NCBI GenBank assembly: GCA_016176525.1 | Contig: JACOWZ010000003.1 | Location: 385,000 to 448,999, forward strand | DNA length: 64,000 nt | Source: Candidatus Colwellbacteria bacterium | GTDB lineage: Bacteria; Patescibacteriota; Minisyncoccia; UBA6257; Colwellbacteraceae | Direction: 5' to 3' | Shown: positions 1-64,000 of the stretch, one piece after another | How positions within the stretch are numbered: the first letter of the stretch is position 1 | How the letters are laid out: the number at the start of each line of letters is the position of its first letter | Position numbers and translations under genes: made by a program | Notes under the pieces: model-generated | The model's database searches: none | What the model saw: only the letters and a program-made list of their open reading frames with translations | What the model was told of the DNA's origin: nothing

Positions 1-1881
1 ATGATGAGTGTTAATCATCCAGACGTTTTAGATTTTATTACCTGTAAGAAAGTAGAAGGCGATATAAGAAACTTTAATATTTCTGTAAAAGTTACAGATG
101 AGTTTATGCGAGCTGTTTCAGAAGGTTCTAAAAAGCCATGGCTATGTGAGTGGAAAGGCAAAAAGATGAAACCGAGGAGAGTACTCCGGCGGCCAAACGG
201 CGCGGTTTACGGCGTGGAAGAGCTTGATATGACTGCCTCGCAAATTTTGGATGAGATTGTAGATTATGCGTGGTTAAACGGTGAGCCTGGAATTGTTTTT
301 ATTGACGAGGTTAATCGCACAAATCCTCTTCCCCAGATGGGTTCTATCCAATGCTCTAATCCGTGCGGAGAGCAATTTTTGCACCCGTACGACAATTGCA
401 ACCTTGGTTCTATAAACTTGGCTCCGTTTGCAAAAAATGGAGCAGTGGACTGGAAGCGGTTAAAGTTTGTAACCCAAGTAGCAACGAGAATGCTTGATAA
501 CGTTATAGATCGCTTTAATTTTCCGGTTGAGGCGGTAACCGAGCTTGCGCGCAAGAATCGCCGCATAGGGTTAGGTATTATGGGCTTTGCCGATATGCTC
601 TATCAGTTGGGGATTGCCTACAATTCCAAAGAAGGTATTGCAATGGCCGAGAAAACTATGAAGTTTATAAACGATACTGCGCATGAGTATTCTGCAAAGC
701 TTGCTAAAGAAAAGAGTGCATTCCCAAATTGGAAGGGCAGTATTTACGGCAAACGTAAGATTAAAATTAGAAATGCAGCTTTGACGACTGTCGCGCCAAC
801 TGGCTCTATATCTATGATGCTTGATACATCTTCCGGAATTGAGCCGAACTTTGCTCTCGCGTTTATCAAACAAGACAAGGACGGATTACAATATCCATAC
901 CTCAATAAATATTTCGATGCCGAACTTCACAAGCGTAAATTCAGCGAAGCGAGAATCAAAGAAATCCGAGACGAGGTTATAAAAACCGGCACAGTTCAAC
1001 ATATGAAGGATTTGCCGCAGAATCTACGCGACACGTTCGTTGTCGCTATGGATATTTCCGGCGAAGAGCATATGAAGGCCCAAGCCGCTTTCCAAAAACA
1101 TGTTGACAACTCAATATCCAAAACTATAAACCTGCCTAATAGCGCCACCAAAGAAGACGTGAAAGCTGGTTACGTTACTGCTTGGAAGTTGAAGTGTAAG
1201 AGTTCTACAGTTTACAGAGACGGTAGCCGTAATGTTCAGATTTTAAACATCGGCACATCGGACAAAGTCGTTTCTACGATTGAAGATCCGCTAAAACGCA
1301 AAGCGCCGATGAATTTAGAGGTAGATAAAGGCAAGATTGCGCCGCGCGTGAGGCCAGAGGTTATGCAGGGTAGAACTTACAAAATTAAAACCGGCTACGG
1401 CAATTTGTTTGTAACGATCAATAACGATGAGGCTGGTGCGCCGTTTGAGGTCTTCGCCGCAATTGGCAAGAGTGGTGGGTTTTTCCAAGAGCAGAGCGAG
1501 GCAATTTGCAGGCTAATATCACTTGCACTTCGCTCTGGAATTAAGACAGAAGAAATTATAGATATGTTAAAAGGCATTCGCGGGCCAATGCCAGTTATGA
1601 GCGACAAGGGCACTATTTTCTCTTTGCCGGATGCAATAGCTCGCGTTTTGGAAGAGCACGCAATGGGGTTTGGTGTGTCTTCTGGCGCGCAAGAGGCATT
1701 ACCTGTTCCGCAAACCGTTTTGGAATCCGCAGCTAAAAATGAGGTTATTTCTCCAAAAGCGCAGAAAAGAGAAATGGCAGATTTTGGCCACATGCCCGGG
1801 TGCCCGGATTGCGGCCAGTCACTTGTGATGGCAGAAGGATGTATATCATGCAAATCCTGTGGCTTTACGCGTTGTCTTTAG
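1..1881 (+). CDS. nrdJ: Class II (adenosylcobalamin-dependent) ribonucleotide reductase, C-terminal ~626 aa; the 5' end lies outside the window
   Basis: The ORF is open to position 1, so the first Met is an artefact. It has an SNPCGEQ active-site-type motif, an ISKTINLP/TVYRDGSR region and a C-terminal Cys-rich zinc ribbon (CPDCGQ...CISCKSCG). Confidence 0.8.
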   Translation: MMSVNHPDVLDFITCKKVEGDIRNFNISVKVTDEFMRAVSEGSKKPWLCEWKGKKMKPRRVLRRPNGAVYGVEELDMTASQILDEIVDYAWLNGEPGIVFIDEVNRTNPLPQMGSIQCSNPCGEQFLHPYDNCNLGSINLAPFAKNGAVDWKRLKFVTQVATRMLDNVIDRFNFPVEAVTELARKNRRIGLGIMGFADMLYQLGIAYNSKEGIAMAEKTMKFINDTAHEYSAKLAKEKSAFPNWKGSIYGKRKIKIRNAALTTVAPTGSISMMLDTSSGIEPNFALAFIKQDKDGLQYPYLNKYFDAELHKRKFSEARIKEIRDEVIKTGTVQHMKDLPQNLRDTFVVAMDISGEEHMKAQAAFQKHVDNSISKTINLPNSATKEDVKAGYVTAWKLKCKSSTVYRDGSRNVQILNIGTSDKVVSTIEDPLKRKAPMNLEVDKGKIAPRVRPEVMQGRTYKIKTGYGNLFVTINNDEAGAPFEVFAAIGKSGGFFQEQSEAICRLISLALRSGIKTEEIIDMLKGIRGPMPVMSDKGTIFSLPDAIARVLEEHAMGFGVSSGAQEALPVPQTVLESAAKNEVISPKAQKREMADFGHMPGCPDCGQSLVMAEGCISCKSCGFTRCL

Positions 1882-2108
1882 AAATTAAGCTATAACTTTG
1901 TCGCTTCGTCGTCGATATACACGCAGAGCGCGTATAATCTCCTCCTTGCTTCTCGTTCTAACTTAATTTCTTTTGACATCGCAAATTACTATTCTTCGGA
2001 GTGTCTTAGTGTTCATAAAAATTTCTTAGCATTTTTTAGACATTATAGTCTTTACCGGATTTTTGTAGTTTTGTATATAAAAATCCCCAGATTTATCTAG
2101 GGACTAAA

Positions 2109-2417
2109 CTAGCTGCGCCACCAATGTGATCGGGTTGTCTCGGCATAAAATCCGCCGATTTCAAAGCTCTCTTTAGGCTTTTCAGTAACCCAATCGCCAT
2201 TTGGGCCGACCCACATCTTTTCTCCACCAGTCTCAGATTCATAGCCGAATGATTTGTGCGACATAACGCCGTTACAGTTTGGGCATCGCCATTCTGTATC
2301 CATTGCTTCAGGGGGCATGCCTTCAATTGAAACAATGGTCTTGCAATGCTCGCAAATACCCAGACTCTCTAGTCCGACTGGTTTAGCCGATGTTAATGTG
2401 CTTTGATTCTTATCCAA
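2109..2417 (-). CDS. Small zinc-ribbon protein, hypothetical
   Basis: 102 aa ORF with CEHCKT...CPNCNG Cys4 pattern; no recognisable family. Confidence 0.35.
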   Translation of the reverse strand: MDKNQSTLTSAKPVGLESLGICEHCKTIVSIEGMPPEAMDTEWRCPNCNGVMSHKSFGYESETGGEKMWVGPNGDWVTEKPKESFEIGGFYAETTRSHWWRS

Positions 2418-2468
2418 TTCTACCGCTCCGTTGATGATAGGTTAATGTATAGAACTTTAATTTTCAAG

Positions 2469-3158
2469 CTATGCACCAAATTTATTGAGCGGGCATTTGT
2501 CGTGTGCGTGGGGTTTTGCGGCACAGTAGGTACGGCCATAGTCTACTAGGCGATAGTTTAATTCCGGCCATTCTTTTTTAGGTAATAATTCCATAAGGTC
2601 CCGTTCAATTTTTACGGGGTTTTTGTGTGCGGAGAGCCCCAGGCGTTGTGATAGGCGCATAACGTGCGTGTCTACTGCAATGCCCTCCACAATGCCGTAT
2701 GCATTGTGTAGCACAATATTGCCGGTTTTGCGCGCTACGCCGGGGAGTTCTAAGATTTCTTCCATTGTATTTGGCACCTTGCCGCCGAATTTTTCTTTAA
2801 CAAGTTTAGCGGAGGCCAAGATATTCTTCGTTTTATTGCGATATAGGCCGATTTCTTTTACGTCTTGTTCAAACTCCTCTTGTGTTGCGTTTACATAATC
2901 ATCCAGTTTTTTATATTTCTTAAAAAGCCGCGTGGTTACTTCATTTACCTTTTTGTCTGTTGTCTGCGCGGACAAAATTGTGGCAACCAGCAATTCCCAC
3001 GGATTTTTCCAATTAATTAGTGCAACTTTTGTTCTTGGAAATAGTTTTTTTAAGATTCTTAATATCTCTTTTGCTCGCTTTTTTCTTTTTTCTATAGACA
3101 TACCCACTTTAGTTTTTATCTTTAACCTTACCTTCAACCAGGTGTTATGATCAATCAT
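2469..3158 (-). CDS. nth: Endonuclease III (DNA-(apurinic or apyrimidinic site) lyase); the true start is probably the internal Met near 3101 (MSIEKRKK...)
   Basis: HhH-GPD region (LPGVARKTGNIVL), C-terminal 4Fe-4S Cys cluster (CAAKPHAHDKCPL). The longest-ORF start lies inside the 24-bp palindrome. Confidence 0.85.
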   Translation of the reverse strand: MIDHNTWLKVRLKIKTKVGMSIEKRKKRAKEILRILKKLFPRTKVALINWKNPWELLVATILSAQTTDKKVNEVTTRLFKKYKKLDDYVNATQEEFEQDVKEIGLYRNKTKNILASAKLVKEKFGGKVPNTMEEILELPGVARKTGNIVLHNAYGIVEGIAVDTHVMRLSQRLGLSAHKNPVKIERDLMELLPKKEWPELNYRLVDYGRTYCAAKPHAHDKCPLNKFGA

Positions 3159-3164
3159 AACACC
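3141..3164. repeat. 24-bp perfect palindrome GGTGTTATGATCAATCATAACACC (copy A)
   Basis: Read directly. Identical 11-bp arms recur at 3756, 28534 and 49017; only the central 2 bp vary. Confidence 0.9.
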
Positions 3165-3421
3165 GTTCTTTCGTTTTTTAATAGTTTTATTTTAGTTCTT
3201 GTGCCGCGGTTATATCCTCCAATTTTACCATCAGAACGTATTACTCGGTGGCAGGGGATGGAGGAGTTGTAATTTTTGTTCAAAATATTGCCCACAGCCC
3301 GGGCCGCGCGCGCATTACCTGCCCGCCGCGCCACCTCTTTGTAGGTTAGAGTTTTGCCGCGCGGAATTTTCTTTACAATTGCGAGTACCCTTTCTCTAAA
3401 CCTTGTCATATTTAGAAGCAA
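3155..3421 (-). CDS. Stand-alone methylated-DNA-protein-cysteine methyltransferase DNA-binding domain protein (COG3695-like)
   Basis: 88 aa; PCHRVI active-site motif with the Cys retained; HTH-like upstream segment. It overlaps nth and truB by a few nt, so it is probably co-transcribed. Confidence 0.7.
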   Translation of the reverse strand: MLLNMTRFRERVLAIVKKIPRGKTLTYKEVARRAGNARAARAVGNILNKNYNSSIPCHRVIRSDGKIGGYNRGTRTKIKLLKNERTVL

Positions 3422-4052
3422 ATTCTTTTAGTGTTAGAGAATTGATGCGGGTGAATTTGCCGACGCGGGTGCGCTCTAGCGCAGCTAGGTAGCCGCCGAC
3501 GCCGAGCTTTGCGCCAATGTCGCGGGCAAGCGAGCGAATGTAAACACCCTTACCGGTTTTTACGCGAATTTCCAAATATGGCCACTTGTATTTAATAAGT
3601 GCAATTTTTTTAATTTCAACTGGCCTTGGTTTTAACGCAGGAGTCTTGCCTTTGCGGGCCAATTGGTAAGCACGCTTGCCTTTGAGTTTTATTGCGCTGT
3701 ACGCCGGCGGGGTTTGCATAATTTTATCCTCAAAGGTTTTTAGCACTTTCTTTACGGTGTTATGATTGATCATAACACCGGTCTCTTCACGCTGCATCGG
3801 GCCTTCTGCATCATCTGTTGCGCTTGTGTACCCAAGTTTTATTTTTGCGATGTATTCTTTATCTGCGGCTACCTGCTTTTCTAGTTTGCGAGTATATTTA
3901 CGGCTGATTGCGACAACAAGCACCCCCTTTGCTAAAGGGTCTAGCGTACCGGCATGTCCGATTCGGCGTTCGCCGGTTATTTTGCGGAGTTTGTTTATTA
4001 TGTCGTGCGAAGTAGGGCCAGTGGGCTTATAAATACCAAAAATACCTTCCAA
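3396..4052 (-). CDS. truB: tRNA pseudouridine(55) synthase TruB
   Basis: GHAGTLDPLAKGVL catalytic motif; QTPPAYSAIKLKGKRAYQLARKG region. Contains the in-frame 8-aa insert GVMINHNT encoded by the palindrome. Confidence 0.9.
   Translation of the reverse strand: MEGIFGIYKPTGPTSHDIINKLRKITGERRIGHAGTLDPLAKGVLVVAISRKYTRKLEKQVAADKEYIAKIKLGYTSATDDAEGPMQREETGVMINHNTVKKVLKTFEDKIMQTPPAYSAIKLKGKRAYQLARKGKTPALKPRPVEIKKIALIKYKWPYLEIRVKTGKGVYIRSLARDIGAKLGVGGYLAALERTRVGKFTRINSLTLKEFASKYDKV
3756..3779. repeat. 24-bp palindrome copy B (GGTGTTATGATTGATCATAACACC), in-frame inside truB
   Basis: Read directly. Confidence 0.9.
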
Positions 4053-4054
4053 AG

Positions 4055-4921
4055 CTATTGTATTTCGTAGCGTACCGTAACGTTAATTATTACTTCTTGC
4101 GAGCCCGGTTCTATAGTGGGCGCAACTTTGCCGGCTTCTTCTGCAACTGCTGCGTCAAAGGAGCGTATTGCAAAAGGCGAGTAATATCCTTCTTCTATTG
4201 ATATAATTTTACCTATCCTGAAACCCGCTGCTTTTGCAGTGGCCTCTGCCTGCACGCGAGCTTTTTCTATTGCCATAGCGCGAGCTTGGTTTTGCAACTC
4301 TGCTGGGTCGTCTATCGTAAAGTTTAGGCTGGATACTGTGTTTGCGCCGTTTTCAACCACTCCGCCCAATAATGCGCTAATTTTCTCAAAATCGCGCACT
4401 TTTACCGAAACAGTTTGGTTTATTTCGTAACCAACAATTTCTGCCGGTGGGCACACGGAGTCGTTAGTTATAACCGTGCTCTCTGCACCGCCAAATCCGC
4501 TAACGCCGCTACCCATGGGGCTAAGAATGCGCGGATAAGATGGTGTGCAGTATTGGTAACGCGGGCTTACGTTGTAGCTCTCGGTTTTTATATCTTCGCT
4601 CTTTACACCCTGTGATTTAACAAAGTCTATTGCTTTGTTTGCTTTTTCAGTGTTGGTTTGTTGAAGCTCTGCCAAATCCAAGCCGCCTTGAGTTGTTATG
4701 CTAAATGTAAATGTTGCAATGTCGGGCACTGCCACCGCTTTGCCTTCGCCAGATGCCGAAAAGCTTCTAAATGATCCCGGTTCAATTTGCTTTGCATACG
4801 AGTCAGCAAATTTTGTTGCCGCGAATGCAAACATTAATATTGCTAATATACCCACTACGCCTAGGGCGTTTTTTATATTGTTTGTCATATCGCTATTATA
4901 CCAAACTATAACGTTCACCAC
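4055..4921 (-). CDS. SIMPL/DUF541-family periplasmic protein (26 kDa periplasmic immunogenic protein-like)
   Basis: N-terminal TM/signal; KARVQAEATAKAAGFRIGKIISIEE-type SIMPL signature. Confidence 0.6.
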   Translation of the reverse strand: MVNVIVWYNSDMTNNIKNALGVVGILAILMFAFAATKFADSYAKQIEPGSFRSFSASGEGKAVAVPDIATFTFSITTQGGLDLAELQQTNTEKANKAIDFVKSQGVKSEDIKTESYNVSPRYQYCTPSYPRILSPMGSGVSGFGGAESTVITNDSVCPPAEIVGYEINQTVSVKVRDFEKISALLGGVVENGANTVSSLNFTIDDPAELQNQARAMAIEKARVQAEATAKAAGFRIGKIISIEEGYYSPFAIRSFDAAVAEEAGKVAPTIEPGSQEVIINVTVRYEIQ

Positions 4922-5029
4922 CCACCCATACTCTACAAGTCACCGGCGTAAAATTCTTACTGAATTTTCGCCTATATCTTACGCCTATGCGCTCCGAAGA
5001 TGACTTTACGAGCATGGCTGGGCGGCTCC
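4916..5029. repeat. ~114-bp intergenic element bounded by inverted repeats, copy i (most divergent)
   Basis: Shares the CACCGGCGTAAAATTC...TTTTCGCC...GCTCCGAAGATGACT core with copies at 25846 and 50831. Confidence 0.7.
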
Positions 5030-5037
5030 GCACTTAT

Positions 5038-5664
5038 TTAGAATAATGAAATTTGATTTTTAGCTTCTGTAGTTTGTTTTGCTTCGGGCGCGGTTTTTGT
5101 AAGCAATGATTCAAAGTTTTTTATAAGTTCCGGCAGTTTTTTAAAGTCTGTTTCTAAATCTTTTAAAACTCCAGTGGAGCGCAGTGCCGCTGCGGGGTGG
5201 TATAGCGGGAATATCAATTTATTGCTCAAGCGAAAAACCCTGCCGTGGTCTTTAGAGATTTTTGCATAAGGCAGAAAGTAGTTCATAGAAAATCTGCCCA
5301 ATGGCGCTATTATTGGCGCATTTAGAATTTCCAGTTCGCGCTTTAAGTATGGAGCGTAGACGGCAATCTCCTCCGGGAGTGGGTCGCGATTCTCTGGCGG
5401 GCGGTGTTTTACAATGTTTGTTATATAGACCGTTGCGCGGGGTATGCCGATATTTACTAGTATTTTGTCTAAAAGTTTGCCGGCACGGCCCACAAATGGT
5501 GTTTTAAGCTCGTTTTCAAAACGTCCCGGCGCTTCGCCGATGAATACAACTTTTGAGTTTGTGTCTCCAACGCCGAAAACAAGATTTATTCCCTGTGCAC
5601 GGAGCGGCAGGGAATTATCAGTATCCATTTCTTCTTTTAGCTTAAGAAGCTCGGCAGATTTCAC
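5038..5664 (-). CDS. Uracil-DNA glycosylase, family 4
   Basis: GEAPGRFENELKTPFVGRAGKLLDKIL motif typical of family 4 UDG. Confidence 0.85.
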   Translation of the reverse strand: MKSAELLKLKEEMDTDNSLPLRAQGINLVFGVGDTNSKVVFIGEAPGRFENELKTPFVGRAGKLLDKILVNIGIPRATVYITNIVKHRPPENRDPLPEEIAVYAPYLKRELEILNAPIIAPLGRFSMNYFLPYAKISKDHGRVFRLSNKLIFPLYHPAAALRSTGVLKDLETDFKKLPELIKNFESLLTKTAPEAKQTTEAKNQISLF

Positions 5665-6227
5665 AAAATTGTTACAGAAGTTATGCTTACTGGTTCTTTA
5701 GGCTTTGAAATTTCTGTTGGGTTAAGAGGGTTCGGCTGGGTTTCTGCTCCGGCAATTTTGTCCACGGTTTCTAGCCCCTCTATAACATGCCCGAATATTA
5801 CATAGTTTTTAGGCAGGGGTTGGTCGGCATGCATTATAAAAAATTGGCTGCCGTTTGTATTTGGTCCGCGGTTTGCCATTGCAACTGTGCCGCGGAGGTA
5901 TTCGCCCTTAAACGGCTCGTCGGCAAAAACGTAGCCCGGCCCACCTGTGCCGTCGCCATTAGGGTCGCCGCCCTGTATCATAAATCCCGATATTACCCTG
6001 TGAAATATTGTGCCGTTGTAAAAACCCTCCCCGGCGAGTTTGATAAAATTTTCTGCCGTTTTTGGAGTTTTATCAGCGTACAATTCTATTTGTATTGTCC
6101 CTGCAGTTGTTTCTAATTGAACTACTGGGTTTGTGATTCTTGTTGTTTGCATATATAAAAGCACCGCAAGCACCGCGCCAACAAACGATAGGGCAAATGC
6201 AGCAGCGATTACTTTTTTTGTGGACAT
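5661..6227 (-). CDS. Cyclophilin-type peptidyl-prolyl cis-trans isomerase with N-terminal membrane anchor
   Basis: FHRVISGFMIQGGDP signature; N-terminal hydrophobic segment; 4-nt overlap with the UDG gene. Confidence 0.9.
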   Translation of the reverse strand: MSTKKVIAAAFALSFVGAVLAVLLYMQTTRITNPVVQLETTAGTIQIELYADKTPKTAENFIKLAGEGFYNGTIFHRVISGFMIQGGDPNGDGTGGPGYVFADEPFKGEYLRGTVAMANRGPNTNGSQFFIMHADQPLPKNYVIFGHVIEGLETVDKIAGAETQPNPLNPTEISKPKEPVSITSVTIL

Positions 6228-6258
6228 AAACCTAATTATACAACATTATAATTAAGCT

Positions 6259-7233
6259 ATGTTAATAGATGAGATAAAAATAAAAATTTCTGGTGGGGCA
6301 GGTGGCAGGGGTGCCGTGGCTTTCCAAAGAAATCTTAAGAGTTTGGGGCCGACTGGCGGGCATGGAGGGCGCGGAGGGAGAGTTTACTTTGAAGGGGTAT
6401 CGGACTTAAGCGCACTCAACCAATTTAGGTTTAAAAAAGACATTAAGGCCGAAGATGGCAAAGATGGCAGGAGCCAGTTTCGAGATGGGTCTGACGGCAG
6501 AGATTTAACCCTAAAAATTCCGGTAGGCACGATTATACACAACGTTACCAAGGGCGCTTCCTTTGAGATGTTAAAAATCGGCCAAAGGTTGCTTGCGGCC
6601 AAAGGCGGCCGGGGAGGCAGAGGTAATTTCCACTTTAGATCTTCGCGGAACACTAGCCCAAAAGAATTTGAAGAAGGCAGGGTTGGAGAAGAATTTGAAT
6701 TAAGGCTTGAATTAAAATTTATCGCAGATGTTGGCTTAGTCGGCTTCCCCAATGTTGGCAAATCAAGCTTGCTAAACGAGCTTACTAGCGCTAGAAGCAA
6801 GGTTGCAAATTATGCTTTTACAACTCTTGAGCCTAATCTAGGCGTTTATTATGAACTTATTCTTGCAGACTTGCCGGGACTTATAGAAGGCGCCTCGCGC
6901 GGCAAAGGTTTGGGCGTAAAATTCTTAAAACATATTGAGCGAACCAAGGTTATTTTTCATCTAGTTTCGGCAGACTCCGCCGACCCGGTTAAAGATTATA
7001 AAACAGTCCGCAAAGAACTGGGGCAATATAGCAAGGAACTGCTAAAAAAACGGGAGTTTTTGATGTTAGCGAAAAGCGACCTGATTGATGCAAAAAGCCA
7101 AAAGACCTTGCTTGCTAAGTTAAAAAAGCTTAATAAGTCGGCTATACATATATCTGTATACGATTGGGATAGTTTGGAAGAAGTTAAGCGTATTCTAAAC
7201 GAACTAGTTAAAGAGAAACATAATTCAGAATAA
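6259..7233 (+). CDS. obg: GTPase Obg/CgtA
   Basis: Gly-rich Obg fold N-terminus (GGAGGRGAVAFQ, GGRGGRG), G1 motif GLVGFPNVGKSSLL. Confidence 0.9.
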   Translation: MLIDEIKIKISGGAGGRGAVAFQRNLKSLGPTGGHGGRGGRVYFEGVSDLSALNQFRFKKDIKAEDGKDGRSQFRDGSDGRDLTLKIPVGTIIHNVTKGASFEMLKIGQRLLAAKGGRGGRGNFHFRSSRNTSPKEFEEGRVGEEFELRLELKFIADVGLVGFPNVGKSSLLNELTSARSKVANYAFTTLEPNLGVYYELILADLPGLIEGASRGKGLGVKFLKHIERTKVIFHLVSADSADPVKDYKTVRKELGQYSKELLKKREFLMLAKSDLIDAKSQKTLLAKLKKLNKSAIHISVYDWDSLEEVKRILNELVKEKHNSE

Positions 7234-7281
7234 AAATCTCGCCTAGTGTTTTGGCGAGGTAGGGTTCTGTGTTTATTGTTG

Positions 7282-7542
7282 TCACGCTTCACCCATTAGC
7301 TTTTTTCTTTCCTTCAGCCATTCAATGTGGAGTTTTTTCTTTTCTTCCTCTTTGTTGATGGCTGTTCCTGTTTCTTCCGCTAGCCCTAAGTTTTTAATGA
7401 ACTTTGCGCACTCCGGGCAATCTCCACTGGAAGTCAGCGCAACTTCCTTGTGTCTTGGGCAGGTTGATATTTCTACCATTTTTTCTCGCGCCCGCGCTTT
7501 TTGTTCTAAGCTCTTTCTAGCACTTTGTAGTGTTAAAGTCAA
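7282..7542 (-). CDS. Small hypothetical protein with CPRH...CPEC zinc-ribbon-like motif
   Basis: 86 aa ORF; Lys/Glu-rich tail; no family recognised. Confidence 0.35.
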   Translation of the reverse strand: MTLTLQSARKSLEQKARAREKMVEISTCPRHKEVALTSSGDCPECAKFIKNLGLAEETGTAINKEEEKKKLHIEWLKERKKLMGEA

Positions 7543-7682
7543 GTTGTGTAAATAAATGTAAAAAGTTTTCCACAGTTTGTGTTTTGTTTACTTGAGCAAA
7601 TAAGATAAAATTATTTTGTAAAGTATTTTTCTCCTTAAAAAATAAAGGTCGAGAGATTTCTAGTGTAAAAAAATAAATTAAA

Positions 7683-7799
7683 ATGGCTAAAAAAAGAAGA
7701 GTAATGAAAAGAAAGACTGCGAAAAAGAGAGCGACCAAGAGAAAAACTACAAAGAGAAGAAAATCTAAGAAAAGAACGACGCGCAGGAGAAGAAGGTAA
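7683..7799 (+). CDS. 38-aa Lys/Arg-rich peptide (MAKKRRVMKRKTAKKRATKRKTTKRRKSKKRTTRRRRR)
   Basis: Not in the ORF track because it is under 60 aa. ATG...TAA, immediately followed by a strong rho-independent terminator. Does not match the L34/L36 consensus. Confidence 0.4.
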   Translation: MAKKRRVMKRKTAKKRATKRKTTKRRKSKKRTTRRRRR

Positions 7800-7815
7800 G
7801 ATAGAGTTGTAAAAA

Positions 7816-7844
7816 CAGCCCCGCAAATGCGGGGCTGTTGTTTT
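7816..7844. terminator. Rho-independent terminator (CAGCCCCGC-AAAT-GCGGGGCTG + TTGTTTT)
   Basis: 9-bp GC stem and T-run read directly. Sits between convergent genes. Confidence 0.65.
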
Positions 7845-7882
7845 AGCACAAAAAAAATAGGCCAGGCGTGAAGCCTGAGCCT

Positions 7883-8194
7883 TTATTCTAGATTAAGTTC
7901 GCCGCGCAGCCAGTTGCGCAGATCGCCGTAGGTTTTGACACTTCTAGGAAACACTACCCGCAAAGCGCAGCGCGAACATGTGACGGCGTTGTGCGTTTCA
8001 GAAATTATATGTACATCCATCTGACCGCCGCAGACGATGTGGATGCCAACGTTGATGAGCGTGAGCTCCTCGTCGTCGGAATGCCCGTTGCTTTGCTTTT
8101 TCAGCATTTCGCCGAACCGTGTTAGTACTATTGGTTTTATTTTAATCACCCTTGTAGGGATTGCTAACACATACTCTAGTGCACTAGACCTCAA
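7883..8194 (-). CDS. Hypothetical protein
   Basis: 103 aa ORF, no recognisable motif. Confidence 0.35.
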   Translation of the reverse strand: MRSSALEYVLAIPTRVIKIKPIVLTRFGEMLKKQSNGHSDDEELTLINVGIHIVCGGQMDVHIISETHNAVTCSRCALRVVFPRSVKTYGDLRNWLRGELNLE

Positions 8195-8223
8195 TCGTCA
8201 AACCATGTAAAATGTTTGCGTAT

Positions 8224-8298
8224 TCCGGCGTAGCTCAGCGGTAGAGCGGCTCCCTGTTAAGGAGATGGTCGCAGGTTCGATCCCTGCCGCCGGAGCCA
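8224..8298 (+). tRNA. tRNA-Asn (GTT)
   Basis: Cloverleaf: acceptor TCCGGCG/CGCCGGA, anticodon loop CTGTTAA, T-arm GGTTCGATCC, encoded CCA. Confidence 0.85.
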
Positions 8299-8329
8299 AA
8301 TTCTTGATAGTCTGTGATATACTTTTTGC

Positions 8330-8749
8330 ATGAAAAGTAGTTTAGGGGCTGTGCCAATTACACTCATTTTAGTGGTTGTAATTGTGGTTGTGACGATTGG
8401 TGGAGTTGGTTTATATTTATATGTTCAAAATAAATTGAACTCGGTTGTAGAAGAATGTTCCGAAGATTCAATTTTGAGACTATACGAAGAAAAAAATTAT
8501 GAGGGTAGGTGTATCGCTCTTAAGGGGTCGGTTGATAATCTGGCTGACTATAATTTCGATAACATTTCGTCTTCTTTAAAAATAAAAGATGGCTATTCTG
8601 CTACATTCTTTGATGAAGCTGATTACAAAGGTAATTTTAGAATAGTTTGGACTAGCACCCCTTATTCAACGAGTGGTTTTGATAATTTAGTTTCTTCAAT
8701 AAGAGTTAAAGAAGGCGGAACTACAATAGAAATTAAGATGGAGGAGTAG
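8330..8749 (+). CDS. Membrane-anchored hypothetical protein with beta/gamma-crystallin-like Greek-key motifs
   Basis: N-terminal TM; YEEKNYEGRCIAL / ATFFDEADYKGNF motifs. Confidence 0.45.
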   Translation: MKSSLGAVPITLILVVVIVVVTIGGVGLYLYVQNKLNSVVEECSEDSILRLYEEKNYEGRCIALKGSVDNLADYNFDNISSSLKIKDGYSATFFDEADYKGNFRIVWTSTPYSTSGFDNLVSSIRVKEGGTTIEIKMEE

Positions 8750-8809
8750 CAAAATAAAATCCCTTCGGTTTAGCGAAGGGTGGGTAGAGATGATCGGTTT
8801 CTTGTTCGG

Positions 8810-8872
8810 CTACTTGGGGTTGCGGGGTGGGTAGTTGTGTGGCTTCGTTTGTCCGCCGTGGTTTTTATCCAT
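8810..8872 (-). CDS. 20-codon small ORF (MDKNHGGQTKPHNYPPRNPK) with perfect SD, promoter and terminator
   Basis: On the minus strand: TTGACA, 17 bp, TGnTATCTT; then TAAGGAGGTGA, 4 nt, ATG; stop; hairpin CCCTTCG/CGAAGGG; U-run. Confidence 0.35.
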   Translation of the reverse strand: MDKNHGGQTKPHNYPPRNPK

Positions 8873-8944
8873 TTGTTCACCTCCTTATGGTTCTGCCGAG
8901 AAGATATCATATTCAGAATATGGTGTCAAAGATAGATCTGAAAA

Positions 8945-9628
8945 TTGTTGGCGGAAGGGGATATTGATATACTAATATTAATGAGACAAAGTTGGATAAT
9001 TCTTATTCCACTCGCATTTGTAACGGGTTTTATGGCGTGCTATTTATGGAGTGGGTTTACTCCCGAATCGCTTGAGACGAACTTGGAAGCCACTATCGGA
9101 TTTATCGGTTGTTCGAACACCGCACAATCAGTTATGGGGTATAGTGCAGTAGGTGGGGATGAGTTTTGGGGAATATCCGACGATCGCAAGCACGACTTTG
9201 ACGGCGGTGCGGTTGCAGATTGGGTGGATATCGGCAATAAATTTTGGCACACATTCGATAATTATTATGCTGCTAATCCGAACACTGATACTATCTGGTG
9301 GCAGATGTGTGTGCGGAGCGATGAAGATCCGACGCTAGAAGATGCGCTTGAAATTGTTTCCGGCATTAAAGGCCGTATACCAGATGTAACAATATATGTA
9401 TCGTCATTGCCGTCGTATCAAGAGGGCATCTGCAGAATAACCGGCACAAGTGGTTTGGCGCGTGGGAAAGAATTAGCGAGCGAACTGGTTTTAAAGAGTG
9501 ATGTGAGGCGCGGCCCTGAATTGCGTTCGCACGAGCCCAGTGAGATACTAGATGATGGCTGTCATATGAATGATGAGGGTTTGCGTGCGGTTGGCGAACA
9601 GCTTAAACAATTTTTCGATTCAGTATGA
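8945..9628 (+). CDS. Hypothetical membrane protein
   Basis: TM segment near the N-terminus. 4-nt overlap with the downstream amidohydrolase gene suggests an operon. Confidence 0.4.
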   Translation: MLAEGDIDILILMRQSWIILIPLAFVTGFMACYLWSGFTPESLETNLEATIGFIGCSNTAQSVMGYSAVGGDEFWGISDDRKHDFDGGAVADWVDIGNKFWHTFDNYYAANPNTDTIWWQMCVRSDEDPTLEDALEIVSGIKGRIPDVTIYVSSLPSYQEGICRITGTSGLARGKELASELVLKSDVRRGPELRSHEPSEILDDGCHMNDEGLRAVGEQLKQFFDSV

Positions 9629-10761
9629 AAAGGATAGTTATAGTAGCAATTATTTTAGTGGTGGCTTTCGGCATATATAAATTTTATTCTGGAAGAGATT
9701 TAGGTGATGATGGGAGGCTTACACGAGCGATAGGCGAATATAATTGCCCAACGGTTTCCAATCTGCCCGATTTCGGCAAACTTTATGATGGTCCGCTTAT
9801 AGATACTCATATGCATATACCGCATCCGCCCGAAGGGCCGGAGTTTCTTGATTCGTTGCCATATTCCAGCCCGCACCCGCAACTAGGGCGGAGTATCACT
9901 GTGTCTGATTACATATGTAATTTCAAAACCACAGGAATTACCAAAGCTTTTATATTTTTCCCAGTTTTCCGTGGACTTGAAGATCTGCATCTTGCGGTAG
10001 CGGATGCGAGTGTTAAGAGATATCCAGAGTTTTTAGTGCCGTTTATTATGCCTCCAGAGAATGACAATGATCCGAGTGGATTTCCGACTGTAAGTGTTGA
10101 TGTTCTTGGAGAGATGCTCCAAGTGTATTCGGGGCTTTTTAGAGGCTATGGTGAAATAGGGCTCTATGCTCGCGGAGACAATAGAGGACCGACCGGAGCT
10201 CCCGAACTTCCGCCTGATTCAGAGAGGCTTCGCGAAATATACCCCATGATCCGAGAAAATAATCTTCTAGTTTACTTCCACTTAGGTCGCGGTCAGCAAG
10301 AATCTTATGAGCGTGTTTTGTCGGCAAACCCAGACATTAATTTTATATTTCATGGTGATCAGTTGATTCCATATGATCGCGGCGTGCAGAACCTTAATAT
10401 CATTGATGGAATACTTAGCCGTCATAAGAATGTCTATTACGGGATTGATGAGTTATATGGAGATGTTTGGCTTCTACATCCAGATAAAAGCAAAGATCAA
10501 TTCTTCAAACATTTTGAGAACTACGAAGAACTCTTGGAATATGATATCGCAACATGGAAAGGGTTTATAGAACGGCATCCCGACCAAGTGCTTTGGGGGA
10601 CCGACCGCGGGGTTGGCAATATCTGGAGCATGGATCGCGATGTAGGATTAACGCTTACACGTTATGCACGGGCATTTATTGCATTACTCGAACCATCTGT
10701 ACAAGATAGATTTGCTCATTTGAATGCCGAGGCGCTGTTGCTTAAATCATCGAATAAGTGA
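9625..10761 (+). CDS. Metal-dependent amidohydrolase-family (TIM-barrel) protein
   Basis: N-terminal TM; DTHMHIPHP metal-binding His motif. Confidence 0.55.
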   Translation: MKRIVIVAIILVVAFGIYKFYSGRDLGDDGRLTRAIGEYNCPTVSNLPDFGKLYDGPLIDTHMHIPHPPEGPEFLDSLPYSSPHPQLGRSITVSDYICNFKTTGITKAFIFFPVFRGLEDLHLAVADASVKRYPEFLVPFIMPPENDNDPSGFPTVSVDVLGEMLQVYSGLFRGYGEIGLYARGDNRGPTGAPELPPDSERLREIYPMIRENNLLVYFHLGRGQQESYERVLSANPDINFIFHGDQLIPYDRGVQNLNIIDGILSRHKNVYYGIDELYGDVWLLHPDKSKDQFFKHFENYEELLEYDIATWKGFIERHPDQVLWGTDRGVGNIWSMDRDVGLTLTRYARAFIALLEPSVQDRFAHLNAEALLLKSSNK

Positions 10762-10858
10762 GTTGAAAATAATACCAACTTTCTGTATTATAGATATGAA
10801 GTCTTCCCTTGTGGATGGCTTTTTGCTTTTCTAGATATATAATCCGCTAATTAAATAG

Positions 10859-12217
10859 ATGACTAAGGATAGCCTAAATGCTGTTGTTGGAAAGACCCCC
10901 TGGTGGCGCAGGGCCGTTTTTTATGAACTCTATGTAGATAAATTTGCTGGCAATTTTAGAGGGCTAGCCGATAAAATCTCATACTTTAAAACTTTGGGTG
11001 TAGACGCTTTGCATATTTTGCCGCACTATCCGTCTCCAATGGTAGATGATGGATATGATGTTTCAGACTACATGAATATTCGTAAAAACTTGGGCACGAT
11101 GGACGATTTTGCTTTGTTTGTAAGCCAGGCCAAAGATGCAGGAATTAAAATAATGGTTGAGTTGCCTTTTAATCACACCTCGGTGGAGCATCCGTGGTTT
11201 TTAAAAAGCAAGGAATCCAAAACTAACCCCTATCGCGATTATTATTTGTGGAGCAATACAGGCAAAGAACTTGCCGCGGCGGCTAACGCCTTCCCCGAAA
11301 TCAAGCCGAGTAATTGGGTATTTGATAAAGAAGCCGGCGCGTATTTTTTCTCAACTTTTTATCCGACGCAACCGGATCTTAATTGGGGCAATCCAGAGGT
11401 TTTGAAGGAAATACTAAAAGTAATTGATTTTTGGGTGGCAGCGGGTGTTAATGCTTTTCGGCTTGATGCGGTGTCATACTTGGCGAAGAGCGAGGGTAAG
11501 ATAAGAAATCTGCAAGAATCCCACGATATAATTAGAAAAATCAGGGATCATGTTGAGCGTAAATATGGGGATATTGCACTTTTGGGAGAAGTTCATGACA
11601 CATTGGATGTTACGCGAACATATTTTGGCGATGGTTTGGAATGCCAGCTGGTTTATAATTTTCCTCTTGCGGAAGCAATAGCGGTAAAACTTGTTTTGGG
11701 CGAGGATGAACGACTAAAAAAAATTATAAGCGATCTGTCGGCGCCAGCCGGCTCCGCTTGGGTTTCTTTTATAAGAAATCATGACGAATTGTCTTTGTCT
11801 ACACTAGATATTGAAACGCGCGAGCGGCTTTCGAATGCAATAGACCCAAAAAGGCGGTTAAGGTTCCACGGCGGTGTTTCCGCCCGACTCGCGGATATGT
11901 GTTTAAAGTCAAAACTCGGCTTCGAGGAGGCGGTGCGCACGGCATTCGGCTTATTACTTAGCCTGCCGACAGCAGCAGTAATATATTATGGCGATGAAAT
12001 AAATATGAAAAATGCCGATGGCGATGCTTATAAAGACACACGCCGTTTTGTTCGTGCAGAATTTGACTGGGAGGAAGCCGAAAAGCAAATAAAAAATCCC
12101 GCTTCTTTATTTTCGTTTATCCGCGGTAAAATCACTGAGCGTAGGATTCGCGGTAGAGAAGTTCTTGATTCTCGAATATTTGGGGATAATACCCAGATAT
12201 CATTGCGCGGCGTTTAA
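10859..12217 (+). CDS. Glycoside hydrolase family 13 (alpha-amylase family) catalytic-domain protein
   Basis: GH13 regions: ELPFNHTS, GVNAFRLDAVSYL, GEVHD, FIRNHDELSL. Confidence 0.8.
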   Translation: MTKDSLNAVVGKTPWWRRAVFYELYVDKFAGNFRGLADKISYFKTLGVDALHILPHYPSPMVDDGYDVSDYMNIRKNLGTMDDFALFVSQAKDAGIKIMVELPFNHTSVEHPWFLKSKESKTNPYRDYYLWSNTGKELAAAANAFPEIKPSNWVFDKEAGAYFFSTFYPTQPDLNWGNPEVLKEILKVIDFWVAAGVNAFRLDAVSYLAKSEGKIRNLQESHDIIRKIRDHVERKYGDIALLGEVHDTLDVTRTYFGDGLECQLVYNFPLAEAIAVKLVLGEDERLKKIISDLSAPAGSAWVSFIRNHDELSLSTLDIETRERLSNAIDPKRRLRFHGGVSARLADMCLKSKLGFEEAVRTAFGLLLSLPTAAVIYYGDEINMKNADGDAYKDTRRFVRAEFDWEEAEKQIKNPASLFSFIRGKITERRIRGREVLDSRIFGDNTQISLRGV

Positions 12218-12290
12218 AAAGCAGCGGTGCTAAAATTCTTCATATTGTCGTGGGTATTTTTATTGATGGTATAATAAAATAGCAATAAAG

Positions 12291-12548
12291 ATGCAGAAAA
12301 TTTTTGAAGATACTAAAAGAGTTAGAGTGGAAGTCCGTGAGCGGGCAGTGGGCTATATTACCGCGGCTTTTGCATTTGTCGCGGGCCTTGCGTGGAACGA
12401 GGCGATAAAAGCGTTTATTGAGTTTTTGTTTCCGCTTAGCAAAGACACAATTCTGGCAAAGTTTGTCTATGCGATATTACTAACAATTATTCTAACTATT
12501 ATTGCTGTTTATTTAGTAAAATTCTCTAAATCACAGAAAAATCAATAA
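12291..12548 (+). CDS. Small membrane protein, hypothetical
   Basis: 85 aa, two hydrophobic helices. Confidence 0.4.
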   Translation: MQKIFEDTKRVRVEVRERAVGYITAAFAFVAGLAWNEAIKAFIEFLFPLSKDTILAKFVYAILLTIILTIIAVYLVKFSKSQKNQ

Positions 12549-12617
12549 TAAAAAATCCTGCCAAGTATTTTACTTGTACGGGAGTTCCAGCCGCTGACAC
12601 GATTTTCTCTAGCGTTT

Positions 12618-13106
12618 TTGTATAATATATGTATGAAAAAGATTATTATTTTGATTTTGGTAGCAATCGGGGCTGGCCTTGCTTGGTGGCTTGGTTCACC
12701 ACTTTTTATAGATAAAGAGGTTAACGAAACAATTGAAGATATACAGAAAATGGCCCCGCCGATGGCTGCCGGCATGGAGTCTATATCGGTTACAGAAAGA
12801 ATTGGAACTTTTGTCGGTGCGGACGATTTTCATAAAGGTGAAGGAACAGTAAGTTTAATTAAATTGGGAGATAAATATTTCGTGCGGTTTGAAGATGATT
12901 TTAAAGTTACAAATGGCCCGGATTTATTTGTTTACTTCGGGCGCGATGGGGAATACATTAAAGATACTAATCTCGGAGTGCTAAAAGGAAATATAGGCAG
13001 CCAGAATTACGAGGTATCCGCAGAAATCAATCCAAATGATTACAACGAGGTTTGGGTATGGTGTCGGGCGTTCTCGGTGCCTTTTGCTAAAGCAGTTCTA
13101 AACTAG
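12618..13106 (+). CDS. Secreted DM13-domain protein
   Basis: Signal/TM; GTFVGADDFHKGEGTVSLIKLGDKYFVRFEDDFKVTNGPDLFVYFG matches the DM13 domain pattern. Confidence 0.55.
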   Translation: MYNICMKKIIILILVAIGAGLAWWLGSPLFIDKEVNETIEDIQKMAPPMAAGMESISVTERIGTFVGADDFHKGEGTVSLIKLGDKYFVRFEDDFKVTNGPDLFVYFGRDGEYIKDTNLGVLKGNIGSQNYEVSAEINPNDYNEVWVWCRAFSVPFAKAVLN

Positions 13107-13129
13107 GTGTTTTGTTACAATTTATGTAA

Positions 13130-13360
13130 ATGGCGCATAAAATACCCGCAGATTTATGGAAAGTTATTGTTTCTGACCCCGCAGCTCTTGTGGCGTGGAA
13201 AGATATTACGCCGCTTGCGCGCAATGAGTGGATTTGTTGGACAGTTTCGGTCAAAAAACCCGAGACGAGAAAGGAGCACGTCAAAAGAGTGGTATCGGAG
13301 TTGAAAGAAGGAAAACGCCGGCCATGCTGCTGGGCTGGTTGCTTACATCGTGAGGCTTAA
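13130..13360 (+). CDS. YdeI/OmpD-associated-like small protein
   Basis: 76 aa; Trp-rich motif similar to the YdeI C-terminal domain (weak). Confidence 0.4.
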   Translation: MAHKIPADLWKVIVSDPAALVAWKDITPLARNEWICWTVSVKKPETRKEHVKRVVSELKEGKRRPCCWAGCLHREA

Positions 13361-13893
13361 TTTTTCTTAAGCCAAGAAGATAATATTTTTTCTACTTCTA
13401 CAATAATTTTGCTAAGTGCGGTGTCTAAGATAGAGGGCTTAAATTCTGTGCGGCGAGTAAAAAGGTATGTTGCTATTATTGCCGGGAATATTGCAAGCAC
13501 TGGGTTTACAATTGCGCCTACAAAGACTATCGCGCCATAGCCCCATATAGAATATCGTTCTTTTTCTATAAGCCCGTAGGCGGAGACTATTGCAATTAGC
13601 CCAACTAACAGCCTTAACATATAGAGGGTTAAATTAGTTTTGCCTGGGTTTACAACGTCTATAAAACTACTGCCAACAATGCTTAAACCACCAATAAGGG
13701 TTGCAAGGGCGATTAATTTAAGTGCGTTTGGAGCGGTGCCCAAAGGCAATTTAATATTTAGCTCTTTTGCGGCTTCTGCAACGGCTTTTTGGGCTTTTTG
13801 TTCTACTTTCTTTACTTCTTTTGCCGAATCGGGATTTTTTGTAGATTCCATTGAAGTAATTTTACTATATGGGTGTTTTGGTGCAAAATACAT
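13357..13893 (-). CDS. Hypothetical membrane protein
   Basis: Three or four predicted TM helices; Lys-rich N-terminus. Confidence 0.45.
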   Translation of the reverse strand: MYFAPKHPYSKITSMESTKNPDSAKEVKKVEQKAQKAVAEAAKELNIKLPLGTAPNALKLIALATLIGGLSIVGSSFIDVVNPGKTNLTLYMLRLLVGLIAIVSAYGLIEKERYSIWGYGAIVFVGAIVNPVLAIFPAIIATYLFTRRTEFKPSILDTALSKIIVEVEKILSSWLKKN

Positions 13894-14787
13894 CAGACTA
13901 TGCGAGAGATAAAAAAAGTTGAATTATCGGCAGTTAGTTTAGGCATTGCTTTGGCTGTGGTTGTCGCAGCTGGCGGCTATGGGGTGTATAAGTTTTTTGC
14001 ATACGCGGATTCAACCCAAGAACAGTTAGATTCTTTAAATAGCAAAGTTAGCTCGTTAGATAGCCTTTTTAGCCAGCTTGCCCAGAACAATAATTTTTTG
14101 CAAGAAGCGTTGCAGAATGAGCAGCAAAGAAGAGCCGTTTTGGAGGCGACATTAGAAGATGTTTCCGGTGACTTAGGCGCTATTAAAAAACTGCAGGAAA
14201 TTGACCCCGAGATTCTAAAAAAATATTCAAAAGTATTTTTTTTAAGCGACAATTATGTGCCGTCGGACTTAGCGAATATTCCAGAGAGATATTTATTTGA
14301 GGAAAAGAACCCTGAAGAAATACATACAAAAGTTTTGCCGTTTATTTCGGATATGATACGAGCAGCGGATAGAAACGGCATAGATCTTAAAATTATTTCT
14401 GCCTACAGGTCTTTTGGAGAGCAAGTTGGTTTAAAGAGTACATATCGGGTGCTCTACGGCGCCGGCACAGCCAACAGTTTTTCTGCAGAGCAGGGCTATT
14501 CTGAACACCAGCTTGGCACAACCGTTGACTTTACCGTAGAAGAAGTTGGCGGCAATTTAGACGGTTTTGAAAAATCAGATGCCTACGAATGGCTTACGCG
14601 CAATGCCCATAATTATGGCTTTGTTTTGTCTTACCCGCCGGACAACAATTATTATGTGTTTGAGCCGTGGCACTGGCGGTTTGTAGGCAAAGAACTTGCT
14701 CGCGATTTAGATAACGATGATTTGTACTTATACGATATGCCGCAAAGGGATATAGACGAGTACCTTATAACTGTTTTTGACAGATAA
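13873..14787 (+). CDS. D-alanyl-D-alanine carboxypeptidase, peptidase M15B (VanY-like), with N-terminal TM and coiled coil; the start may be Met at 13900
   Basis: SAYRSFGEQ and SEHQLGTTVDF zinc-ligand motifs of the M15 family. Confidence 0.8.
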   Translation: MFWCKIHQTMREIKKVELSAVSLGIALAVVVAAGGYGVYKFFAYADSTQEQLDSLNSKVSSLDSLFSQLAQNNNFLQEALQNEQQRRAVLEATLEDVSGDLGAIKKLQEIDPEILKKYSKVFFLSDNYVPSDLANIPERYLFEEKNPEEIHTKVLPFISDMIRAADRNGIDLKIISAYRSFGEQVGLKSTYRVLYGAGTANSFSAEQGYSEHQLGTTVDFTVEEVGGNLDGFEKSDAYEWLTRNAHNYGFVLSYPPDNNYYVFEPWHWRFVGKELARDLDNDDLYLYDMPQRDIDEYLITVFDR

Positions 14788-14810
14788 ATAGTCGTGATAT
14801 AATTAAAAAA

Positions 14811-15719
14811 ATGAAAAACAAAAAATACGTTTGGTGGGTTATAGCTCTTTTGGTCCTAGTTGGCGGGTATTTTTGGATAACTAATCTGCCAGGGAGCCCG
14901 GTTACAGAAGAAACCGGTGAAGAAACGCAAGTTCCATCTAATGAGATAACTCCTGGCGGGGAAGAAGTAGAACAGAGTCCCGTGAGTGTTTTAGGCACAT
15001 CTGCGGGCGGCAATGATATTTTGGCGTATAACTATGGTGCGGGGGACAAAAATTTGCTCTTTATAGGTGGCATACATGGCGGGTACAGCTGGAACACGGC
15101 ACTCGTTGCCTATGAGCTTATAGATTATTTAGAGGCTAACCCAGGTGTTCTGCCTGCAAACGTTAAAGTAACTGTTATACCTGTTTTGAATCCAGATGGG
15201 TTAGAAAAAGTTTTTGGCACAACCGGCCGGTTTAGCGATAGCCAGGCGCCCGCTAACCAAGCAGCGACGGTTCCGGGCAGATTTAACGCAAACAATGTGG
15301 ATCTTAACCGCAACTTTGATTGTGACTGGCAGGCTAAAGCTATGTGGCAAACTACTCCAGTTAGCGGCGGCACAAGCGCATTTTCTGAGCCGGAGGCCCG
15401 TGCGTTAAAGAATTATATTGATGCAAATAATCCCTCTGCGGTTGTGGCGTGGTACAGTGCAGTTGGTGGAGTGTTTTCTTCTAATTGCCACAACGGAATA
15501 CTTGCAGAAACCAAAGAAATTACAAATGTGTATGCCGATGCATCAGGTTACAGAGCATACGAACAGTGGAGTTTTTATGAAACAACGGGTGATGCCGTAA
15601 ACTGGATGGCAAAAGAAGGAATTCCCGCAATAAGCGTACTCTTGACTACCCACAAAGATATTGAGTGGGATAAAAATAGAGCTGGCGTACTTGCTTTGTT
15701 CGAACATTTCGCAGAATAA
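14811..15719 (+). CDS. Zinc carboxypeptidase, peptidase M14 family (murein peptide/gamma-D-Glu-DAP peptidase-like), paralog 1
   Basis: GIHGGYSWNT, DLNRNFDC M14 signature; N-terminal TM. Confidence 0.8.
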   Translation: MKNKKYVWWVIALLVLVGGYFWITNLPGSPVTEETGEETQVPSNEITPGGEEVEQSPVSVLGTSAGGNDILAYNYGAGDKNLLFIGGIHGGYSWNTALVAYELIDYLEANPGVLPANVKVTVIPVLNPDGLEKVFGTTGRFSDSQAPANQAATVPGRFNANNVDLNRNFDCDWQAKAMWQTTPVSGGTSAFSEPEARALKNYIDANNPSAVVAWYSAVGGVFSSNCHNGILAETKEITNVYADASGYRAYEQWSFYETTGDAVNWMAKEGIPAISVLLTTHKDIEWDKNRAGVLALFEHFAE

Positions 15720-16574
15720 ATGCGCATCCATTTTTGGATTTTAGCGCTTATTGCCTTCGTAGTAGGTGCAATTGCGGTTTTTTCGTTGACCTGGTTTTTG
15801 CGCTCGGAGCCTACTAGAGAAGAAGTTATAACAGAACCTCTGCGCAAAGTGATTGGAGCATCCGTTGAGGGCAGAGATATTGAAAGTTATACGTATGGCG
15901 GAGGGGATACACATCTTGTTTTTGTTGGGGGTGTGCACGGAGGCTATGAATGGAACAGTGTAGTGCTTGCGTATGAGTTTATAGATTATTTTGATGAGAA
16001 TACTGGTATTATTCCGGATGGAATAAAAGTTACGGTTATCCCAAACGTAAACCCAGACGGGGTGTATAAAGTTATTGGCAAGGAGGGGCGGTTTGTAGCC
16101 GCGGATGCCCCGAGTGTAGAAAAAACCGTGCCCGGCAGATTTAATGCAAGAGGTGTTGATTTAAATCGAAACTTTGACTGCAAATGGAAACCGCAAAGTA
16201 TGTGGCGCGGCAATGTAGTTAGTGCGGGCACCGCGCCCTTTTCGGAGCCCGAAGCTAGGGCAATTAGAGACTTTACCTTAACAAATAGCCCTACTGCGGT
16301 TGTGTTCTGGCACAGTCAGGCAAATACAGTCTATGCTTCCGAGTGCGAAGACGGCATAATGCCGGCAACTATAGATATTATGGATGCTTATGCCAAGGCC
16401 GCAGGCTATAACGCGGTTGATTCCTTTGATGCCTACGAGGTTACTGGTGATGCAGAGGGATGGCTTGCCTCAATAGGCATACCTGCTATTACCGTAGAGC
16501 TAGAAACGCACGAAACAATTGAGTGGGATAGGAACCTTGCGGGGGTGCTTGCTATATTTGAATATTACAGGTAG
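15720..16574 (+). CDS. Zinc carboxypeptidase, peptidase M14 family, paralog 2 (tandem duplicate)
   Basis: GVHGGYEWNS, DLNRNFDC; collinear similarity to the upstream paralog. Confidence 0.8.
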   Translation: MRIHFWILALIAFVVGAIAVFSLTWFLRSEPTREEVITEPLRKVIGASVEGRDIESYTYGGGDTHLVFVGGVHGGYEWNSVVLAYEFIDYFDENTGIIPDGIKVTVIPNVNPDGVYKVIGKEGRFVAADAPSVEKTVPGRFNARGVDLNRNFDCKWKPQSMWRGNVVSAGTAPFSEPEARAIRDFTLTNSPTAVVFWHSQANTVYASECEDGIMPATIDIMDAYAKAAGYNAVDSFDAYEVTGDAEGWLASIGIPAITVELETHETIEWDRNLAGVLAIFEYYR

Positions 16575-16620
16575 CCTATATGCTATAATAAAAGGGTCGA
16601 TAAAAAACCAATAAAAAATA

Positions 16621-16869
16621 ATGGCAAACGCAGCATTTATGAAGCCGATGCAGCTTTCCGCAGATTTGGAGGCTGTGGTAGGCAAAGGGCCAATGCCTAG
16701 GTCTGAAGTCGTAAAGAAGCTTTGGGAATACATCAAAGCAAACGACTTGCAAGACAAACAGAACAAACGCAACATTAATGCCGACGCAAAGCTTAAGAAA
16801 GTTTTCGGCGGCAAAGAGCAAGTGTCAATGTTTGAGATGACCAAGCTCGTTTCTGGCCACCTTTCGTAA
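16621..16869 (+). CDS. Stand-alone SWIB/MDM2-domain protein
   Basis: 82 aa; VVKKLWEYIKANDLQD...KKVFGGKEQVSMFEMTKLVSGHL is typical of the SWIB domain. Confidence 0.7.
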   Translation: MANAAFMKPMQLSADLEAVVGKGPMPRSEVVKKLWEYIKANDLQDKQNKRNINADAKLKKVFGGKEQVSMFEMTKLVSGHLS

Positions 16870-16885
16870 CAAAAAAGAGCGCGGT

Positions 16886-17335
16886 TCAGTCGCGCTCGTC
16901 CGAAAATCCGCTGTGATCTGTAAAGATCGGCGGATTTTCTATTTGTGGGCTCCAATGTACTTTGGGTATTTCGGATTTTATCGGGAATCCTACAACGGTT
17001 TCTTCGGGTGGCTTTATACCGCCGCCACCGTCATCTCCACCGGATACGGTTTTGGGGTGTTCTCTTTTGTAGGCTGCTATCACCCGGTCTGCCTGTATTT
17101 TTGATCCCCAAGTTTCGTCTATCTTTCTCCAGTGTAGTGGAGTGACAAGAACGAACCCAAGGGATGCCAAGAGGAAAAGCGGGAATAGCGGACTGGGGTA
17201 GTAGACTGTCCCTAGCCCAGCGAACACTGTTGCAGCTGCGATAGTGTAGAGCTTGAACGCCCAAATTCCCAGTATTCCCAGCACTTGGGGTGCGTTGTAT
17301 CCTGCGAACATTTCTTTTCTCTCCTTCGCCCACAC
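16886..17335 (-). CDS. Hypothetical membrane protein with Gly-rich segment
   Basis: Multiple TM helices; GGDDGGGG stretch. Confidence 0.4.
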   Translation of the reverse strand: MWAKERKEMFAGYNAPQVLGILGIWAFKLYTIAAATVFAGLGTVYYPSPLFPLFLLASLGFVLVTPLHWRKIDETWGSKIQADRVIAAYKREHPKTVSGGDDGGGGIKPPEETVVGFPIKSEIPKVHWSPQIENPPIFTDHSGFSDERD

Positions 17336-17375
17336 TTTTAAAGGGCTTCTATACCCTTTATACCATAAAGGGGGG

Positions 17376-17795
17376 TTACTTGACTATTACAATTTTTATG
17401 GAGAAGTCGCCGTTTGCGATTGTACACTTACCCTCATTAACTGCTTCAAAGCGGGTGCCGCCTTCGGGCAAATCTGCGCTAGGAGTGTTTGATATTAATT
17501 TAACTGCGCCTTCCGGATTACATTTTATTTCGTAATCTGGGCCGTAATCCGTCGGTTCTAATAGAATAGTAAACCTAGACATTGTGTTATATTCAAAGGT
17601 TTTATTATTATCTTCGGCTTTTACTTGATATCGGTCGGTTATCGCTGGCGTTGGCAGCACATCGGTGCCGGCAAGAGCGATTAAGGTTATAAAGAAGAGA
17701 ACAGCTACGATTACAGATAGTGTTATTTTGTTAGTTTTTGTCATCACATTAAAAGACGCGGTAGAACATCTTTTATTACAGGAGTGTAATAGCAT
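17376..17795 (-). CDS. Hypothetical secreted/anchored protein; the start is probably the internal MTKTNK
   Basis: TM/signal segment then soluble domain. Confidence 0.4.
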   Translation of the reverse strand: MLLHSCNKRCSTASFNVMTKTNKITLSVIVAVLFFITLIALAGTDVLPTPAITDRYQVKAEDNNKTFEYNTMSRFTILLEPTDYGPDYEIKCNPEGAVKLISNTPSADLPEGGTRFEAVNEGKCTIANGDFSIKIVIVK

Positions 17796-17853
17796 ATCGC
17801 CGCAGACGTCTTATATATTACGGTGCGTGTTTTTTTAGCTTCTCTATTTTTAT

Positions 17854-18351
17854 ATGAATAAATCCATGAGAAGGGAGTATTTGAAATCATATGAAGAGTT
17901 CTCCGATGCTATTTTTAGATATTGTTATTTAAGAATTTCTGACAGAGATAGGGCGCAAGACCTTATGCAAGAGACTTTTCTAAACGCCTGGGGCTATATT
18001 AAAAACGGCAATAAAGTGCTTAATTTTAAAGCTTTTATCTATAGAACAGCCACCAATTTGATTGTTGATGAATATAGGCGCAGAAAGAAGAATATGTCTT
18101 TGGATAAGCTGCAGACTTTTGGGTTTGATAAGGCCTCTACCGACCACGAAGCTATGTTTAATGGCCAGATAGCGCGCGAGGTAATAGAGTTTATGGAAAA
18201 GCTTGATGATAAATACAAAGAAGTTCTGTTATTAAAATTTGTTGAAGATTTGTCTTACAAAGAAATTGCAGAAGTTTTGGGAATTACCGAGAAAAATGTG
18301 TCTGTGCGGATAAGCCGCGGTTCAAAGAAATTAAGAAAAATATTACGTTAA
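17854..18351 (+). CDS. RNA polymerase sigma-70 factor, ECF subfamily
   Basis: Region 2 (FLNAWGYI) and region 4 HTH (LSYKEIAEVLGITEKNVSVRISRGSKKL); no adjacent anti-sigma gene. Confidence 0.85.
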   Translation: MNKSMRREYLKSYEEFSDAIFRYCYLRISDRDRAQDLMQETFLNAWGYIKNGNKVLNFKAFIYRTATNLIVDEYRRRKKNMSLDKLQTFGFDKASTDHEAMFNGQIAREVIEFMEKLDDKYKEVLLLKFVEDLSYKEIAEVLGITEKNVSVRISRGSKKLRKILR

Positions 18352-18354
18352 AAA

Positions 18355-18380
18355 CCCAGCCCCGCCTTAGCGGAGCTGGG
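18355..18380. terminator. Hairpin terminator between convergent genes
   Basis: CCCAGCCCCGC / GCGGAGCTGGG stem with one mismatch; U-run on the minus-strand side. Confidence 0.5.
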
Positions 18381-18409
18381 TTGTCGGCCCATGGCGCCAT
18401 TTTTTTAAC

Positions 18410-20482
18410 CTATTCTTCCAGTGTTCTAAAACTGTGAGTGCTGGATTGTGTTGTATTGCCAGACTCATCAGTTGATTCAACCATGAAGAAGTAGGTTGTG
18501 TCGGGGCTAAGCCCTGTAACATTCTTTGAGTGGGCTGTTACAAGGTTTGCATCTCCGACTGAAGCCGCGGTTTCTGTATCAATCGGGCTTGCAGTGGAGT
18601 AGAAGACTCGGCTAGTGGATGCTTCATCCGTAGCCCAGCCTACCGTAACCGAAGTAGAAGTCCTATTAGAAACGCCGATATTAGAAATTACCGGCCCTTC
18701 TGTGTCTGCAGGCTTTTCTACTGCAAGAGTGTCAAAAGACATCTCTTCGCTCATAGAAACGTTGCCTGCCTCATCTGCCGACTCTACTATAAAGAAGTAG
18801 GTTGTTTCTGCATCAAGTTCGCTCAAATCAATTGAGTGAGATGATACGAGCTCTGCGGAAGAAACACTGTCAGCAGTTTCCACGTCAATGTTTGCCTCGT
18901 TAGAGAAGTAGACCTTAGAGTTGGAGCTTTCATCCGTATCCCAAGTTATTGTTGCGCTAGACTCTGTTATATCAGAGGTAGCAACATTAGAGATTACGGG
19001 AGCTGTTTCGTCTAGTTCTTCTTCCTCTTCTACAGCAAGCGTGGCAAATGAGTTTTCATCAGATTTGCTGACATTGTCTGCATCATCCGCAGAAGACGCT
19101 ACAAAGAAGTAGGTAGTCTCGGCTGAGAGGTTGTTCAAGGTTATAGAGTGAGTTCGAGTGCTGTCAAAGGCCCTCGTTACAGAGAATGATGTTGCTTCGT
19201 TAACTGGGCTTGTAAGAGAGTAATCTACTCGGCTATTGGAGTCTTCATCGGTTGTCCAAGTTACCGTTGCACTGGAGTCCGTAATGTTTGTTACCTCTAC
19301 GTTGGAGATAACCGGAGCCTCGGTGTCGGCTGCCTCTATTGTAGTAAACGAACCCTCGTCGGAGGTGGCAGTGTTGCCGGCCTCATCGGTTGATTCAAAT
19401 ACAAAGAAGTACTTGGTTCCCGCTGCAAGATTCATTAGATTCTTGGAGTGCTCGGTTACCAAGTTAGAGTCGCCTACAGAAGCTGCAGTCTCGGTGTCAA
19501 CGGGGCTTACAGTTCCGAAGTAAACTCGGCTTGTAGAAGCCTCGTTTGTATCCCAGGCAATAGCTGCGCTAGACTCTGTAATATTCAAGGTTTCAATATT
19601 ACTGATTACGGGAGCAGCTGTATCAGCCTCATCTTCATCATCTCCATCCTCGTCCTCGTCTCCGTTTTCGTCCTCATCTTCATCTTCTTCCTCTACAGCT
19701 TCTGTAGTGAAGGAACCCTCGTCGGAGGTGGCAGTGTTGCCAGCTTCGTCAATTGATTCTACAATGAAGAAGTATTCAGTCTTAGCTGTTAGACCAGTTA
19801 GGTTCTTAGAGTGAGCTGCTGCCAGATTACTGTCGCCTACAGAGGCGGCGGTTTCTTTATCAACCGGAGTTGAGGTTCCGAAGTAAACTCGGCTGGTTGA
19901 CGCTTCATCCGTAGTCCAATTTACGGTAGCGCTAGACTCCGTTATGTCTGTGACTTCAATATCACTTATTATCGGAGCTGTTTCGTCAGCCGGTTCTTCG
20001 TCTTGTCCGGCTGCTAATGCTTGAAGTTGCAGAACAATACCCGGAGGCAAATCGTCGCCGCACTCTTCAAGAATTAAACTAGCCGAAACAAGGCCGCGTT
20101 TAGCAAGATTAAGCAGTATGCCTGGTGGTTGGTCGCAGAGATCAGAGTCTTTCTGCGCTTTGGCAAATCGTACTGAACTTGCCGATTCCATAGAGGCGGA
20201 ATTCTGAACCTCGGCGTCAATGCTCTCTGAATCATCGCCAGCAGATGTTACAGCAACGTCATTAACAGATTCTACGCTTGCATCGGTGGTGGTTTGTGCG
20301 ACCACATTAGAAGATTCGCCGTCTGTACTAAACACTAGCGTTGTTGCAATAGCCAAAGTCAGCGCTACAAGCGTGACAATAGCAACTGAAATTTCTCCTT
20401 TCTGGTGTGTCAGTTTTTTAGTCATTGTTTTTTTGGTTTTTAATACGGCACTTAGTAGGTGCCTTCGACCTTTATGCCCCAT
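18410..20482 (-). CDS. Membrane-anchored surface protein with five tandem fibronectin type III-like repeats and a poly-acidic linker
   Basis: N-terminal cytoplasmic tail plus TM; five ~100-aa repeats (APVISN..T.ITESSA...W.TDE.S.SRVYF....P....TA.SV...NL...HS..L..L...T.YFF.VES.DEAGN); EEEDEDEDENGDEDEDGDDEDE linker. Confidence 0.75.
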   Translation of the reverse strand: MGHKGRRHLLSAVLKTKKTMTKKLTHQKGEISVAIVTLVALTLAIATTLVFSTDGESSNVVAQTTTDASVESVNDVAVTSAGDDSESIDAEVQNSASMESASSVRFAKAQKDSDLCDQPPGILLNLAKRGLVSASLILEECGDDLPPGIVLQLQALAAGQDEEPADETAPIISDIEVTDITESSATVNWTTDEASTSRVYFGTSTPVDKETAASVGDSNLAAAHSKNLTGLTAKTEYFFIVESIDEAGNTATSDEGSFTTEAVEEEDEDEDENGDEDEDGDDEDEADTAAPVISNIETLNITESSAAIAWDTNEASTSRVYFGTVSPVDTETAASVGDSNLVTEHSKNLMNLAAGTKYFFVFESTDEAGNTATSDEGSFTTIEAADTEAPVISNVEVTNITDSSATVTWTTDEDSNSRVDYSLTSPVNEATSFSVTRAFDSTRTHSITLNNLSAETTYFFVASSADDADNVSKSDENSFATLAVEEEEELDETAPVISNVATSDITESSATITWDTDESSNSKVYFSNEANIDVETADSVSSAELVSSHSIDLSELDAETTYFFIVESADEAGNVSMSEEMSFDTLAVEKPADTEGPVISNIGVSNRTSTSVTVGWATDEASTSRVFYSTASPIDTETAASVGDANLVTAHSKNVTGLSPDTTYFFMVESTDESGNTTQSSTHSFRTLEE

Positions 20483-20567
20483 TTCTGCACAAGATTTTGC
20501 ATTATGGGTTCAATTGCCTAGACGAGAGGTATTTGCTGCGTGCTACAAGATGGTATAATTTAAGAAA

Positions 20568-21038
20568 ATGGCTAAGAAATTTTGGATAGTGATTTTTATA
20601 TTTGGTGTTGCTGTTGGTTTTTTATATTTTTGGAATACCAGTAGTTTTAATAAACTGCCGGAAGATATTGCGGAACATATAAAACTTAAAAGTGATTTAA
20701 TAATACTTAATAGCCCTAAGCCTATGGCGGAAATTTCATCGCCATTAAAAATAACTGGGGAGGCTAGAGGTAATTGGTTTTTTGAGGCAAGTTTTCCAAT
20801 AACATTAACTAATTGGGATGGTTTAATTATTGCCCAGCATTATGCAACTGCAAAGGATGAGTGGATGACGACTGATTTTGTGCCATATGAGGCTATATTT
20901 GAATTTGAAAATCCATATAAAGAAGGGGACCAGGAGTTTATGCAGCGAGGATATTTGATTTTGCACAAAGATAATCCATCAGGTCTTCCGGAGAACGACG
21001 ACGCACTGGAAATTCCGGTTTTCTTTGCACCAGAATAA
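20568..21038 (+). CDS. Secreted protein with Gmad2/GerM-like immunoglobulin-like domain (hypothetical)
   Basis: N-terminal TM; SSPLKITGEARGNWFFEASFPITLTNWDG pattern. Confidence 0.45.
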   Translation: MAKKFWIVIFIFGVAVGFLYFWNTSSFNKLPEDIAEHIKLKSDLIILNSPKPMAEISSPLKITGEARGNWFFEASFPITLTNWDGLIIAQHYATAKDEWMTTDFVPYEAIFEFENPYKEGDQEFMQRGYLILHKDNPSGLPENDDALEIPVFFAPE

Positions 21039-21043
21039 AAAAG

Positions 21044-21068
21044 AGAGCAGTTTTTTCTGCTCTTTTTA
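21044..21068. terminator. Bidirectional rho-independent terminator (AGAGCAG-TTTTTT-CTGCTCT, flanked by A-run and T-run)
   Basis: Read directly, between convergent genes. Confidence 0.55.
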
Positions 21069-21080
21069 GTCTGTATTTAT

Positions 21081-21599
21081 TCACTCTTGTTCTTCTTGCT
21101 CTTCCTTACAGAGAGTGTGAACGCATTTACCGAGGTAGTCGTTTATTCTGTCTATCGCTTCTATTGCAAGTCGCCTGCGTTCTTGCAGAGTTATGCCTCC
21201 ATTGCGGAGTAATCCAAGAATCTTGTTGTATTGATTCAGATCTGTGATAACTGCACAGCGTTCGTAATTTCTCGCCCCCCAAGCGAGTAGAAAAACCCTA
21301 ACTGGTTCTACCTGCTCCATGCTTTGTACTTCTGTTTTTTCCGGAATTGGGCAGACTACAACATTAAATGGAATGTTAAAGTCGCCAATGCGCCCCTTAA
21401 GAAGGTCTTTTACTAAGTTGGCTTCTTCGATTTTCAGTTCCCGCTTGTTTAGGGGTAGGCTTTGGATTGTTAGTGGGCCGGCAGTTATTTGGAACCCGAC
21501 TTTAGCAAGCTCTACTACAAATTCAGCAGTGCTTTTTAACGGGTCCATGTTGTGGTCGGCGTGCGAGACACTAACAAACGCGCGTTTTTGCTCTTGCAT
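21081..21599 (-). CDS. Hypothetical protein
   Basis: 172 aa, acidic C-terminus; no family recognised. Confidence 0.4.
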   Translation of the reverse strand: MQEQKRAFVSVSHADHNMDPLKSTAEFVVELAKVGFQITAGPLTIQSLPLNKRELKIEEANLVKDLLKGRIGDFNIPFNVVVCPIPEKTEVQSMEQVEPVRVFLLAWGARNYERCAVITDLNQYNKILGLLRNGGITLQERRRLAIEAIDRINDYLGKCVHTLCKEEQEEQE

Positions 21600-21679
21600 A
21601 TGTTAAAGTCCTCTTAATTAGGAGAATAGCACTTTTTAGAGTTAGAGCGCAAGATATTAGTTTTGACTTTCTTATTTTT

Positions 21680-22186
21680 GTGTGTTACTACTTAAAAGTA
21701 GTCATGAGAGGTACGCACATTAACATACCCGCCGAGGAGCGAACGGTGATGATGACAACTGAAACAAAATCCCCCCCGAGAATAGTTATGGGGAGTGATA
21801 ACAATAATAACGACCGTGTCAGGGAGTTTAGCTTTAGTATTGTGTTGAACCCTGGGGAGCAAGTTAGGTTCTGGCCGCCGTTGCCGTATTGGGTAAAAAA
21901 ACATGTTTTGCCCAGAGAAGACTTAAGCTCTAGTGTAATTACAGCCCTACGTAAGCTTGCCGAGGTTGATGGAATCAAGAAAATCGGCCTTCTCAAGCAC
22001 GAGTTTGTAATAGAGAGAGCTCCAGCATGGGCATGGGACCGCATTTTGCCTCAAATTCTTAACATATTGAGGCATGTCTTTGACCTTGAAGATCCAACGC
22101 TCGTGGATGTGGTGAGTGAGCTTAAAGGCGCGCATGTCCCCGAAGCCGGTTTGGCGGAAGCCGACTATTCAGAACCAGAGGAATAA
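21680..22186 (+). CDS. Hypothetical protein (start uncertain)
   Basis: ORF with several candidate internal starts (MRGTHIN, MMTTE); acidic C-terminus. Confidence 0.35.
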   Translation: MCYYLKVVMRGTHINIPAEERTVMMTTETKSPPRIVMGSDNNNNDRVREFSFSIVLNPGEQVRFWPPLPYWVKKHVLPREDLSSSVITALRKLAEVDGIKKIGLLKHEFVIERAPAWAWDRILPQILNILRHVFDLEDPTLVDVVSELKGAHVPEAGLAEADYSEPEE

Positions 22187-22227
22187 CTCTGGTCTTTTTT
22201 GTTCAGGGTATAGGGTATAATAATAAT

Positions 22228-22785
22228 GTGGATTTAGGTTTTTTAGATTATAAAACGGTGCTTACCATAGCCCATTTGCTCGGTGTCGTGGTTGGTATGG
22301 GTGGCGCAGTTGCGAGTGATTTTATGTTTTTCTCAAGCGTTAAAGATGAGCGCATATCGCATACAGAGATGCGCTTTCTACGGCTTGGGAGCTTTATGGT
22401 GTGGATTGGTTTGGGTATTTTAGTGTTATCTGGGACTCTGCTTTTCTTTACTAACCCAGAGGTTTATATAAATTCTGCAAAATTCTTGGCGAAGATGACT
22501 ATTGTTGCAGTTATAGCTGCAAATGGAGTGTTTTTCCACCTTGTGCATATTCCGCGCCTCCACAGGCATATTGGCTCGCATTTTAAATCCTCGGATGAAT
22601 TTATGCGCACAGCGCCGTTTTTGATATTAAGCGGTGTTGTTTCTTTGGTCTCGTGGGCCTCTGCGCTTTTGTTGGGGAGCTTGCGGCAGATTCCTTATTC
22701 TTATTTAGAAATCATCGGGCTTTATGCTATAGTGTTGTTCTTTGCAGCGGCGGGCGCAATTATTTTTAGGAAATTTATTATATAG
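22228..22785 (+). CDS. Hypothetical integral membrane protein
   Basis: Five to six TM helices. Confidence 0.45.
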   Translation: MDLGFLDYKTVLTIAHLLGVVVGMGGAVASDFMFFSSVKDERISHTEMRFLRLGSFMVWIGLGILVLSGTLLFFTNPEVYINSAKFLAKMTIVAVIAANGVFFHLVHIPRLHRHIGSHFKSSDEFMRTAPFLILSGVVSLVSWASALLLGSLRQIPYSYLEIIGLYAIVLFFAAAGAIIFRKFII

Positions 22786-22793
22786 ACTCTTAA

Positions 22794-24014
22794 ATGCAAA
22801 GATTAATCTTATCGGGTTTGGTTTTGGGAATAGCTTTAATAGGCGCAGCTGGTTTTAAGGTTTCTTACGAGTCGGGTGCAAAAGCCGAGGAGGTAATCGG
22901 GTCGCCTTGGATAGCGAGTTTGTTTGCAGACAAGTCGGATAATATTGTTAGCCTTAAAATAGAAGAGGGGGATACATTTGGAATTTTAGCAGAAGCTGCG
23001 GGAGTTCACTCTACAGAAATCTTGGCCATTCTTGAAGCCGCAAAGGATAAATATAACCTTGCACGCATTGTAGAGGGCAGAGAAATAAGTTTTATTTTTG
23101 GAGAAGATCAAATATTTAACAAACTTGTTTACCAGATAAACGTTGATGAGGTGCTTGTTATGCAACATAGCCCCGACGCTTTGGTCGGAGTAGGTTGGAG
23201 CGCGGAGCGAATAAATACTCCTTATTCGGTAGAGACTGAAGAAGTTTCCGGGACGATTGCAACGTCTTTATATGAGGCGATTGTTGGCAGCGGCGGTGAT
23301 GAGCGCGTGGCGCTGCAACTTGCCGAAACTTTTGCTTGGCAAGTAGATTTCTTGGTTGATATTAGAGAGGGTGATAGCTTTAAAATGATTTATGAAAAAC
23401 GTTTTGTAAACGGCAACTATATAGGCCCGGGTAATATTTTGGCGGCGCAGTTTATAAACGCCGGCACTACTTTTAGGGGAATTTATTTCGCATCCGGCGA
23501 TAAAGCCGCTTATTATGATGAGAATGGCAACGCCTTGCAAAAGATATTTTTAAAATCTCCGCTTGCATATAAATATATCAGCTCTGGATTTACATACAAA
23601 AGAGTAAACCCGGTTACGGGGCATGTTGGTGCGCATCGCGCCATTGACTATGCTGCTCCGCATGGAACGCCGGTAGTTTCTATTGGCGACGGCACAGTTG
23701 CGTTTTCGGGTTGGAAAGACAACTTGTACGGCAATGCGGTTATTATTCGGCATAACGGCACTTACTCAACTTTGTACGGCCATTTTTACAGCGTAGCCGT
23801 AAGAATAGGCCAGAGGGTTAAACAGGGAGATGTGGTTGGCTATGTCGGTTCCACGGGCCAGTCTACTGGGTCGCACCTGCATTTTGAGATGTATAAAAAC
23901 GGCGGCCACGTTAACCCGTTTATAATAGAGCTGCCGCCGGGGGAGCCGGTTGCGGAGTCCGCTCGGGCAGAATTCGAGGCGCTTTGGCAAACATATAAAG
24001 ATTTTTTTAATTAA
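22794..24014 (+). CDS. Peptidase M23 family metalloendopeptidase with N-terminal anchor and OapA-like region
   Basis: HVGAHRAIDYAAPHGTPV ... GSTGQSTGSHLHFEM M23 catalytic motifs. Confidence 0.85.
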   Translation: MQRLILSGLVLGIALIGAAGFKVSYESGAKAEEVIGSPWIASLFADKSDNIVSLKIEEGDTFGILAEAAGVHSTEILAILEAAKDKYNLARIVEGREISFIFGEDQIFNKLVYQINVDEVLVMQHSPDALVGVGWSAERINTPYSVETEEVSGTIATSLYEAIVGSGGDERVALQLAETFAWQVDFLVDIREGDSFKMIYEKRFVNGNYIGPGNILAAQFINAGTTFRGIYFASGDKAAYYDENGNALQKIFLKSPLAYKYISSGFTYKRVNPVTGHVGAHRAIDYAAPHGTPVVSIGDGTVAFSGWKDNLYGNAVIIRHNGTYSTLYGHFYSVAVRIGQRVKQGDVVGYVGSTGQSTGSHLHFEMYKNGGHVNPFIIELPPGEPVAESARAEFEALWQTYKDFFN

Positions 24015-24065
24015 TGTGCTATACTTTACCCACAATTTAAAGGTCGTCTTTAAAAAAATAAATAA

Positions 24066-24527
24066 ATGAACAAATTTGTAGTAATAGCGGCTGTTGTTAT
24101 TTTGGCGCTTGTTGGGTGGTGGATATGGTCTCAAGGCGGCGCACCAACAACGCCAGGCACTGAAGAGACATCGCAAAATGGCGAGGTTACAGGAGAATCT
24201 GCTACTATTCAGCTTGCACAGAGTAATTTTTCTGGAGTAAGTGGTGCTGCTACTCTTATCGAATCAGGCAACAACCTTGTTGTGATGATTGAAACGTCTG
24301 GTGCACCCGGTGGTGTTGCACAGCCGGCGCACATACATGCTGGCACTTGCAGCGAGCTTGGTGGAATAGTGTATGAGCTTGCTCCTGTTTTGGATGGCAG
24401 TTCAGAAATACAGCTATCCGGCGTTAGCCTTAGCGATTTGGCTGAACAAATGCCTTTAGCTATAAATGTGCACAAGTCCGCTGAAGAAATAGGTGTAAAC
24501 GTTGCTTGTGGAGACATATCGCTTTAA
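24066..24527 (+). CDS. Secreted CHRD-domain protein
   Basis: N-terminal TM; PAHIHAGTCSELGG / LAINVHKS CHRD-like motifs. Confidence 0.5.
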   Translation: MNKFVVIAAVVILALVGWWIWSQGGAPTTPGTEETSQNGEVTGESATIQLAQSNFSGVSGAATLIESGNNLVVMIETSGAPGGVAQPAHIHAGTCSELGGIVYELAPVLDGSSEIQLSGVSLSDLAEQMPLAINVHKSAEEIGVNVACGDISL

Positions 24528-24600
24528 TTTAGACTTAAAGCTAGCAGTAAAAACGGGCAAACTTGCCCGTTTTTGCGTTTTCAATATAATAAGCAGGTAT

Positions 24601-25842
24601 ATGAAAAAAAGAATAAAGAGGATAATTGTGGTTACTATTTTAGTCCTTGCGCTTATCTCGTTTTTACTGCCGCCAACTTTTGGCGCAACAGAAGGTGTAA
24701 GCGCAAATGCACCTAAAATCTTGCCTGCAAATCCCTTCTATTTTATAAAGGAGGTTGGCCGCGGCGTGAGGAGTATTTTTACGTTTAACTCCACCGATAA
24801 AGTGGAATATGAGTTAAAAGTGGCAGATGTAAAAGCATTGGAGGTTGAGGCAGCGACAAATAATAGCAACGATCCTGGTGTGGTGGCTCCGGCAGTGCGT
24901 AATTTTAGAGAAAGCGTTGAAAAACTAAAACAACGGTTTGAAGGATTAGAACTCGCGACGGATAATGCGCGCATAGACGCGCTTTTAAATTTTTTTGCGG
25001 CTAGGTTGGTAAAACATACTGCAATTTTGCATAACGCAAGCAATAAGTTTAAGAGTTTGGAAAGTGAGATTATAGATGCAGCTAATAGTTTGCACAAAAC
25101 TTTTATTACAACAGTAGAGATGATTCTTAATTATACGAACGGAGACTTAAAGGCAATATCCATAATTGATTCAACAGATTCTATAGAAGAATTGATGCGT
25201 TTTAAAAACTATATAATTATGCGCTTTGAGGCAAGAGTTAAAGTAAGTGAACTTTCAAAAGAAGCTATAGAGGAGAGTATTGAATCTTTGGGGCTTAGTG
25301 AGGCGCGCAAGCTAAAAATTATAAATGAACTGCGAGAAAGAGCTTTTGATGAGTATTTAAAGAGTAATCTAAGTATAATAAAAACTGACTTAATAAAAAC
25401 TCTTGAATTGAATGGTGTGATTGAGGATAGCGATGTCCAAAAAGCTATTACAGAAGCTGAAGATTTAATTGAGTCTATTGCCGACCTTCAGATTGATAAG
25501 GCTAGATTTAACTTACTCGATGCGCAAAACTTGCTTAGAGCTGGTTCTAACGCGGCGGCGTTATCATCTGCACAGTCTGCTTATATCGCGGCGAGATCCG
25601 CTTTGGAAGAGTTGAATGCGAAGGATAAGGCGTCTGCAGAATTTTACTCGGAGCTTAAGGCGGAGTTTGATAGATTGGCCTCTATTGCAAGAAGCCGCGA
25701 TATTACAAGAGAAAACAATACTGCGTTTTATGAGCTATTAGAAAAAGTTGAAAAGCTGGTGCTTGGTGTGGAAACCTATGGACAGGCAAATGCCGCAAAA
25801 AGAGTGCTCACAGAGATAGAGGCGAGACTTTTAAGCTTGTAG
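24601..25842 (+). CDS. Secreted coiled-coil protein, DUF5667-like (start taken at MKKRIKR)
   Basis: Signal/TM then the PANPFYFIKEVGRGV motif and long helical regions. Confidence 0.5.
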   Translation: MKKRIKRIIVVTILVLALISFLLPPTFGATEGVSANAPKILPANPFYFIKEVGRGVRSIFTFNSTDKVEYELKVADVKALEVEAATNNSNDPGVVAPAVRNFRESVEKLKQRFEGLELATDNARIDALLNFFAARLVKHTAILHNASNKFKSLESEIIDAANSLHKTFITTVEMILNYTNGDLKAISIIDSTDSIEELMRFKNYIIMRFEARVKVSELSKEAIEESIESLGLSEARKLKIINELRERAFDEYLKSNLSIIKTDLIKTLELNGVIEDSDVQKAITEAEDLIESIADLQIDKARFNLLDAQNLLRAGSNAAALSSAQSAYIAARSALEELNAKDKASAEFYSELKAEFDRLASIARSRDITRENNTAFYELLEKVEKLVLGVETYGQANAAKRVLTEIEARLLSL

Positions 25843-25845
25843 ACT

Positions 25846-25959
25846 CACCAAACCCACAGTATCTCGAGTCACTGGCGTAAAATTCTTGCTGAATTTTCGC
25901 CTTCTTCTCGCGCCGTCGCGCTCCGAAAATGACTCTCGACACAATGGGTTTGGTTCGCC
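25846..25959. repeat. ~114-bp intergenic element bounded by inverted repeats, copy ii
   Basis: Terminal inverted repeats ACCAAACCCA...TGGGTTTGGT; fills the whole gap between convergent genes. Confidence 0.8.
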
Positions 25960-25960
25960 G

Positions 25961-27193
25961 TTAACCTAATCGGTCGTTTTTGATAAATATAAATAAGCCG
26001 CGAAGCCAGATTATAAGCGCCTTGTAGAGAGGCATAATAGAGGCAAGATATTTTAGCTCTACCAAGCCTTTTAATACCCATCCTAAAAATCCGCTTATTA
26101 TAAGCGGCCCTATTTTTGCAACTGCCCATTTGCCGCCCACAGGTATTATATAGGGGTAGCTTTTGGCGACATATTTTTTATGTGATGCAGTTTGTATGTC
26201 GCGGAGCACGTTTTCTGCCGCAACACGCGCTTGCTCAATCGCAGCAGGTGCCGTTTGCGGCGCTATTTGGCCCGTTTTTGGGTTTGTGGCACAGGTTATA
26301 TCGCCTATACCGAATATGCGGCCGTGGACAGTTAGGTCTGCGCTCTCCGGAATGCAAACCATTCCGCTCTCTACATCGGTTCTTTCTTTTGTTTTTCTAA
26401 ACGGTAGAGCTCGCAGTACGCTAGAGGGTTCTACTCCGCCAGTCCAGATAAGAACATCATAAGGGACGGTGTCTCCATCTTGGAGTAATAGATTTTTATT
26501 TTTTCCATCAACCGACACCACTGGGCTGTTTACGATTACTTTTATGCCAAGGCGCAGAAGCCTTTTGCTTATTTTTTCTATTACTCGTGGCTCAAAGTTG
26601 GATAGCACGGTTGGCCCTGCTTCTATTATTGTTATATTAGATTTTACTCCAAGCCAGTTTTTAAGTTCGCCTGCAAGCTCAACGCCGGTTGAGCCTCCTC
26701 CGATTACACAGATGTTTTCTCGCGGGGCTTCAGAGAGCACCGCATCTCTTATTTTTACAGCATCGGCGAATGTTTTAAATTCGTGGGCTGCTTCTTTTGC
26801 GCCTGGCACGCCGAAAAAGTTGGTTTGCGAACCTAGTGCCAATATTAAATAGTCGTACTTTATTGGATAGCCGTTTTTTAAGTGGATGTCGCCCGTACGC
26901 CTTGCTACGTCTAGCTCCGTAACCTCGTCGTTTATAAACTTTATAGGCAAGTTTTTAACCAGTTTTTCTATAGGGAATGTAACAATACGCTTGATTTTTG
27001 TATAATCCGCAGTTTCTTTATCAAGAGATGCTACTTCGTAGAGTGTGGGAGTATAGGTGTGGTACGCGTTTTTATCCACAAGTATAACCTCGTAATCATC
27101 TTGCAGATCGTATTTTTTAATGCCTTTACCAAGCGCTTTTGCAGCCGTTAGGCCGCCAAAACCCGCGCCTAAAATTACAATCTTTTTAACCAT
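25961..27193 (-). CDS. ndh: Type II NADH dehydrogenase / FAD-dependent pyridine nucleotide-disulfide oxidoreductase
   Basis: N-terminal Rossmann IVILGAGFGGLTAAKAL, second dinucleotide site ICVIGGGSTGVELAGEL, C-terminal TM tail. Confidence 0.85.
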   Translation of the reverse strand: MVKKIVILGAGFGGLTAAKALGKGIKKYDLQDDYEVILVDKNAYHTYTPTLYEVASLDKETADYTKIKRIVTFPIEKLVKNLPIKFINDEVTELDVARRTGDIHLKNGYPIKYDYLILALGSQTNFFGVPGAKEAAHEFKTFADAVKIRDAVLSEAPRENICVIGGGSTGVELAGELKNWLGVKSNITIIEAGPTVLSNFEPRVIEKISKRLLRLGIKVIVNSPVVSVDGKNKNLLLQDGDTVPYDVLIWTGGVEPSSVLRALPFRKTKERTDVESGMVCIPESADLTVHGRIFGIGDITCATNPKTGQIAPQTAPAAIEQARVAAENVLRDIQTASHKKYVAKSYPYIIPVGGKWAVAKIGPLIISGFLGWVLKGLVELKYLASIMPLYKALIIWLRGLFIFIKNDRLG

Positions 27194-27233
27194 ATCTTAG
27201 TAGTATAAGATATATAGGTTATAATCTAAAATA

Positions 27234-28292
27234 ATGGAACTAATATTCTTTGTTGTACTCACAATTGTTTTAATTGCCGGTTTCGGCCTGATTTTTTGGA
27301 CTTTACGCGGCGGTAAAGGCGAGGCTTCTGCGGGAAACTCGCTTAACCTTATTCAAAACCAGATAAACGAGCTTAATCGCACTTTAGACTCTAAACTTGG
27401 AGAATCGGGTAAGGCAATGCGCGAGCAGTTTTCTGAAAGCGCAAAGATTATTCGCGATGTAACCGAGAAACTAACCAGGCTTGATGAAACCAACAAGCAG
27501 GTTGTTAGTTTCGCGGACCAATTAAGGAGTTTGCAAGACATATTAAAAAATCCAAAACAGCGCGGAGTATTGGGTGAGTATTATCTTGAAACGCTTCTGA
27601 AAAATGTCTTGCCGCCTGATATATACAAAATGCAATATGCTTTTAAAAATGGTGATATTGTTGACGCCGTTGTTTTTGTAGGCAGGAAATCAGATGAGAA
27701 AATTATTCCGATTGATTCCAAATTTTCTTTAGAAAATTATAATCGGTTGGTTGAGGCAGCCGATAAGTCCGAAAAAGATCGCCTTGAGAAACTTTTTGTA
27801 AATGATCTCAAAAACAGAATTGTTGAGACATCAAAATATATCCGACCGGAGGAAGGGACTACTGACTTTGCTTTTATGTTTATTCCACATGAGGCAATTT
27901 ATTACGACCTATTAATTAACAAAGTTGGCGCAGTTTTGGAGGATACGGAAAATTTAATCCAGCGGGCCGCCGGTAAATACAAGGTTTTGATAGTTTCTCC
28001 AACTTCCTTTTTGGCATACCTGCAAACTGTTTTACAAGGCTTGCGTGCACTGAAAATAGAAGAATCTGCAAAAGAGATTAGGAAGCGGGTTGAGGAATTG
28101 GGCAAGCATATGTCGAGTTACGACACATATATGCAGAAGCTTGGTGCCCACCTTGGAACATCGGTAAATATGTATTCCAACGCGTACAAAGAGTTTAAAA
28201 AAATTGATAAAGACGTTTATCGTATAACCGGAGACAAAATGAATATTGAGCCTCTTACTGTGTCTGGCCCGGATTCGGCAGAAGATGAATAA
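27234..28292 (+). CDS. rmuC: DNA recombination protein RmuC
   Basis: N-terminal TM, long coiled coil, C-terminal RmuC nuclease-like domain (FAFMFIPHEAIYYDLL). Confidence 0.85.
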   Translation: MELIFFVVLTIVLIAGFGLIFWTLRGGKGEASAGNSLNLIQNQINELNRTLDSKLGESGKAMREQFSESAKIIRDVTEKLTRLDETNKQVVSFADQLRSLQDILKNPKQRGVLGEYYLETLLKNVLPPDIYKMQYAFKNGDIVDAVVFVGRKSDEKIIPIDSKFSLENYNRLVEAADKSEKDRLEKLFVNDLKNRIVETSKYIRPEEGTTDFAFMFIPHEAIYYDLLINKVGAVLEDTENLIQRAAGKYKVLIVSPTSFLAYLQTVLQGLRALKIEESAKEIRKRVEELGKHMSSYDTYMQKLGAHLGTSVNMYSNAYKEFKKIDKDVYRITGDKMNIEPLTVSGPDSAEDE

Positions 28293-28983
28293 AGTTGGTA
28301 TACAGAAAAAGTGGAGTAAATTTAAACACCGCGTAGGGTTGTTCAATCACGTGCCTTTTGTTGATTTTGCTTTTGCGGCGGGGAGTATGGCGATGGGCTC
28401 GGCGCGCGAGGATTCGGATTTTGACGTAATAGTTGGTGCACGGCACGGCAGAATTTTTACAGTGCGCTTTTTTTCGCATTTATTTTTCGCCTTGCGCAAA
28501 TGGAGAGCAACCCATAATTCAGATTCTCACTTAGGTGTTATGATTAATCATAACACCAGATCTAAAACTGCAGATAAAATATGTTTAAATCATTTTGTAA
28601 CGCCAAAAAGCTATAAATTCTCACCGCCATATAACGAATATTGGAATAAACTGTATTCAAACCTTGTGCCCTTACTCGGAAACGAGCCGGAGATAGAAAA
28701 GTTTATAGATATGAACGATTGGGTGCGGCCGGAGAGAAAATATATGCGCAGCCCTTTCCATGAGAATTTTAAGCCATCGCGCATACGAAAGTTTTTAGAG
28801 CGCGCACTCTCCGGGCCGTTTGGAGACTATATTGAAATAAAACTAAAAGCTTTCCAGATAAAAAGGATAAAGAAAAGCGCGAGTGATCCATCACACTATA
28901 AACCGCGCATAATTTATAGCGACGACGAGCTGGAGTTCCATCCGGATACCAAGAGAATTGAAGAAATACTTACTAAAAAGTAG
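28285..28983 (+). CDS. Nucleotidyltransferase-domain protein (Pol beta superfamily); overlaps the rmuC stop by 8 nt
   Basis: GSMAMGSAREDSDFDV (GS...DxD) NTase motif; contains the in-frame GVMINHNT palindrome insert. Confidence 0.6.
   Translation: MNKVGIQKKWSKFKHRVGLFNHVPFVDFAFAAGSMAMGSAREDSDFDVIVGARHGRIFTVRFFSHLFFALRKWRATHNSDSHLGVMINHNTRSKTADKICLNHFVTPKSYKFSPPYNEYWNKLYSNLVPLLGNEPEIEKFIDMNDWVRPERKYMRSPFHENFKPSRIRKFLERALSGPFGDYIEIKLKAFQIKRIKKSASDPSHYKPRIIYSDDELEFHPDTKRIEEILTKK
28534..28557. repeat. 24-bp palindrome copy C (GGTGTTATGATTAATCATAACACC), in-frame inside the NTase gene
   Basis: Read directly. Confidence 0.9.
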
Positions 28984-29031
28984 GAATTCTAAATATGTTA
29001 CACTACTTATTAGTACCTTAGAGGTGTTCAT

Positions 29032-29637
29032 TTGAAAAACAAAGGAAGGATTATCGGATCGTCGCCGGCTGCCGACTTTAAAAATAGCACTGCGTGGGCG
29101 AATATAACTTGGCACATGCTTGATGACAAACCCTTTGGCAAACCATTTGTCGCGTCGTTCGGCTGGCGTAATGCGATGGCTTACATCTACAGTAAGACGG
29201 CATGCGACGCTCTTGTGTCGCAGTGGTGGAAGAAGAAGCGAGACCCTACAAGCCATGAAAGAAGAAATATCATTCGCCGGGAACGTCGGGACGGTTGGCG
29301 TACGGTGATGGTAAAGCTTGTTCCACTCCAGAAAGGCGAAGGCAGGCGTTCAGAAACCGACTTTTTGGGGGAAACTGGAATCGCTTGGGTGAACATTAAC
29401 ACACCCAGTCCAATCTGGCCGAACGAGAAACCGGGTGTCTGTGACGGATTCATAACAGGTGGTCCGGCAGCATTTGGCACTCGCAACGGCGCGATTGATT
29501 CCGCTATACACTGGCGCTGGTACAAGAAACGCAAGCCCACTGCCGCCGATAGGAGAAAAATTCTAGCTGGACTCCGCCGCGAAGGCTACCGCACTATTAT
29601 GGTAAAACTTGTGCTGGTAAAGCCACTTGAGCCTTAG
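29032..29637 (+). CDS. Hypothetical Trp/Arg-rich protein with an internal duplication; higher GC than its surroundings
   Basis: Two homologous halves ending ...WWKKKRDPTSHERRNIIRRERRDGWRTVMVKLV and ...WYKKRKPTAADRRKILAGLRREGYRTIMVKLV; about 50% GC. Confidence 0.5.
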   Translation: MKNKGRIIGSSPAADFKNSTAWANITWHMLDDKPFGKPFVASFGWRNAMAYIYSKTACDALVSQWWKKKRDPTSHERRNIIRRERRDGWRTVMVKLVPLQKGEGRRSETDFLGETGIAWVNINTPSPIWPNEKPGVCDGFITGGPAAFGTRNGAIDSAIHWRWYKKRKPTAADRRKILAGLRREGYRTIMVKLVLVKPLEP

Positions 29638-29660
29638 GAAAATTCCTAAGGCTTTTTATT
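29631..29660 (+). terminator. Rho-independent terminator (GCCTTAGG-loop-CCTAAGGC + TTTTTATT)
   Basis: Read directly, overlapping the stop of the upstream ORF. Confidence 0.6.
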
Positions 29661-29731
29661 AAAATGGTTTGACAATTAAGTCTTAGAGTTATATTCTCTC
29701 GACCAGAACCCTAAAAATAGGAGGAATTGAA

Positions 29732-30115
29732 TTGGTTCAAAAAGTAAAACTCAGAGTTCCTAGGGCTGCAGAATATTCTGCTATTATGGGGACTCTAAAA
29801 GCGCTAAGCAACGAAACCAGATGCATGTTGCTGGCACTACTTCTTAAGGCCGGCAAAGACGGCCTACGTACGAATGAGCTTGCGAGTAAGGCTGGGATAT
29901 CGCAAAGTCTTACTACTAAACACTTGATGCCACTTACGCAGACACTCTTAGTTGTTAACTATGTTAAGAAGATTAAGGGTGAGCGTCCCATTGCGAGCAT
30001 TTACTATGCATCTACAGAGGGTGAAAAGTGGTTCCGCAAGCTTCGATTCTTGCAAGATGGCGGCGTTTTACTCCCTCTTCTTCCTGAAATCCAAAAGATA
30101 GCCTCACGAACGTGA
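29732..30115 (+). CDS. Winged-helix transcriptional regulator (ArsR-like), TTG start
   Basis: AGGAGG SD 7 nt upstream of TTG; NETRCMLLALLLKAG...LRTNELASKAGISQSLTTKHL HTH. Confidence 0.5.
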   Translation: MVQKVKLRVPRAAEYSAIMGTLKALSNETRCMLLALLLKAGKDGLRTNELASKAGISQSLTTKHLMPLTQTLLVVNYVKKIKGERPIASIYYASTEGEKWFRKLRFLQDGGVLLPLLPEIQKIASRT

Positions 30116-30126
30116 GGTTTTTTTAT
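30102..30126 (+). terminator. Rho-independent terminator (CCTCAC-GAAC-GTGAGG + T-run)
   Basis: Read directly. Confidence 0.55.
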
Positions 30127-30173
30127 TCTTTTTTCACTAGCCACTAATCACTAGTCGCTATATACTTATTTCT

Positions 30174-32321
30174 ATGTTACTAAAGCGCTTGGAATTACAG
30201 GGGTTTAAGTCTTTTGCCGAGAAGACCGTTTTGGATTTAAACACACCCGTTACAGCAGTTGTTGGTCCGAATGGCAGCGGCAAATCTAATGTGACGGATG
30301 CCATCCGCTGGCTTTTAGGCGAGCGCGAAGCGCGCCATTTGCGGGGCGCAAAGGTAGAAGACTTAATCTTTGCAGGCACCGAAAAAAAGGCCCGCATGGG
30401 CCAAGCTCAGGCGACGCTAATCTTGGATAATTCGTCTGGTTATTTCCCCGTTGAATATGCAGAAGTGTCTGTTTCGCGCAAAATAAACCGTGACGGGGAT
30501 TCGCAGTTTTTTATAAACAAATCCGAAGTGCGGCTTAAAGATATTTTAGACTTTTTTGCAAAAACTCGCGTGGGTGCTAGGGGGCTTACAATAATTAGCC
30601 AGGGCGATAGCGATATGTTTTTGCGCGCGACCCCGGAAGAAAGGCGGGAGATGATGGAAGAAGTTTTGGGCCTAAAAGAGTACCAGTTGCGCAAAACAGA
30701 GAGTGAAAAGAGGCTTAAGACTACGCTTGAGAACTTAGACAAAGCCTCTGCTCTTATAGAAGAGATAAAGCCGCATATGCGGTTTTTGAAAAAGCAGGTG
30801 TCGCGCTACGAGAGCCGTGAGGTGCTATCGCACGAGCTAATGGATTTGGAGAATAATTTTTATGGCAAGAGGTTAAAAGTTTTTAGAACAGAGACTAAAA
30901 ATCTTAACACGCAAAGAGAATTGTTGGAGGCGGATATAAAACGCGAGGAAGCGAACTATAAAGAGCTTGAAGAGAATTTAAACAAAATTAAGGAGAGCGA
31001 ACCGAAAGAGGAAAAGGCAGTGGAAACCGATGATAAAGAGCGTGAAAAACTTTTGGCGCGCAGATCTGAGCTATCGCGCAGCTTCGGCAAAATTGAGGCG
31101 CAGTTAGAATTTGAAGCGGGGCAAAGAGCTGTTAAGAACGCCGGCGTAGACTTCGCCGCGCTTTTAAAGGAAGTAAGGGAAGTTGCGTACGCGCTGTTGC
31201 AAGAAACTGAAATCCAAAATATTTATACAAAGCTAGGTACTATTGTCAAAAAAATAGACGAAATTTTTACAGATGGCGATAAAGCGCAGAGCAAGGCTCT
31301 TATTGAGGCGCAAAATAAATTAGCAGGGGAGCTTGCCCGACTAGACAAAGAGATTAAAGATATAACGAAGCGTGAAGAAGAAGAGCGCTCACGCATGCTA
31401 AGTTTTAGTAAAGACTTTACCGATGCTTACGAAAAAGCGGAAATGCAGAGAAAAAAACTGGAGAGTGTCAAACAAGAAAAACAGAAAACTCAGTTTGCGA
31501 TAGAAAAAGTAGAGCTTCAGACGTCTAACTTAAAAGAAGAGTTAAGCCAGATTGGGCGCACACTTGAATCTATTGAAAATTTTGCAGTTACCGAGATTAG
31601 TGCTTTAGATGAAAATACTGCAATAAAACGCATGTATCGTCTGCGTGGAGAGCTGGCGGGTATTGGCGAGTTGGATGAAAATCTACTTAAAGAAGCGCGC
31701 GAGACTGAAGAAAGGCACACATTCTTAACTTCGCAGGTAGAAGATTTGCAAAAAGCCACAAACGACCTAAAAACTCTTATAAAAGAACTTGATGAGAAAA
31801 TTAAGCACGATTTTACGGATGCGCTAAAGTCAATAAACAACGAGCTAACAAGTTTTATGACTCTTATGTTCGGCGGAGGCAGAGCGAAACTTGTGGCGAA
31901 GCAACTAAATAACGAAATAATAGAGCAACAAAATAACAAGACAGATGTAGAAGATAGCCGGATTGGTATAGATGTTGAGTTGTCTTTGCCGCGCAAGCGC
32001 CTAAAGGGGCTCGAAGTGCTCTCTGGGGGCGAGAGGGCGCTTGTTTCTGTGTCAATACTTTTTGCCCTTATTTCTGTTAGCCCGCCGCCGTTTTTGGTGC
32101 TTGATGAGGTTGACGCACCCCTTGATGAGGCAAATGCCAAGAGGTTTAGCAATATTATTCGCGATATGTCTAAAAAAACGCAGTTTATTATTGTTACGCA
32201 CAACCGCGCAACTATGGAAGCTGCAGACTTTCTGTATGGAGTTACTATGGGGGCAGATGGCGCTTCGCGTGTTTTGTCACTAAAGTTGGAGGCGGCAAAA
32301 GAAGCTGTTGCGGCGGCATAG
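30174..32321 (+). CDS. smc: SMC-family chromosome segregation ATPase, unusually short (715 aa)
   Basis: N-terminal Walker A VVGPNGSGKSN; C-terminal LSGGERALVSVSILFAL signature with FLVLDEVDAPLD Walker B; coiled-coil middle; conserved synteny upstream of rpsP. Confidence 0.8.
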   Translation: MLLKRLELQGFKSFAEKTVLDLNTPVTAVVGPNGSGKSNVTDAIRWLLGEREARHLRGAKVEDLIFAGTEKKARMGQAQATLILDNSSGYFPVEYAEVSVSRKINRDGDSQFFINKSEVRLKDILDFFAKTRVGARGLTIISQGDSDMFLRATPEERREMMEEVLGLKEYQLRKTESEKRLKTTLENLDKASALIEEIKPHMRFLKKQVSRYESREVLSHELMDLENNFYGKRLKVFRTETKNLNTQRELLEADIKREEANYKELEENLNKIKESEPKEEKAVETDDKEREKLLARRSELSRSFGKIEAQLEFEAGQRAVKNAGVDFAALLKEVREVAYALLQETEIQNIYTKLGTIVKKIDEIFTDGDKAQSKALIEAQNKLAGELARLDKEIKDITKREEEERSRMLSFSKDFTDAYEKAEMQRKKLESVKQEKQKTQFAIEKVELQTSNLKEELSQIGRTLESIENFAVTEISALDENTAIKRMYRLRGELAGIGELDENLLKEARETEERHTFLTSQVEDLQKATNDLKTLIKELDEKIKHDFTDALKSINNELTSFMTLMFGGGRAKLVAKQLNNEIIEQQNNKTDVEDSRIGIDVELSLPRKRLKGLEVLSGGERALVSVSILFALISVSPPPFLVLDEVDAPLDEANAKRFSNIIRDMSKKTQFIIVTHNRATMEAADFLYGVTMGADGASRVLSLKLEAAKEAVAAA

Positions 32322-32360
32322 AGTTGACAGAGAGACGGTATAATGTAAGATATACCAACA

Positions 32361-32738
32361 ATGTTAGCTATTAAATTAAGAAATGTTGGCAAAAAACATC
32401 AGAGGTCTTTTAGGTTTATCGTAAAAGAAAAAAGATCTAAGGTGCAAGGCAAGTTTATAGAAGATTTAGGCTGGTACAATCCGAGTACCGATAAGTTTGA
32501 AGTAAACAAAGACCGCGCGGTGTATTGGTTGGGCGTTGGTGCAAAGCCGACTATGACTGTTGCACAGATCTTAAAGAAGTCCGGAGTTAAATTGCCAGAG
32601 GGCATTAAGACTTCTAGAACTTATTCTATAAAGAAGAAAGAGGAGGAGAAAAAGGAAGGGGTGGCTAAACCCGAAGCAGTTAACACTGCAGCAGAAACAA
32701 AACCAGAAGAACAGAAAAAGGTCGAGGAGAAAAAATAA
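32361..32738 (+). CDS. rpsP: 30S ribosomal protein S16 with Lys/Glu-rich C-terminal extension
   Basis: MLAIKLRNVGKKHQRSFRFIV...GWYNP...WLGVGAKPT matches S16. Confidence 0.9.
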   Translation: MLAIKLRNVGKKHQRSFRFIVKEKRSKVQGKFIEDLGWYNPSTDKFEVNKDRAVYWLGVGAKPTMTVAQILKKSGVKLPEGIKTSRTYSIKKKEEEKKEGVAKPEAVNTAAETKPEEQKKVEEKK

Positions 32739-32759
32739 TCAGAAATTCTAAAATCAGAA

Positions 32760-33104
32760 ATGGCAGTTGAGCAAGATGAAAAGTTTTTGGAGTTTGTAGT
32801 AAAGTCCATCGTTGACAATCCAGACGATGTAAAAATTGAAAGGAAAGTTGACGAAATGGGAGTGCTACTCACTCTAAAGGTGAACTCTAAGGATATGGGG
32901 CAGGTTGTTGGCCGCGAGGGCAACACAGCCAAGTCTATTCGCTCGCTTCTGCGCATAGTTGGCATTAAGCACAATGCCCGCGTTAATTTAAAGATTGACG
33001 AGCCGGATGGCGGCAGAGGTCCGAAACCAAGAGAAGAAAAGTCAGCGGACACCAACTTGGGTTCAGTCAATAAAGTGATTGAAGATATAAAAGATGTAGA
33101 ATAA
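32760..33104 (+). CDS. KH-domain RNA-binding protein (YlqC/UPF0109-like)
   Basis: GQVVGREGNTAKSIRSLL KH GXXG-type motif; positioned between rpsP and trmD as in Firmicutes. Confidence 0.8.
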   Translation: MAVEQDEKFLEFVVKSIVDNPDDVKIERKVDEMGVLLTLKVNSKDMGQVVGREGNTAKSIRSLLRIVGIKHNARVNLKIDEPDGGRGPKPREEKSADTNLGSVNKVIEDIKDVE

Positions 33105-33109
33105 AAAAA

Positions 33110-33136
33110 CCGCCCCCACCGGGGCGGTTTTTTTTA
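33110..33136 (+). terminator. Rho-independent terminator (CCGCCCC-CACC-GGGGCGG + T8)
   Basis: Read directly. Confidence 0.7.
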
Positions 33137-33151
33137 TACTATAATACTATT

Positions 33152-33820
33152 ATGCAATTTGATGTAATAACCCTATTCCCAAAGGTTTTAGAGCCGTATT
33201 TAAATGAATCTATTTTGGGCCGGGCGGTTAGGAATAACTTAATAACCGTAAAACTACATAACCTACGTAACTTTAGCAGAGATAAACACAAGAAAGTTGA
33301 TGATAGGCAGTATGGCGGCGGGCCGGGGATGGTATTGCAAATTAAACCTATAATAACTGCGGTAACAAAGGTAACAGTCAGCAAAGTAACAAATAAACCT
33401 AAAGTAATTATTTTTTCGGCGGCTGGTAAGCAATTTGATGACAAAATGGCGCGGAGATTTGCAAAGGAGAAAAGCTTAGTGCTTGTCGCCGGCCGGTATG
33501 AGGGAATTGACGCGCGTGTACTGAAAATATTAAAAGACCAAGGTTATAAAGCAGAAGAAGTTTCTATTGGTCCATATATACTAACTGGCGGGGAGATTCC
33601 TGCGCTTGCTGTGATTGATGCGGTAGCTCGCAAGATTCCCGGAGTACTGGGCAAAAGCGAATCCTTGGAAGAAAAGCGTTTTGGCGCAGGCGTGCCGGTT
33701 TACACACGGCCAGAGGTATTTGAGTATAAGGGTAAAAAGTACAGGGTGCCTAATGCGCTTTTATCTGGGCACCATAAGAAGATAGAGGAATGGCGCACCA
33801 AAAAGCGCAAATTGACCTAA
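33152..33820 (+). CDS. trmD: tRNA (guanine37-N1)-methyltransferase TrmD
   Basis: MQFDVITLFP N-terminus, GRYEGIDARV, ILTGGEIPALAVIDAVAR SPOUT motifs. Confidence 0.9.
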   Translation: MQFDVITLFPKVLEPYLNESILGRAVRNNLITVKLHNLRNFSRDKHKKVDDRQYGGGPGMVLQIKPIITAVTKVTVSKVTNKPKVIIFSAAGKQFDDKMARRFAKEKSLVLVAGRYEGIDARVLKILKDQGYKAEEVSIGPYILTGGEIPALAVIDAVARKIPGVLGKSESLEEKRFGAGVPVYTRPEVFEYKGKKYRVPNALLSGHHKKIEEWRTKKRKLT

Positions 33821-33852
33821 TTTGTAAATTGATATAGTATTATCCATACTTT

Positions 33853-34686
33853 ATGGTTAAAAAAGATACAGCTTTGGAGAACGAAGTTTCGGACGATGTA
33901 AAATCTGCAGAGTCCGAAATCGCGCTTACATCCGACGAAGAGAATCAAATTCGCCAAATGGTTGAGGCCGGGGTTTTTTATGGATTTTCAAAATCCAAAA
34001 CGAACCCAAAGATGAAGCCGTATATCTTGTCTAACAGGTCTGGAGTAGAAATTATTGATTTGCGGCAGACTATGCATTTTTTGCAGACTGCGGCTCTTGC
34101 TATAAAAGAAAAAATTGCAACTGGGGCTAAGGTACTTTTCGTTGGCACAACGCCTTCAGCTAGAAGCTTTGCTAAGGCATTTGCGGAACGCAATGGTATG
34201 CCCTATGTTGCAGAGCGCTGGCTTGGCGGCACCCTTACTAACTTTAAGACTATCTCTGAACGCATAAAGTATTTTAGAAAACTTAAAGAAGACAAGGCGG
34301 GTGGCAAACTGCAAAAATATACAAAAAAAGAAAGATTAGAAATAGATGAAGAGCTTATAAAACTAGAAAGGCTCTTTAAAGGAATTGACGAAATGGATCA
34401 ATTGCCGGGTATGCTTGTAATAACCGATACCGTGCAAGAGGTGACTGCAGTTAGAGAAGCGCGTAAAGTTAAAATTCCGTCTGTTGGTTTTGTAAATACG
34501 AATGGCGACCCGAAAGCGGTTAATTACCCTGTGCCCATGAACAACAGAAATCCCAAGAGTGTAGAGTTTATGTTTTCTTATCTTGAAAAATTTGTTGAGG
34601 AAGGTAAGCGAGATGCAGAGACTAAATTGCGAAAAGAGGCTATACAAGCATCAAAACGAGACGAAGGAACAAGGGAAAATGTTTAA
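33853..34686 (+). CDS. rpsB: 30S ribosomal protein S2
   Basis: AGVFYGF...KMKPYIL N-terminus, [10 protein letters not shown] motif; followed by tsf. Confidence 0.85.
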
Positions 34687-34688
34687 AA

Positions 34689-35135
34689 ATGTTTAAGGCA
34701 GAAGACGTCCAAAAACTTAGAGCCCAAACCGGCGCCGGTGTTATGGAGTGCAAACGCGCCCTAGAAGATGCTGCTGGTGATTTTGATAGGGCTGTGGAGT
34801 TAATACAAGAAAGAGGGTTTACTAAGGCAGAGAAAAGAGCAGGCAGGTCTGCAAGTGCTGGGTTGGTGCACTCTTACGTGCACAACGGTAGGGTTGGCGT
34901 GCTTTTGGAGTTGAATTGTGAAACGGACTTTGTTGCTAAAAACGAAGAGTTTAAAAATCTTGCACACGAGCTTGTAATGCAAATCGCAGCTATGAATCCG
35001 CAAGATGATAAAGAGTTTTTAGAACAGGAATATATTAAAGACAGCTCAATTACAATTAAAGCGCTTATAAAAAGCGCAATAGCAAAAATAGGAGAGAATA
35101 TTAAAGTAGGCAGGTTTATCCGTTACGAGTTATAA
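34689..35135 (+). CDS. tsf: Elongation factor Ts (short form)
   Basis: [33 protein letters not shown]-like N-terminus; dimerisation core. Confidence 0.85.
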
Positions 35136-35142
35136 TAACTTT

Positions 35143-35439
35143 ATGTACGATTTGTTTTTGCAGCTTGCGCTTATGTTTTCCCTTGGAGCTATAGTTTATT
35201 TAGTAACTATTGCTGTGCCGCGCGTTAAAGGCGGCGAGGAGTCTAGTCCTGTAAACGGCATTCTTTCTAAAGTGCCGTTACACAGGGTGGATAGCGCGAT
35301 AAGTAAATATCGCGACAAGTTTTTAAGAAGGCTTAAGGTTCTAATAATGAAGGCCGACAATATTGTCGGCAAGCGGCTACAGAAAGACAAAGACAGCGAC
35401 AACTTGAAAAATGGCTCCGATTCGCCTAAATTAGAATAG
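35143..35439 (+). CDS. Small membrane protein, hypothetical
   Basis: 98 aa, N-terminal TM. Confidence 0.35.
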   Translation: MYDLFLQLALMFSLGAIVYLVTIAVPRVKGGEESSPVNGILSKVPLHRVDSAISKYRDKFLRRLKVLIMKADNIVGKRLQKDKDSDNLKNGSDSPKLE

Positions 35440-35449
35440 CTGGAAATAA

Positions 35450-35533
35450 GGGCAGATGGCGGAGTGGTCAATCGCACGACGCTGTAAACGTCGCGGCTTT
35501 ATGCCTACGCAGGTTCGAATCCTGCTCTGCCCA
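35450..35533 (+). tRNA. tRNA-Tyr (GTA), long variable arm, no encoded CCA
   Basis: Acceptor GGGCAGA/TCTGCCC, anticodon loop CTGTAAA, variable arm ~14 nt, T-arm GCAGGTTCGAATCCTGC. Confidence 0.8.
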
Positions 35534-35684
35534 CAAATCAAAAATGGATTGTCTTGCGCAATCCTATTTTTGATTTATGATGGTTAGATTAAGACAGGAT
35601 TCGAAGACCGCAGCGAAATCCGCCAGCTGGCGGATGAGCGAGGGGCGGCCTGCGAGCGCGACGAGCGACGGCGAGGAGCGACTT

Positions 35685-35709
35685 GTAGGAGAATCCTGCT
35701 CTGCCCACA
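35685..35709 (+). repeat. Direct duplicate of the tRNA-Tyr 3' end (GTAGGAGAATCCTGCTCTGCCCACA)
   Basis: 19 of 19 nt identical to tRNA-Tyr positions ~35515-35533 plus flanking similarity. Confidence 0.8.
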
Positions 35710-35740
35710 GTTCGACTCTATGGAACCGTAATATAACTCT

Positions 35741-36331
35741 ATGACCAAACGTACTAAAAAGATTATTGATTTTTTGTACGAGATCGAGAAATTCAAACTC
35801 GTTGAAAGGCGGACATATTTGTCGAATCAAAAGAGGCATGAATCTGATGCCGAGCATGAGTGGCATATGGCGATGATGATTTGGCTTTTCTCAACTGTTA
35901 TAAAGAAAAAGTTTGATGTGTTTCATGCGATGAAACTCGCACTTGTGCATGACTTGCCGGAGATTTATGCAGGGGATACGTATAGGTTCGATCCTAAAGG
36001 CAATAATACAAAGAGAGCGCGTGAGGTGAAGGCGGCTCGCAAACTCTTTGCTCAACTACCTAAAGATTTAGATAAAGAATTCTGGGCGCTCTGGGATGAG
36101 TACGAAGAAAATAAAACTTATGAGGCTAGAATTGTGCATTTCGTTGATGGAACAAATCCAGGTATTCAGAATATGGTTTCAAAAGCCAAAGCATGGAAAG
36201 AGAATAAATTAGATAGGAAAAGCGTATTCAAGAGGAGAGATGAATTGCTTCAATATATCGACAGCAAAGAACTTAAGGATTGGCTCAATTCGTTAGTTGA
36301 TGAAGCTGTAAAAAAGAAGTATCTTATTTAA
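35741..36331 (+). CDS. HD-domain phosphohydrolase (YfbR-like 5'-deoxynucleotidase)
   Basis: ESDAEHEWHMAMM...LALVHDLPEIYAGD HD motifs. Confidence 0.8.
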   Translation: MTKRTKKIIDFLYEIEKFKLVERRTYLSNQKRHESDAEHEWHMAMMIWLFSTVIKKKFDVFHAMKLALVHDLPEIYAGDTYRFDPKGNNTKRAREVKAARKLFAQLPKDLDKEFWALWDEYEENKTYEARIVHFVDGTNPGIQNMVSKAKAWKENKLDRKSVFKRRDELLQYIDSKELKDWLNSLVDEAVKKKYLI

Positions 36332-36339
36332 GTAATTTT

Positions 36340-36411
36340 GCCGCCCTAGCTCAACGGCAGAGCAACTCTTTTGTAAAGAGTAGGTTGGGGGTTCGATTCC
36401 TCTGGGCGGCT
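36340..36411 (+). tRNA. tRNA-Thr (TGT)
   Basis: Acceptor GCCGCCC/GGGCGGC, anticodon loop TTTGTAA, T-loop TTCGATT; the T-stem has two G-U pairs. Confidence 0.7.
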
Positions 36412-36415
36412 CAAA

Positions 36416-36754
36416 ATGCCAAAGCAGGAGTTAATAAATTTAGAGCCAGAGAAACCATCTATAACAAAACTTAAAGAGGCTATATTTTCTTCTCCTGAAA
36501 AAATAGAGAGCGAGCTTGCTAAGGGCGGCAATGATTGGCTTGCTTGTTTTACAACAAGAGTGCAGGTTATAGAGGCGCTTTTTGGAAGCGCAATTAATGA
36601 TTTAGACGAGAGCGAAGACACGCGTTATAAAGAAAATATAGATTCGCTCAAAAAACATTTAGAAGAAGTTAGAGGGCGCTATCCTGTAGATGAAGAAGAT
36701 CCGCCGAAATATATAAAGAGCGAGCTTTTAGGTATGCTGGATATTTTGCACTGA
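36416..36754 (+). CDS. Hypothetical protein
   Basis: 112 aa acidic ORF between two tRNA-Thr genes. Confidence 0.4.
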   Translation: MPKQELINLEPEKPSITKLKEAIFSSPEKIESELAKGGNDWLACFTTRVQVIEALFGSAINDLDESEDTRYKENIDSLKKHLEEVRGRYPVDEEDPPKYIKSELLGMLDILH

Positions 36755-36779
36755 AGCATTTAGAATGTATTTACGCTTC

Positions 36780-36852
36780 GCCAATGTAGCTCAGTCGGTA
36801 GAGCAACTCCATGGTAAGGAGTAGGTCGCCGGTTCAATTCCGGCCATTGGCT
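36780..36852 (+). tRNA. tRNA-Thr (GGT)
   Basis: Acceptor GCCAATG/CATTGGC, anticodon loop ATGGTAA, T-arm GCCGGTTCAATTCCGGC. Confidence 0.8.
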
Positions 36853-36993
36853 CAAAATACAAAAGCATATCTTTATATTGATGGCCGAATTGAACCGTGG
36901 AAAGGGGTCGGGAAAACTAGTTTTCCCGTTGCGGAAATATTAAAACCGCAGGGTTTTAAAGAGCGAGTTGCTGTATAGCGACTCGCGACGTGA

Positions 36994-37012
36994 AATTCCG
37001 ACCATTGGCTCA
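36994..37012 (+). repeat. Direct duplicate of the tRNA-Thr(GGT) 3' end (AATTCCGACCATTGGCTCA, 1 mismatch)
   Basis: Read directly; an inverted partial T-arm copy lies at ~36881-36898. Confidence 0.75.
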
Positions 37013-37057
37013 AGGTTTGCGTTTTTTGGCATTCTAGTTTAATATTTTCTAACTCTT

Positions 37058-37231
37058 ATGGCAGTTAGGAAATTATCAGAAAACTTAATAAGGCTCCGAT
37101 GTGCCACCTGTAAGCGGGTTAATTACTATACGCGTAAGAATAAGAAAAAGGTGGAGCGAAAGCTGGATTATAAAAAGTTTTGTAACTGGTGCAGAAAGAG
37201 CACTACTCACAAAGAAGTAAAACTTAAGTAG
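37058..37231 (+). CDS. rpmG: 50S ribosomal protein L33 (zinc-ribbon form)
   Basis: 57 aa, missed by the ORF track; CATCKRVNYYTRKNKKK...FCNWCRKSTTHKEVK fits the L33 C4 pattern. Confidence 0.8.
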   Translation: MAVRKLSENLIRLRCATCKRVNYYTRKNKKKVERKLDYKKFCNWCRKSTTHKEVKLK

Positions 37232-37234
37232 TTT

Positions 37235-37855
37235 GTGACAAAAGAGAAATTAATTGAAGGCTTAATTTCTGCAGAATATCTTAAAACTTCGCGTATAATA
37301 GAGGCGTTTCGCGCGGTTGATAGGGCAGATTTTGTGCCCAAAGAATATCAGAGCGAAGCCTACGGCAATTATCCGTTGTCGATAGGCGAGGGGCAGACGA
37401 TATCTCAACCACTTACCGTGGCTTTTATACTGGAGCTGCTCCAACCGCAGATAGGTGATAAGGTTTTAGATGTCGGCGCTGGGTCTGGCTGGCAGACTGC
37501 ACTTATAGCCTATTGTGTTGGCGAGAAAGGTAAAGTTGTTGCTGTTGAAAGGATTAAGAGTCTTAAAGATATGGCGGATAGTAATATTAAAAAATATCCG
37601 AAACTCGCAAAACGCGCAGAAGTTATTTTGGGTGACGGTTCAAAAGGGTATAAGCCCGGTGCCCCATACGACAAAATTATAGCTGCGGCTTCTGGCGAGG
37701 ATATGCCAGACGCCTGGAGGGCGCAGCTTAAGATCCACGGACGCATTGTCGCCCCGGTGCAGAACAGTATTGTAGTGTGGGATAAGATTGATGATAAGCA
37801 ATTTAAAAAACAAGAGTATAGCGGTTTTAGTTTTGTGCCTCTCATTCGCGAATAG
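37235..37855 (+). CDS. pcm: Protein-L-isoaspartate O-methyltransferase (GTG start)
   Basis: SAM-binding VLDVGAGSGWQTAL; GEGQTISQP motif. Confidence 0.85.
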   Translation: MTKEKLIEGLISAEYLKTSRIIEAFRAVDRADFVPKEYQSEAYGNYPLSIGEGQTISQPLTVAFILELLQPQIGDKVLDVGAGSGWQTALIAYCVGEKGKVVAVERIKSLKDMADSNIKKYPKLAKRAEVILGDGSKGYKPGAPYDKIIAAASGEDMPDAWRAQLKIHGRIVAPVQNSIVVWDKIDDKQFKKQEYSGFSFVPLIRE

Positions 37856-37980
37856 ACAAGTCCTATACCTTTGTTTAGAATTATTGTTGGCGGTGGGTAA
37901 ATACTCACTCATACATATTAGGAGGCATTTCCCGCCGCCTTCTAGGCAACTAAAATTTTAACCTTAAACTATTAAACATA

Positions 37981-38298
37981 ATGACTATAAATATAACTGC
38001 TAACGATTTGGATTTAACTCCTGCGTTTAAAGAATTTATTGAATCTAAAGTAGGCGCGCTAAACAAATTCGTAGAAAGATTTGATGGGGATAGCCTAATC
38101 ACAAATGTTGTGGTTTCTCGCACTACAGCGCACCACAGGCACGGCGAAGTGTTTGATGCCAAAATTGATATTGGCTTGCCTGGCTCGATTATAAGAGCTG
38201 CTGCAATAGCACCTGATGCGAGAACCGCTGTTTTAGATGCTTGTAAAAAACTTGAACGCGAGATTGAGAAGTATAAGACTAAGATTGGCTCGCGATGA
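37981..38298 (+). CDS. hpf: Ribosome hibernation promoting factor / RaiA (short form)
   Basis: S30EA-family pattern; immediately upstream of secA with 4-nt overlap. Confidence 0.8.
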
Positions 38299-40832
38299 TT
38301 AAAAAACTAAAAAGCCTTTTTTTATTTAGAGGAGACGATTATAAGAAGCGCGTCCAAGAAATAAATTCTCTTGAGAGTGAAATTAAGGCACTCTCCGATG
38401 AGGAGCTTAAAAAAGAAAGCCAAAAGTTAAGAGAGCACGCAAAGGCGGGCGAAGATTTAAACGGGCTTTTGCCGCGCGCATTTGCTCTTGTGCGCGAAGC
38501 GGCTCGCCGCACTTTAGAGCAAAGGCATTTTGATGTCCAACTTGTAGGCGGAATTGTTTTGCATAAGGGCGCGGTTGCCGAGATGCTGACTGGTGAGGGT
38601 AAAACACTTACTGCCACATTGCCGGTTTATTTAAATGCGTTAGACGGCAAAGGGGCGCATGTTATAACAGTAAATGATTATTTAACAAAGAGGGACGTTG
38701 TATGGATGGGGCAAATTTACCACTTTTTAGGGCTTAAAGTTGCCTGCATTGCACACGAATCTTCTTTTATATATGACCCAGAACATACGGGGGAAAAATT
38801 ACAAACAGAGGATAAAGAAAGAGACGCTTTAGGCAGCTTTAAGGTTGTAGAAGAGTTCTTGCGGCCGGTTAACCGCAAAGAGGCATACGAAGCAGACATT
38901 ATTTATGGCACAAACCATGAGTTTGGGTTTGATTATTTGCGCGACAATTTAACACCAAGTTTAGCTGCGCGCGTGCAGAGAGAGCATAATTTCGCCGTTA
39001 TAGACGAGGTAGACTCAATCTTAATTGATGAGGCAAGAACTCCGCTTATAATATCGGCTCCCGACAGGGCATCTTCGGACCATTACAAAGTTTTTGCCCG
39101 CGCAGTTAGAAACCTGAATACGGAAGAAGATTATACGGTGGATGAAAAGCTCAAATCGGTTGCAATAACTGAATCCGGCATAAACAAGATTGAAAGAATG
39201 TTAGGGGTAAAAGATTTATACGCACTGGAGAATTTGCGCCTTGTGCACTATTTGGAAGCAAGCCTAAAAGCCAAAGCGCTCTTTGAGCGTGACAAAGACT
39301 ATGTTGTGCGGAACGGTGAAGTAATTATAGTTGACCAATTTACAGGTAGACTGATGTTGGGGCGCAGATATTCTAGCGGTTTGCACCAGGCGATTGAGGC
39401 AAAAGAAGGGGTGTATGTTAAAGAAGAATCTAAAACCTATGCGCAGATTACAATACAAAACTATTTTAGGCTTTACAAAAAAATATCCGGTATGACGGGA
39501 ACTGCGCAAACATCTGCCGAAGAATTCCATAAAGTTTATAACTTGGAGGTTGAAAGTATTCCGCCAAATAAGCCGATGGTAAGAGACGACAGGCCGGACA
39601 GAATATTTAGAACTACAGAGGCAAAATACTCTGCGATTGTGCGAGAAGTTAAAGAGAGGCATGAGAACGGCCAGCCGGTTTTGGTTGGCACAGTCTCCAT
39701 TGAGAAAAACGAGTTTTTGGGCCAGCTTTTGCGCAAAGAGGGCTTGCCGGCTGAGATTTTAAACGCGAAGAACCACGAGCGTGAAGGTGCAATTATTGCA
39801 CAGGCTGGCAAACCCGGGGTGATTACTATCGCCACCAACATGGCAGGCCGCGGTGTAGACATTGTATTGGGGGGCAACCCAGGGACCCCGGAAGAGGCGG
39901 AAAAAGTGCGTAAAGCAGGCGGCCTGCATGTTATAGGCACAGAGAGGCACGAGGCGAGGCGCATTGACAACCAGCTTCGCGGGCGCGCAGGCAGGCAGGG
40001 TGACCCGGGCAGCAGCCAGTTTTTTGTATCCACTGAGGACGACCTTATGCGCATTTTCGGCGGCGAGCGAATCAAAGGAATTATGGATAGGTTTAAGCTA
40101 GAAGACGAGCTGCCGCCGAATAAGTTTATTGGTGGCGCATTGGAGCAAGCACAGAGCAAGATTGAAGGGTTCCACTTTGATGCCCGTAAACACTTGCTTG
40201 AGTATGACGACATTTTAAACAAACAGAGGACAAACTTTTATGGCAAGCGCCTAAAAGTTTTACAGGCGTTAGATAGCGGAAACCCCAAACAAGTATTTAA
40301 AGAGCTTTTAGAGAGTTATATTGGGCGCTTGCGCGAAACAAATATTGATATAGAAGAGCTAATTAAGCTTTTTACAGAAAGCTATGTTTTATCTAAAGAA
40401 GAAGCTGAAAAAATTAAAGAGAATGATGAAGTTTTCAATTTAGGGCTATCTAACATAGATAAAAAACTAGGCGGTCTGGAAAACTCTAAAGCGATAGGCA
40501 CTAGGTTTTTGGGTGTAATGGACTTTTTATGGATGAACCACTTAGAAGACGTGGAGGCGCTTACCGAATCTGTACGTATTCGCGCATATGGGCAAAAAGA
40601 CCCGCTTGTTGAATATCGTAAAGAAGGATACCAATTATTCCAGATGTTGCAGGCGAATATTGAGGCGTGGCTTTTTAACAACATCTTTAAGTTTAAGGAT
40701 TTACCTAAGGATGGTGAAACACAACAGATAAAAGTTGCGCTAAAAGATACTAAGTCTAGTGGCAAGATTGGCAGAAACGACCCCTGCCCATGCGGCAGCG
40801 GCAAAAAATACAAAAAGTGCCATGGCGCGTAG
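38295..40832 (+). CDS. secA: Preprotein translocase ATPase SecA
   Basis: DEAD-like motor motifs ([32 protein letters not shown]), C-terminal Zn finger [14 protein letters not shown]. Confidence 0.95.
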
Positions 40833-40870
40833 CGCAATATTTCAATATTTAAACATTTAAATATTTAAAA

Positions 40871-41191
40871 ATGAGCAAATTTTATAAAATAGTTGTTTTT
40901 GTTCCAGTGGATGCTGCAGATAAAGTGCGGGGTGCTATTACGCGAGCTGGTGGGGGTAGAATAGGTAATTATTCCGGTTGTAGTTTCTCCTCTAAGGGAA
41001 TTGGTCGTTTTAAGCCAGAGATAGGCGCAGATCCTGTTATTGGTAAAGTTGGTCAATCAGAGAAGGTGGAAGAAGAGAGAATTGAGGTTAGATGCGAGGA
41101 GGCAGTAGTTAAAGATATAATCACTGCGATTAAAAAATCTCATCCATATAATGAAGTTGCTTTAGATGTTTATGAATTAGTAGATTTTTAA
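40871..41191 (+). CDS. Small conserved protein, NIF3-insert/PII-like fold candidate (hypothetical)
   Basis: 106 aa; C-terminal HPYNEVALDVYEL motif resembling NIF3/CutA-type domains; weak. Confidence 0.4.
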   Translation: MSKFYKIVVFVPVDAADKVRGAITRAGGGRIGNYSGCSFSSKGIGRFKPEIGADPVIGKVGQSEKVEEERIEVRCEEAVVKDIITAIKKSHPYNEVALDVYELVDF

Positions 41192-41231
41192 TCTTCGATA
41201 TTGAAATATATAAATATTTAAAAATCTAAAC

Positions 41232-41684
41232 ATGGAGTTTAAAGATTTCTTAGTTAGGGCAAAGATTAATACCTATGCGACAGCTGGCGAAGGAGGCGAG
41301 AAAAGACTAAATGATGGCTCAAAAGAACTAATTTATAAAGAAGGTGATTTTATATATCGTGATAGATATTTCGGCGCACTGAGTTTTGTTGGTGAAGAAA
41401 TTGTATTTAAAAATAAGATACCGATTTGGGGTATGAATTACTGTGGCGCAACTATGGATCCGAGTATGACCAATGAAAAAGTTGCCGACTTTCTTAAAAG
41501 GGCCTTGAGAGCAGTTACAAGCGATATGCCATTTCGCGGTCCTTCAGAATTTAAAGAAGGAGATTGGTTCTACATAAATCAAGTTTCAGGCGATGTGAAT
41601 AGTTTCTCTGGTCACGAAGAGATTAAATATAAAGACCATGCTGTTTATAAGCTAGATTATCACGGTGGTATTATTAAAAAATAA
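41232..41684 (+). CDS. Hypothetical protein (DUF5680-like)
   Basis: YATAGEGGEKRLNDGSKELIY.EGDFIYRDRYFG pattern; no confident family. Confidence 0.4.
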   Translation: MEFKDFLVRAKINTYATAGEGGEKRLNDGSKELIYKEGDFIYRDRYFGALSFVGEEIVFKNKIPIWGMNYCGATMDPSMTNEKVADFLKRALRAVTSDMPFRGPSEFKEGDWFYINQVSGDVNSFSGHEEIKYKDHAVYKLDYHGGIIKK

Positions 41685-41701
41685 TATTTAAAGATTTAAA
41701 T

Positions 41702-42151
41702 ATGACAGCAGATGTTAGGCAATTAATTAAAGAAGTATTGAAGAAAGGTTATCTTATGAGTCTAGCTACGCTTGATGAGGGTGGTGTGTGGGTTGCTGAT
41801 GTAATTTATATTCATGACAATGATTTTAATATTTATTGGATGTCTGACCCCAGTGTACGGCACTCACAGGCAATAATAAAGAATAATCGAGTGGCTGGGA
41901 CTATAACGGTAAGCGGCGTAAAAGAGGACAATATGGGAATTCAGTTTGAAGGTATAGGCGAAAAGATAGATGGAGACAGATATGATTTGGCTCTAAAACA
42001 TTATAAAAAGAGAAAAAAACCAGCACCTAAAGAAAACGAGGATGTGCTCCAGGGAGATTCTTGGTATGTGTTGAAACCAAAGAAGATCCAATTAATTTAT
42101 GAGAAATTATTTGGTTTTGAAAAGCAGGATTTGGACATGAAATATATATGA
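41702..42151 (+). CDS. Pyridoxamine 5'-phosphate oxidase-like FMN-binding split-barrel protein
   Basis: YLMSLATLDEGGVWVADVIYIHD...IYWMSDPSVRH pattern typical of PNPOx-like/general stress protein 26. Confidence 0.6.
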   Translation: MTADVRQLIKEVLKKGYLMSLATLDEGGVWVADVIYIHDNDFNIYWMSDPSVRHSQAIIKNNRVAGTITVSGVKEDNMGIQFEGIGEKIDGDRYDLALKHYKKRKKPAPKENEDVLQGDSWYVLKPKKIQLIYEKLFGFEKQDLDMKYI

Positions 42152-42591
42152 TAAATAACGATAAAAAATTTCTAAGATCAGCGATTAAACAATCAAAATT
42201 ATCTGTTGAACAAGGCAGGTTCCCGGCCGGGGCAATATTAGTCTTGAATGGAGAAGTTATTGCATCGGAGATGAGCGATACGGATTCTGGATATGAGCAT
42301 GCAGAATGTAGAGCTGTTGATACCGCGTTCCAAAAAGTAGGAAAGCTTACAAATACTACACTGTATGCCTCGATGGAACCTTGTCTGATGTGTCTTGGGC
42401 GAGCCTACTGGGCTGGAATTCGTAAGATAGTATTTGCTATTTCTAGAAACAGTGTGCCTAAGGAGTATTATGAAGGATTACACGATAATAATGAGTTGAT
42501 GGATAGTTTTAATGAAAAAATTGAGCTAATACATCTTAGTGAGCTTGAAGAAGAAGCTATAAAAGTCGTGCGTATGTGGAATCAAGTATAG
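42148..42591 (+). CDS. CMP/dCMP-type zinc-dependent nucleoside/nucleotide deaminase
   Basis: HAECRAV and EPCLMC zinc-ligand motifs. Confidence 0.75.
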   Translation: MINNDKKFLRSAIKQSKLSVEQGRFPAGAILVLNGEVIASEMSDTDSGYEHAECRAVDTAFQKVGKLTNTTLYASMEPCLMCLGRAYWAGIRKIVFAISRNSVPKEYYEGLHDNNELMDSFNEKIELIHLSELEEEAIKVVRMWNQV

Positions 42592-42598
42592 AAGTATT

Positions 42599-43012
42599 AT
42601 GCTAAATAAAGCAGGCGGGGTTGTGTTGAATAAAGATGGCAAGATTGCTATTGTGAAAAATAGTGGCAGGTTCGGCGAATATTGGTCTTTACCTATGGGG
42701 AGAGTAGATGAAAACGAAGATGTTTTTGACTGCGCTCTACGCGAAATTCGTGAAGAAACTGGGTTAGTTAATCTGGAGCTGGTAAAGAAACTCGGCAGTT
42801 ATAACAGAAAGGGTATGGATTATGATAATGGCGAGCCGAAGGAAGTCCCCAAGAAAATAACTTTGTTTTTGTTTAATACAAACGAGATGGAGCTGAAGCC
42901 TGTCGACCCCGACAACCCAGAAGCAAAATGGGTTACAATAGATGAAGCGATAAATTTAATGAGGCACGAGGGAGACAAAGAATTTTTAAGAAGCGTTAAG
43001 GACAAAATATAA
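42599..43012 (+). CDS. NUDIX hydrolase
   Basis: Nudix box GRVDENEDVFDCALREIREETGL. Confidence 0.8.
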   Translation: MLNKAGGVVLNKDGKIAIVKNSGRFGEYWSLPMGRVDENEDVFDCALREIREETGLVNLELVKKLGSYNRKGMDYDNGEPKEVPKKITLFLFNTNEMELKPVDPDNPEAKWVTIDEAINLMRHEGDKEFLRSVKDKI

Positions 43013-43015
43013 AAA

Positions 43016-43435
43016 ATGGAGGATAAAATAGTGTTGCAAGTTGGAGTTAAAGTTTTGCTTAAAAATAAAGACGGCCGATATCTGTTATTGCGCAGATCTC
43101 TAGAAAAATATCCTGAAGTTCCAAATAGGTGGGATATAGCTGGCGGCAGAATTGATCCTGGCACAACTCTGCTTGAGAATCTGAAGCGAGAAGTTATAGA
43201 GGAAACCAGTTTGGAATTAAAAGGAGCGCCGAGATTGGTGGCTGCCCAGGATATTTTGAGGATAAAAGGGCGCCACGTTGTTCGGCTTACATACATAGGC
43301 GAGGCCGAGGGAGAGCCGCGCCTTGATGGAGAGGAGCATGATATGTATAAATGGGTGACTATTCCGGAAATTGGCGAATTGACCGGCGTTGATATTTATT
43401 TTAAAGAATTATTAGATAATAAAGTTATACAATAA
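43016..43435 (+). CDS. NUDIX hydrolase
   Basis: Nudix box GGRIDPGTTLLENLKREVIEETSL. Confidence 0.8.
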   Translation: MEDKIVLQVGVKVLLKNKDGRYLLLRRSLEKYPEVPNRWDIAGGRIDPGTTLLENLKREVIEETSLELKGAPRLVAAQDILRIKGRHVVRLTYIGEAEGEPRLDGEEHDMYKWVTIPEIGELTGVDIYFKELLDNKVIQ

Positions 43436-43450
43436 ATTTTGTAACTGATT

Positions 43451-43966
43451 ATGCCGGCTAAAAAAATAAGCATAGACGAGGCGAAGAAAGACAAACTGTT
43501 TTATTTTGTCACCAATGTTTTAGTGTACAAAGATGGAAAGTGTTTAATATTAAAACGGCACGAACGCGAGAAAGTGCACCCGGGCAAATGGGGCACGCCT
43601 GGCGGCAAGCTTGAGTGGGATGATTTTCCACTAAAGCCGGATGGCGAAGTTTATAACGATGTCTGGCAGTTCCATAAAGCGGTTGAGGATTTATGCAGGC
43701 GCGAGGTACGCGAGGAAGCTGGTTTGGAGATTGGAGATGAGTTTGCATATATTGATTCTACAGTTTTTGTGCGGCCCGATGGCATTCCGGTGGTGCTAAT
43801 AAAACTAGGTTGTAAGTACAAGGGTGGGGAGGTGAAACTTGAAGAAGACGCCTTTACAGACTACGCGTGGGTGGACGCGGAGGAGATTAAGAAGTATGAT
43901 TGCGTGATTAACGTACCGGAAGAAATTGCAAAAACCATAAAACTTTTTGGTAAATATCATGGCTAA
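43451..43966 (+). CDS. NUDIX hydrolase (divergent)
   Basis: GGKLEWDDF...REVREEAGL Nudix-box-like motif. Confidence 0.7.
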   Translation: MPAKKISIDEAKKDKLFYFVTNVLVYKDGKCLILKRHEREKVHPGKWGTPGGKLEWDDFPLKPDGEVYNDVWQFHKAVEDLCRREVREEAGLEIGDEFAYIDSTVFVRPDGIPVVLIKLGCKYKGGEVKLEEDAFTDYAWVDAEEIKKYDCVINVPEEIAKTIKLFGKYHG

Positions 43967-44213
43967 AAATAAACCACTCCCACCGCTTTCGGGAAAAGCA
44001 AAGCAGATAAAAGTAGGAGGCGTATATGAGCATTTTAAAGGTGATAATTATCGCGTAATCGGCGTGGGCCGCGATAGCGAGGATTTACATGAAGTTGTTA
44101 TCTATCAAGGGGAATATGAAGGTAAGCCTATTTTTGTACGTGCAGTCGAGATGTTTTTAGACAACGTTCAAAAACCTGATTACCAAGGCCCAAGGTTTCA
44201 GCTTATAGAATAA
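43947..44213 (+). CDS. DUF1653-family small protein
   Basis: YEHFKGDNYRVIGV...HEVVIYQ pattern typical of DUF1653. Confidence 0.55.
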   Translation: MVNIMAKNKPLPPLSGKAKQIKVGGVYEHFKGDNYRVIGVGRDSEDLHEVVIYQGEYEGKPIFVRAVEMFLDNVQKPDYQGPRFQLIE

Positions 44214-44234
44214 AAACCCTCTAATCGTAGAGGG

Positions 44235-44696
44235 TTAGTAGGGCGTGAATTCTATTTTTTGGAATCCAGAAGCGCTTTCTTTGTAGTGTACTGTAGCGCG
44301 GAATCTCTCGCCGCGGATTGCTTTTGGAAACCATTTGCGGTCTGATTCGAGCATTTGATCCAGAGGCAGTGTGCTTACGCTTACCCATTGCGGGATCATT
44401 TCGCTTGTCTCTTTTGGGCGTCCGCGGAACTTATCGGTCCAAAAAATATGAACCTTGAAATCTGGCTCGCCGCTTGCGAAAAACGTTATCACCGCGATTT
44501 CGTTTAAGGTGCTCGGTATAAGATGAATGCCTAGTTCTTCTCTTGCTTCTCTTACAACACAGTGTAGAAGAGTTTCACCGGGTTCAACCTTGCCTCCCGG
44601 ACCGTTTAGTGTTTTTGCGCCAATTTCGCCCTTTTTCTTGTAACCGAGCAGCACCTTGCCGTCTCTTACTATTATTGCGAGTGTTGCGATTTTCAT
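44235..44696 (-). CDS. NUDIX hydrolase (MutT-like)
   Basis: Nudix box GGKVEPGETLLHCVVREAREELGI. Confidence 0.8.
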   Translation of the reverse strand: MKIATLAIIVRDGKVLLGYKKKGEIGAKTLNGPGGKVEPGETLLHCVVREAREELGIHLIPSTLNEIAVITFFASGEPDFKVHIFWTDKFRGRPKETSEMIPQWVSVSTLPLDQMLESDRKWFPKAIRGERFRATVHYKESASGFQKIEFTPY

Positions 44697-44744
44697 ACAT
44701 CACCTTTAGCGCAGTTGTACTGTTCTATAGTATAGTTATCAGTA

Positions 44745-45230
44745 ATGGATAATCAATACTTGCACGAAGTTGTTATAACTGCGATTGTGGTTAAGGATAA
44801 CAAATATCTTATTACGCGCAGAGCGGCGACGAAAAAGCGTTTCCCTGGAATGTGGACTGTACCTGGAGGCAAACTTGAAACGGATGACTATATAAATTTG
44901 CCGAAAGACACAGAGCACTATTGGTATAACGTTTTGGAGAAGACTTTAAAGCGCGAAGTAAAAGAAGAGGTTGGTGTTGATATTAAAAACATTGAGTATG
45001 TAACAAGTTTAGCCCGCGTGCATGAAGATGGTGCGCCGTCGTTGGTTATTTCTTGCATGGCAGACTATGCAGGAGGCGAAATAACACTACAAGAGGGTGA
45101 AACCGATAAATACGAGTGGGTGAGTTTAGAAGAAGCTAAAAACTACGAGCTTATTGATGGAATTTATGACGAGCTTGCTATGGCAGATGCTAAACTGCGT
45201 GGAGTGAAGAGCGAGTGGAAAAGGAGTTAG
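44745..45230 (+). CDS. NUDIX hydrolase
   Basis: Nudix box GGKLETDDY...LKREVKEEVGV. Confidence 0.8.
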   Translation: MDNQYLHEVVITAIVVKDNKYLITRRAATKKRFPGMWTVPGGKLETDDYINLPKDTEHYWYNVLEKTLKREVKEEVGVDIKNIEYVTSLARVHEDGAPSLVISCMADYAGGEITLQEGETDKYEWVSLEEAKNYELIDGIYDELAMADAKLRGVKSEWKRS

Positions 45231-46329
45231 CATGGTTTAGTAAAATATTTATCTTTTTTTGGAAGTTTTCTTTGGAGAATTTCTTTGCGGTTTTTGAAAC
45301 GGTTCGGCGGTTAAATTTAAACCTAGTAAAAGCCTCAATCGCGGCTATTAGGGCCTCTGGGGACTGCTCATCAAAAAGTACTCCGTTTGTGCCGTCTTCA
45401 ATAATTTCTGTCTGGCCACCTTTGTTGTAGGCAATTACCGGCGTGCCGCAGGCAATAGACTCTGCCGCTGTTAGCCCAAAATCTTCCACTTGCGGAAAAA
45501 TTGTCGCGCGAGCGCCGCTTATAATTTTGCGCATTTCGTCATCGTGTTTCCCATTGCCGATCAACTTTATATTTGGCGATGTAATAATCTGTTCAACTTT
45601 TTCTCTATGCGGGCCGTCGCCCAAGATTATAAGCGGAGTATTAAGTTTGTTGAACGCTTTAACTATTAAGTCAAATTTCTTGTAGTGGAGTATGCGCCCG
45701 AAGGCAAGGAAGTATTCGTGTTTGGAAAACGGCAGCTTTTGTACAGGTTCCTCTTTGTCATAATAGAAAGTATTAGTGTCAACCGGCGGGTGAACAACAA
45801 AGACATCTCTGCCATAGAATTTGCGCACTTTATCTGCTGTAAATTCAGAGTTTGCCAGTAGCATATTAGGCTTTAACCCCATGCGCTCATCCCAGTTTTT
45901 AAGGTAAGAAATTATAGGGTGGGCGGCCTTGATAAGCGATTCATCAAAAAGAGTACCAAGATATTCTTGAGGTTCCCATGCGTAGCGAAGAGGCGAGTGG
46001 GTATAGCTTATATGGAACCCACGGCTGTATCTTATGCCTTTTGCCCAGCCTGCAGTGGCAGAAATTATAATATCGTATTTGTCGCCTAAATTTATGCTAT
46101 TTGCCGCTCCAGGCATTAGCGGTACAAAAAAACGGTGGTTTTTGTGCACCAGAGAGTTGTTTAAAAAGCTGGTTTTTATTGTTTTGCCGGCAAAGTGGCC
46201 GTTTTGGGAGCCTGGCTGGTGGAAGAGGGTATAGATTGGCGCTTCAGGGAACATCTCGGAGAGTGCTACAAGCACACGCTCCGCTCCGCCGAATTGATTT
46301 AGATAGTCGTGGACTAATGCTACACGCAT
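45190..46329 (-). CDS. Glycosyltransferase family 4 (GT-B fold)
   Basis: MRVALVHDYLNQFGGAERV N-terminus; EDFGLTAAESIACGTPVIA C-terminal sugar-donor motif. Confidence 0.85.
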   Translation of the reverse strand: MRVALVHDYLNQFGGAERVLVALSEMFPEAPIYTLFHQPGSQNGHFAGKTIKTSFLNNSLVHKNHRFFVPLMPGAANSINLGDKYDIIISATAGWAKGIRYSRGFHISYTHSPLRYAWEPQEYLGTLFDESLIKAAHPIISYLKNWDERMGLKPNMLLANSEFTADKVRKFYGRDVFVVHPPVDTNTFYYDKEEPVQKLPFSKHEYFLAFGRILHYKKFDLIVKAFNKLNTPLIILGDGPHREKVEQIITSPNIKLIGNGKHDDEMRKIISGARATIFPQVEDFGLTAAESIACGTPVIAYNKGGQTEIIEDGTNGVLFDEQSPEALIAAIEAFTRFKFNRRTVSKTAKKFSKENFQKKINILLNHANSFSTRSSLHAV

Positions 46330-46341
46330 AGTTATAATTCT

Positions 46342-46950
46342 ATGGTGAAGTACCCTTTTTGGAAACGTGTGGAGGACATTTTGGGCTCTACCTTTGGGAT
46401 TTTGCTTATTTCGCCCATTTTGCCTTTTATAGTTCTAGCAATAAAACTTGAGTACCCGCGTGAAAAGACACTTGTAAAACTAAAAAGAGTAAGCGAAGGC
46501 AAGATAATAGAAGTATATAAATTTAGAAATATGATACCGAATGCGGATAAAATAAAAAAAGATCTATTACATTTAAACGAACGCACAGACGGCCCGTTTT
46601 TTAAGATTTCTAGAGATCCACGCGTGACGCGGGTTGGGCGAGTGTTGCGCAAATTTCGCTTAGATGAATTTCCGCAGCTTATAAATGTTTTGCGGGGCGA
46701 GCTTGCGCTTGTGGGTCCACGGCCGCATGAGCGCGAGGAGGTTGATGCCTACCCCGCGGAGTATAAAGATATAGCTGAATATAGAGCCGGAGTAACCGGT
46801 CTTTCACAAGTTAGCGGCGCATCAAGCCTCGCTTTTATGCGCGAGCTTGAACTGGACAAATTTTATATACAAAACCGTTCTTTATGGATGGATGTTAAAA
46901 TACTTTTTAGAACCGCCGCGATTTTATTTTTTGACCCAACAGCAGTATGA
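46342..46950 (+). CDS. Bacterial sugar transferase (polyprenyl-phosphate hexose-1-phosphate transferase, WbaP C-terminal-type)
   Basis: N-terminal TM; DEFPQLINVLRGELALVGPRP and AGVTGLSQV motifs. Confidence 0.85.
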   Translation: MVKYPFWKRVEDILGSTFGILLISPILPFIVLAIKLEYPREKTLVKLKRVSEGKIIEVYKFRNMIPNADKIKKDLLHLNERTDGPFFKISRDPRVTRVGRVLRKFRLDEFPQLINVLRGELALVGPRPHEREEVDAYPAEYKDIAEYRAGVTGLSQVSGASSLAFMRELELDKFYIQNRSLWMDVKILFRTAAILFFDPTAV

Positions 46951-48998
46951 AAAAACAACCGATAAATAACGTAAGGTATGTAGTAAAAGATGTTTATCAT
47001 CCGCGGGAGCGCGGGCGTAAATTGCGCAAATCCACAAAAAGCTCCGGATATTTTTCGCGCGCCGGTTGGGTGCCTAATAAATTTAATATAAAACCGCGGC
47101 GCCTGCCATTTGGAGTGAGGAGAGTTGCAGCCTTTGGGGCACTCGCCATATTTTTGGCTGTGTTTGCTTATGGAGGTTATCTCTGGAGCTATAAAGACGA
47201 TGGGATGCGTTCTATTTCTAATATCTATGAGAACTTTAAGTCGGCTGCAGAAAATATGGTGCTCTTGAACACTGATGCAGCGCGGGAATTTTTAGAAAAC
47301 ATAGAAATTGAAGTTAAAGGCATTGATGGCAGAACAAAACTCTTGAACGCGGCGCCTGTTTTAAGCGAAGTTCCACGCGCAGTCGGCAATATTGCGGAGC
47401 TCACTACTCTTATGAATTTACTGAATTCCGATGTTGAAAGTTTAAAGACCAATGGCTTCAATATGCTTTTTAGCGAAACCGGCCAAGGAATAACGAGTAT
47501 TTTAAAGAATACTCAAGCAAATATTGTTAAAATAGAAAATCTCGTAAGAGAGCTTAAAAACGCTGCCTCGAAGTTTGGGCTTGCCTCTACAACCATAGCC
47601 GGCGATTATTTAGCGCTTGATGTTAGCCTTACTAGGGGCTCTGATTTCATTAACGGCATCTTAAATCTTTTGGATTCTGGCGAGGATAAGAGATTGATTG
47701 TATTTTTTGAAAACCCTTCGGAGATTAGGCCCGGTGGCGGGTTTTTAGGCAGTTATGCAGAATTAGTGCTCGGTGGCGGCAGAGTAAAGCAGATAAATGT
47801 AAACGATGTTTATTATCCTGTGCGGTTTTCCGATTTTAAAATTGTGCCGCCTAAGCAGTTGCAAGCTATAGTGGGCAGTTGGAACACACAGGATGCGAAT
47901 TGGTTTTTTGATTTTGCAATGTCTGCCGAAAAAACCCTTGATTTTTTGGAAGCCTCGGATATTTACGAGGGTAAACATATGGCAGGCGCAGTCGCAATAA
48001 ATGTAAAAGTCATAGAAGATATATTGCCGCTTATCGGGGAAATAGAGGTGCCAGAATATGGGCTTACACTAACTTCTAAAAACTTTTTGCGCGAGGTACA
48101 AGAAGAGGTTGAGGTAGGTAGAGATAAGAAGCCCGGCCAGAACCCCAAAAAGATTTTAAATATTATAACGCCAATTTTAATGGAGCGGCTCTCAAACTTA
48201 GATGATAACGACAAATTACAGCTTGCCCAAATTTTTGCAAAGCGCGCTATAAACAAAGATATAAAGTTTTATTTCCGCGACAAAACCCTACAAGATTTCG
48301 CAGAAGAATATCTTGTTGCCGGCAGGGTGTTTAAAATACCCACAGGGTTTAGTGGAGATTACTTAGCTGTAGTTAATGCCAACGTTGCGGGAGGGAAAAC
48401 CGATGTTTTTGTGCGCCAGAGTATTGATTTAACTTCACATATAGATAGTGCTGGTGCAGTTGTAAACAAGCTCTCTATTGAACGTGCACATGAGGGCTAT
48501 GGTGAGAGAGAATGGTGGTATAGGGCGACCAACCAGAATTACATAAAAGTATTCGCGCCCACCGGCGCCAAGCTAGAGAGTTTGAGCGGCAACACTTCTA
48601 AAAATGTAACTCCCTTGGTAGACTATAGCATCGCGGATTATAAGGTTGATGAGGATTTGTCTTATGTGGAAGATACTAGAAGGTTCTTAACAGAGTTTGA
48701 AACATCTGAGTTTAAGGAGCTTGGAAAAACTTCTTGGGGAACATGGTTTAGCGTACAGGCAGGGGCAGAGCGCACACTTGAATTGCAATATGTTAACCCT
48801 AAGCGCGTGCGCGCTTATGATGGGGCAAAATATATATTTGTGCTAGACAAGCAATCTGGAGTTGAGTCTGAATTTAAGTATTCAATTGCTACACCGGAGG
48901 GTTTTGTGTGGGCAGAGTCCGGCACAAGTATATTCGAATATTCTACAAGAGAGATCCCCGCGCGGCTTACAATAGAATTAACTCTAAGAGAAGAATAA
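46947..48998 (+). CDS. Large membrane-anchored extracytoplasmic protein, DUF4012-like
   Basis: N-terminal TM; conserved ENPSEIRPGGGFLGSYAEL motif; follows the sugar transferase with 4-nt overlap. Confidence 0.55.
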   Translation: MKKQPINNVRYVVKDVYHPRERGRKLRKSTKSSGYFSRAGWVPNKFNIKPRRLPFGVRRVAAFGALAIFLAVFAYGGYLWSYKDDGMRSISNIYENFKSAAENMVLLNTDAAREFLENIEIEVKGIDGRTKLLNAAPVLSEVPRAVGNIAELTTLMNLLNSDVESLKTNGFNMLFSETGQGITSILKNTQANIVKIENLVRELKNAASKFGLASTTIAGDYLALDVSLTRGSDFINGILNLLDSGEDKRLIVFFENPSEIRPGGGFLGSYAELVLGGGRVKQINVNDVYYPVRFSDFKIVPPKQLQAIVGSWNTQDANWFFDFAMSAEKTLDFLEASDIYEGKHMAGAVAINVKVIEDILPLIGEIEVPEYGLTLTSKNFLREVQEEVEVGRDKKPGQNPKKILNIITPILMERLSNLDDNDKLQLAQIFAKRAINKDIKFYFRDKTLQDFAEEYLVAGRVFKIPTGFSGDYLAVVNANVAGGKTDVFVRQSIDLTSHIDSAGAVVNKLSIERAHEGYGEREWWYRATNQNYIKVFAPTGAKLESLSGNTSKNVTPLVDYSIADYKVDEDLSYVEDTRRFLTEFETSEFKELGKTSWGTWFSVQAGAERTLELQYVNPKRVRAYDGAKYIFVLDKQSGVESEFKYSIATPEGFVWAESGTSIFEYSTREIPARLTIELTLREE

Positions 48999-49016
48999 GC
49001 TTTAATTCACATTGCA

Positions 49017-49040
49017 GGTGTTATGATCAATCATAACACC
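49017..49040. repeat. 24-bp palindrome copy D (GGTGTTATGATCAATCATAACACC), 28 bp upstream of lepA
   Basis: Read directly. Confidence 0.9.
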
Positions 49041-49068
49041 ACTGTATCAGCACATCATTTATGAATAT

Positions 49069-50820
49069 ATGGAGATAAGAAATTTTGTAATCATAGCCCA
49101 TGTTGACCATGGGAAGAGTACGCTTGCCGATAGGCTTTTGGAGGCGACCCACACCGTTTCAGCGCATAAGATGAAAGCGCAGTATTTAGATGCGCTGGAG
49201 CTTGAGCGCGAGCGTGGGATAACCATAAAAATGGCACCGGTAAGAATGAAATATGGCGAATATATTTTGAATTTAATTGATACTCCTGGGCACAGCGACT
49301 TTAGTTATGAAGTTTCGCGCTCTTTGGGTGCGGTTGAGGGTGCGGTGCTACTGGTCGATATTACACAAGGCGCGCAGGCTCAAACCCTTGCAAATTTAGA
49401 CTCTGCCCGGCGCGCAGGCTTAAAAATAATAGGCGCGATAAATAAAATTGATTTAAACCCGGCGGGTGCGGATACTGCTTCCGAGGAACTCGCCTCGCTT
49501 TTGGGCTGTAAAAAAGAAGAAATTCATCGTGTTTCAGGCAAAACCGGCGAGGGTGTGGAAGGCCTTTTACAAGATATTGCGCGTAGAGTTCCTGGGCCTA
49601 AAATCGGGGGTGAGGAAAAATCTGCGCTTATTTTTAGCTCTACTTATAATAACCATAAAGGTGTTATTGCGTATGTTCGGGTTTTCGGCGGCAAGTTTAA
49701 GGCGGGTGAAAATGTGAAGCTTTTGGGAGTTAACGAGTCTTTTAAGATAAAAGAAGTTGGCTACTTTACGCCAGAATTTAAACCAGCCGACGCATTAGAG
49801 AACGGTGAGATAGGGTATATTGCAACTGGAATAAAAGATCCCGATATTATCAAAATAGGTGACACTGTTGGTTCAGATGGCGGGACGCCTCTGTCTGGTT
49901 TTAAAATTCCCCAGCCGGTTGTCTTTGTATCTATCTATCCAGACGAGAGTGATGACTATGACGATTTGAAGTTTGCTTTTGGCAAGTTACGGCTTGGTGA
50001 TTCTTCTTTAAGTTTTGCGCCGGATTTTAACGAAGTATTGGGGCGAGGCTTTAAATGCGGCTTTTTGGGCAAACTGCATATGGAAATAACAATACAAAGA
50101 TTAGAACGTGAGTTTGGCTTAAAAACTGTAAACAGTTTTCCGTCGGTTGCATATTTGGTTAAAACAAAAGATAAGGGGGAGTTTATTGCCGAGACTCCGC
50201 AAGATTTTCCTGCAGACTATTTAGAGGCTAAAGAGCCGATGGCGAATTTAGAGGTTTTGATCCCTGGGGAATATCTAGGCGCGTTTCTGGGGCTCAAAAA
50301 TGAGTTTAAGTTGGAGAATATTACAACCGACAATTACTTGCATAAAATAAAAGTGCGCGCGGCTCTTCCGCTCTCCGAGCTTATTGCGGATTTTGACGAC
50401 AGGTTAAAATCTATATCTTCTGGGTTTGCATCTTTTAGCTACGAGATAACTGATTTTCGCAGTGCAGACTTAAGAAAGTTAGATGTGCTTGTCGCCGGTG
50501 AACCTTTGGCGGGGCTCTCCAGAATTGTGCACAAAGAAGATGTTGAATCGGTTGGCCGCAATCTTGTTGTAAGGCTAAAAGACCTTTTACCGAAGGTGCA
50601 GTTTACGCAGGCCTTGCAGGCAATTGTGGGTGGCAAAATTATAGCGCGCGAAACTATACCGGCTCTACAAAAACGGCTTGGTTATTTTGGCAAAACCGGA
50701 GGAGACAGAACCCGCAAAATGAAACTCTGGAAGAAACAAAAAGAGGGTAAGGCGCGGCTAAAGGAGAGGGGGAGGGTGAGTGTACCCGCCGAGGCATTTA
50801 AGGAGCTTTTGAAAAAGTAA
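49069..50820 (+). CDS. lepA: Elongation factor 4 (LepA)
   Basis: G1 AHVDHGKSTLADRLL, DTPGH, NKIDL motifs; LepA C-terminal domain. Confidence 0.9.
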   Translation: MEIRNFVIIAHVDHGKSTLADRLLEATHTVSAHKMKAQYLDALELERERGITIKMAPVRMKYGEYILNLIDTPGHSDFSYEVSRSLGAVEGAVLLVDITQGAQAQTLANLDSARRAGLKIIGAINKIDLNPAGADTASEELASLLGCKKEEIHRVSGKTGEGVEGLLQDIARRVPGPKIGGEEKSALIFSSTYNNHKGVIAYVRVFGGKFKAGENVKLLGVNESFKIKEVGYFTPEFKPADALENGEIGYIATGIKDPDIIKIGDTVGSDGGTPLSGFKIPQPVVFVSIYPDESDDYDDLKFAFGKLRLGDSSLSFAPDFNEVLGRGFKCGFLGKLHMEITIQRLEREFGLKTVNSFPSVAYLVKTKDKGEFIAETPQDFPADYLEAKEPMANLEVLIPGEYLGAFLGLKNEFKLENITTDNYLHKIKVRAALPLSELIADFDDRLKSISSGFASFSYEITDFRSADLRKLDVLVAGEPLAGLSRIVHKEDVESVGRNLVVRLKDLLPKVQFTQALQAIVGGKIIARETIPALQKRLGYFGKTGGDRTRKMKLWKKQKEGKARLKERGRVSVPAEAFKELLKK

Positions 50821-50830
50821 CCCTAGCCTT

Positions 50831-50945
50831 CACCAAACCCACAGTATCTCGAGTCACCGGCGTAAAATTCCCGACTGTTTTTTCGCCTTTTTCTCGCCTC
50901 GTCAGGCTCCGAAGATGACTCTCGACACAATGGGTTTGGTTCGCC
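50831..50945. repeat. ~115-bp intergenic element bounded by inverted repeats, copy iii
   Basis: Near-identical to copy ii over ~105 of 115 positions; terminal IRs ACCAAACCCA/TGGGTTTGGT. Confidence 0.8.
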
Positions 50946-50951
50946 TAAATA

Positions 50952-51260
50952 TTGTTTGGGATTTATAATGTAACTATGCGCATAGTGGTCTATATAGTAT
51001 TCGGTGCTGTAAGCGCCATAATTCTCTACCACCTCTATGGCGCTAATTTAGAGAGGTTGGAGCTAAAAGAGAGATACTCTGCTTCAATGGAGGAGTTGGG
51101 TGAGTTAAAGACTGATATAGAGGGCCTAGAGAGTGACATTGAATACTACTCTGACCCGCGCAATCTTGAAAAAGAGATGCGTGCGAGGTTTAATTACAGA
51201 GCTCCAAATGAAAAGACTATTATAGTTGTGCCGGAGGAGAGTAACGACGCAACAGAGTAA
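50952..51260 (+). CDS. Septum formation initiator (FtsB/DivIC-like) small membrane protein; the start is probably the internal MRIVVY
   Basis: TM then coiled coil then ARFNYRAPNEKTIIV C-terminal motif. Confidence 0.5.
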   Translation: MFGIYNVTMRIVVYIVFGAVSAIILYHLYGANLERLELKERYSASMEELGELKTDIEGLESDIEYYSDPRNLEKEMRARFNYRAPNEKTIIVVPEESNDATE

Positions 51261-51286
51261 CGAGGTAACTAAGTAACAATGTAACT

Positions 51287-51357
51287 GCGAGTGTAGTACA
51301 GTGGCAGTACGCGACCTTCCCAAGGTTGAGACGAGGGTTCGATTCCCTTCACTCGCT
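51287..51357 (+). tRNA. tRNA-Gly (CCC)
   Basis: Acceptor GCGAGTG/CACTCGC, anticodon loop TTCCCAA, T-arm GAGGGTTCGATTCCCTT. Confidence 0.8.
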
Positions 51358-51530
51358 CAAATGTTATAATATTTGTATGGATGGCAAGACTAAAGAATTT
51401 ATAGATGCGGCGCTTACAGACAAGCCAACGTCTTTTAAAGACAGTTTACTGCGCAGGCCTGTTAGTCTTGGGAATATAGCAGACGCGTTTCGGATTGGTT
51501 TGCGGTCTATTTTTAAAAAGTCTAAAAAAA

Positions 51531-51806
51531 CTACGGAGCAGGTTCCTCCACAGGAGCAGACTCCTCCGCAGGAGCAACAACCTCCGCAGGTAAAGTAATG
51601 CCAAGCTTCGGCGCTATTTTTTCATAACCTTCTGTGTTTAAGTGTATAAGCTCTGCGCGAATTTGCTCTTGGTCTATGCTGAATATTTTGTTGATTCTGT
51701 CGGATACAAACCGATATGTTGCATATGTTCCTAATGATATAAATATTGCCAAAAATAGAGTAATAACCCTATACAACCATCTGTTTTTTTCTTTTTGATT
51801 ATTCAT
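51531..51806 (-). CDS. Small membrane protein, hypothetical (pilus-cluster associated)
   Basis: Single TM, Pro/Glu/Ala-rich tail. Confidence 0.3.
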   Translation of the reverse strand: MNNQKEKNRWLYRVITLFLAIFISLGTYATYRFVSDRINKIFSIDQEQIRAELIHLNTEGYEKIAPKLGITLPAEVVAPAEESAPVEEPAP

Positions 51807-51810
51807 ATTT

Positions 51811-52380
51811 TTAGCGAATATCTTTAACGTAGAGCCTCGCTCTAACTGTGGTTTGCGATAAGGCAGATGCCCACCCGCCGAAGGCTTCGCCCGAGGAAAT
51901 TGAAAAACTCAATATTGGCGAGAAGAATTGCAGCTCTTCAATTTCTTTTAATAGGCTGGTTAGAGATGTTATGTTCATAGTTTCGTTTAGCGCATATTCG
52001 GTGTATGCCAGGCGCACTCCGCTTTCGCCGGGGTCATCAAGCGGAATCGGCTGCGAGAAGCGCGGAGTTTGTATTATTCCATATTTTCTTGTAATGGAGT
52101 CTAACACGACCAGAAAGTCTAGAATATTTTCTGATGATGGTACGGAATCTTCCAGTTTTGCATAATTTTCTTCGCCTATTTTTGCAAGCGCATCGCGGTG
52201 CTCTTGCTCGTTTTCTGCGCGGCTAATTTGTATTTCTTGGTTAGTCTTCTGCGATTGAATATCTGCGCTGATTTTGTTTATCTGCCAACCGGATATTCCT
52301 ATTACAATACCGGAGACAATAAGCGCTATAAGCGGTTTTATTGCATATCTTGGTATTTTAGGAATATTTAGCTTTTGCAT
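51811..52380 (-). CDS. PilO-like type IV pilus inner-membrane component (hypothetical)
   Basis: N-terminal TM plus coiled coil; sits directly downstream of the pilM/N fusion. Confidence 0.45.
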   Translation of the reverse strand: MQKLNIPKIPRYAIKPLIALIVSGIVIGISGWQINKISADIQSQKTNQEIQISRAENEQEHRDALAKIGEENYAKLEDSVPSSENILDFLVVLDSITRKYGIIQTPRFSQPIPLDDPGESGVRLAYTEYALNETMNITSLTSLLKEIEELQFFSPILSFSISSGEAFGGWASALSQTTVRARLYVKDIR

Positions 52381-52386
52381 GATTAT

Positions 52387-53793
52387 TTAGTATAAAGTTT
52401 GCGGGTTTTTAACTTTAAACCTTACGTTGAATGGAATGTTTGTGCGCAGTTCCAGATTTTGTATCGGTATCTCAACTTCCGTTGCAAACTCGGATTCTTC
52501 TAGGGTTTTTCTAAACTCGCTTAATATTTCTCTTGTAGATGCTTTGCCCTCTAAAACTAGAGTTTCTGTAGGATTGCCGATTGTAAGTTTGGTAATAGTT
52601 ATACCGGCTGGCAGTGCGGCGCGGAGAGTTTCTAAAAACCTGCTCCAGCGAGGGCTAGTGGAGTCAATCTCTGCGAGTTGGCCAGTTAGGCTGTTAAACG
52701 CCAAAACCCTTTTTTCTAGGGCAATGTTTTCTACACTTCTTTCTTGGATAATTGCCAAAGTTTCTGTTTTTACGCCTTCTTGTATTATGGCAAGAAGCGC
52801 CCACGAACCCAAGAAAACAGCGCTAAATATTATTGAAACTCCGGTTATTACGTTTGATACAAGCCTTATAAAGGCGAGCCTTTTTTGCTCTTCGTAGGCA
52901 GTTTCTGTGCCCACTGCCATAAGACTGATTAACTCGTCGTCGCTGCGGGGGATTAAGCCGCGGAGAGCCGCGCCGAGGGCCCCGAGCCATTCTTTTGCTT
53001 TGCCTGTCAGTCTTTGGTCGGCGGCGAATTTTTCCGGGAGTTTTAAGTTTTCTGCAGAAATTGTCGCCGAGAACAGCATTTTTGTGGATTCGCTGAAGTC
53101 TGAGAATCTTTTTATTGCCGAATTCAATTCATCTGCGGACAGGTTTGCCGGCAAAATGTGCGCAAATTTAACAGATTTGTGTTGTATAACAGCAAAAGTT
53201 TGAGTTGTTTTGTCGGGTAAAATAACAAGTGTTGGCGCATCTGTGCCGATCTCTGCAACGCGCGCGGCTGCAAGCACCCGCGGTTCCATGGCTATTATTT
53301 TTAGCTTTGCGTTTGTTATCGCTTTTATGTATGCGTTTGCGTGGTTCTTGCGGATTAATGCGAGTAATAGCTCGTTTGTGTTTTTTCCCTCAACGCGTTC
53401 CCAGTCAATATATGCGTCTTCTGGCGGAACCGGCAAATTAAAACCCGATGCTGTTGCCATTGCCTCTTGCAGTTTGCCTCTAGTAATGCTTGCTGGGAAT
53501 GTAAAAGTTCTAAAATATACTTTTGCCTCTGGTATAGAGACTATTACGTTTGCAGGGCGGGCGGAAAGCTTTTCTAAAACTTTATTTATTGCCTCGGTTA
53601 GCTTTTCAGGCTGTTTTAGTTCGCCGTCTGCGACTATGTCTTCTTGTAGCGGCTCTTCTGCGAGTTCTTTTATAAAAAGTTTGCCGCTCTTGTCGCGTGC
53701 GAGCCAGGCAAGCCGCACCGCGTCGTCTGCAATATCTAGTCCGGCAATCGCTTCTTCAATTGTCAGGAGTTTTACTATCTCACTCATTAACAT
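52387..53793 (-). CDS. pilM: Type IV pilus assembly protein PilM fused to a PilN-like TM/coiled-coil domain
   Basis: Actin-like PilM N-terminus (LDIADDAVRLAWL...KELAEEPLQEDIVADG), internal TM ITGVSIIFSAVFLGSWALLAII. Confidence 0.7.
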   Translation of the reverse strand: MLMSEIVKLLTIEEAIAGLDIADDAVRLAWLARDKSGKLFIKELAEEPLQEDIVADGELKQPEKLTEAINKVLEKLSARPANVIVSIPEAKVYFRTFTFPASITRGKLQEAMATASGFNLPVPPEDAYIDWERVEGKNTNELLLALIRKNHANAYIKAITNAKLKIIAMEPRVLAAARVAEIGTDAPTLVILPDKTTQTFAVIQHKSVKFAHILPANLSADELNSAIKRFSDFSESTKMLFSATISAENLKLPEKFAADQRLTGKAKEWLGALGAALRGLIPRSDDELISLMAVGTETAYEEQKRLAFIRLVSNVITGVSIIFSAVFLGSWALLAIIQEGVKTETLAIIQERSVENIALEKRVLAFNSLTGQLAEIDSTSPRWSRFLETLRAALPAGITITKLTIGNPTETLVLEGKASTREILSEFRKTLEESEFATEVEIPIQNLELRTNIPFNVRFKVKNPQTLY

Positions 53794-53885
53794 TAATTCT
53801 ACACTATTTTACTCTGTGCGGTTATTAACATTCTTACCTAAGTCTTAGAGTCGTTTTATGCTATAATTTTCTCGTTAAATTAGAA

Positions 53886-54560
53886 ATGCAAAATTCAACC
53901 AAAAAAGGGTTCACATTGCTTGAGCTCTTGATTGTTATTACCATAATTTCCATTCTCTCGGTTATTTTGATTATTGCGTTAAACCCTGCGGAAACTCTTC
54001 GCAAAGCCCGCGATGTTCAGCGAATATCTGATTTAGCATCTCTCAAAAACGTGATCGCTATTTATATAACTGAGAATGGCGGAGACAATAGTTTTCCTGC
54101 TTTAGATGGTGATCAGACAAATGATGACAATGCTGATTGTGAGGGTGGTGGTGGGACTGAAAGGGTCTGGCTCAGTGCGGATGGAAATGCAACCCCTGAT
54201 ACAAGTATATATGCAAATACGGCCGTTTATACTGACGGTGATAACGGTGATTTCGCAGTTGATGGCACGGGTTGGATTCCGGTTGATTTCGAGGCTCTTA
54301 CTGGCGGTTCACCTATCTCTGGTTTGCCTATTGACCCATCAAATAGCAACGAAGTTACTCTTGGTACTGCAGTTAGCGACACTACGTTGGTATATACTTA
54401 TGTTTGTAGTGACGCAAATACTACATTTGAAATAAATGCAGTTCTTGAAAGTGCTGATTTCGTCAATGGTGGTCCTAATGATAAAGAAGGAAGAGACGGT
54501 GGTAATAATGACAATTTATATGAGGTTGGCACAGAGTTGGATATTGTAAACAGCCGATAG
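53886..54560 (+). CDS. Type IV pilin (prepilin-type N-terminal cleavage/methylation domain)
   Basis: KKGFTLLELLIVITIISIL class III signal; divergently oriented from pilM. Confidence 0.75.
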   Translation: MQNSTKKGFTLLELLIVITIISILSVILIIALNPAETLRKARDVQRISDLASLKNVIAIYITENGGDNSFPALDGDQTNDDNADCEGGGGTERVWLSADGNATPDTSIYANTAVYTDGDNGDFAVDGTGWIPVDFEALTGGSPISGLPIDPSNSNEVTLGTAVSDTTLVYTYVCSDANTTFEINAVLESADFVNGGPNDKEGRDGGNNDNLYEVGTELDIVNSR

Positions 54561-54709
54561 TGGTTGACTTTATTTTAGGTCCGTTTGCGATTTGGAGTAG
54601 TTAGATTTTTTGTTTTCGGGTCTGTGTTAGTATGTTAGTTGCTATTATTGGGCACAATCAAACCCTAACGGGTTTCTAGCTTTTGTAATATGTAATATAA
54701 TTCTAGGCA

Positions 54710-56119
54710 ATGAATTCTTTAACCAAATATATCTTGGTTAGTGCAGCCAGTTTGTTAGCTATAATTACTCTTAGTATTTTTGTCTTTAATCTTTTCACAG
54801 AACAAGATAATAAAGCGGATTCCACAAAAAATCATAACTTTATTAGGAATGAGTCTAATATCGAGACTATTTCTACTCCAGTAGAAAAAACAGATGGTTT
54901 AACTTTAGAAGAAGCGTTTAATCAAACTAACTTAGGAAGTAGGATGTCTTCTAGAGCTTGCTCGAGAGATCTGAATAAAGTAATATATTGTGTTCTTCCT
55001 AGGGAAGTAGGTAAGCATTCAGTATCAAACATACTACTTTTGAGGTCAGATAATGATGGTAAGGATTGGTCAGAAGAAATCGTACCCACTGGAATTTATA
55101 GTACCAACACTTTACCGGCTATAACAATTGACTCGCAAAATAATATTCATATAGTCTGGATTGGTATAGATTTAACTGGATACCTAGATAAACAGGTATT
55201 TACTATCGAGTGGTACGAGGCTCTTCACAAAAGATTCAACCTTTTGCATATAACTAAAACCAACTCTAACTGGGGGAATGTATACAAACTAGGTGATAGC
55301 GGTGGGGATATTAACCCATCGATAGCGTTAGACTCAAGAAATGCTATCCATGTTGTTTGGTTTAATACTTTAAATAGAACTCTATTATACAGAAAATTAT
55401 CTGCAGGGGTTTGGGGTGCTACAGGGGTGTTGGCTTCTAATATAAATTTTCCTAGAAAAACCGCTACTTTAGCTGTCGATTTACAAAATAATATTCATGT
55501 TGTTTGGGCAGATGATGATATTTATTATAAAGAAATTAGGGATGGTATTTTGGAAGAAACAGTTGATATAGATACAAGGCCCGAAATATATATAGAGGTC
55601 CCCTCGCTGTTTGTAGGGGCGTTTGGGGATTTTAATCCCTCAATTGCAATAGATTCGCAAAATAATATACACATTGTTTGGATATCTAGTGGTCTTCTTG
55701 AAGGCAGACAAGCGCCGCAAGAAGATGTAATTATGTATCAAAAGAAAGATAAGAATGGGTGGCTTGAACAACCCATAAATGTGGCCTATGGGTGGGATAA
55801 TCCCCAAGGCAAACCTTTGATTTGCTTGGATTCTAGAGATAATATTTACATAAGTTGGTATTCTTACGACATATATAATCGTGGCCCACTTAGGGGTGGC
55901 ACTTCGCCGCGAATAGTTTCTGATGAATTTATAACATTACCATTAAAGCAAAAAATTCCTATATCTACTTGTAGTATTTGGCCTCAAAAAGATGGCGTTT
56001 CAGCCAATATTCCTAACTACGGCTATGAGATTTTGGAAACGGAAAATGGCATCCCTTCTGTTTTTATAGGAACCGAATCAGTGCAGTTACCAGAGTATGT
56101 GGATAAAGCCGGAGGATAG
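54710..56119 (+). CDS. Secreted repeat protein (beta-propeller-like, five D-x-QNNIH-V-VW repeats); AT-rich, probably an inserted cassette
   Basis: N-terminal TM; repeats TIDSQNNIHIVW / LDSRNAIHVVW / VDLQNNIHVVW / IDSQNNIHIVW / LDSRDNIYISW. Confidence 0.55.
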   Translation: MNSLTKYILVSAASLLAIITLSIFVFNLFTEQDNKADSTKNHNFIRNESNIETISTPVEKTDGLTLEEAFNQTNLGSRMSSRACSRDLNKVIYCVLPREVGKHSVSNILLLRSDNDGKDWSEEIVPTGIYSTNTLPAITIDSQNNIHIVWIGIDLTGYLDKQVFTIEWYEALHKRFNLLHITKTNSNWGNVYKLGDSGGDINPSIALDSRNAIHVVWFNTLNRTLLYRKLSAGVWGATGVLASNINFPRKTATLAVDLQNNIHVVWADDDIYYKEIRDGILEETVDIDTRPEIYIEVPSLFVGAFGDFNPSIAIDSQNNIHIVWISSGLLEGRQAPQEDVIMYQKKDKNGWLEQPINVAYGWDNPQGKPLICLDSRDNIYISWYSYDIYNRGPLRGGTSPRIVSDEFITLPLKQKIPISTCSIWPQKDGVSANIPNYGYEILETENGIPSVFIGTESVQLPEYVDKAGG

Positions 56120-56210
56120 CAGGGTTGCACAGAGAGTATAATAAGAACATGAAAAAATATTTACTCATAATCCTTCCGGTTTTGGTTTTTGTGTTTGGGG
56201 TGAATAGTCT

Positions 56211-56876
56211 ATGATTGAATTTATATTAGGTCCGTTTGCGGTTTGGGCACCATATGTTTTTTTGTTTGGAGCGCTTGCATCGGCTGTGTTTTTTTACATT
56301 AAAAAATTTTCTGCAAAGTGGTATTGGGTTTTAGTTTGGGCAACGCTTGGGTTTAAGGCACTTTTTGCAGCGTTCTTATCTTGGGGGCAATATTTTGTGT
56401 GGCTACGCGGCGGGGAGTTTACACAGACGTTTTTAAACACGCCGCTTAGTGCTGATACGCCCGACACCGTGCTTACTTTTGTAACCAAGCTTTTTCGCCC
56501 GCTTTTCGAAACAGAAAAAGGATATTTTCTTTTTTACGCTTATAGTAGATTCTGGATAAATCTAATTGTTCTTATTGTTGCCGCTATCGGCTTTTGGCTG
56601 TTCTTAAAAATGCTTAAAAAATACAGAGCCAGATTTTTTGACACAGGCGAGGTAGAGCTAGGGTTCTTGATGGCATTAGTCGCAGGTTGGCCGGGATTTT
56701 TGGTTTTTGTGCCGCTTGTGTTTTTGGCGGTGGTGTTTGTATCAATATTCCGCGGAATATTCCTTAAAGAGGCATATACAACGCTGGGATGGCCAATGCT
56801 CTTAGCCGCACTTCTTACCTTAATTTGGGGAAGTAGCTTAATAGACTTGCTGAATTTGGGAGTTTTCCGCATATAG
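56211..56876 (+). CDS. Polytopic membrane protein in the pilus locus (prepilin-peptidase position, but the A24 motifs are not evident)
   Basis: Six to seven TM helices; lacks the GGDVKL motif. Confidence 0.45.
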   Translation: MIEFILGPFAVWAPYVFLFGALASAVFFYIKKFSAKWYWVLVWATLGFKALFAAFLSWGQYFVWLRGGEFTQTFLNTPLSADTPDTVLTFVTKLFRPLFETEKGYFLFYAYSRFWINLIVLIVAAIGFWLFLKMLKKYRARFFDTGEVELGFLMALVAGWPGFLVFVPLVFLAVVFVSIFRGIFLKEAYTTLGWPMLLAALLTLIWGSSLIDLLNLGVFRI

Positions 56877-56894
56877 AATGCTATAATTTAATAT

Positions 56895-58610
56895 ATGCTT
56901 CACTTGGCTCCAGAAAAGTTAAAAAAGCTGCTTACCGAGTCTGGTGTTGTTGAAGATGCAAACTTTTCTTCCGCAGAAAAAGAGGCGCAAACGCAAGGTA
57001 GAGATGTGGCGAGTGTCTTAATATCCAACGGCGCAATTCCAGAACATTATTTTACCGAGCTTATAGCAAAGTATGCCAGTGTGCCTATTGTCGGTTTGGT
57101 GGGCGTAAAGATTCCATCAACAACCTTAGAGCTAATACCGGAGACCTATGCGTACTCCAAAAATGTGGCGGCGTTTGAATATAAAAAAGGAGACTTCGTA
57201 AAAGTTGCGATGCTGGACCCATTTGATTACGAAACGCTGGAGTTTTTAAGGGTACACATCGGTCTTAAGGTAATTCCGCATGTTACAACCAAAAGCGGTT
57301 TGCAAAACGCACTTAAGCAATATAAAGAAAAGCTGGGTAAAGAATTTAGCGAGATTATAAAAGAAAGCGTTGAGAAATCTATGTCGCTAACTGGCGAAGC
57401 AGACTTGGCTAAGGTTGCAGAAGCAGTGCCAGTGGTCTCGACACTCAAGAGCATAATTGAATACGCTATCAGCTTAAACTCTTCTGATATTCACTTTGAG
57501 CCATTTGATAAAAATTTGGTTGTGCGTTTTAGAATAGACGGGGTGCTTCGCGAGATTTTTGATTTGCCAAAAGCCATAGAGCCAACAATAGTGGCGCGCA
57601 TAAAAATACTTGCTAATTTACAGATAGATGAGCACCGCGTACCGCAGGACGGCAGGTTTAAGTTTGATGTGGGCGGCAAAGAGGCTGTTGATATTCGCGT
57701 TAGCATTATTCCGGTTCTCTATGGCGAAAAGGCAGAGATGAGGCTTTTGCGTAGTTCTTCTAGGCCGATTTCTTTAGAAGACTTGGGGTTGTCGTCCAAG
57801 GCAGTGCTAATTGTACGCGATGAGATTCAAAAACCGCACGGAATGATTTTGTCTACCGGCCCAACCGGCAGCGGTAAAACTACAACGCTCTATGCTATTT
57901 TGCATATATTAAACACGTCGAAGGTAAATATTACTACAATTGAAGACCCTATTGAGTACGAAGTGCCGGGTATAAACCAAATACAAGTTAACCCCAAAGC
58001 AAAAGTAACATTTAGCACGGGGCTGCGCTCTATTTTGCGGCAAGACCCGAATATTATAATGGTGGGTGAAATTCGCGATTCAGAGACTGTGGCAATAGCG
58101 ATACAATCGGCATTAACGGGCCACTTGATGCTATCCAGCTTACACACAAACGATGCGCCTGCTGCAATTCCGCGGCTTATAGACATGGGGGCGGCACCGT
58201 TTTTGCTTGCATCCACTATAAATTTGGTTATAGCACAGCGGCTTGTGCGCAAAATTTGCGACACTTGCATCGGCTCATTTGGAACAACACAGCAAATAAA
58301 GCGTCTGATAGAGATACAATTAGAGCTTACCGGCCACAAATATGACGAAAGCGTTATTCCAAAAACTTTGTATAAAGGAGCCGGTTGCAATGCATGCGGA
58401 GACACGGGGTATAGAGGGCTAATTGGCGTTTTTGAAGTGTTTAGAGTAACCGATGTTATCCGCCAGCTTATGTTAAAGAGCGCCTCCGCTGGAGAACTGA
58501 AGAAAGAAGCAATAAAAGAAGGAATGGTTACGCTTTTTGAAGATGGACTGGAAAAAGCAAAGGCCGGAGTAACAACAATAGAAGAAGTTCTCCGCGTTAT
58601 GCAAGAATAA
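56895..58610 (+). CDS. pilB: Type IV pilus assembly ATPase PilB (GspE family)
   Basis: Walker A LSTGPTGSGKTTTLYA, Asp box, His box, tetracysteine CDTC...CNACGD. Confidence 0.9.
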   Translation: MLHLAPEKLKKLLTESGVVEDANFSSAEKEAQTQGRDVASVLISNGAIPEHYFTELIAKYASVPIVGLVGVKIPSTTLELIPETYAYSKNVAAFEYKKGDFVKVAMLDPFDYETLEFLRVHIGLKVIPHVTTKSGLQNALKQYKEKLGKEFSEIIKESVEKSMSLTGEADLAKVAEAVPVVSTLKSIIEYAISLNSSDIHFEPFDKNLVVRFRIDGVLREIFDLPKAIEPTIVARIKILANLQIDEHRVPQDGRFKFDVGGKEAVDIRVSIIPVLYGEKAEMRLLRSSSRPISLEDLGLSSKAVLIVRDEIQKPHGMILSTGPTGSGKTTTLYAILHILNTSKVNITTIEDPIEYEVPGINQIQVNPKAKVTFSTGLRSILRQDPNIIMVGEIRDSETVAIAIQSALTGHLMLSSLHTNDAPAAIPRLIDMGAAPFLLASTINLVIAQRLVRKICDTCIGSFGTTQQIKRLIEIQLELTGHKYDESVIPKTLYKGAGCNACGDTGYRGLIGVFEVFRVTDVIRQLMLKSASAGELKKEAIKEGMVTLFEDGLEKAKAGVTTIEEVLRVMQE

Positions 58611-58611
58611 T

Positions 58612-59826
58612 ATGTTATTTACTTACGAAGCGTTTAATGTAAATGGGCAGACTGTTAGGGGCGAGATAGATGCCAAGTCGGAAAAAGACGTGGTTTTGTA
58701 TTTGGAAGGGCGCGGGCTAATTCCATCGCGCGTACACCCAAAACATAAAGCAGAAAAGAAAGGAGTTCTGTCCACTCAATTTTTTGCAAAAATCAGCGAA
58801 ACAGACAAGATATTTTTGGTGCGCAATCTTGCAACAGCAATAAAAGCGGGTTTGAGCTTAAACGACGCGTTGGAAATTGTATTACAAGACACAAAAAAGG
58901 GGCTTATGCGCGATGTGCTAACTCATGTGCGCGACAGCGTGCGCGAGGGCCACACCTTATCTGATTCTTTTATGCCGTATAAAGATTTATTCCCGGGCAT
59001 TTTTATAGGACTTTTGCGTGCGGGGGAATCCGGCAGCCAGCTAGACAAGGTTTTGGAGGAGCTATCAAGGCACATGGTTAAGGAATACTCGCTTATTAAG
59101 AAAATTAAGTCTGCTATGGTCTACCCGATACTTTTGCTAACGGTTGGTTTTGCGGTGGTTGTGTTTCTTTTAACTTTTGTCTTGCCGCGCCTGACTGGTA
59201 CATTCCAACTCTCCGGCGTGGAATTGCCGCTTATAACCCGTGTTTTGGTTGTTATAAGCGATACTTTAAGCGGTAATCCGATTGTTACCACGTTGGTTTT
59301 TTTGGGGCTTACGTCGGGAATATTTTTAGGTGCAAGAACGAGAGCCGGCAAAAAAATCCGCAACAAGATTTTTATGAAGACTCCGGTGGTCAATGACTTA
59401 ATACGTAAGGTTGCACTGGTGCGGTTTACGCGCACACTAGGCAGCTTAATAACGGGCGCGACTCCAATACTTGAAGCATTGCAAACTTCTGCTGGCGCGG
59501 TCGCAAACGATGAGTATAAAGAGGCGATTTTGGACTCTGCGGGCAAAGTGCAGGTCGGAGTCACTTTATCTAAAGCGATGAAGAATTATCCGGAGCTTTT
59601 CCCACTACTATTAACTAATTTGGTGGCGGTGGGTGAGAAAACCGGCAGTTTGGAGTATGTGCTTGCGACTTTCTCTAATTTCTACGAAGAAGAAGTTGAT
59701 ACAAAACTAAAAGATCTAACAACACTCTTTGAGCCGATACTTTTAATGATTATGGGCCTTATTGTCGGTGGAATTGCAGTTGCGGTACTGTTGCCTATTT
59801 ACCAATTAGTAGGACGCTTTACATGA
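58612..59826 (+). CDS. pilC: Type IV pilus platform protein PilC (GspF family)
   Basis: Two GspF repeats, three TM segments. Confidence 0.9.
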   Translation: MLFTYEAFNVNGQTVRGEIDAKSEKDVVLYLEGRGLIPSRVHPKHKAEKKGVLSTQFFAKISETDKIFLVRNLATAIKAGLSLNDALEIVLQDTKKGLMRDVLTHVRDSVREGHTLSDSFMPYKDLFPGIFIGLLRAGESGSQLDKVLEELSRHMVKEYSLIKKIKSAMVYPILLLTVGFAVVVFLLTFVLPRLTGTFQLSGVELPLITRVLVVISDTLSGNPIVTTLVFLGLTSGIFLGARTRAGKKIRNKIFMKTPVVNDLIRKVALVRFTRTLGSLITGATPILEALQTSAGAVANDEYKEAILDSAGKVQVGVTLSKAMKNYPELFPLLLTNLVAVGEKTGSLEYVLATFSNFYEEEVDTKLKDLTTLFEPILLMIMGLIVGGIAVAVLLPIYQLVGRFT

Positions 59827-60311
59827 TAAGAGATAAGAATGCCTTCACACTTATTGAGGCGGTTATTGTTATAGGAATACTTTCTGTGTTATTAGCAATT
59901 CTCGCCCCTACGCTTGTTGGCACATTTAAAGAGAGTGATATCGATTCCGCAGTTACCACAATTATTTCAGATATAAGAATTGCGCAGGCAAATTCTACTT
60001 CTGGAAAAGATGAAGCCCAGTGGGGAGTATGTTTTCAAAATTCTACAGATGATAGATATTTTATACTTTCACCCCCAGATGATTGCCCTGTAAGCGGAGA
60101 CCCGACCCCCAGCAGTATTATCAAAACAGAAGTTTTTTTGAAAGAAGGTATGGCATTTACTTCGCCCGCGAGCGGGGCTTCTACGCTTATTTCTTTTTCA
60201 CGCATAAGGGGAGAAATAACTGCAAATACAACCATTACTATTACTTTGCGCGGTTTAACCAGAACGATTAATATTGATAAAAGCGGACTAATTTATTGCA
60301 GTGATTGTTAA
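59823..60311 (+). CDS. Pseudopilin / minor pilin (prepilin-type N-terminus)
   Basis: KNAFTLIEAVIVIGILSVLLAI class III signal. Confidence 0.7.
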   Translation: MIRDKNAFTLIEAVIVIGILSVLLAILAPTLVGTFKESDIDSAVTTIISDIRIAQANSTSGKDEAQWGVCFQNSTDDRYFILSPPDDCPVSGDPTPSSIIKTEVFLKEGMAFTSPASGASTLISFSRIRGEITANTTITITLRGLTRTINIDKSGLIYCSDC

Positions 60312-60328
60312 TTTGCTAAAATAAAAAT

Positions 60329-62515
60329 ATGAATCGTAGAGGCCAGTTACTTCTGGAAATTTTAATTGCTATTGCGGTTGGAGCTGTGGTTTTATCGCTT
60401 GGTGCGGGGCTTATTTATGTAAGCTTGAACGGCGCAATAGTTTCTGTGGAGCGCAACGTTGCCTTAGGAATTGCGGATTTTATGATAGAGAGCATACGCA
60501 CTGCCGCGTATGAAAATTGGAACACAATTGATGCCCCGCCGTTGGATTCAACCGGCGACTTTGGCGGCGCAAAGGGCAGTGGCATAAAGTATTACCCCCA
60601 GAGAATATATGACAATGGTTATGCTTCTATTATTTTGGACGAAAGCGCGACAGCCTCAAGTGACAGGTGGGACACAACAGACACTATAAACGCGACTTCT
60701 TCAATCGGCAACGTTACTTTTTTAGCTTTAGACGACGGCTCTGCGTGGGTTAGTCGCGCGCCGAGCTCTTATGAGAGCGATGGCGACATACTTGAAACCC
60801 GCCATAATTGGGAAATTATACGTAACCCTGGTGGTTCGCTTAATTTTGTAACTGTTTTAGAAGAGCACGATGATGCAAACCCAAGTAATAATACTTATTA
60901 TGGGTTGTTTGTGGGTGATGGTGAAATCGCACAGCTGTGGAATGATTCTAACAGAACCATGACATCACTAGACGTTGATGCAGTGCTTACTCCAAATTTA
61001 AGGAGTGCGGCCGGGTATGATGATGGAGTTATTGTTGCAGGCGGAGGTTCCGGGGCAACAACGAAGATTTGGGAAACTACAGATATATTTGCATCTACAC
61101 CTGTATTTACGGCGTGGGCCTCTTCGGAGCTTTTATCCGGTACTGTTAATTCCGCTACGCCAAATGGCATAGCGCCGTCAAGCACCATTTGGGTTGTCGG
61201 ATCTTCTGGCCTTGTTGCAAGGATAAGCTCCACTCTTGTTGTTGATGATTGTACCGATGACCTTGCGAATGTAAATTTTAATAGTGTTTCGGCATCTACA
61301 TCTACAAATGTTTGGGTTGTGGGCGACAGCGGCAATGTTTGGCAAAATAAGTCTTCTACAGGTTGTAGTGTTAATAGCAATAACTGGGTTGATCGTTCAG
61401 CTACTAGTCCGACAGATAAATGGGGAAGCAATACCAATATACTTAGTGTTAGAGCATCCAGTACTGGTTCGGCAATTATTGCGGGAGATAACGGGGAAGT
61501 TTGGGCCTATGACGGTTCTAGTTGGACGCAAATTTGTGGCAATGGATATAACGACGACGAAGACCACGCTAATTTTAGAGACTGCGACGAAACTTACACA
61601 AACACCGTAAGATGGGGGACTGCCAATATGCGGGTATCGGAAAGCTATTCATCGCAAATTTGGATTGTTGGCTCCGGGGGTAAGGTATTTAAACAAAGTT
61701 CGCAAAGGGTGGAAATTAGAACAGGCGAGGGTACTGTTGATGACTACGCATACTATTTTTATATAGCAAATATTTGCCGAGATGATCCAGATGTAGGCGA
61801 CCCTGATTTAATTAATGGTTTTATAACTGGGTTTACCGACAGTGACGGAGCCGATGAGACGTGCGTAGAGAGCACCGGCACTTATGACCCCACAACACTT
61901 TCTATAGCCGCAGAGGTTACCTGGCCAAGAGGTGGTGTTTCTAAAATTGATTATATAACAAGGTGGCCAGGCTTTGCGTGCACTTTCGTGGCTGTACCGA
62001 CTGCCGAAACTACCAGTACAACGCGCGCTTGCCCCCGGGTAGCGATTAACGATATTCTTTTTGATACAAGTAGCTCTAGTTTTAAATTACTTCCTCTAAT
62101 TGGGAACGCTATACTTACTTCTCCTGTAATTGATTTGATGGGGCTTCGCCAGAATGATGCCGCCGATAATGGTGTGTTTTTACACTCATTTTTATGGGAA
62201 GGCACCGAGCCTTCTGGATCAAGCGTAAGATTTATATTTGCAACATCAGATTGTACAAATGGCGCAACTAACCCACCAACATGCAACAGTGGTTCTTGGA
62301 CTAATTATGATGGAGGCGAAACCTCGTGCGCTTCTGGTGATTTTATTAGCAACTATAAAGATATTAACTCAGGTACGGTTTCGGCTGTTACCGGATGTTC
62401 AAACCAGTTTGGAACAAAAAGATATTTAAGAATTCAAATGAATTTAACGCGAACTGACCCTATACTTGGCACAAGCCCAGAAGTAACCGAGTTTAAGCTT
62501 TATTTTTTACCCTAA
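60329..62515 (+). CDS. Large (728 aa) pilin-like protein, candidate pilus-tip adhesin
   Basis: N-terminal RRGQLLLEILIAIAVGAVVL prepilin-like helix then ~690-aa Ser/Thr/Asp-rich globular region. Confidence 0.55.
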   Translation: MNRRGQLLLEILIAIAVGAVVLSLGAGLIYVSLNGAIVSVERNVALGIADFMIESIRTAAYENWNTIDAPPLDSTGDFGGAKGSGIKYYPQRIYDNGYASIILDESATASSDRWDTTDTINATSSIGNVTFLALDDGSAWVSRAPSSYESDGDILETRHNWEIIRNPGGSLNFVTVLEEHDDANPSNNTYYGLFVGDGEIAQLWNDSNRTMTSLDVDAVLTPNLRSAAGYDDGVIVAGGGSGATTKIWETTDIFASTPVFTAWASSELLSGTVNSATPNGIAPSSTIWVVGSSGLVARISSTLVVDDCTDDLANVNFNSVSASTSTNVWVVGDSGNVWQNKSSTGCSVNSNNWVDRSATSPTDKWGSNTNILSVRASSTGSAIIAGDNGEVWAYDGSSWTQICGNGYNDDEDHANFRDCDETYTNTVRWGTANMRVSESYSSQIWIVGSGGKVFKQSSQRVEIRTGEGTVDDYAYYFYIANICRDDPDVGDPDLINGFITGFTDSDGADETCVESTGTYDPTTLSIAAEVTWPRGGVSKIDYITRWPGFACTFVAVPTAETTSTTRACPRVAINDILFDTSSSSFKLLPLIGNAILTSPVIDLMGLRQNDAADNGVFLHSFLWEGTEPSGSSVRFIFATSDCTNGATNPPTCNSGSWTNYDGGETSCASGDFISNYKDINSGTVSAVTGCSNQFGTKRYLRIQMNLTRTDPILGTSPEVTEFKLYFLP

Positions 62516-62562
62516 AGATTATCCACAGATTATAGTCTGTAGAGTTTAGTATAATAAATAAT

Positions 62563-63390
62563 ATGCATCAAAAAGGTGCTCACAAGAGGAGAAACGGGTT
62601 TAGCTTGATGGAATTGCTTGTTTATGTAGTTGTTTTGTCTGTTGTAGGTCTTGTTGTAGGTGGCACTATAGTTTCGCTTATACAGGGTGGTGGGCGAATT
62701 GAAGCAAGAGGAGAGGTGGCATCAAATATTCGATTTGTTGCAGAAAAAATTAAGCAAGACCTTAAAAATGCCACAAATATTTATTCTCCTTCTGCACAGA
62801 GTTCTTCAACTACCTTGGATATAGACACTCTTGTAACAACAACTGCTTCTTCAAACCCTTTTATTAAGAACGCTTATGCGGAGTGTATCGGAACTTTTAG
62901 GCTTTTTTGCATACAAGGTGGTGGCCTTGGTGGGGGAGGCGGTGGAGATGGAGGCGGTTCTACGCCTCAATCTGGTCCCGCTACAAATACAGAGAGGGTA
63001 ACGTATGGTTTAAATTCTAGCACTGGTGCTATAGAGCGCACCGTAGATAGCGTGGTAGAGCGCCTTACATCAGATTCTGTTGTTGTTAGTGCAGTTAGTT
63101 TTGAATGGGTGCAGAGTATAAACCCAATTACTAGGCGCGCTGTTGTCTCTATTAGAACAATATTAAGCGTGCGATATGATACAGATGTGGTTGCCAACCA
63201 GTATTCAGAAGCAAAAACAATGACGTTTCCGTTAGGCTCAATGTTTGGCATATATGTTGGCGGTCCGCAAACTGCCCCGCCACCGGCTCCACCTGGTTTG
63301 CCGCCTCCACCGCCGGCTTTTCGCCCTCCGGGCGGAGGAATTATTGAAACTAATCCGGATTTGCCTGGAGGGGGCCTGTTTGAGATATGA
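62563..63390 (+). CDS. Pseudopilin with Gly-rich and Pro-rich C-terminal tail
   Basis: RRNGFSLMELLVYVVVLSVV class III signal; GGGLGGGGGGDGGGS and APPPAPPGLPPPPPAFRPPGGG segments. Confidence 0.7.
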   Translation: MHQKGAHKRRNGFSLMELLVYVVVLSVVGLVVGGTIVSLIQGGGRIEARGEVASNIRFVAEKIKQDLKNATNIYSPSAQSSSTTLDIDTLVTTTASSNPFIKNAYAECIGTFRLFCIQGGGLGGGGGGDGGGSTPQSGPATNTERVTYGLNSSTGAIERTVDSVVERLTSDSVVVSAVSFEWVQSINPITRRAVVSIRTILSVRYDTDVVANQYSEAKTMTFPLGSMFGIYVGGPQTAPPPAPPGLPPPPPAFRPPGGGIIETNPDLPGGGLFEI

Positions 63391-63845
63391 CGAATCGGGG
63401 TGTTGTGTCTTTACCTGTTGTAATAGTGTTGGCTTTTATTACGCTTGCTGTGGGCATTGCTGTAACAGCCATTGGTTTTGGCGAAGTTTCTGTTTCTGCA
63501 GAAGATGTTGGGGCATCGGTTGCCTTAACTTATGCAGAGGCCGGCGCTAGGGAAGCATTGCGCAAGATTTCTGTGTCTCCTTTTGATACATTTGCAACCA
63601 CTACTGATGATTTCCATATTGCTTTCCAAGACAATGGGTGCGACACGGACCCCGGCGCTGATTGCGTAAGGGTTACTATGGAAGATACAGCCGCAAACAC
63701 AATAGAAATAATCTCAAAAGGGGAGCATACTGTAGGCGGCAGGGCGAATGTTAGAACAGTTAAAGTTACGGTAACGCAATATGCCAGCGCCGACGACTCT
63801 TATGTTGAAGAAATAATTTCAAACGCGGTTTGGGAAGACTTTTAA
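63387..63845 (+). CDS. Minor pilin-like membrane-anchored protein (hypothetical)
   Basis: N-terminal hydrophobic helix without the canonical G-F-T-L-x-E; 4-nt overlap with the upstream pseudopilin. Confidence 0.4.
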   Translation: MTNRGVVSLPVVIVLAFITLAVGIAVTAIGFGEVSVSAEDVGASVALTYAEAGAREALRKISVSPFDTFATTTDDFHIAFQDNGCDTDPGADCVRVTMEDTAANTIEIISKGEHTVGGRANVRTVKVTVTQYASADDSYVEEIISNAVWEDF

Positions 63846-63846
63846 G

Positions 63847-64000
63847 CTATTCGGGCCTCTTTTTGAATAGAGAAATCAAGAATATTGCCGCTGCGGTTAG
63901 TATTATTGTGGGCCCGGTTATAAAACCGAAGTAGGCAGAAATTCCCAAACCCAATATTACAGATACTATAGAGATTCCTATTGATACAAGAACCATTTCT
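63847..64000 (-). CDS. C-terminal fragment of a membrane protein; the gene continues beyond the window
   Basis: Minus-strand frame translates to a hydrophobic helix ...ISIVSVILGLGISAYFGFITGPTIILTAAAIFLISLFKKRPE-stop. Confidence 0.3.
   Translation of the reverse strand, partial: EMVLVSIGISIVSVILGLGISAYFGFITGPTIILTAAAIFLISLFKKRPE

Follow-up and report, generated by a model that had tools for sequence, protein, structure and literature searches.

The closest described counterparts of the palindromes analyzed here are the operators of TrpR and HisR (YerC), small all-helical helix-turn-helix (HTH) proteins of family PF01371. These operators are 20-bp palindromes, TGTAcTnGTnnACnAgTACA and cacTTTAnnnnnnTAAAgtg, respectively (PMC9413887). 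They are perfect or nearly perfect, have a 2-bp centre that is not read and an outer TGT...ACA or CAC...GTG, overlap the -10 region, and include a site at the regulator's own gene. The system described here appears similar in these respects. The sequence TGTTATGATNNATCATAACA has the 9-2-9 layout and the outer TGT...ACA of the TrpR and HisR operators (compared with the motifs in PMC9413887), and one locus of the family (L033) carries CTAAGTTAACTTAG repeats like those of the E. coli trp operator. There are also differences from TrpR and HisR. The half-site here is TTATGAT or CTATGCT, and the protein is extended at its N-terminus and carries a basic C-terminal tail that ends in KYGTVYxP. The regulator gene has sites on either side of it, one at the stop codon, and the sites in the DNA that we analyzed are perfect and identical, two of them intragenic. 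In addition, the hosts do not have Trp and His biosynthesis, and no effector is known.

Several other systems share some of these features. REPs are dispersed short palindromes that flank the gene of a presumed binding protein, as here, but there are hundreds of them and they are imperfect and extragenic. Their partner, RAYT, is a HUH Y1 transposase, whereas the protein flanked here is a TrpR-family HTH protein that lacks a catalytic domain; among the window proteins scanned or recognized by eye there was no RAYT. Rickettsia palindromic elements (RPEs) also place palindromic DNA in frame within protein-coding genes, but they are ~100-150 bp and make a clear peptide insertion, in contrast to a 24-bp unit that leaves the length of truB unchanged. 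Cyanobacterial HIP1 (GCGATCGC) is a palindrome that occurs in coding regions without indels, but it is 8 bp long and present thousands of times per genome, compared to four 24-bp copies in 64 kb and global rarity here. The sites parS and matS, bound by the HTH proteins ParB and MatP, are few per region, near-perfect and sometimes intragenic. No ParB or MatP is encoded nearby, however, and the family described here clusters elsewhere at a TrpR-like gene and not at an origin or terminus. Finally, hix, gix and res sites have two inverted half-sites of ~12 bp around a central dinucleotide, an arrangement also seen here, but we found no recombinase in the window and saw no inversion.

We analyzed a 64-kb stretch of DNA (the window) from Candidatus Colwellbacteria, on a contig of 644,793 bp. 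It contains four exact matches to a 24-bp perfect palindrome, GGTGTTATGAT-NN-ATCATAACACC, all at the positions given in the initial annotation (Table 1). The layout is 11-2-11 and perfectly symmetric, with the core TGTTATGAT-NN-ATCATAACA. There were no degenerate copies in the window at up to three mismatches and no further copies in the next 7.6 kb downstream. The 11-mer half-site, scanned for at up to one mismatch, was confined to the four palindromes (no solo half-sites, and none expected). None of 100 dinucleotide-preserving shuffles of the window had a match to the 24-mer. The copies are all-or-none identical and, as had been claimed, beyond chance in number. The 60-nt flanks of the four copies had no similarity above background. 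We therefore take the 24-mer alone to be the repeated unit and reject a longer shared repeat. We found no target-site duplications, nor did conservation extend past the core. Window positions 1-4943 were reproduced at 100% identity by two independent Logan assemblies, built from different SRA runs, so copies 1 and 2 are not assembly artefacts; this agreement and the intact reading frames rule out an artefact or an adapter for these two copies.

Two copies are at gene boundaries and two are in coding sequences, as the initial annotation had described. Stop codons are present in two of the three reading frames through the palindrome, and our frame check agreed that both intragenic copies (2 and 3) use the sole open frame and are translated as GVMINHNT. 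Copy 1 overlaps both the end of an 88-aa MGMT-domain gene (TGA stop) and the annotated nth start (ATG): its minus strand supplies the last codons of the MGMT gene, the TGA stop and an in-frame ATG (an ATGA overlap). Gene callers take this ATG as the nth start. The likelier start is the ATG at 3101 (MSIEKRK...), ~40 nt downstream of copy 1. Copy 2 is 615 bp from copy 1 and 335 bp upstream of the start of the MGMT-domain gene.

Table 1. Copies of the 24-bp palindrome and associated genes in the window
Feature	Position	Strand	Remarks
Copy 1, GGTGTTATGAT-CA-ATCATAACACC	3141..3164	.	exact match
Copy 2, centre TG (CA inverted), inside truB	3756..3779	.	minus-strand reading GVMINHNT
Copy 3, centre TA, inside NTase-like gene (245 aa)	28534..28557	.	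plus-strand reading GVMINHNT
Copy 4, centre CA	49017..49040	.	18 nt past DUF4012 stop, 28 nt ahead of lepA ATG
nth (endonuclease III, HhH-GPD), annotated start within copy 1	2469..3158	-	
MGMT DNA-binding/active-site domain gene (88 aa), PCHR motif, between copies 2 and 1	3155..3421	-	PF01035, 103 bits
truB, host of copy 2	3396..4052	-	
NTase-like gene, host of copy 3	28246..28983	+	weak Polbeta match
DUF4012-lepA spacer (70 bp) carrying copy 4	48999..49068	+	missing in three relatives
lepA, directly downstream of copy 4	49069..50820	+	

Counted more widely, as the initial annotation had suggested, the exact 24-mer proved rare and not highly iterated. There was one match in 185,579 species genomes and there were 27 in JGI metagenomes; ~16 independent metagenome copies were in DNA of 24-55% GC. 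All of these matches were intergenic, and the intragenic location of two of the four window copies was seen nowhere else. The density also differed, with four copies in 64 kb in the window compared to at most one per 40-140-kb contig elsewhere. Several metagenome copies were at core-promoter distance from a gene; one (L002) was flanked by TATAAT, 25 nt before ackA. The exact 24-mer was absent from 2.9 million viral contigs, in which looser cores had two and four matches, none with a TrpR-like gene, and we rejected a phage origin.

The window palindrome belongs to a Patescibacteria family with the consensus YTATGMT-NN-AKCATAR. Control Parcubacteria DNA (103 kb, fetched via lepA, truB, or extension of the window) had no family palindromes. 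Pairs of sites 430-620 bp apart recur: they were found around TrpR-like genes, at two other loci (L009 and L013), and as copies 1 and 2 of the window. There was no functional theme among the genes flanking the copies.

We found that this family is tightly linked to genes for TrpR-like proteins. At nine loci, a PF01371 gene of ~140 codons had family palindromes on both sides, 17-270 bp before its start and 2-33 bp past its stop. Four of these loci (L031-L034, 77.6 kb) were fetched blind, by the protein alone. They contained 14 family sites, all within ~270 bp of the TrpR-like gene and none elsewhere in the 77.6 kb. At two loci (L018 and L024) the sites flanking the TrpR-like gene were exactly of the window type, (G)GTGTTATGAT. 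The half-site also tracks the recognition helix. A helix N-terminus of the SLQT type was paired with the half-site TTATG(A/C)T in five loci, and one of the WLSPQT type was paired with CTATGCT in three. This correlation spans only two clades, so few independent events lie behind it. A second paralogue in L017 (WLS-SQT) had no flanking family palindrome. Two of the proteins scored 34.1 and 32.6 bits against Pfam PF01371 (cut-off 27 bits) and a third scored 25.7 bits. In a PDB profile search, the linked protein matched 3kor (E = 5e-4) and E. coli TrpR (E ~0.03), with E values between 5e-4 and 0.04 in all. An AlphaFold model of the TrpR-like protein had a pLDDT of 77, and its Foldseek list was dominated by TrpR entries, all at E >= 0.35 and not significant. 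Together with the profile search, this makes for weak structural support of a TrpR fold.

Because the family adjoins TrpR-type genes elsewhere, the palindromes in the window are most likely TrpR-type binding sites. Judging from sequence, we give roughly even chances to the idea that a TrpR-like regulator, whose gene would lie beyond the window, uses the four copies as operators. The palindrome would be a high-information operator for a dimeric TrpR-family HTH protein, putatively of a Patescibacteria-specific YerC/HisR-like subfamily of ~140 aa with a basic C-terminal tail. Each 11-bp arm would be one half-site with the core TTATGAT, and the central dinucleotide would not be read. Each arm reads TGTTATGAT, one mismatch from an extended -10 element, so that a dimer bound there would block RNA polymerase. 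A promoter scan of copy 1 gave a promoter-like match, TTAAAA-16-TG.TATGAT, on the minus strand, with the arm as a TG-extended -10 directed at nth. Copies 1 and 4, which precede the start codons of nth and lepA by 28-45 nt, would be repressible promoters or operators. Copies 2 and 3 would serve as auxiliary sites, for looping or as roadblocks, and variable loops of the host proteins would tolerate them. The initial annotation had allowed for a regulator site and seems to have been right in kind, but the protein linked to the family is a TrpR-family HTH protein and not Fur or PerR. Several findings count against an operator: all 22 specified bases are the same in the four sites and weaker sites are absent, which is atypical for a regulon; neither the window nor the 7.6 kb that follow it contain a TrpR-like gene; and there are the intragenic copies, the hairpins between convergent genes, the lack of a gene theme, the weak structural support for the fold, and the small number of clades behind the helix correlation.

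Hardly anything is known of how Patescibacteria (CPR) regulate transcription. Our literature searches turned up no description of a TrpR-like protein and palindrome system, and those for the sequences themselves gave only chance primer matches. If the operator interpretation is true, it yields a testable regulator-operator pair in which the protein is a widespread member of the TrpR family and the palindrome spans 20-24 bp; the pair would have clear specificity variants. The window would also be a case of identical operator copies gained within one lineage, some inside genes, which bears on regulon growth in reduced genomes.

Comparison with relatives indicated how some of the copies may have been acquired. 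In truB, GVMINHNT occupies a variable linker whose length does not differ from that in 19 TruB homologues. The NTase-like host of copy 3 has eight additional residues at that site relative to its nearest homologue, in a loop that is length-variable. In three relatives DUF4012 runs directly up to lepA or overlaps it, and here 70 bp separate the two genes; this supports the view that copy 4, at least, is a lineage-specific gain. The truB-MGMT-nth synteny is not conserved in relatives, leaving the copy 1 junction without a counterpart to compare. The outermost GG/CC positions are identical in all four copies and variable among the sites at TrpR-like genes. In addition, the centres of all four window copies are YR (CA, TG, TA, CA), whereas RY centres are found in 24 of the 26 deduplicated exact copies from elsewhere, a contrast that suggests common descent within this genome. 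Copying in this lineage is the probable origin of the four identical sites.

It is possible, if somewhat unlikely, that the palindrome is a miniature non-autonomous copy-and-paste element, a 24-bp unit that survives only where it is harmless (intergenic DNA, stop/start junctions, and tolerant loops in frame). The initial annotation had favored such an element, similar to RPEs or HIP, and our results bear this out only in part. The identity of the copies out to the GG/CC positions, the uniform YR centres, the gain at lepA, the extra NTase residues, the fit of copy 1 to an ATGA junction and the high density in the window are all consistent with it. On the other hand, truB has no indel, there are no target-site duplications or shared flanks, and the gain at lepA is a 70-bp spacer and not 24 bp. 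The sequence is rare among species genomes, absent from viral contigs, and intergenic elsewhere. No transposase, recombinase or Fur-family regulator, partners that the initial annotation had proposed looking for, and no RAYT was found among the ~50 window proteins, scanned or recognized by eye, and no known mechanism moves a 24-bp unit. A mobile unit of this kind could also be a protein-binding site. Combining the two, an operator might have spread through a streamlined CPR genome by copy-and-paste (or copy-and-replace) of a 24-bp unit, landing in open reading frames (as GVMINHNT) and at gene junctions (supplying stop and start). Genes such as nth and lepA would thereby come under the control of a TrpR-like regulator, with no recognizable transposase involved. 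We consider this combination unlikely.

A function in RNA, as a terminator or as a processing or stability element in the transcript, appears doubtful. The stem of 10-11 bp folds at -13.5 to -17.9 kcal/mol, and copies are at or just past the stop codons of the MGMT gene, DUF4012 and all of the TrpR-like genes. In other genomes the core grows to perfect hairpins of 36-44 bp that lie between convergent genes and have A and T tracts; at four loci (L004, L005, L011 and L014) it is at the apex of 40-44-bp perfect hairpins with no promoter there. However, the window copies have AT-rich stems with no U tract on the coding strand and fall short of intrinsic terminators. Only copy 1 scored as terminator-like, and it did so on the non-coding strand. 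The canonical terminators of this genome are different (e.g., 33103-33134 and 24549-24574). Two copies are intragenic, there is no Rfam match, and the stem is invariant rather than covarying, which indicates sequence-specific recognition. Recognition by a serine recombinase or invertase, at two half-sites that flank a 2-bp crossover dinucleotide like those of hix, gix or res site I, could account for the 11-2-11 layout, the variable centre, and the inverted centres of copies 1 and 2 (CA/TG), which would bracket a 591-bp invertible segment. We think this very improbable: no recombinase was found in the window, the two independent assemblies have one and the same orientation, inversion would truncate truB, and the family is linked elsewhere to an HTH-only protein. 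Least credible is a Fur/PerR/Zur-type metalloregulator box; the initial annotation had named Fur and PerR. The Fur box is GATAATGATAATCATTATC, a 19-bp 9-1-9 (7-1-7) inverted repeat; the ATGAT..ATCAT core resembles it, and TGTTAT resembles Zur boxes. The 11-2-11 spacing does not fit, no Fur-family gene was found in the window, none of the copies adjoins a metal-uptake gene, and the genes physically linked to the family are TrpR-like.

A few other candidates were rejected. The nth and MGMT neighbors suggested a LexA/SOS box of Patescibacteria, but there was no DNA-repair theme at the other loci. The NrdR box has a different motif, canonical parS had no match in the window at up to three mismatches, and no linkage to a tRNA or known RNA was found. 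As for the surroundings of the TrpR-like genes, the pair of TrpR-like gene and palindrome was often embedded in type IV pilus loci.

We found that the 24-bp palindrome occurs four times in the window and nowhere else in it. Exact matches to the pattern GGTGTTATGATNNATCATAACACC (YTATGMTNNAKCATAR is a looser version) start at the four positions listed in the table. No further match appeared with up to three mismatches to GGTGTTATGATNNATCATAACACC, there was no solitary 11-mer arm, and a search of the window with the 18-bp core gave just two extra matches, each with three mismatches, which is chance level. None of 100 shuffled windows had a GGTGTTATGATNNATCATAACACC match. The pattern scan and gene annotation thus bear out the copies and gene contexts described in the initial annotation, their excess over chance, and the reading of both intragenic copies as the same peptide. 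No similarity extended past the 24-mer, as judged by alignment of 100-nt flanks and by local alignment of 60-nt flanks compared to random window pairs. Logan assemblies of two different SRA runs both contain window positions 1 to 4943, with copies 1 and 2, at 100% identity and in the same orientation. At copy 1, the MGMT-domain gene stop and the annotated nth start share the minus-strand sequence ATGA. Judged by typical N-termini of endonuclease III, M20, the ATG at 3101, is the likelier nth start.

Features of the window and of comparison loci (L-numbers)
Sequence	Positions	Feature	Setting or content
Window	3141-3164	Copy 1, centre CA	Overlaps TGA stop of 88-aa MGMT-domain gene (PF01035) and gene-caller nth ATG
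Window	3756-3779	Copy 2, centre TG	Inside truB, read as GVMINHNT
Window	28534-28557	Copy 3, centre TA	Inside 245-aa NTase-like gene, read as GVMINHNT
Window	49017-49040	Copy 4, centre CA	DUF4012 stop 18 nt before; lepA ATG 28 nt after
Window	48999-49068	DUF4012-lepA spacer	70 bp, palindrome-bearing
Window	3101-3164, minus strand	Start of annotated nth	ATG within copy 1; protein begins MIDHNT
Window	3155-3421	MGMT homologue	88-aa C-terminal DNA-binding/active-site domain only, PCHR present; start overlaps truB 3' end by 26 nt
Window	27234-28292	RmuC-family gene (PF02646)	Overlaps start of NTase gene hosting copy 3
Window	40837-40872; 41195-41236	AT-rich palindromes	ATATTTAAACATTTAAATAT and similar, in spacer downstream of secA
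Window	40-44 kb	Block of lowest GC (0.39)	Highest GC skew
Window	42599-45230	Five NUDIX-type hydrolase genes	Grouped with deaminase-like, DUF1653, DUF5680 and PNPOx-like genes
Window	52.4-64 kb and beyond	Pilus cluster	No TrpR-like gene
L034	1017-7889	Pilus cluster	With TrpR-like gene
L024	4340-8811	Pilus cluster	With TrpR-like gene
L018		Pilus cluster	With TrpR-like gene
L017	3-2246	Pilus cluster	With TrpR-like gene
L033	9780-9817	38-bp palindrome TTTCTTAGTTAACTTAGTTAACTAAGTTAACTAAGAAA	Upstream of TrpR-like gene; overlapping CTAAGTTAACTTAG units
L003	109-137; 825-847; 1060-1082; 1577-1599	Four copies of palindrome TGATGGAGGTTSAACCTCCATCA	1.5 kb of a CPR contig
L013	3990-4470	CCTGCCTGCCGGCAGGCAGG/CTCCGAAGGAGGATCC-like repeats	
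L021	2280-2325	CCTGCCTGCCGGCAGGCAGG/CTCCGAAGGAGGATCC-like repeats	
L028	4097-4116	CCTGCCTGCCGGCAGGCAGG/CTCCGAAGGAGGATCC-like repeats	
L006	989-1008	CCTGCCTGCCGGCAGGCAGG/CTCCGAAGGAGGATCC-like repeats	
L032	5473-7641	Intein with LAGLIDADG endonuclease domain	Interrupts tyrosine recombinase (Phage_integrase) gene

Among 185,579 species representatives, the exact 24-mer occurred once, in a single genome (a Saccharibacteria MAG). The JGI metagenome collection had it in 27 stretches, and no viral contig contained it. The metagenome loci ranged from 24 to 55% GC and represented about 16 independent contexts. Each contig had one exact copy, even when 41-140 kb long, and every copy was intergenic. In contrast, the window has four copies in 64 kb, two of them intragenic, which is unusual. 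The genes beside the metagenome copies are unrelated housekeeping genes (ackA, nusA, clpP, gltX, leuS, dnaX, clpB and others), with no apparent regulon theme. On several low-GC CPR contigs (L006, L009, L013, L016, L021, L025, L028), the exact palindrome forms the left edge of a conserved ~150-bp block holding TTACTT-17-TATAGT and AATTTTGAA repeats; the left flanks are unrelated between contigs. The block may be a repeated module for a promoter or a small RNA.

Scanning the loci revealed related palindromes near exact copies, (G)TGTTATGATATATCATAACA(C), CACTGTTATGCTATAGCATAACAGTG, CACTATGCTATAGCATAGTG and CGCTATGACATGTCATAGCG, that define a family, YTATGMT-NN-AKCATAR. An all-versus-all comparison of flanking ORFs gave a single recurring neighbour, a protein of ~140 aa, in L004/L014, L018/L024 and L017. 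This TrpR-like protein matched Pfam Trp_repressor (PF01371, cut-off 27 bits) with 34.1 and 32.6 bits; a third protein scored 25.7. Comparison of sequence and fold with solved TrpR structures was consistent but weak. A search with the family gave 484 matches, mainly in Parcubacteria (e.g., Paceibacterota, Wolfebacteria, Jorgensenbacteria).

As a blind test, we picked four loci (L031-L034) from the protein matches solely for their long contigs. All four have family palindromes 17-270 bp upstream of the TrpR-like start codon and also 2-19 bp past the stop, and some have a third ~120 bp further downstream. All 14 family sites in these loci are at the TrpR-like gene, with zero in the remainder of the 77.6 kb. 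A control of 103 kb of Parcubacteria DNA (reached by way of lepA or truB, or by extending the window) had no family site. The palindrome family is linked to the TrpR-like gene family. In the sequences compared, the type of half-site goes with the residues that open the predicted recognition helix: SLQT pairs with TTATG(A/C)T half-sites (five loci) and WLSPQT with CTATGCT half-sites (three loci). No family palindrome flanks the second L017 paralogue (WLS-SQT). In several lineages, the TrpR-like gene lies within a type IV pilus cluster (T2SSE, T2SSF, LamG-domain pilins).

Based on these results we infer that the palindrome most likely serves a TrpR-family regulator of Patescibacteria as an operator-type binding site, an identity to which we give roughly an even chance. 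The TrpR-like protein would bind the palindrome, this genome would presumably encode such a regulator, and the sites near nth and lepA would affect those genes. The 20-bp palindromes TGTAcTnGTnnACnAgTACA and cacTTTAnnnnnnTAAAgtg are the reported binding sites of TrpR and of HisR, a YerC-type relative (PMC9413887). The family cores share with these operators the 9-2-9 layout and the outer triplets, and L033 also carries CTAAGTTAACTTAG repeats similar to the E. coli trp operator. We found no description of the pairing of a TrpR-like regulator with this palindrome in the literature searched.

Promoter geometry is also consistent with an operator. Each arm reads TGTTATGAT, which differs at one position from TGnTATAAT, the consensus of an extended -10 element. 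At four TrpR-like genes, 17-21 nt separate the end of the palindrome from the start codon. At the metagenome locus L002, TATAAT hexamers bracket the exact palindrome, 25 nt before ackA. A promoter scan at copy 1 gave TTAAAA-16-TG.TATGAT, pointing at nth, and copy 4 is close upstream of lepA. In the E. coli trp operon, the operator overlaps the core promoter; by analogy, the arrangement here fits an operator of that kind.

The initial annotation had proposed a mobile palindromic element. A weaker form of this idea, which is compatible with an operator, still stands, and we give it about one chance in four. The window copies look like copies by descent. All four centres are YR, whereas 24 of 26 exact copies elsewhere, after deduplication, have RY centres (GC, AC, AT, GT), and the window copies are identical to the outermost GG/CC, positions that vary at TrpR-like gene sites. 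This suggests that the four share ancestry within this genome. In addition, at least one copy appears to be a recent gain. In three syntenic relatives (L044, L045 and L046, near position 10000), DUF4012 runs directly up to lepA or into it (spacing of 0, -11 and -4 nt), and the DUF4012 C-terminus and LepA N-terminus both align between the window and these relatives, indicating that the window spacer is a lineage-specific gain, though of 70 bp and not 24 bp. At copy 3, the NTase-like loop is longer in the window (23 residues) than in the nearest homologue (15) or most others (~12), so a 24-bp insertion is possible, but the loop itself varies in length. In contrast, the truB comparison that the initial annotation had proposed argues against simple insertion: GVMINHNT sits in a variable linker flanked by two conserved motifs, DDxEG and FxGxIxQxPPxYSA, and this linker has the same length in 19 homologues, so there was no net insertion. 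The truB-MGMT-nth synteny is not conserved in relatives. TruB and LepA match proteins of a Candidatus Colwellbacteria MAG at 100% identity; the nearest other homologues are 66% (TruB) and 69% (LepA) identical. The hallmarks of known mobile palindromes were all absent. Among ~50 window proteins, Pfam scans and recognition from sequence gave neither a transposase or recombinase nor a RAYT or a member of the Fur family. The Fur/PerR-type operator that had been offered as an alternative is unlikely. A recombinase site also seems improbable.

Two sets of sites do not fit the operator model. At L004/L014, L005, L011, L022 and L026, perfect hairpins of 36-44 bp with A and T tracts have the core at their apex; several lie between convergent genes, where a promoter is absent. 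TrpR-like genes consistently have a site at their stop codon or overlapping it, as does the window MGMT gene. Such sites could reflect a function as an RNA hairpin or roadblock, or template switching driven by the palindrome, which would lengthen the arms; we regard a terminator as unlikely.

RmuC has been connected with curbing rearrangements at short inverted repeats, and the overlap of the RmuC-family gene with the copy-3 host may be coincidence. Other palindromes were seen at the comparison loci. The L003 contig bearing TGATGGAGGTTSAACCTCCATCA also has a HicAB-like gene pair, and in very low-GC CPR genomes long stretches between genes are filled with GC-rich CCTGCCTGCCGGCAGGCAGG-type palindromes and CTCCGAAGGAGGATCC-like repeats. 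In the window NUDIX cluster, two of the five genes (42599-43012 and 43016-43435) have Pfam matches and three were called by eye.

Follow-up and report, generated by a model that had tools for sequence, protein, structure and literature searches.

Several described systems bear on the palindrome reported here. The Rickettsia palindromic elements (RPE) are roughly 100-150 bp long. The parS sites are perfectly palindromic; a genome has only a few of them, and many fall within genes. The operators of TrpR and HisR (YerC) are palindromes of 20 bp, that of TrpR being TGTAcTnGTnnACnAgTACA; hisR is often autoregulated, and Ile79 of TrpR is one of six DNA-contacting residues (PMC9413887). The DNA analysed was a 64-kb stretch of a Candidatus Colwellbacteria genome, hereafter the window, in which a 24-bp palindrome occurs at four places, two of them in frame within intact genes. 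With moderate confidence, the palindrome is read as a copy of the recognition site of an uncharacterised TrpR-family HTH protein of Patescibacteria.

Sequence and copies of the palindrome in the window

The palindrome has the general form GGTGTTATGAT-NN-ATCATAACACC, with arms of 11 nt around a centre of 2 nt (11+2+11), and contains a 20-bp core, TGTTATGAT-NN-ATCATAACA. A search of the window allowing up to 3 mismatches returned four copies, at 3141, 3756, 28534 and 49017, against 0.00 expected from 100 shuffles. The original prediction had named two copies, in the TruB and NTase genes; both were confirmed, and those at 3141-3164 and 49017-49040 were added. All four were perfect at 22/22 specified positions, and no degenerate copy with 1-3 mismatches outside the centre was found in the window at this threshold. 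The 11-nt half-site was confined to the four palindromes, no isolated half-site being found in the window, and the outer GG was common to all 8 half-sites (outer GG/CC uniform). Alignment of 50 nt of flanking DNA from the four copies showed no shared sequence and no target-site duplication or direct repeat. On either strand only frame 1 of the palindrome is open, frames 2 and 3 holding TGA or TAA.

Three independent Logan assemblies, from three sequencing runs, were 100% identical to the window where they overlapped it, and their contigs extended it by 7.4 kb without a further site (4 copies per 71 kb). The copy in truB is not an assembly artefact, because two of the Logan assemblies, from different SRA runs, span it.

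The copy in truB

The copy at 3756-3779 (GGTGTTATGATTGATCATAACACC) has the centre TG on the + strand, and one extra complementary pair (C/G) lengthens the palindrome to 3755-3780. It lies inside truB (3396-4052, - strand), an intact gene for a protein of 218 aa that matches Pfam TruB_N (E 3e-46) and consists of the catalytic domain only, without a PUA domain; the product was 100% identical to the annotated TruB of a Candidatus Colwellbacteria MAG. Read on the - strand, the palindrome gives GGT GTT ATG ATC AAT CAT AAC ACC, that is GVMINHNT, residues 92-99 of TruB, within the stretch ...EETGVMINHNTVK.... The in-frame position of the palindrome within the TruB gene was thereby borne out.

The same prediction put the gain in TruB at exactly 8 residues, and here the linker length contradicted it. 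TDDxEG and QxPP stand 28 aa apart in this TruB, a spacing that is also the mode, found in 82 of 117 homologues (minimum 27). In an alignment of 21 sequences (TruB and 20 homologues) the segment fell without gaps in a variable linker, the most variable of TruB, and with phmmer the region was gap-free against the M. tuberculosis TruB 1sgv and showed a single-residue gap against the T. maritima TruB. The 24 bp fill 8 pre-existing codon positions of truB, and the length of TruB is canonical.

An AlphaFold2 (AF2) model of TruB had a mean pLDDT of 87.2 and a pTM of 0.83, with a pLDDT of about 87 in the palindrome block. The model places a loop at residues 89-96 and a helix at 97-105, with palindrome residues 92-96 in the loop and 97-99 at the start of the helix. 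Foldseek aligned the 218-aa model with solved TruB structures over 217-221 alignment columns at a TM of 0.88-0.90. The expected loop location was supported by this model for most of the segment, and part of it reaches the N-terminus of the helix. The gene is not a pseudogene, because all invariant TruB residues are present, including Asp38 of GTLDP; the model was confident and superposed on the solved structures, and the segment lies in a variable linker, not in the core where an insertion had been thought to point to a pseudogene. From sequence and model, TruB would remain functional despite the embedded site. Candidate routes by which the 24 bp could have entered truB with its length unchanged are insertion with a compensating deletion, short templated replacement and stepwise selection.

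The copy in the NTase-like gene

A perfect 24-bp palindrome with the centre TA, GGTGTTATGATTAATCATAACACC, occupies 28534-28557 and is read on the + strand inside an NTase-like gene (28285-28983, + strand), again as GVMINHNT. The product, 232 aa from the annotated start, is a conserved hypothetical protein of Patescibacteria with a weak match to Pol-beta nucleotidyltransferases (Pfam PF18765, E 3.8e-4, under the cut-off). It was 100% identical to P0121, had 383 homologues and retained the invariant residues. The presence of an identical 24-bp palindrome, in frame, in two unrelated genes was thus upheld, both genes being intact.

That the NTase gene carries the same insert was correct for the palindrome and its peptide; a net insertion there is plausible. 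The NTase-like loop is 35 aa long, against a mode of 24 and a length of 26-28 in the nearest homologues, so that a net gain of 8 aa is a plausible reading of the alignment in a loop whose length varies widely among homologues (21-49 aa). The peptide GVMINHNT was carried by 0/240 TruB or NTase homologues.

The copies at the ogt-like/nth junction and upstream of lepA

The copy at 3141-3164 (centre CA) lies at the junction of an ogt-like gene and nth. The ogt-like gene (3155-3421, - strand) encodes an 88-aa protein with a methylguanine-DNA methyltransferase DNA-binding domain (Pfam PF01035, E 5.6e-30; profile positions 2-80 of 81), and on the - strand the palindrome gives Val-Leu-TGA, the end of this gene. 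The same copy is 39-40 nt upstream of the probable start (3101, MSIEKRKK) of nth, the endonuclease III gene (2469-3101, - strand), and in the promoter scan its TGTTATGAT was an extended -10 match on both strands. ORF callers stretch nth to 3158 through the internal ATG of the palindrome. The palindrome is in this respect a hazard for annotation, supplying ATG in one frame and TGA or TAA in the others: it produced false N-terminal extensions of nth here and of ackA in locus L009, and a real stop codon for the ogt-like gene.

The copy at 49017-49040 (centre CA) lies in a gap of 70 bp between the stop of a DUF4012 gene (48998) and the ATG of lepA (49069). The 24-mer ends 28 nt upstream of lepA (49069-50820, + strand), its immediate downstream gene, whose translation contains the GTPase motifs AHVDHGKST and DTPGH.

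Association with a TrpR-family gene in other Patescibacteria

In other Patescibacteria, sites of the same family bracket a gene for a TrpR-family protein of about 140 aa (135-150). It matches Pfam Trp_repressor PF01371 (E 3e-8), with scores of 34.1 and 31.3 bits against a gathering score of 27, and aligns with helices C-E of E. coli TrpR, while scoring under the NCBIfam cut-offs for TrpR and YerC. Near its N-terminus lies a YxSRKEWExxCW region, and its tail, GRP...KYGTVY, is basic and AT-hook-like. At least 545 proteins belong to the family, most of those with a named source being labelled Patescibacteria (Wolfebacteria, Paceibacterota, Jorgensenbacteria). On sequence comparison it is a divergent, unnamed and uncharacterised subfamily conserved in Patescibacteria.

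Among the loci retrieved by the motif, a site lies 3-11 nt past the stop of the TrpR-family gene in L011, L027, L035 and L045, and in L011, L035 and L045 there is a site upstream of the gene too (the L027 sequence is too short to show it). Six further loci were retrieved by the protein alone, which removes the ascertainment bias of the motif. In all of these (6/6) palindromes of the same family flank the gene on both sides; 18 sites lie no more than 700 bp from it, and the other 111.6 kb of sequence contains 1. Over all loci from other Patescibacteria, a site follows the stop codon by 2-44 nt in 11/11 single-copy TrpR-family genes and precedes the ATG by 17-92 nt in 10/10 of those with upstream sequence. 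Among the loci whose upstream site is close by, a -10-like hexamer begins exactly 8 nt past the 16-bp core in 6/7 and after 5 nt in the seventh.

A TrpR-like gene was found neither in the 64-kb window nor in the 7.4 kb beyond it, and the window copies, two before lepA and nth and two intragenic, are without the strict geometry of core, 8 nt and -10 hexamer. A search for a transposase-type partner found none; the associated protein is only an HTH protein, with HTH-level similarity to transposases.

Correspondence of site and protein subtypes

Three core variants were seen, one being used per genome: TGTTATG(A/C)T-NN-A(T/G)CATAACA, (R)CTATGCT-AT-AGCATAG and (R)CTATGAC-AT-GTCATAG. Where the recognition helix has SLQTI the sites are of the TGTTATG type (6/6), and where it has SPQTI they are of the (R)CTATG type (5/5), a covariation that is confounded by phylogeny, as the proteins form two clades. 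The position that differs between Leu and Pro corresponds in the alignment to Ile79 of E. coli TrpR, the Ile within GIATITR. Around the SPQTI paralogue of L034 lie five CTATGCTATAGCATAG sites, and 900 bp away there is a GGTGTTATGATCAATCATAACACC site, the same as the 24-mer of the window. The outer positions, GG/CC in the window copies, vary among the sites that adjoin TrpR-like genes elsewhere.

Occurrence and flanks of the sites in other genomes

Exact matches to the 20 specified bases GTGTTATGAT..ATCATAACAC came from 7 species-representative genomes (Saccharibacteria, four; Liptonbacteria, one; a Clostridiaceae MAG and a Bacteroidales MAG, one match each) and from 48 metagenome stretches whose G+C content ranges from 24 to 58%; almost all lie between genes. 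Ten different centres were observed (CA, TG, TA, GC, AT, AC, GT, AG, CT and AA). A phage origin was rejected, with 0 matches among 2.9 million viral contigs. In low-GC contigs the palindrome is attached to a module of about 95 nt that was seen in several differing contexts, and in other genomes different palindrome types occur in tandem within one intergenic region.

The genes that face the sites are the TrpR-family regulator itself, clpB (twice), tRNA synthetase genes, pilin-like genes, ackA, uvrD, tsaE, gatC, lepA and nth; this heterogeneous set had no common theme in function, nor was an amino-acid biosynthesis regulon evident. Other sites lie between convergent genes (L056, L059, L060 and L061).

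At around 20% of the sites elsewhere (about 10), the pairing continues into the flanks for 7-11 bp of complementary but unconserved sequence, and beyond the core 42% of flanking positions were paired, compared with 31% in permutations (z = 7.5). The extended flanks of L012 and L048 include A and T tracts, those of L008 and L037 contain G-T pairs, and some extensions (L061, L034) consist of further TATG half-sites offset by 8 bp. Hybrid half-sites were seen in L058, with GAT on one arm and GCT on the other. A terminator-like appearance was noted for some of the copies outside this genome.

A full-text search of the literature with the sequence and its halves gave unrelated primer matches only, a search on palindromes and operators of Patescibacteria/CPR found nothing relevant, and neither the protein subfamily nor its motif turned up in the literature that was searched.

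Proposed explanation

The explanation by a TrpR-family recognition site takes in the directly observed copies, their reading frame, the canonical length of TruB, the association of gene and site, and the covariation of protein and site; beyond these, we infer direct binding, regulation, the presence of the protein in this genome and the entry of the site into truB. A dimer of the protein would read the two half-sites of the 20-bp core and leave the central 2 bp free. At the regulator's own gene, a 16-bp core placed 8 or 5 nt before a -10-like hexamer would have the geometry of autorepression, and a second site always follows the stop codon. The Colwellbacteria genome would carry candidate sites before lepA and nth, in addition to those inside two genes. 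In truB the site takes up 8 codons of a variable linker with the length unchanged, and it may be tolerated there because its single open frame encodes a loop and a helix cap.

Some observations strain this explanation. Half of the window copies sit inside genes, an unusual place for an operator, and none has the strict promoter geometry. The 71 kb of this genome that were read contain no TrpR-like gene, and the candidate targets are heterogeneous. The information in four perfect copies far exceeds what a regulator needs in a 0.65-Mb genome. The four copies look like copies of one another rather than sites that evolved independently, since they are perfect at every specified position and their outer GG/CC is uniform here and variable elsewhere; together with the NTase-like loop, about 8 aa longer than its nearest homologues, and the encoded peptide that none of the homologues carries, this uniformity suggests some copying process behind the window copies. 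A plain double-stranded operator also leaves unexplained the complementary extended flanks and the sites between convergent genes; these suggest a hairpin, a terminator or additional half-sites nested at an offset of 8 bp.

Alternative explanations

A selfish or mobile mini-palindrome (RPE, REP or MITE-like), copying itself into coding DNA and surviving in tolerant loops, would account for identical 24-mers at four unrelated places, two of them within ORFs in the sole open frame, and for the longer NTase-like loop. The absence of the peptide from the 240 TruB and NTase homologues would make the acquisitions recent. The outer GG, the same in 8/8 half-sites of the window and variable beside TrpR-like genes, and the module of about 95 nt joined to the palindrome in several contexts fit such an element as well. 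We nevertheless consider it unlikely. A net insertion is absent in TruB, there is no target-site duplication and the flanks are unconserved, and the window holds neither degenerate copies nor solo half-sites. The density is low: 4 copies in the 71 kb read here and, in other genomes, 1 in 112 kb outside the surroundings of the regulator gene. Selfish repeats are usually lineage-specific and decaying, whereas the 20 bases are exact across contigs of widely different G+C, including Saccharibacteria and Liptonbacteria; the associated protein is only an HTH protein, and no transposase-type partner was found. The description of the in-frame copies as a hallmark of selfish palindromic elements therefore survives only in part: there are such copies in two intact genes and copying is still suggested, but target-site duplications, a shared flank and decayed copies are lacking and the motif is tied to a TrpR-family gene.

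A related reading, somewhat more doubtful, takes the palindromes as a repeat family whose dispersal requires a non-catalytic TrpR-type protein, analogous to REPIN-RAYT without the transposase, and proceeds by short-patch templated replacement and insertion. If true, templated replacement would explain how a 24-bp site overwrote 8 codons of truB with the length unchanged, and a dispersing family would explain the apparent 8 additional codons of the NTase-like gene, the uniformity within genomes and the co-variation of protein and site between them. Copies that spread by overwriting DNA would represent a new mechanism, and a new way of spreading short palindromes is here a minority possibility.

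A hairpin in RNA or single-stranded DNA, acting as a terminator, a stabiliser of mRNA ends or a processing site, with the conserved bases forming the loop and the upper stem, likewise has a low probability. The predicted hairpins at the sites are stable (delta G -13.5 to -26 kcal/mol), and the flanks beyond the core are complementary, with extra pairs of unrelated sequence at about 10 sites, G-T pairs in two extensions and A/T tracts in two others. At all 11 loci a site also comes after the stop of the TrpR-like gene, even where the next gene is convergent. The four window copies, however, are without an extended stem, 0-2 of 8 flanking positions being paired. The terminator and promoter scans covered 2900-4100 and 48800-49300, which take in the copies at 3141, 3756 and 49017, and an intrinsic terminator, a G+C-rich stem with a T run after it on the transcribed strand, was rejected for the scanned copies: the sole terminator-like call, at 3141 on the + strand, is opposite to the genes there, which are on the - strand, and none was called around the 49017 copy. 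Upstream sites stand 8 nt before -10-like boxes and are therefore probably untranscribed. At gathering thresholds Rfam returned only tRNAs in the window, and tRNAs and one tmRNA in ten related loci, with no family at the sites. The hybrid half-sites of L058 (GAT/GCT) suit a protein accepting either A or C there better than a stem, and the extensions of L061 and L034 that are TATG half-sites at an 8-bp offset are not free covariation.

A chromosome-organisation or uptake site (parS, matS or DUS/USS-like) falling by chance in coding DNA is very improbable: in its favour are the perfect symmetry, low number and frequent intragenic position known of parS, which the outer TGTT...AACA recalls, but the sequence differs from the parS consensus, genes for ParB-domain and ParA-type proteins were found in 1/6 of the loci retrieved by the protein (L059, 3-5 kb from the sites), the half-site, unlike DUS/USS, never stands alone, and the sites cluster around the TrpR-family gene. 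To our knowledge, none of the Fur, Zur, NrdR, LexA, DnaA and parS boxes resembles the palindrome in spacing or sequence.

Comparison with known systems

The DNA uptake sequences (DUS/USS), short motifs found mostly singly and densely, were set aside, as the 11-nt half-site is confined to the four palindromes, and a MITE, with terminal inverted repeats between target-site duplications, was rejected, the flanks of the four copies sharing nothing and having no direct target-site duplication.

With the RPE the palindrome shares its position in frame within conserved, intact genes, in a surface segment. It differs in its length of 24 bp, in the absence of a net insertion in TruB and of decayed members, in being kept across very different genomes and in its tie to the gene of a DNA-binding protein. 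An RPE-like in-frame element was rejected on these grounds, the NTase-like loop alone fitting a gain of 8 aa.

REP/REPIN systems are alike in that short palindromes stand on both sides of a single-copy gene as well as at other places, that each genome has a homogeneous variant and that different types lie in tandem within one intergenic region, as in BIMEs. In contrast to REPIN-RAYT, the bracketed gene encodes a TrpR-family HTH protein of 135-150 aa without a HUH/Y1 catalytic domain, on which account that system was rejected; the copy number also appears low against the tens to hundreds of extragenic copies typical of REP/REPIN genomes, and the palindromes are perfect and not confined to extragenic DNA.

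Compared with TrpR and HisR, the protein described here is about 40 aa longer, with its own N-terminal region and basic tail, and the half-site sequence differs from both. Further differences are the site after the stop codon at every locus, the extended complementary flanks, the intragenic copies and the lack of an evident amino-acid biosynthesis regulon. The core nevertheless agrees with the TrpR/HisR operators in being a 20-bp palindrome with TGT...ACA ends and a free centre (ten centres), and in other genomes it likewise lies in the regulator's own promoter, implying autoregulation. By this comparison the best-supported view is that the palindrome works most like an operator of the TrpR/HisR type. 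Regulation in Patescibacteria is almost uncharted, and a widespread, unnamed TrpR-family protein is now paired with a defined family of sites. The copy in truB embeds a motif resembling a binding site in a conserved enzyme's gene without lengthening the product, DNA with a dual message, and the TrpR-family subfamily and its sites would together form a predicted, testable regulator-site pair in Patescibacteria.

Palindrome copies within and between genes of the window

The palindrome at 3141-3164 supplies the end (Val-Leu-TGA) of the 88-aa ogt-like gene (3155-3421). The ATG within the same palindrome caused ORF callers to place the start of nth 19 codons early (ORF 2469-3158; the Logan gene call has 229 aa and begins MIDHNTW...), and an equivalent palindrome-derived false start was observed in other genomes, in ackA ('MMHHNTY') of locus L009 and also in L029 and L004.

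The TruB of the window (3396-4052, reverse strand) and its Patescibacteria homologues were about 218 aa long and had no C-terminal PUA domain, whereas the solved bacterial TruB structures are of about 300 aa and include this domain. Asp-Lys-Ile was found 5-9 codons past the palindrome in both coding copies, namely in truB (3756-3779; FEDKIMQ) and in the NTase-like gene (28534-28557; TADKICL). The DNA coding for these residues, at 3732-3739 and 28575-28582, was GATAAAAT in each case, with a -10-like TAAAAT. That Asp-Lys-Ile and GATAAAAT follow both copies is probably coincidental, each protein having a conserved motif at this place.

Composition and contig ends

Within window positions 28001-44000, the AT skew, negative before about 28 kb, became positive there and reverted at about 44 kb, while the GC skew was positive throughout. 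This pattern probably reflects gene-strand blocks. The Logan contigs matching the window, from three different runs (L063, L064, and L067), had ends within about 22 bp of one another: L063 and L067 end just outside the window start (position 1), and L063 and L064 end at 4943. These common ends may mark assembly breakpoints arising from repeats or strain variation.

Conserved module beside the palindrome in low-G+C contigs

Contigs of 24-35% G+C (L014, L019, L023-L025, L030, L032, L042, L046, L051, L054, and L055) contained the palindrome GTGTTATGATGCATCATAACAC followed, on one side, by a conserved module of about 95 nt (TTTAAGTTGAAGAAATATTTTTTTCATAATTCATAATTC...GAGATTGCTTCG), and at least five different sequences were present on the opposite side. 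The module, which produced no match in Rfam, may represent a longer repeat unit, or else a leader or small RNA. In a further locus, L060 (5473-7641), a phage-integrase-family gene is split by an intein that carries a LAGLIDADG endonuclease domain, according to Pfam matches.

TrpR-like paralogues and composite palindromes

Contig L034 contained two TrpR-like paralogues (1812-2246 and approximately 6006-6392) with the helices SPQTI and SSQTV, respectively; five palindrome copies surround the first, and none surround the second. A 38-bp perfect palindrome of TTAGTTAAC units was located at 9780-9817 of L058, about 220 bp upstream of a Wolfebacteria TrpR-like gene, and it resembles CTAGTTAACTAG, which forms the core of the trp operator in E. 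coli. Different palindrome subtypes (TGTTATGAT, CTATGAC, and CTATGCT/CTATGTT) also occurred in tandem inside single intergenic regions, where neighbours were separated by as little as a few bases and by up to about 70 bp (L010 173-243, L052 707-830, L002 315-351, and L043 1289-1325). This arrangement recalls mosaic REP clusters or, alternatively, sites for paralogous regulators.

What the first reader, a model, noticed from the sequence alone, without database searches (positions are those of the whole stretch)
4916..50945. Novel ~115-bp intergenic element with terminal inverted repeats, three copies
Copies at 4916-5029, 25846-25959 and 50831-50945 share a conserved core: CACCAAACCCACAGTATCTCGAGTCACCGGCGTAAAATTC...TTTTCGCC...CTCGC...GCTCCGAAGATGACTCTCGACACAATGGGTTTGGTTCGCC. 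The ends are perfect 10-bp inverted repeats (ACCAAACCCA / TGGGTTTGGT) plus sub-terminal IRs (GAGTCA / TGACTC), so each copy can fold into a long stem-loop. All three sit immediately downstream of stop codons (UDG, DUF5667-like gene, lepA) and fill the intergenic gap. Copy i is diverged at both ends but keeps complementarity between its arms. A MITE-like repeat or a conserved structured RNA (3' UTR element, atypical terminator, small ncRNA) are both possible. It has no T-run, so it is not a canonical intrinsic terminator.
Basis: seen in the sequence. Interest (0 to 1): 0.55.

Follow-up and report, generated by a model that had tools for sequence, protein, structure and literature searches.

The report
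Capped long-hairpin element of CPR bacteria
The three repeats are real. They belong to a rare, undescribed family of long hairpins in tiny-genome (CPR) bacteria, with a conserved three-way-junction cap and a freely varying stem, which most likely act as a folded RNA of unknown role rather than as a jumping-gene remnant.

Summary
There are three copies, all in one orientation, and exhaustive covariance-model scans of the window find no others.

The source is a Candidatus Colwellbacteria (Patescibacteria) chromosome with ordinary housekeeping genes and no transposase or reverse transcriptase.

Pattern and model searches found nine further copies in four other Paceibacteria genomes. Together they show an unexpected anatomy:
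- A ~60-nt apical core is conserved. It has a 3-bp helix P2', an internal loop, hairpin P2, and hairpin P3 with an invariant A-tract and a bulged A. A U.G pair closes the long stem.
- The long outer stem (26-45 bp) differs completely from copy to copy but always pairs. 27 of 36 pairs covary.

Other evidence:
- Wobble pairs fall on one strand (13 G.U to 1 A.C), which is the window's minus strand.
- Between two species the core is far more conserved than synonymous sites.
- There is no Rfam match, no terminal repeat shared across the family, no family-wide target-site duplication and no U-tract.
- Related genomes show empty and decayed sites, and one orthologous pair has the core inverted.

Best reading: a new structured RNA-type element whose cap binds a partner and whose stem is a generic double-stranded handle. 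Its function is unknown and transcription is unproven. The MITE reading is not supported. Interest is moderate.

The parts
4915..5031 (-). Copy i, whole element. The outer stem P1 spans 4917-5026 in two blocks of 8 bp each, then 7 bp next to the core. It has its own arm sequence, with three G.U pairs in the arms plus the conserved closing U.G.
   Evidence: covariance-model E=1e-20
4941..5002 (-). Copy i conserved core (CAUCUUCGGAGC...CGCCGGUG). P2 hairpin at 4981-4992, P3 hairpin with bulged A at 4945-4972.
   Evidence: alignments A3 and A4; pair counts
25845..25959 (-). Copy ii, whole element. P1 arms at 25847-25871 and 25930-25954. The tails GGCGA (5') and GA (3') are shared with copy iii.
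   Evidence: E=3e-23
25870..25931 (-). Copy ii conserved core. P2 at 25910-25921 (GCGC-GACG-GCGC), P3 at 25874-25901.
50830..50945 (-). Copy iii, whole element. P1 arms at 50832-50856 and 50916-50940. Arms and tails are 100% identical to copy ii.
   Evidence: E=2e-20
50855..50917 (-). Copy iii conserved core. P2 at 50896-50907 (GCCU-GACG-AGGC, two compensatory pairs relative to copy ii), P3 at 50859-50887 with a different loop.

Best explanation
The three copies belong to a small, undescribed family of structured elements. It has been seen so far in five Paceibacteria (CPR) genomes.

Each copy is one long hairpin on the window's minus strand. The outer helix is 26-45 bp, and only its pairing is conserved, not its sequence. 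It is closed by a U.G pair and capped by a conserved ~60-nt three-way junction. The junction carries two arms. One arm is a 3-bp helix (P2'), a purine-rich internal loop (GGA/GA) and a 4-bp hairpin (P2). The other arm is an 11-bp hairpin (P3) with an invariant GGCG-AAAA/UUUU-A-CGCC stem and a bulged A.

I read it as an RNA-level element. Where it is transcribed, the minus-strand RNA folds. In most loci transcription would be read-through from the gene whose stop codon it abuts. The cap would be a sequence-specific docking site for a partner, most plausibly a protein. The long perfect helix would be a generic double-stranded handle, the kind of substrate RNase III cuts and 3' exonucleases stall on. 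The element would therefore mark or process a transcript boundary, or yield a small stable capped RNA.

New copies arise rarely, by duplication of the whole hairpin (copies ii and iii). Copies can decay or be lost, and the cap can flip by recombination between the arms.

Shown here: the fold, its covariation, the strand asymmetry, purifying selection, presence/absence, and the lack of transposon hallmarks. Inferred: transcription, the protein partner, RNase III processing, and any effect on neighbouring genes.
For: 1. Structure. With 12 sequences and a four-helix structure, 94.7% of cells pair and 27 of 36 pairs change on both sides. None of 500 shuffles reaches this, and all slid controls give at most 54% paired (9-sequence version). 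Covariation extends to the 3-bp and 4-bp side helices and the lower part of P3 (L071 and the L064 gyrA copy). This is typical of a folded single strand rather than a DNA palindrome.

2. Strand. Transition-type mismatches in the stems are 13 G.U to 1 A.C on one strand (p=0.002). The closing U.G and the bulged A are kept in all intact copies (C-G in the gyrA copy). The minus strand is 13-20 kcal/mol more stable in the window.

3. Selection. Between ELA106 and Ki1-bin-1343, synonymous-site identity is 78% (hisS) and 59% (recG). The cores are 57/57 and 52/57 identical, with all five changes in P2. The arms are 93% and 86% identical with compensated changes.

4. Not a known RNA. No Rfam match at gathering or E<=10 thresholds, apart from generic long-hairpin matches to miRNA precursors.

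5. Position. In 6 of 9 independent loci the folding strand starts 0-10 nt after the stop codon of a same-strand gene: UDG, Pyr_redox_2, SIMPL, TrxB-like, response regulator and gyrA.

6. Stem length. The stems are long enough to be RNase III substrates (established knowledge: about 20 bp or more of dsRNA).
Against: There is no expression data.

No consistent promoter lies upstream of the copies (and reading the flanks by eye).

Orientation relative to neighbours is not conserved:
- Copy iii is antisense to both flanking genes.
- L030 is inverted relative to its ortholog L023.
- At the pth|lepB site the element lies between two outward-facing -10 boxes, which look like leaderless promoters, so read-through cannot explain transcription there.

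G.T is also the most tolerated mismatch in single-stranded DNA, so the strand bias does not strictly separate RNA from ssDNA.

In ELA106 all four cores are identical, including loops that vary elsewhere. This could be gene conversion rather than selection.

Only five genomes are known. The alignment used for pair counts was fitted to the model.
Confidence: 0.5

Rival explanations
1. Selfish non-autonomous mobile DNA (MITE, foldback or Correia-like). The hairpin is a by-product of terminal inverted repeats. Copies spread with the help of a transposase encoded elsewhere in the genome.
For: - Copies ii and iii are whole-unit duplicates at unrelated loci, with 52/52 identical arm and tail bases.
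- An empty site exists in a lepA relative that keeps the same gene order.
- At the pth|lepB site the element is present, decayed or absent among relatives.
- All three window copies are flanked by TC on both sides.
- Location is intergenic, in either orientation.
Against: - The arms differ completely between copies in ELA106, and their outermost ends are not conserved across the family; only the few arm bases next to the core are shared within a genome.
- There is no target-site duplication outside the window genome.
- Only 3 copies occur in 64 kb and at least 4 per genome.
- No transposase lies in the window.
- Orthologous copies keep the core far better than synonymous sites, which neutral decay of dead copies would not give.
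- Copies ii and iii differ at 13 of 63 core positions but at 0 of 52 arm positions (Fisher p=2e-4). This is the opposite of a recent transposition.
Confidence: 0.2
2. A single-stranded-DNA element. The folded strand would be recognised as DNA during replication, repair or DNA uptake, for example as a recombination site, a priming site or an HUH-enzyme site, in the way attC sites or IS200/IS605 ends are.
For: - The strand asymmetry of mismatches fits ssDNA as well as RNA.
- P3 is a hairpin with an extrahelical base, as in IS608 ends and attC sites (established knowledge).
- All three window copies share one orientation, and so do the three ELA106 contig-1 copies.
- The pattern strand mostly coincides with the G-rich strand.
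- Orientation is independent of neighbouring genes.
Against: - By GC skew and gene orientation, the better-folding strand is not the lagging-strand template.
- The two L064 copies have opposite orientation within 7 kb.
- No integrase, HUH or Rep gene lies nearby.
- Conserved 3-4-bp side helices and junction purines are unusual for DNA sites.
- No R-box or cleavage motif is shared.
Confidence: 0.12
3. A plain atypical transcription terminator or mRNA 3'-end stabiliser. The conserved cap would have no specific role.
For: The element abuts stop codons. It fills the gap between convergent genes at three loci (copy ii, L011, L024). The hairpins are very stable.
Against: - There is no U-tract.
- The genome has canonical terminators, for example 33097-33141.
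- A generic hairpin would not keep a 60-nt non-palindromic cap under purifying selection with covariation.
- One site lies between divergent promoters.
Confidence: 0.1
4. An invertible DNA switch. The cap is flipped between the arms to change local expression.
For: The core is inverted between the orthologous loci L023 and L030 while the flanks are collinear. The inner arm bases are conserved within a genome.
Against: - No promoter consensus lies in the core (and by eye).
- Orientation at the pth|lepB site is the same in four lineages.
- No recombinase lies nearby in the window.
- The arms vary between loci.
- A single inversion over about 15% sequence divergence is expected from recombination between long inverted repeats alone.
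Confidence: 0.05

Closest known systems
Correia elements (Neisseria) and ERIC/IRU repeats (enterobacteria)
   Same: Intergenic imperfect palindromes of 100-150 bp, found in either orientation next to genes. When transcribed they fold into long hairpins. For Correia elements these hairpins are cut by RNase III and alter mRNA stability (own knowledge of the literature, not tested here).
   Different: In those families the whole sequence, including the ends, is conserved between copies. Correia elements have 26-bp terminal repeats and a TA duplication, and copy numbers run from tens to hundreds. Here the ends are the variable part and the apex is conserved. Copy number is 3-4 or more per genome, and the apex shows RNA-type covariation.
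Bacterial Y RNAs (YrlA type)
   Same: The 5' and 3' ends pair into a long stem that carries a multi-helix cap. There are a few paralogous copies per genome. They act as protein-binding non-coding RNAs.
   Different: In Y RNAs the stem holds the conserved Ro-binding site, the cap mimics tRNA with a T-loop, and the genes sit next to rsr. Here the stem is variable and no T-loop is present. No Rfam Y-RNA hit was found, and no TROVE-domain gene was found among the ~40 window ORFs scanned against Pfam.
Integron attC sites
   Same: Hairpins of 60-140 nt in which structure rather than sequence is conserved. They have extrahelical bases, a strand-specific fold and a variable terminal structure.
   Different: attC sites conserve the base of the stem (the R boxes) and vary at the apex. 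They lie in cassette arrays next to an integrase. Here the conservation pattern is reversed, the copies are dispersed singly among housekeeping genes, and no R boxes are present.
Rfam miRNA-precursor models (mir-2513 and others)
   Same: Weak model matches (46.9 bits against a gathering score of 89) because of the long, near-perfect hairpin shape.
   Different: The matches are below threshold, occur on both strands, come from eukaryotic families, and have no sequence match in the cap. The resemblance is one of shape only.

Membership tests
MITE (non-autonomous DNA transposon) | Terminal inverted repeats conserved among copies of the family | tested here: not met
   The arms are identical only in copies ii and iii. 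Copy i and all ELA106, Ki1, L064 and L071 copies have unrelated arm sequences.
MITE (non-autonomous DNA transposon) | Target-site duplication flanking each copy | tested here: inconclusive
   The three window copies are flanked by TC...TC. This could equally be part of the element. No direct repeat flanks the ELA106, Ki1 or L064 copies.
MITE (non-autonomous DNA transposon) | A cognate transposase in the genome whose ends match | not testable with these tools
   No transposase is present among the ~40 window ORFs scanned against Pfam. The whole genomes could not be read.
REP/BIME | A 20-40-nt palindrome with a conserved 5' GTAG-type tetranucleotide, many copies, and a RAYT gene | tested here: not met
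   The unit is 115-150 nt, has no shared terminal tetranucleotide, and occurs 3 times in 64 kb.
Intrinsic (rho-independent) terminator | A short GC-rich hairpin followed by a U-tract | tested here: not met
   No terminator-like site was found at any copy. The sequences after the 3' arm lack T runs.
Any Rfam 15 family (including hammerhead, twister-sister, Y RNA, 6S, SRP) | Covariance-model score at or above the gathering threshold | tested here: not met
   Only tRNAs pass the threshold in the window. Nothing relevant appears at E<=10 on copy ii or on L024.
Integron attC | R''/R' boxes (RYYYAAC / GTTRRRY) at the base of the stem, within a cassette array next to intI | tested here: not met
   The stem bases are unrelated between copies. 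The copies are dispersed among housekeeping genes, and no integrase was found.
Retron non-coding RNA | Located immediately upstream of a reverse-transcriptase gene; outer a1/a2 repeats enclosing msr and a long msd hairpin | tested here: not met
   No reverse transcriptase lies next to any copy. The inner hairpins are only 4 and 11 bp.
Inverton (invertible promoter switch) | Inverted repeats flanking a promoter, both orientations present in a population, and a dedicated recombinase | tested here: inconclusive
   One between-species inversion was seen (L023 against L030). No promoter consensus lies in the core. Within-population orientation could not be tested.

The most novel reading that the evidence does not exclude
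The variable stems may be specificity cassettes rather than mere spacers. On this reading, each element is a precursor hairpin. Its conserved cap is the loading or processing signal for a dedicated protein, and its double-stranded stem is cut into small guide RNAs aimed at a host, phage or own-genome target. That would be an endogenous long-hairpin guide system in episymbiotic CPR bacteria.

What fits:
- Copies ii and iii keep 52/52 identical arm and tail bases while their cores differ at 13 positions.
- The arms are more conserved than synonymous sites between species.
- The stems (26-45 bp) exceed what a structural handle needs.

What does not yet fit: no target match was found in the window. 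Only copy ii, as a whole element, was compared with the phage collection, and it found nothing; the arms were never searched against phage, plasmid or host sequences.
Probability: 0.07. Interest if true: 0.85.

Novelty: new variant of a known kind. Interest (0 to 1): 0.5.

Why it matters
CPR/Patescibacteria have very small genomes with little spare DNA, and almost nothing is known about their non-coding RNAs. An element kept at 3-4 or more copies, with a cap under strong purifying selection and a very long double-stranded stem, points to an RNA-protein system or an RNA-processing signal specific to this lineage.

It also reverses the usual rule for bacterial palindromic repeats, in which the ends are conserved and the middle is free. 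Repeat finders and MITE finders would therefore misclassify it.

On the practical side, the element breaks short-read assemblies of these genomes: every Logan contig that reached it ended inside it.

If the stems prove to be specificity determinants, the finding would be much more important.

Tried and rejected
- **Rfam.** Gathering-threshold and E-value searches found no family.
- **Collection scans.** Scans with core patterns gave these results. Of the 47 genome-contig loci, 41 were chance matches. Two JGI metagenome scans found nothing real; the three P3-only hits lie in coding sequence. Two IMG/VR scans found nothing real. BLAST against phages found nothing.
- **Other inverted repeats in the window** with about 58-nt spacing (1869-1982, 11645-11737, 45515-45636) have no core and are chance.
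- **Hammerhead reading of the junction.** The 7/8/1-nt linkers and the GA next to P2 look similar, but G5, A6 and A14 are replaced and the 'cleavage' base is G. There is also no Rfam hit. Rejected.
- **Classical k-turn next to P2.** Only one bulged base is present instead of three, and the tandem G.A is not kept in L071, win_i or L030. Not claimed.
- **Internal promoter.** TAAAAT on the plus strand within P3 has no -35 partner, and the P3 helix covaries. Not supported.
- **Arm targets.** Searching the arms against the window gave only matches of 11 nt or less.
- **Walking out of the window.** The NCBI contig is not in the look-up index, and the Logan contigs end inside the element.
- **Link to SIMPL genes.** Two SIMPL homologues from other Paceibacteria have no element nearby.
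- **Literature.** Searches for a described CPR hairpin RNA or MITE found nothing relevant.


Full report
**1. Observation**

The three stretches are present as described. They align at 81-83% mean column identity.

Copies ii and iii carry 25-nt imperfect inverted arms 58-59 nt apart. Copy i has different arms that still pair.

Each copy folds far better than shuffled sequence, with z-scores of -4.8 to -7.7. The minus strand folds much better than the plus strand: -57.6, -57.2 and -51.6 kcal/mol against -37.4, -43.2 and -38.7. This is because several stem positions are G.U on the minus strand and A.C on the plus strand.

A covariance model scored against every position of the window with filters off finds these three copies (E about 1e-20 to 1e-23). 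The next-best hit is E=0.05.

**2. Setting**

The lepA protein is 100% identical to an NCBI MAG protein named Candidatus Colwellbacteria bacterium, on a contig of 644,793 bp. The next relatives are only 69% identical.

The window encodes ordinary CPR housekeeping genes: ribonucleotide reductase, obg, SMC, SecA, TrmD, S2, type IV pilus genes and others. About 40 of the larger ORFs were scanned against Pfam. None is a transposase, reverse transcriptase, integrase or TROVE protein.

Flanking genes of each copy:
- Copy i lies between UDG and SIMPL/DUF541, both on the minus strand.
- Copy ii fills the gap between the convergent stops of a DUF5667 gene (plus strand) and a Pyr_redox_2 gene (minus strand).
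- Copy iii lies between lepA and a DivIC-like gene, both on the plus strand.

**3. Relatives and anatomy**

A degenerate core pattern scanned over one genome per GTDB species gave 47 loci, of which six are real. Four are in 'MAG: bacterium isolate ELA106' and two in 'uncultured bacterium Ki1-1-6m_bin-1343'.

In these copies the ~57-nt core is nearly identical. The flanking arms are 33-45 bp, almost perfectly complementary, and unrelated in sequence from copy to copy.

A HisRS search showed that ELA106 belongs to Paceibacteria and has a graded series of relatives. Fetching their contigs and scanning with the model gave three further members:
- An intact copy directly after the gyrA stop, with 43-bp perfect arms (L064:2595-2686).
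- An intact copy at the pth|lepB spacer in L071, with many compensated changes in the core.
- A degenerate copy at the same spacer in L064-L069.

**4. Structure**

On 12 sequences, a four-helix structure is 94.7% paired. 27 of 36 pairs show changes on both sides. None of 500 shuffles reaches any of the five measures, and sliding the partners by 1-3 columns drops pairing to 35-54% (the 9-sequence version is).

The helices are:
- P1, the long stem, closed by an almost invariant U.G.
- P2', a 3-bp helix. It was revealed by UU/AA changing to CG/CG in the gyrA copy and in L071.
- A purine-rich internal loop (GGA/GA).
- P2, a 4-bp hairpin whose sequence and loop vary.
- P3, with 11 bp, an invariant A-tract, a bulged A and a variable loop.

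Caveat: alignment A4 was fitted to the model. However, A3 is an independent MAFFT alignment and gives the same result for P1, P2 and P3.

**5. Strand and selection**

Transition-type mismatches in the stems number 13 G.U against 1 A.C on the strand carrying the core in the 'CAUCUUCGGAGC' sense (p=0.002). Replication-skew mutation pressure would bias in the opposite direction.

ELA106 and Ki1 differ by 11-16% over the flanks. At synonymous third positions they are 78% (hisS) and 59% (recG) identical. Their two orthologous elements nevertheless have cores that are 57/57 and 52/57 identical, with all five changes in P2. Their arms are 93% and 86% identical with compensated substitutions.

So both the cap sequence and the stem pairing are maintained. 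The degenerate L064 copy shows that pairing decays when it is not maintained.

**6. Dynamics**

Copies ii and iii are whole-unit duplicates at unrelated loci. Oddly, they show 0/52 differences in arms and tails but 13/63 in the core, including two compensatory pairs in P2 (Fisher p=2e-4).

A lepA relative that keeps the DUF4012-lepA-DivIC order has only 24 nt between lepA and DivIC. That is an empty site for copy iii.

At the pth|lepB spacer:

| Genome or locus | State of the element |
|---|---|
| ELA106, Ki1, L071 | present |
| L064-L069 | decayed |
| L070 and the P0248 contig | absent |
| L072 | replaced by an AT-rich long hairpin with no core |

L023 and L030 are orthologous loci (response regulator, then RecG), but the core is inverted relative to the flanks. 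This is what recombination between long inverted arms would produce.

**7. What it is not**

- There is no Rfam family match.
- There is no U-tract, and no consistent promoter or terminator site flanks the copies.
- Across the family there are no conserved terminal repeats and no target-site duplication. Only a TC...TC flank occurs, and only in the window genome.
- No copies were found in IMG/VR, in the JGI metagenomes scanned, or in GenBank phages.

**8. Interpretation**

The combination of evidence points to a molecule that folds as a single strand and is maintained by selection. The evidence is covariation down to 3-4-bp helices, conserved junction purines, a conserved U.G and bulged A, one-strand wobble bias, and purifying selection at orthologous sites. 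The most likely such molecule is an RNA made from the window's minus strand (confidence about 0.5).

In six of nine independent loci this strand begins 0-10 nt after the stop codon of a same-strand gene. Read-through transcription would therefore produce it there.

I propose that the cap is a specific docking site and that the long helix is a generic dsRNA handle, serving as an RNase III substrate or an exonuclease barrier. This part is inference.

Several points argue against this reading:
- There is no expression evidence.
- Orientation relative to the neighbouring genes is not conserved.
- At the pth|lepB site the element lies between two outward-facing -10 boxes (TATACT, 6 nt before the start codons). 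This looks like a leaderless-mRNA arrangement, as also seen for SIMPL and DivIC in the window.
- ssDNA could show the same mismatch bias.

The rivals are a selfish foldback or MITE-like DNA (0.2), an ssDNA site (0.12), a plain terminator or stabiliser (0.1) and an invertible switch (0.05).

**9. Comparison, novelty and score**

The nearest known things are Correia/ERIC-type intergenic palindromes and stem-plus-cap RNAs such as bacterial Y RNAs. The element fails the defining features of each (see the membership table).

It is best called a new variant of the known kind 'dispersed intergenic hairpin element / structured non-coding RNA'. Its conservation pattern is reversed relative to that kind.

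Interest is moderate (0.5). The family is real, selected and undescribed, and it occurs in a poorly understood lineage. However, it is rare (five genomes so far), its function is unknown, and new bacterial RNA motifs are not in themselves surprising.

Noticed in passing
window 3139-3164, 3754-3779, 28532-28557, 49015-49040: Four copies of a 24-bp near-perfect palindrome, GGTGTTATGAT-NN-ATCATAACACC, with unrelated flanks. One overlaps the start of the HhH-GPD glycosylase gene, one lies just upstream of lepA, and two fall inside called ORFs. It looks like a transcription-factor operator or a short palindromic repeat. Each hairpin element has one of these within 1.1-2.6 kb, which may be chance.
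   Followed up: partly
window 4889-4903 (minus strand) and 50972-50989 (plus strand); L036 897-912: A TATAAT or TATACT box sits 6 nt before the ATG of SIMPL and of DivIC. The same holds for pth in the ELA106 clade, and lepB there has a comparable TATACT box further upstream of its start. This suggests leaderless mRNAs are common in these Paceibacteria.
   Followed up: no
L048, L053-L056 (Logan contigs from SRR12113430, SRR12113383 and SRR12113384): Every short-read contig carrying a gene next to an element ends 31-39 nt after that gene's stop codon, which is inside the element. The hairpin or repeat breaks de Bruijn assemblies of this organism.
   Followed up: yes
window 4055-4921 and 25961-27193; L011 3872-4600; L024 2960-3889: In both clades one element copy lies next to a SIMPL/DUF541 (YggE-like) gene and one lies just after a Pyr_redox_2 oxidoreductase gene. 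The SIMPL positions are not equivalent (upstream in one clade, downstream in the other). The proteins do not look orthologous: they differ in length, and the ELA106 SIMPL is not among the top homologues, though they were not compared directly. Two other SIMPL loci lack the element. This may be coincidence or a weak link to oxidative-stress or DNA-repair genes; UDG, RmuC and RecG are also neighbours.
   Followed up: partly
L072 9113-9288: At the pth|lepB spacer of a more distant relative (82% HisRS identity) there is a long imperfect AT-rich hairpin of about 40 bp with a small loop and no conserved core. It could be a remnant of the arms after loss of the core, or an independent palindrome at the same site.
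   Followed up: no
window 40833-40880 and 41194-41233: Short AT-rich repeats with an 8-nt period (ATATTTAAA-like) occur in the two spacers after secA and after the next small gene (family D4).
   Followed up: no
window 18410-20482 (minus strand): A 690-aa protein with four fibronectin-III / purple-acid-phosphatase-N-type repeats. It is seen as 300-nt DNA repeats at 60-71% identity.
   Followed up: no
L036 1067-1100; L046, L064, L070 and L071 equivalents: A conserved small palindrome, TTGACAA...TTGTCAA, lies between the element and the lepB -10 box in all relatives, whether or not the element is present. It is probably an operator or promoter element of lepB.
   Followed up: no

Follow-up and report, generated by a model that had tools for sequence, protein, structure and literature searches.

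The locus and its features

The stretch of DNA that was analysed, hereafter the window, has a length of 64 kb, contains 62 ORFs and represents about 10% of the genome; the survey of Shine-Dalgarno (SD) sequences covered all of it. As indicated by the flanking proteins, it derives from a MAG of an uncultivated member of Candidatus Colwellbacteria (CPR/Parcubacteria), with locus tags of the HYS87_ series, and it is part of a contig of 644,793 bp. From the tRNA-Asn gene (8224) up to position 13106 the genes are arranged in a plus-strand run, in which there is a single unit on the minus strand. This unit is located in a spacer of 231 bp between two plus-strand genes. Since the locus tags of these two genes are consecutive, there is no annotation between them. 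The following features can be distinguished:

8330-8749, plus strand: gene for a beta/gamma-crystallin-like protein (HYS87_02235), convergent with the unit
8981-9628, plus strand: gene for a hypothetical protein of 215 aa (HYS87_02240), adjoining the unit
8924..8929, minus strand: -35 hexamer TTGACA (6/6; TTTGACA counting the preceding T), followed by a 17-nt spacer
8903..8927, no strand: imperfect 25-bp palindrome GACACCATATTC T GAATATGATATC, with arms 10/12 complementary and a perfect core CATATTC-T-GAATATG
8901..8909, minus strand: extended -10 element TGaTATCTT (TG 8909-8908, TATCTT 8906-8901)
8889..8900, minus strand: G+C-rich discriminator and putative transcript start CTCGGC-AGAACC, common to the promoter of an HTH gene (29698-29710)
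8877..8887, minus strand: SD sequence TAAGGAGGTGA, fully complementary over 11 nt to the 3' tail of canonical 16S rRNA
8810..8872, minus strand: 20-codon ORF MDKNHGGQTKPHNYPPRNPK, with an ATG start and a TAG stop (8812-8810)
8781..8872, minus strand: C/A-rich RNA body (A 39%, C 37%, G 15%, U 9%) with CCCACCCC, CCCC and CCCACCC tracts, predicted to be largely unpaired
8786..8795, minus strand: anti-SD-like segment GAUCAUCUCU, just before the terminator
8751..8780, minus strand: intrinsic terminator CCCTTCG-CTAAAC-CGAAGGG, with a hairpin (8780-8761) of a 7-bp stem (5 G-C pairs) and a 6-nt loop

The coordinates that a sequence-only reading had assigned to promoter, SD, ORF and terminator on the minus strand of 8750-8945 are all correct. 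The source is a groundwater site (DNA sample SRR12113383). The 196 bases of the unit recur when the sample is assembled independently (Logan) and, since that assembly carries the identical sequence, an assembly artefact is ruled out. A vector or mobile-element origin was rejected as well, given that BLAST searches of the unit against plasmids and phages yielded no similarity. The same applies to an island integrated at the tRNA-Asn gene, as the 3' end of this tRNA is not repeated in the window and an att-like repeat is thus missing.

An atypical set of signals in a leaderless, SD-poor context

In 23 of the 62 ORFs of the window, a TATAAT box (at least 5/6) is found 3 to 13 nt, mostly 6 to 8 nt, before the start codon. 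This location directly before the start codon indicates that leaderless mRNAs are produced. All of these 23 promoters have a -35 match of at most 4/6, and SD motifs before start codons are nearly absent in the window, with a few genes having a 6-nt SD. The genome had been characterized as weakly signalled from the sequence alone. This qualification has to be corrected: the genome has strong TATAAT-type -10 elements directly in front of the starts, and does without SD and -35 boxes, so that its set of signals is a different one. No description of leaderless translation or of sRNAs in Parcubacteria was found in the literature.

The unit departs from this genomic norm by its perfect -35 hexamer, its G+C-rich discriminator, its 22-nt leader and its full-length SD. 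As the genome is otherwise leaderless and poor in SD sequences, these signals do not belong to a background. The promoter matches the consensus at 10/12 positions, in addition to the TG of the extended -10, and is the best promoter match between 7500 and 10500. It looks native, since the -10 region TGATATCTT fits the TGATATAmT style of -10 box that the genome uses itself. Leaderless genes in this genome have 6 to 8 nt between the -10 box and the ATG, and from this we infer that transcription of the unit starts at A8894, 7 nt past the -10 box. With such a start the transcript would measure about 142 nt, and not the approximately 130 nt that had been proposed.

The exact 11-mer TAAGGAGGTGA occurs once in the window against an expectation of 0.01, and it was encountered in 1 of 100 dinucleotide shuffles. 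Its full complementarity was scored against the canonical 16S 3' sequence, which may not be this organism's own; a 16S rRNA 3' end reading ...GAUCACCUCCUUA in this genome, if true, would support a function as SD. The next-longest SD matches in the window measure 8 nt and are all intragenic, so the SD of the unit is the only one that exceeds this length. It is separated by ACAA (4 nt) from the ATG (8872-8870), which comes 7 nt after the GGAGG core, and the signals of the unit all have canonical spacings. On sequence grounds, the combination of an 11-nt SD, an AUG 7 nt past its GGAGG core and downstream RNA that is predicted to be unstructured makes an excellent initiation site. The plus-strand CACCTCCTTA had been said not to represent an rRNA fragment, in agreement with the lack of an Rfam match there. 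Chance is excluded as an explanation for this ensemble of signals. That near-consensus signals of this type are rare here, as had been noted before, is borne out: the unit has the only long SD and one of the two TTGACA-17-TATyyT promoters in the window.

The second of these promoters, at position 29668, is the only other one that was retrieved in the 64 kb by a scan for strong -35/-10 pairs, and it precedes a regulator gene:

29668..29731, plus strand: paralogous promoter and 5'UTR, TTTGACA-17-TATTCT-CTCGACCAGAACC-CUAAAAAU-AGGAGG-7-TTG
29732-30115, plus strand: winged-HTH gene (127 aa), monocistronic and with its own terminator; an AGGAGG SD is located 7 nt before the TTG start

In the alignment, TTTGACA-N17-TATCTT-CTCGG-CAGAACC-AUAAGGAGG on the side of the unit corresponds to TTTGACA-N17-TATTCT-CTCGACCAGAACC-CUAAAAAUAGGAGG on the side of 29668, and past the -10 box both modules share the consensus CTCGrC(C)AGAACC, with an edit distance of 2. 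12-mers that differ from CTCGGCAGAACC by an edit distance of at most 2 are found at only 8 of 128,000 non-self positions, and one of these is situated directly after the -10 box of the 29668 promoter. Taking about a dozen candidate promoters into account, the probability that the shared segment following the -10 box is a coincidence amounts to P ~1e-3. Judged by sequence, the promoter and leader of the unit are paralogues of those of the HTH gene. Because of this paralogy, the unit and the HTH gene are probably co-regulated or of common origin. The HTH protein displays weak matches to Pfam HTH_20 and to the Csa3 type of PADLOC, and a search for homologues retrieved only the protein itself, in a copy annotated 31 residues too short. 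The kinship of the leader with that of a translated gene is the best available argument that the SD and AUG of the unit work as a translation start.

The 25-bp palindrome that is located between the -35 and -10 elements is a possible operator. Taken alone it is not significant, as about two such palindromes are expected per window and per spacer length, a figure that is estimated and not computed. The left half of this palindrome has a 20/21 near-copy at 36163-36183. The HTH gene also possesses a palindrome, GCAGAATATTCTGC, which was considered as an operator alongside the one in the promoter. No operator is claimed for either of them, since palindromes of such sizes are estimated to occur about 2 to 4 times per window.

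The RNA body, its reading frame and its fold

The C+A content of the RNA body is reached by only 0.05% of the 92-nt windows on either strand. With such a composition few stop codons arise: when the body is shuffled with its composition preserved, the ATG opens an ORF of 20 codons or more in 66% of cases (P = 0.66), and the length of the ORF is therefore uninformative; a second minus-strand frame of 46 codons (46 aa) is likewise open. The codon usage of the 20-codon ORF gives a log-likelihood ratio of -0.74, in a test that is weak at 19 codons. Real 19-codon windows have an average of +6.3 and only 2.7% of them score as low, while one third of the open non-coding windows reach a value of -0.74 or more. 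The codon usage is thus not of the coding type and resembles that of open non-coding frames. With respect to the peptide, the only hydrophobic residues are Met1 and Tyr14 and there is no hydrophobic core, unlike in most characterized bacterial micro-proteins. A C/A-rich RNA would yield its make-up of P, N, K, H, T and Q whichever frame is read. The peptide was already described as Pro-rich, basic and of no recognized family, and this description stands: searches in Pfam, NCBIfam and PDB gave no match, ribosomal-protein families included.

Folding of the presumed transcript (8894-8750) yields a modest z-score of -1.7, with 80 nt of C/A-rich body predicted to be unpaired and with the terminator hairpin formed. 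In addition, a helix of 8 nt is predicted in which part of the SD, GGAGGUGA, pairs with UCAUCUCU (8793-8786) with pair probabilities of 0.9 to 0.99. The latter belongs to the segment GAUCAUCUCU, which is similar to the 16S tail GAUCACCUCCU apart from C-to-U changes. A run of eight contiguous pairs is seen in 0.8% of shuffles; the energy of the duplex is unexceptional (P = 0.18), since a C-rich RNA pairs easily with GGAGG. It is plausible that masking of the SD by GAUCAUCUCU would restrict ribosome loading to nascent RNA. The terminator lies 30 nt after the stop codon of the ORF and is followed by the tail ATTTTATTTT at 8760-8751 (AUUUUAUUUU tail). It can act for the minus strand only, owing to the placement of the U-tract.

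Interpretation of the unit and the search for relatives

The unit has the layout of an SD-led small gene, in which an SD at 5 to 10 nt from a start codon is accompanied by a promoter, an in-frame stop codon and a terminator. The reading that we prefer is that of a genuine, independently transcribed small gene whose RNA is engaged by ribosomes, and which would be translated into a micro-protein; a probability of about 0.45 is given to it. In this scheme, a sigma-70-type promoter, made up of the -35, the extended -10 and the G+C-rich discriminator, would direct the synthesis of a leadered RNA of about 142 nt from about A8894 onwards. The 22-nt leader would present the full-length SD 4 nt before the AUG, followed by the unstructured C/A-rich stretch. 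As SD, AUG and unstructured stretch succeed one another at the 5' end, 30S subunits could load early, once this end emerges, and the 20-codon frame would then give rise to a hydrophilic peptide rich in Pro, Asn, Lys and His. When the 3' part is transcribed, GAUCAUCUCU, which immediately precedes the terminator, could pair with the SD and close the RNA, with the result that translation would be mainly co-transcriptional or limited. Finally, the terminator would end the unit 30 nt past the stop codon. Against a functional peptide it must be counted that there is no sign of selection on it, that the codon score is below that of 97% of the real windows, and that nearly the whole SD is predicted to be base-paired once the RNA is complete.

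ALTERNATIVES examined include a leader peptide, a known RNA family, a C-rich sRNA, a type I toxin-antitoxin (TA) pair, an insulator, a remnant and a tRNA island. The sequence-only reading had left the choice between a micro-protein, a leader peptide and an sRNA. Of these options, the leader peptide or attenuator had to be abandoned, as nothing regulated lies downstream: on the minus strand there are only sequences antisense to 8330-8749 and to tRNA-Asn, and the unit is ended by its terminator. The micro-protein and the sRNA both survive. A regulatory sRNA, perhaps a dual-function one in which the ORF is incidental or secondary, is a close rival of the preferred reading, although somewhat less probable. 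What is selected would then be the C-rich body (CCCACCCC, CCCC, CCCACCC), the SD-like box or both, and the RNA would pair with G-rich sequences or occupy the anti-SD of the 30S subunit, as do C-rich seeds of the RsaE/RoxS type. The extreme C/A composition and the predicted unpaired state of the body are in favour of such a role, as are an ORF length that is expected by chance, a codon usage similar to that of non-coding frames and a peptide composition that merely follows from the C/A-rich RNA. The extent of about 142 nt from promoter to terminator is also typical of sRNAs. On the other side, Rfam 15 does not contain a match: over the whole window it detects 5 tRNAs only at the gathering score, and in 8600-9100 nothing appears up to E = 10, by which the known sRNA families (RsaE/RoxS and 6S included) were rejected. 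When the RNA was scanned for duplexes with the 62 start regions of the window, which is about 10% of the genome, no target stood out and the best duplex was no better than for shuffled RNA (P = 0.2), and G-rich SD targets are few in an SD-poor genome. Moreover, an ATG that is optimally placed after a perfect SD, in a leader homologous to that of a protein gene, is unexpected for a purely non-coding RNA.

Alternatively, the unit might be a decaying or non-functional remnant. In that case the promoter, leader and start codon of an HTH-like gene would have been duplicated and the coding sequence lost, so that a short frame came by accident to precede a terminator that was already there. Although the paralogy of the 5' module with 29668-29731, an ORF devoid of coding signature and the failure of the searches to find homologues fit with such a history, we consider it unlikely. 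The SD is longer and more perfect than that of the presumed parent (11 nt versus 6 nt) and the start codon is ATG instead of TTG, the terminator is strand-specific and positioned 30 nt past the stop, and when the HTH protein and all ORFs of the window with 80 aa or more were compared with the unit by tblastn, only noise resulted, with no coding trace in any frame. On this last basis, derivation from a paralogous protein was rejected. Furthermore, CPR genomes are compact and rarely retain 230 bp of dead sequence. An improbable reading is that of a cis-antisense element, which could have two forms. The minus-strand RNA could be the antitoxin in a type I TA-like pair, directed against a 51-aa plus-strand peptide (8780-8935), or else the convergent unit could keep transcripts of the crystallin-like gene (8330-8749) from running on into the gene that follows. 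In favour of a cis-antisense role, VGRDDRFLVRLLGVAGWVVVWLRLSAVVFIHLFTSLWF... on the plus strand is a strongly hydrophobic frame, a good fold is predicted for the plus-strand RNA (z = -2.15), in which GGAGGAG at 8740-8746 pairs with CACCUCC, and the minus-strand RNA has a promoter of the strength to be expected for an antitoxin; with promoter and terminator, it would overlap the toxin frame (unit 8894-8751). However, the three plus-strand frames are all open because that strand is poor in A, and the 51-aa frame lacks an ATG, a -10 box at leaderless distance and an SD at a usable spacing. It matches no toxin family, has one marginal repeat-like match among 1.8 billion representatives, was never called as a gene and is present in a single copy in the 64 kb. 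The absence of a family, a credible homologue and start signals led to its rejection as a toxin, and an antitoxin needs neither a perfect SD nor an ATG. As to the second form, the crystallin-like gene upstream lacks a U-tract terminator, and the unit may act as an insulator against plus-strand read-through; this leaves the perfect SD and the AUG unexplained.

The unit can be placed beside several known systems. It works like a small-ORF gene with a leader or like a dual-function sRNA, of which SR1/SR1P of Bacillus, SgrS/SgrT and RNAIII/hld are examples. With these the unit shares a short stand-alone transcript having its own promoter and intrinsic terminator, and an SD-led ORF that does not exceed a few dozen codons; RNA and peptide may both act. 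It differs from them by the lack of sequence or Rfam kinship, by a CPR host that is mostly leaderless and by a wholly hydrophilic peptide without a family. The C-rich sRNAs of Firmicutes, RsaE/RoxS, similarly contain unpaired C-rich tracts in a short terminator-ended RNA. In contrast to these, the unit does not match RF01820, its C tracts are predicted not to be presented in hairpin loops, and it has an SD and an AUG. In the type I toxin mRNAs hok and aapA1, the SD is masked by a long-distance interaction between the 5' and 3' parts. Likewise, a sequence close to the 3' end is predicted to lock the SD of the unit, to which ribosomes would then have access only in nascent or processed RNA. Unlike in hok and aapA1, the peptide is not hydrophobic and has no family match, and an antisense partner with signals of its own is not evident.

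The most instructive parallel is found in Flavobacterium johnsoniae, the ribosomes of which ignore SD sequences and in which a single strong SD, on rpsU (bS21), forms an autoregulatory circuit that reports the state of the anti-SD (PMC9976891, PMC13000453). Here too, one exceptional SD is present in an SD-poor genome, as seen in a 64-kb window. In F. johnsoniae, rpsU encodes bS21, which occludes the anti-SD, whereas the 20-aa product of the unit is unrelated to bS21. The SD-poor state is associated here with leaderless mRNAs and not with A-rich leaders of the Bacteroidia type, a few genes of the window have 6-nt SDs, and sequestration of the anti-SD is not known in CPR. By analogy, it might be imagined that the RNA of the unit is a dedicated probe or sink for the SD pathway. 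Its 11-nt SD, unstructured micro-ORF and anti-SD mimic would capture free 30S subunits with their exposed anti-SD, either to titrate them or to signal their abundance by way of a peptide or an RNA, and it would be coupled to the SD-dependent HTH regulator at 29732 via the shared promoter and leader. Such a CPR counterpart of the Flavobacteriia rpsU SD circuit, with a micro-ORF in place of a ribosomal protein, is highly speculative and has a very small probability.

The observation that initiated this analysis is fully confirmed and is more unusual in its context than was realized, but it is not yet a discovery. Should the unit prove to be no more than a lineage-specific orphan, it would matter for annotation only. 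Small genes are systematically overlooked in CPR genomes, and this locus is without annotation. If it is expressed, it would provide a handle on SD-dependent initiation and regulation in CPR bacteria, a group in which the biochemistry of translation is not known to have been studied, as well as a ready-made native expression cassette and a candidate for the first sRNA or micro-protein of the lineage. In either case, a Colwellbacteria genome that is based on leaderless genes keeps at least one textbook cassette of -35, -10, SD and terminator, with a paralogous copy on a regulator gene.

The unit is a lineage-specific orphan that belongs to no described family, and it is probably a genuine small gene that is translated. 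Its frames were never called as genes in a collection of 15 billion proteins. Scanning of JGI metagenomes with the back-translated SD plus MDKNHG gave 0 matches, and with PHNYPPRNP one match, which is antisense within a 190-aa gene and due to chance. In viral contigs, the motif common to the two promoters and leaders had 0 matches; a relaxed pattern had 50, all in coding regions of high-GC phages and approximately the number estimated by chance. It had been suggested to look for similar modules of SD plus micro-ORF elsewhere, and none with an extended SD was found in the rest of the window or in 109 kb of fetched loci (the 3.7-kb self copy L001 included). Among the relatives that could be compared, all of them distant, synteny around the unit is lost. 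For the neighbouring 215-aa protein there are 9 homologues among 5.8 billion proteins, the best of them, apart from the protein itself, being 65-69% identical, and their upstream neighbours differ from the locus of the unit. The nearest Obg is 70% identical, and the regions downstream of it are unrelated and not syntenic. A contig scan for the amidohydrolase at 9625-10761 disclosed only distant relatives, which are 43-58% identical and horizontally scattered, DPANN archaea included.

Apparently leaderless gene expression in the window

Across the whole window, 23 of the 62 open reading frames have a TATAAT box (at least five of six positions) lying 3-13 nt upstream of the start codon. In these 23 the box often reads TGnTATAAT, and neither a Shine-Dalgarno (SD) sequence nor a recognisable -35 box accompanies it. 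Such leaderless-type starts are exemplified by those at 5661-6227 (-), 6259 (+), 8330 (+), 8981 (+), 14811 (+), 20568 (+), 56895 (+) and 62563 (+). Judged from the sequence, leaderless gene expression looks predominant in this Colwellbacteria genome; in the literature searched, no description of leaderless expression in Parcubacteria was found.

The orphan HTH gene and its neighbours

Several of the few SD-led genes in the window reside at 28246-32321 (+), a segment that includes the following genes.

28246-28983, +: Pol-beta-type nucleotidyltransferase
29032-29637, +: unknown gene, 201 aa, SD-led
29732-30115, +: HTH gene, 127 aa
after the HTH gene, within 28246-32321, +: SMC_N/AAA ATPase, 715 aa, with PADLOC matches to mad3 (2e-63) and LmuB (4e-29)

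Together they may constitute a toxin-antitoxin or defence cluster. The winged-HTH gene, which occupies 29668-30135 (+) with its signals included, is a monocistronic orphan with weak HTH_20 and Csa3-like matches. Its TTGACA promoter is followed by an AGGAGG SD and a TTG start codon, and the gene has a terminator. In the database entry, HYS87_02370 (96 aa), the start codon is placed 31 codons too far downstream, which truncates the first helix. The 5' part of the coding region also harbours a perfect 14-bp palindrome, GCAGAATATTCTGC, at 29768-29781.

Surroundings of the mini-gene and a near-copy of part of its promoter

Opposite the mini-gene (the minus-strand unit with a 20-codon ORF at 8750-8945), all three plus-strand frames are open at 8780-8975 (51, 46 and 46 aa) because this strand contains only 9% A; one of them is strongly hydrophobic. 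In the plus-strand RNA, GGAGGAG from the final codons of the gene 8330-8749 is predicted to pair with CACCUCC, the complement of the mini-gene SD. The neighbouring Amidohydro_2 gene, 9625-10761 (+), has its nearest genomic relatives at 43-58% identity. Besides other CPR, the MAGs that carry them bear the labels Nanoarchaeota, Woesearchaeota, Methanosarcinales and Gammaproteobacteria; this scattered distribution suggests horizontal exchange, with some of these MAG labels possibly reflecting binning errors.

At 36163-36183 (-), antisense within the HD-domain gene 35741-36331, TTTGAAACCATATTCTGAATA is identical in 20 of 21 positions to the -35/spacer portion of the mini-gene promoter (BLAST E = 0.001), and takes in half of the promoter palindrome. 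This match may represent either another operator-like site or mere chance.

Between obg and tRNA-Asn (7233-8224), the only ORFs in nearly 1 kb are two on the minus strand (110 and 103 aa), neither with a Pfam match; the same region contains a two-way terminator-like hairpin at 7859-7878.
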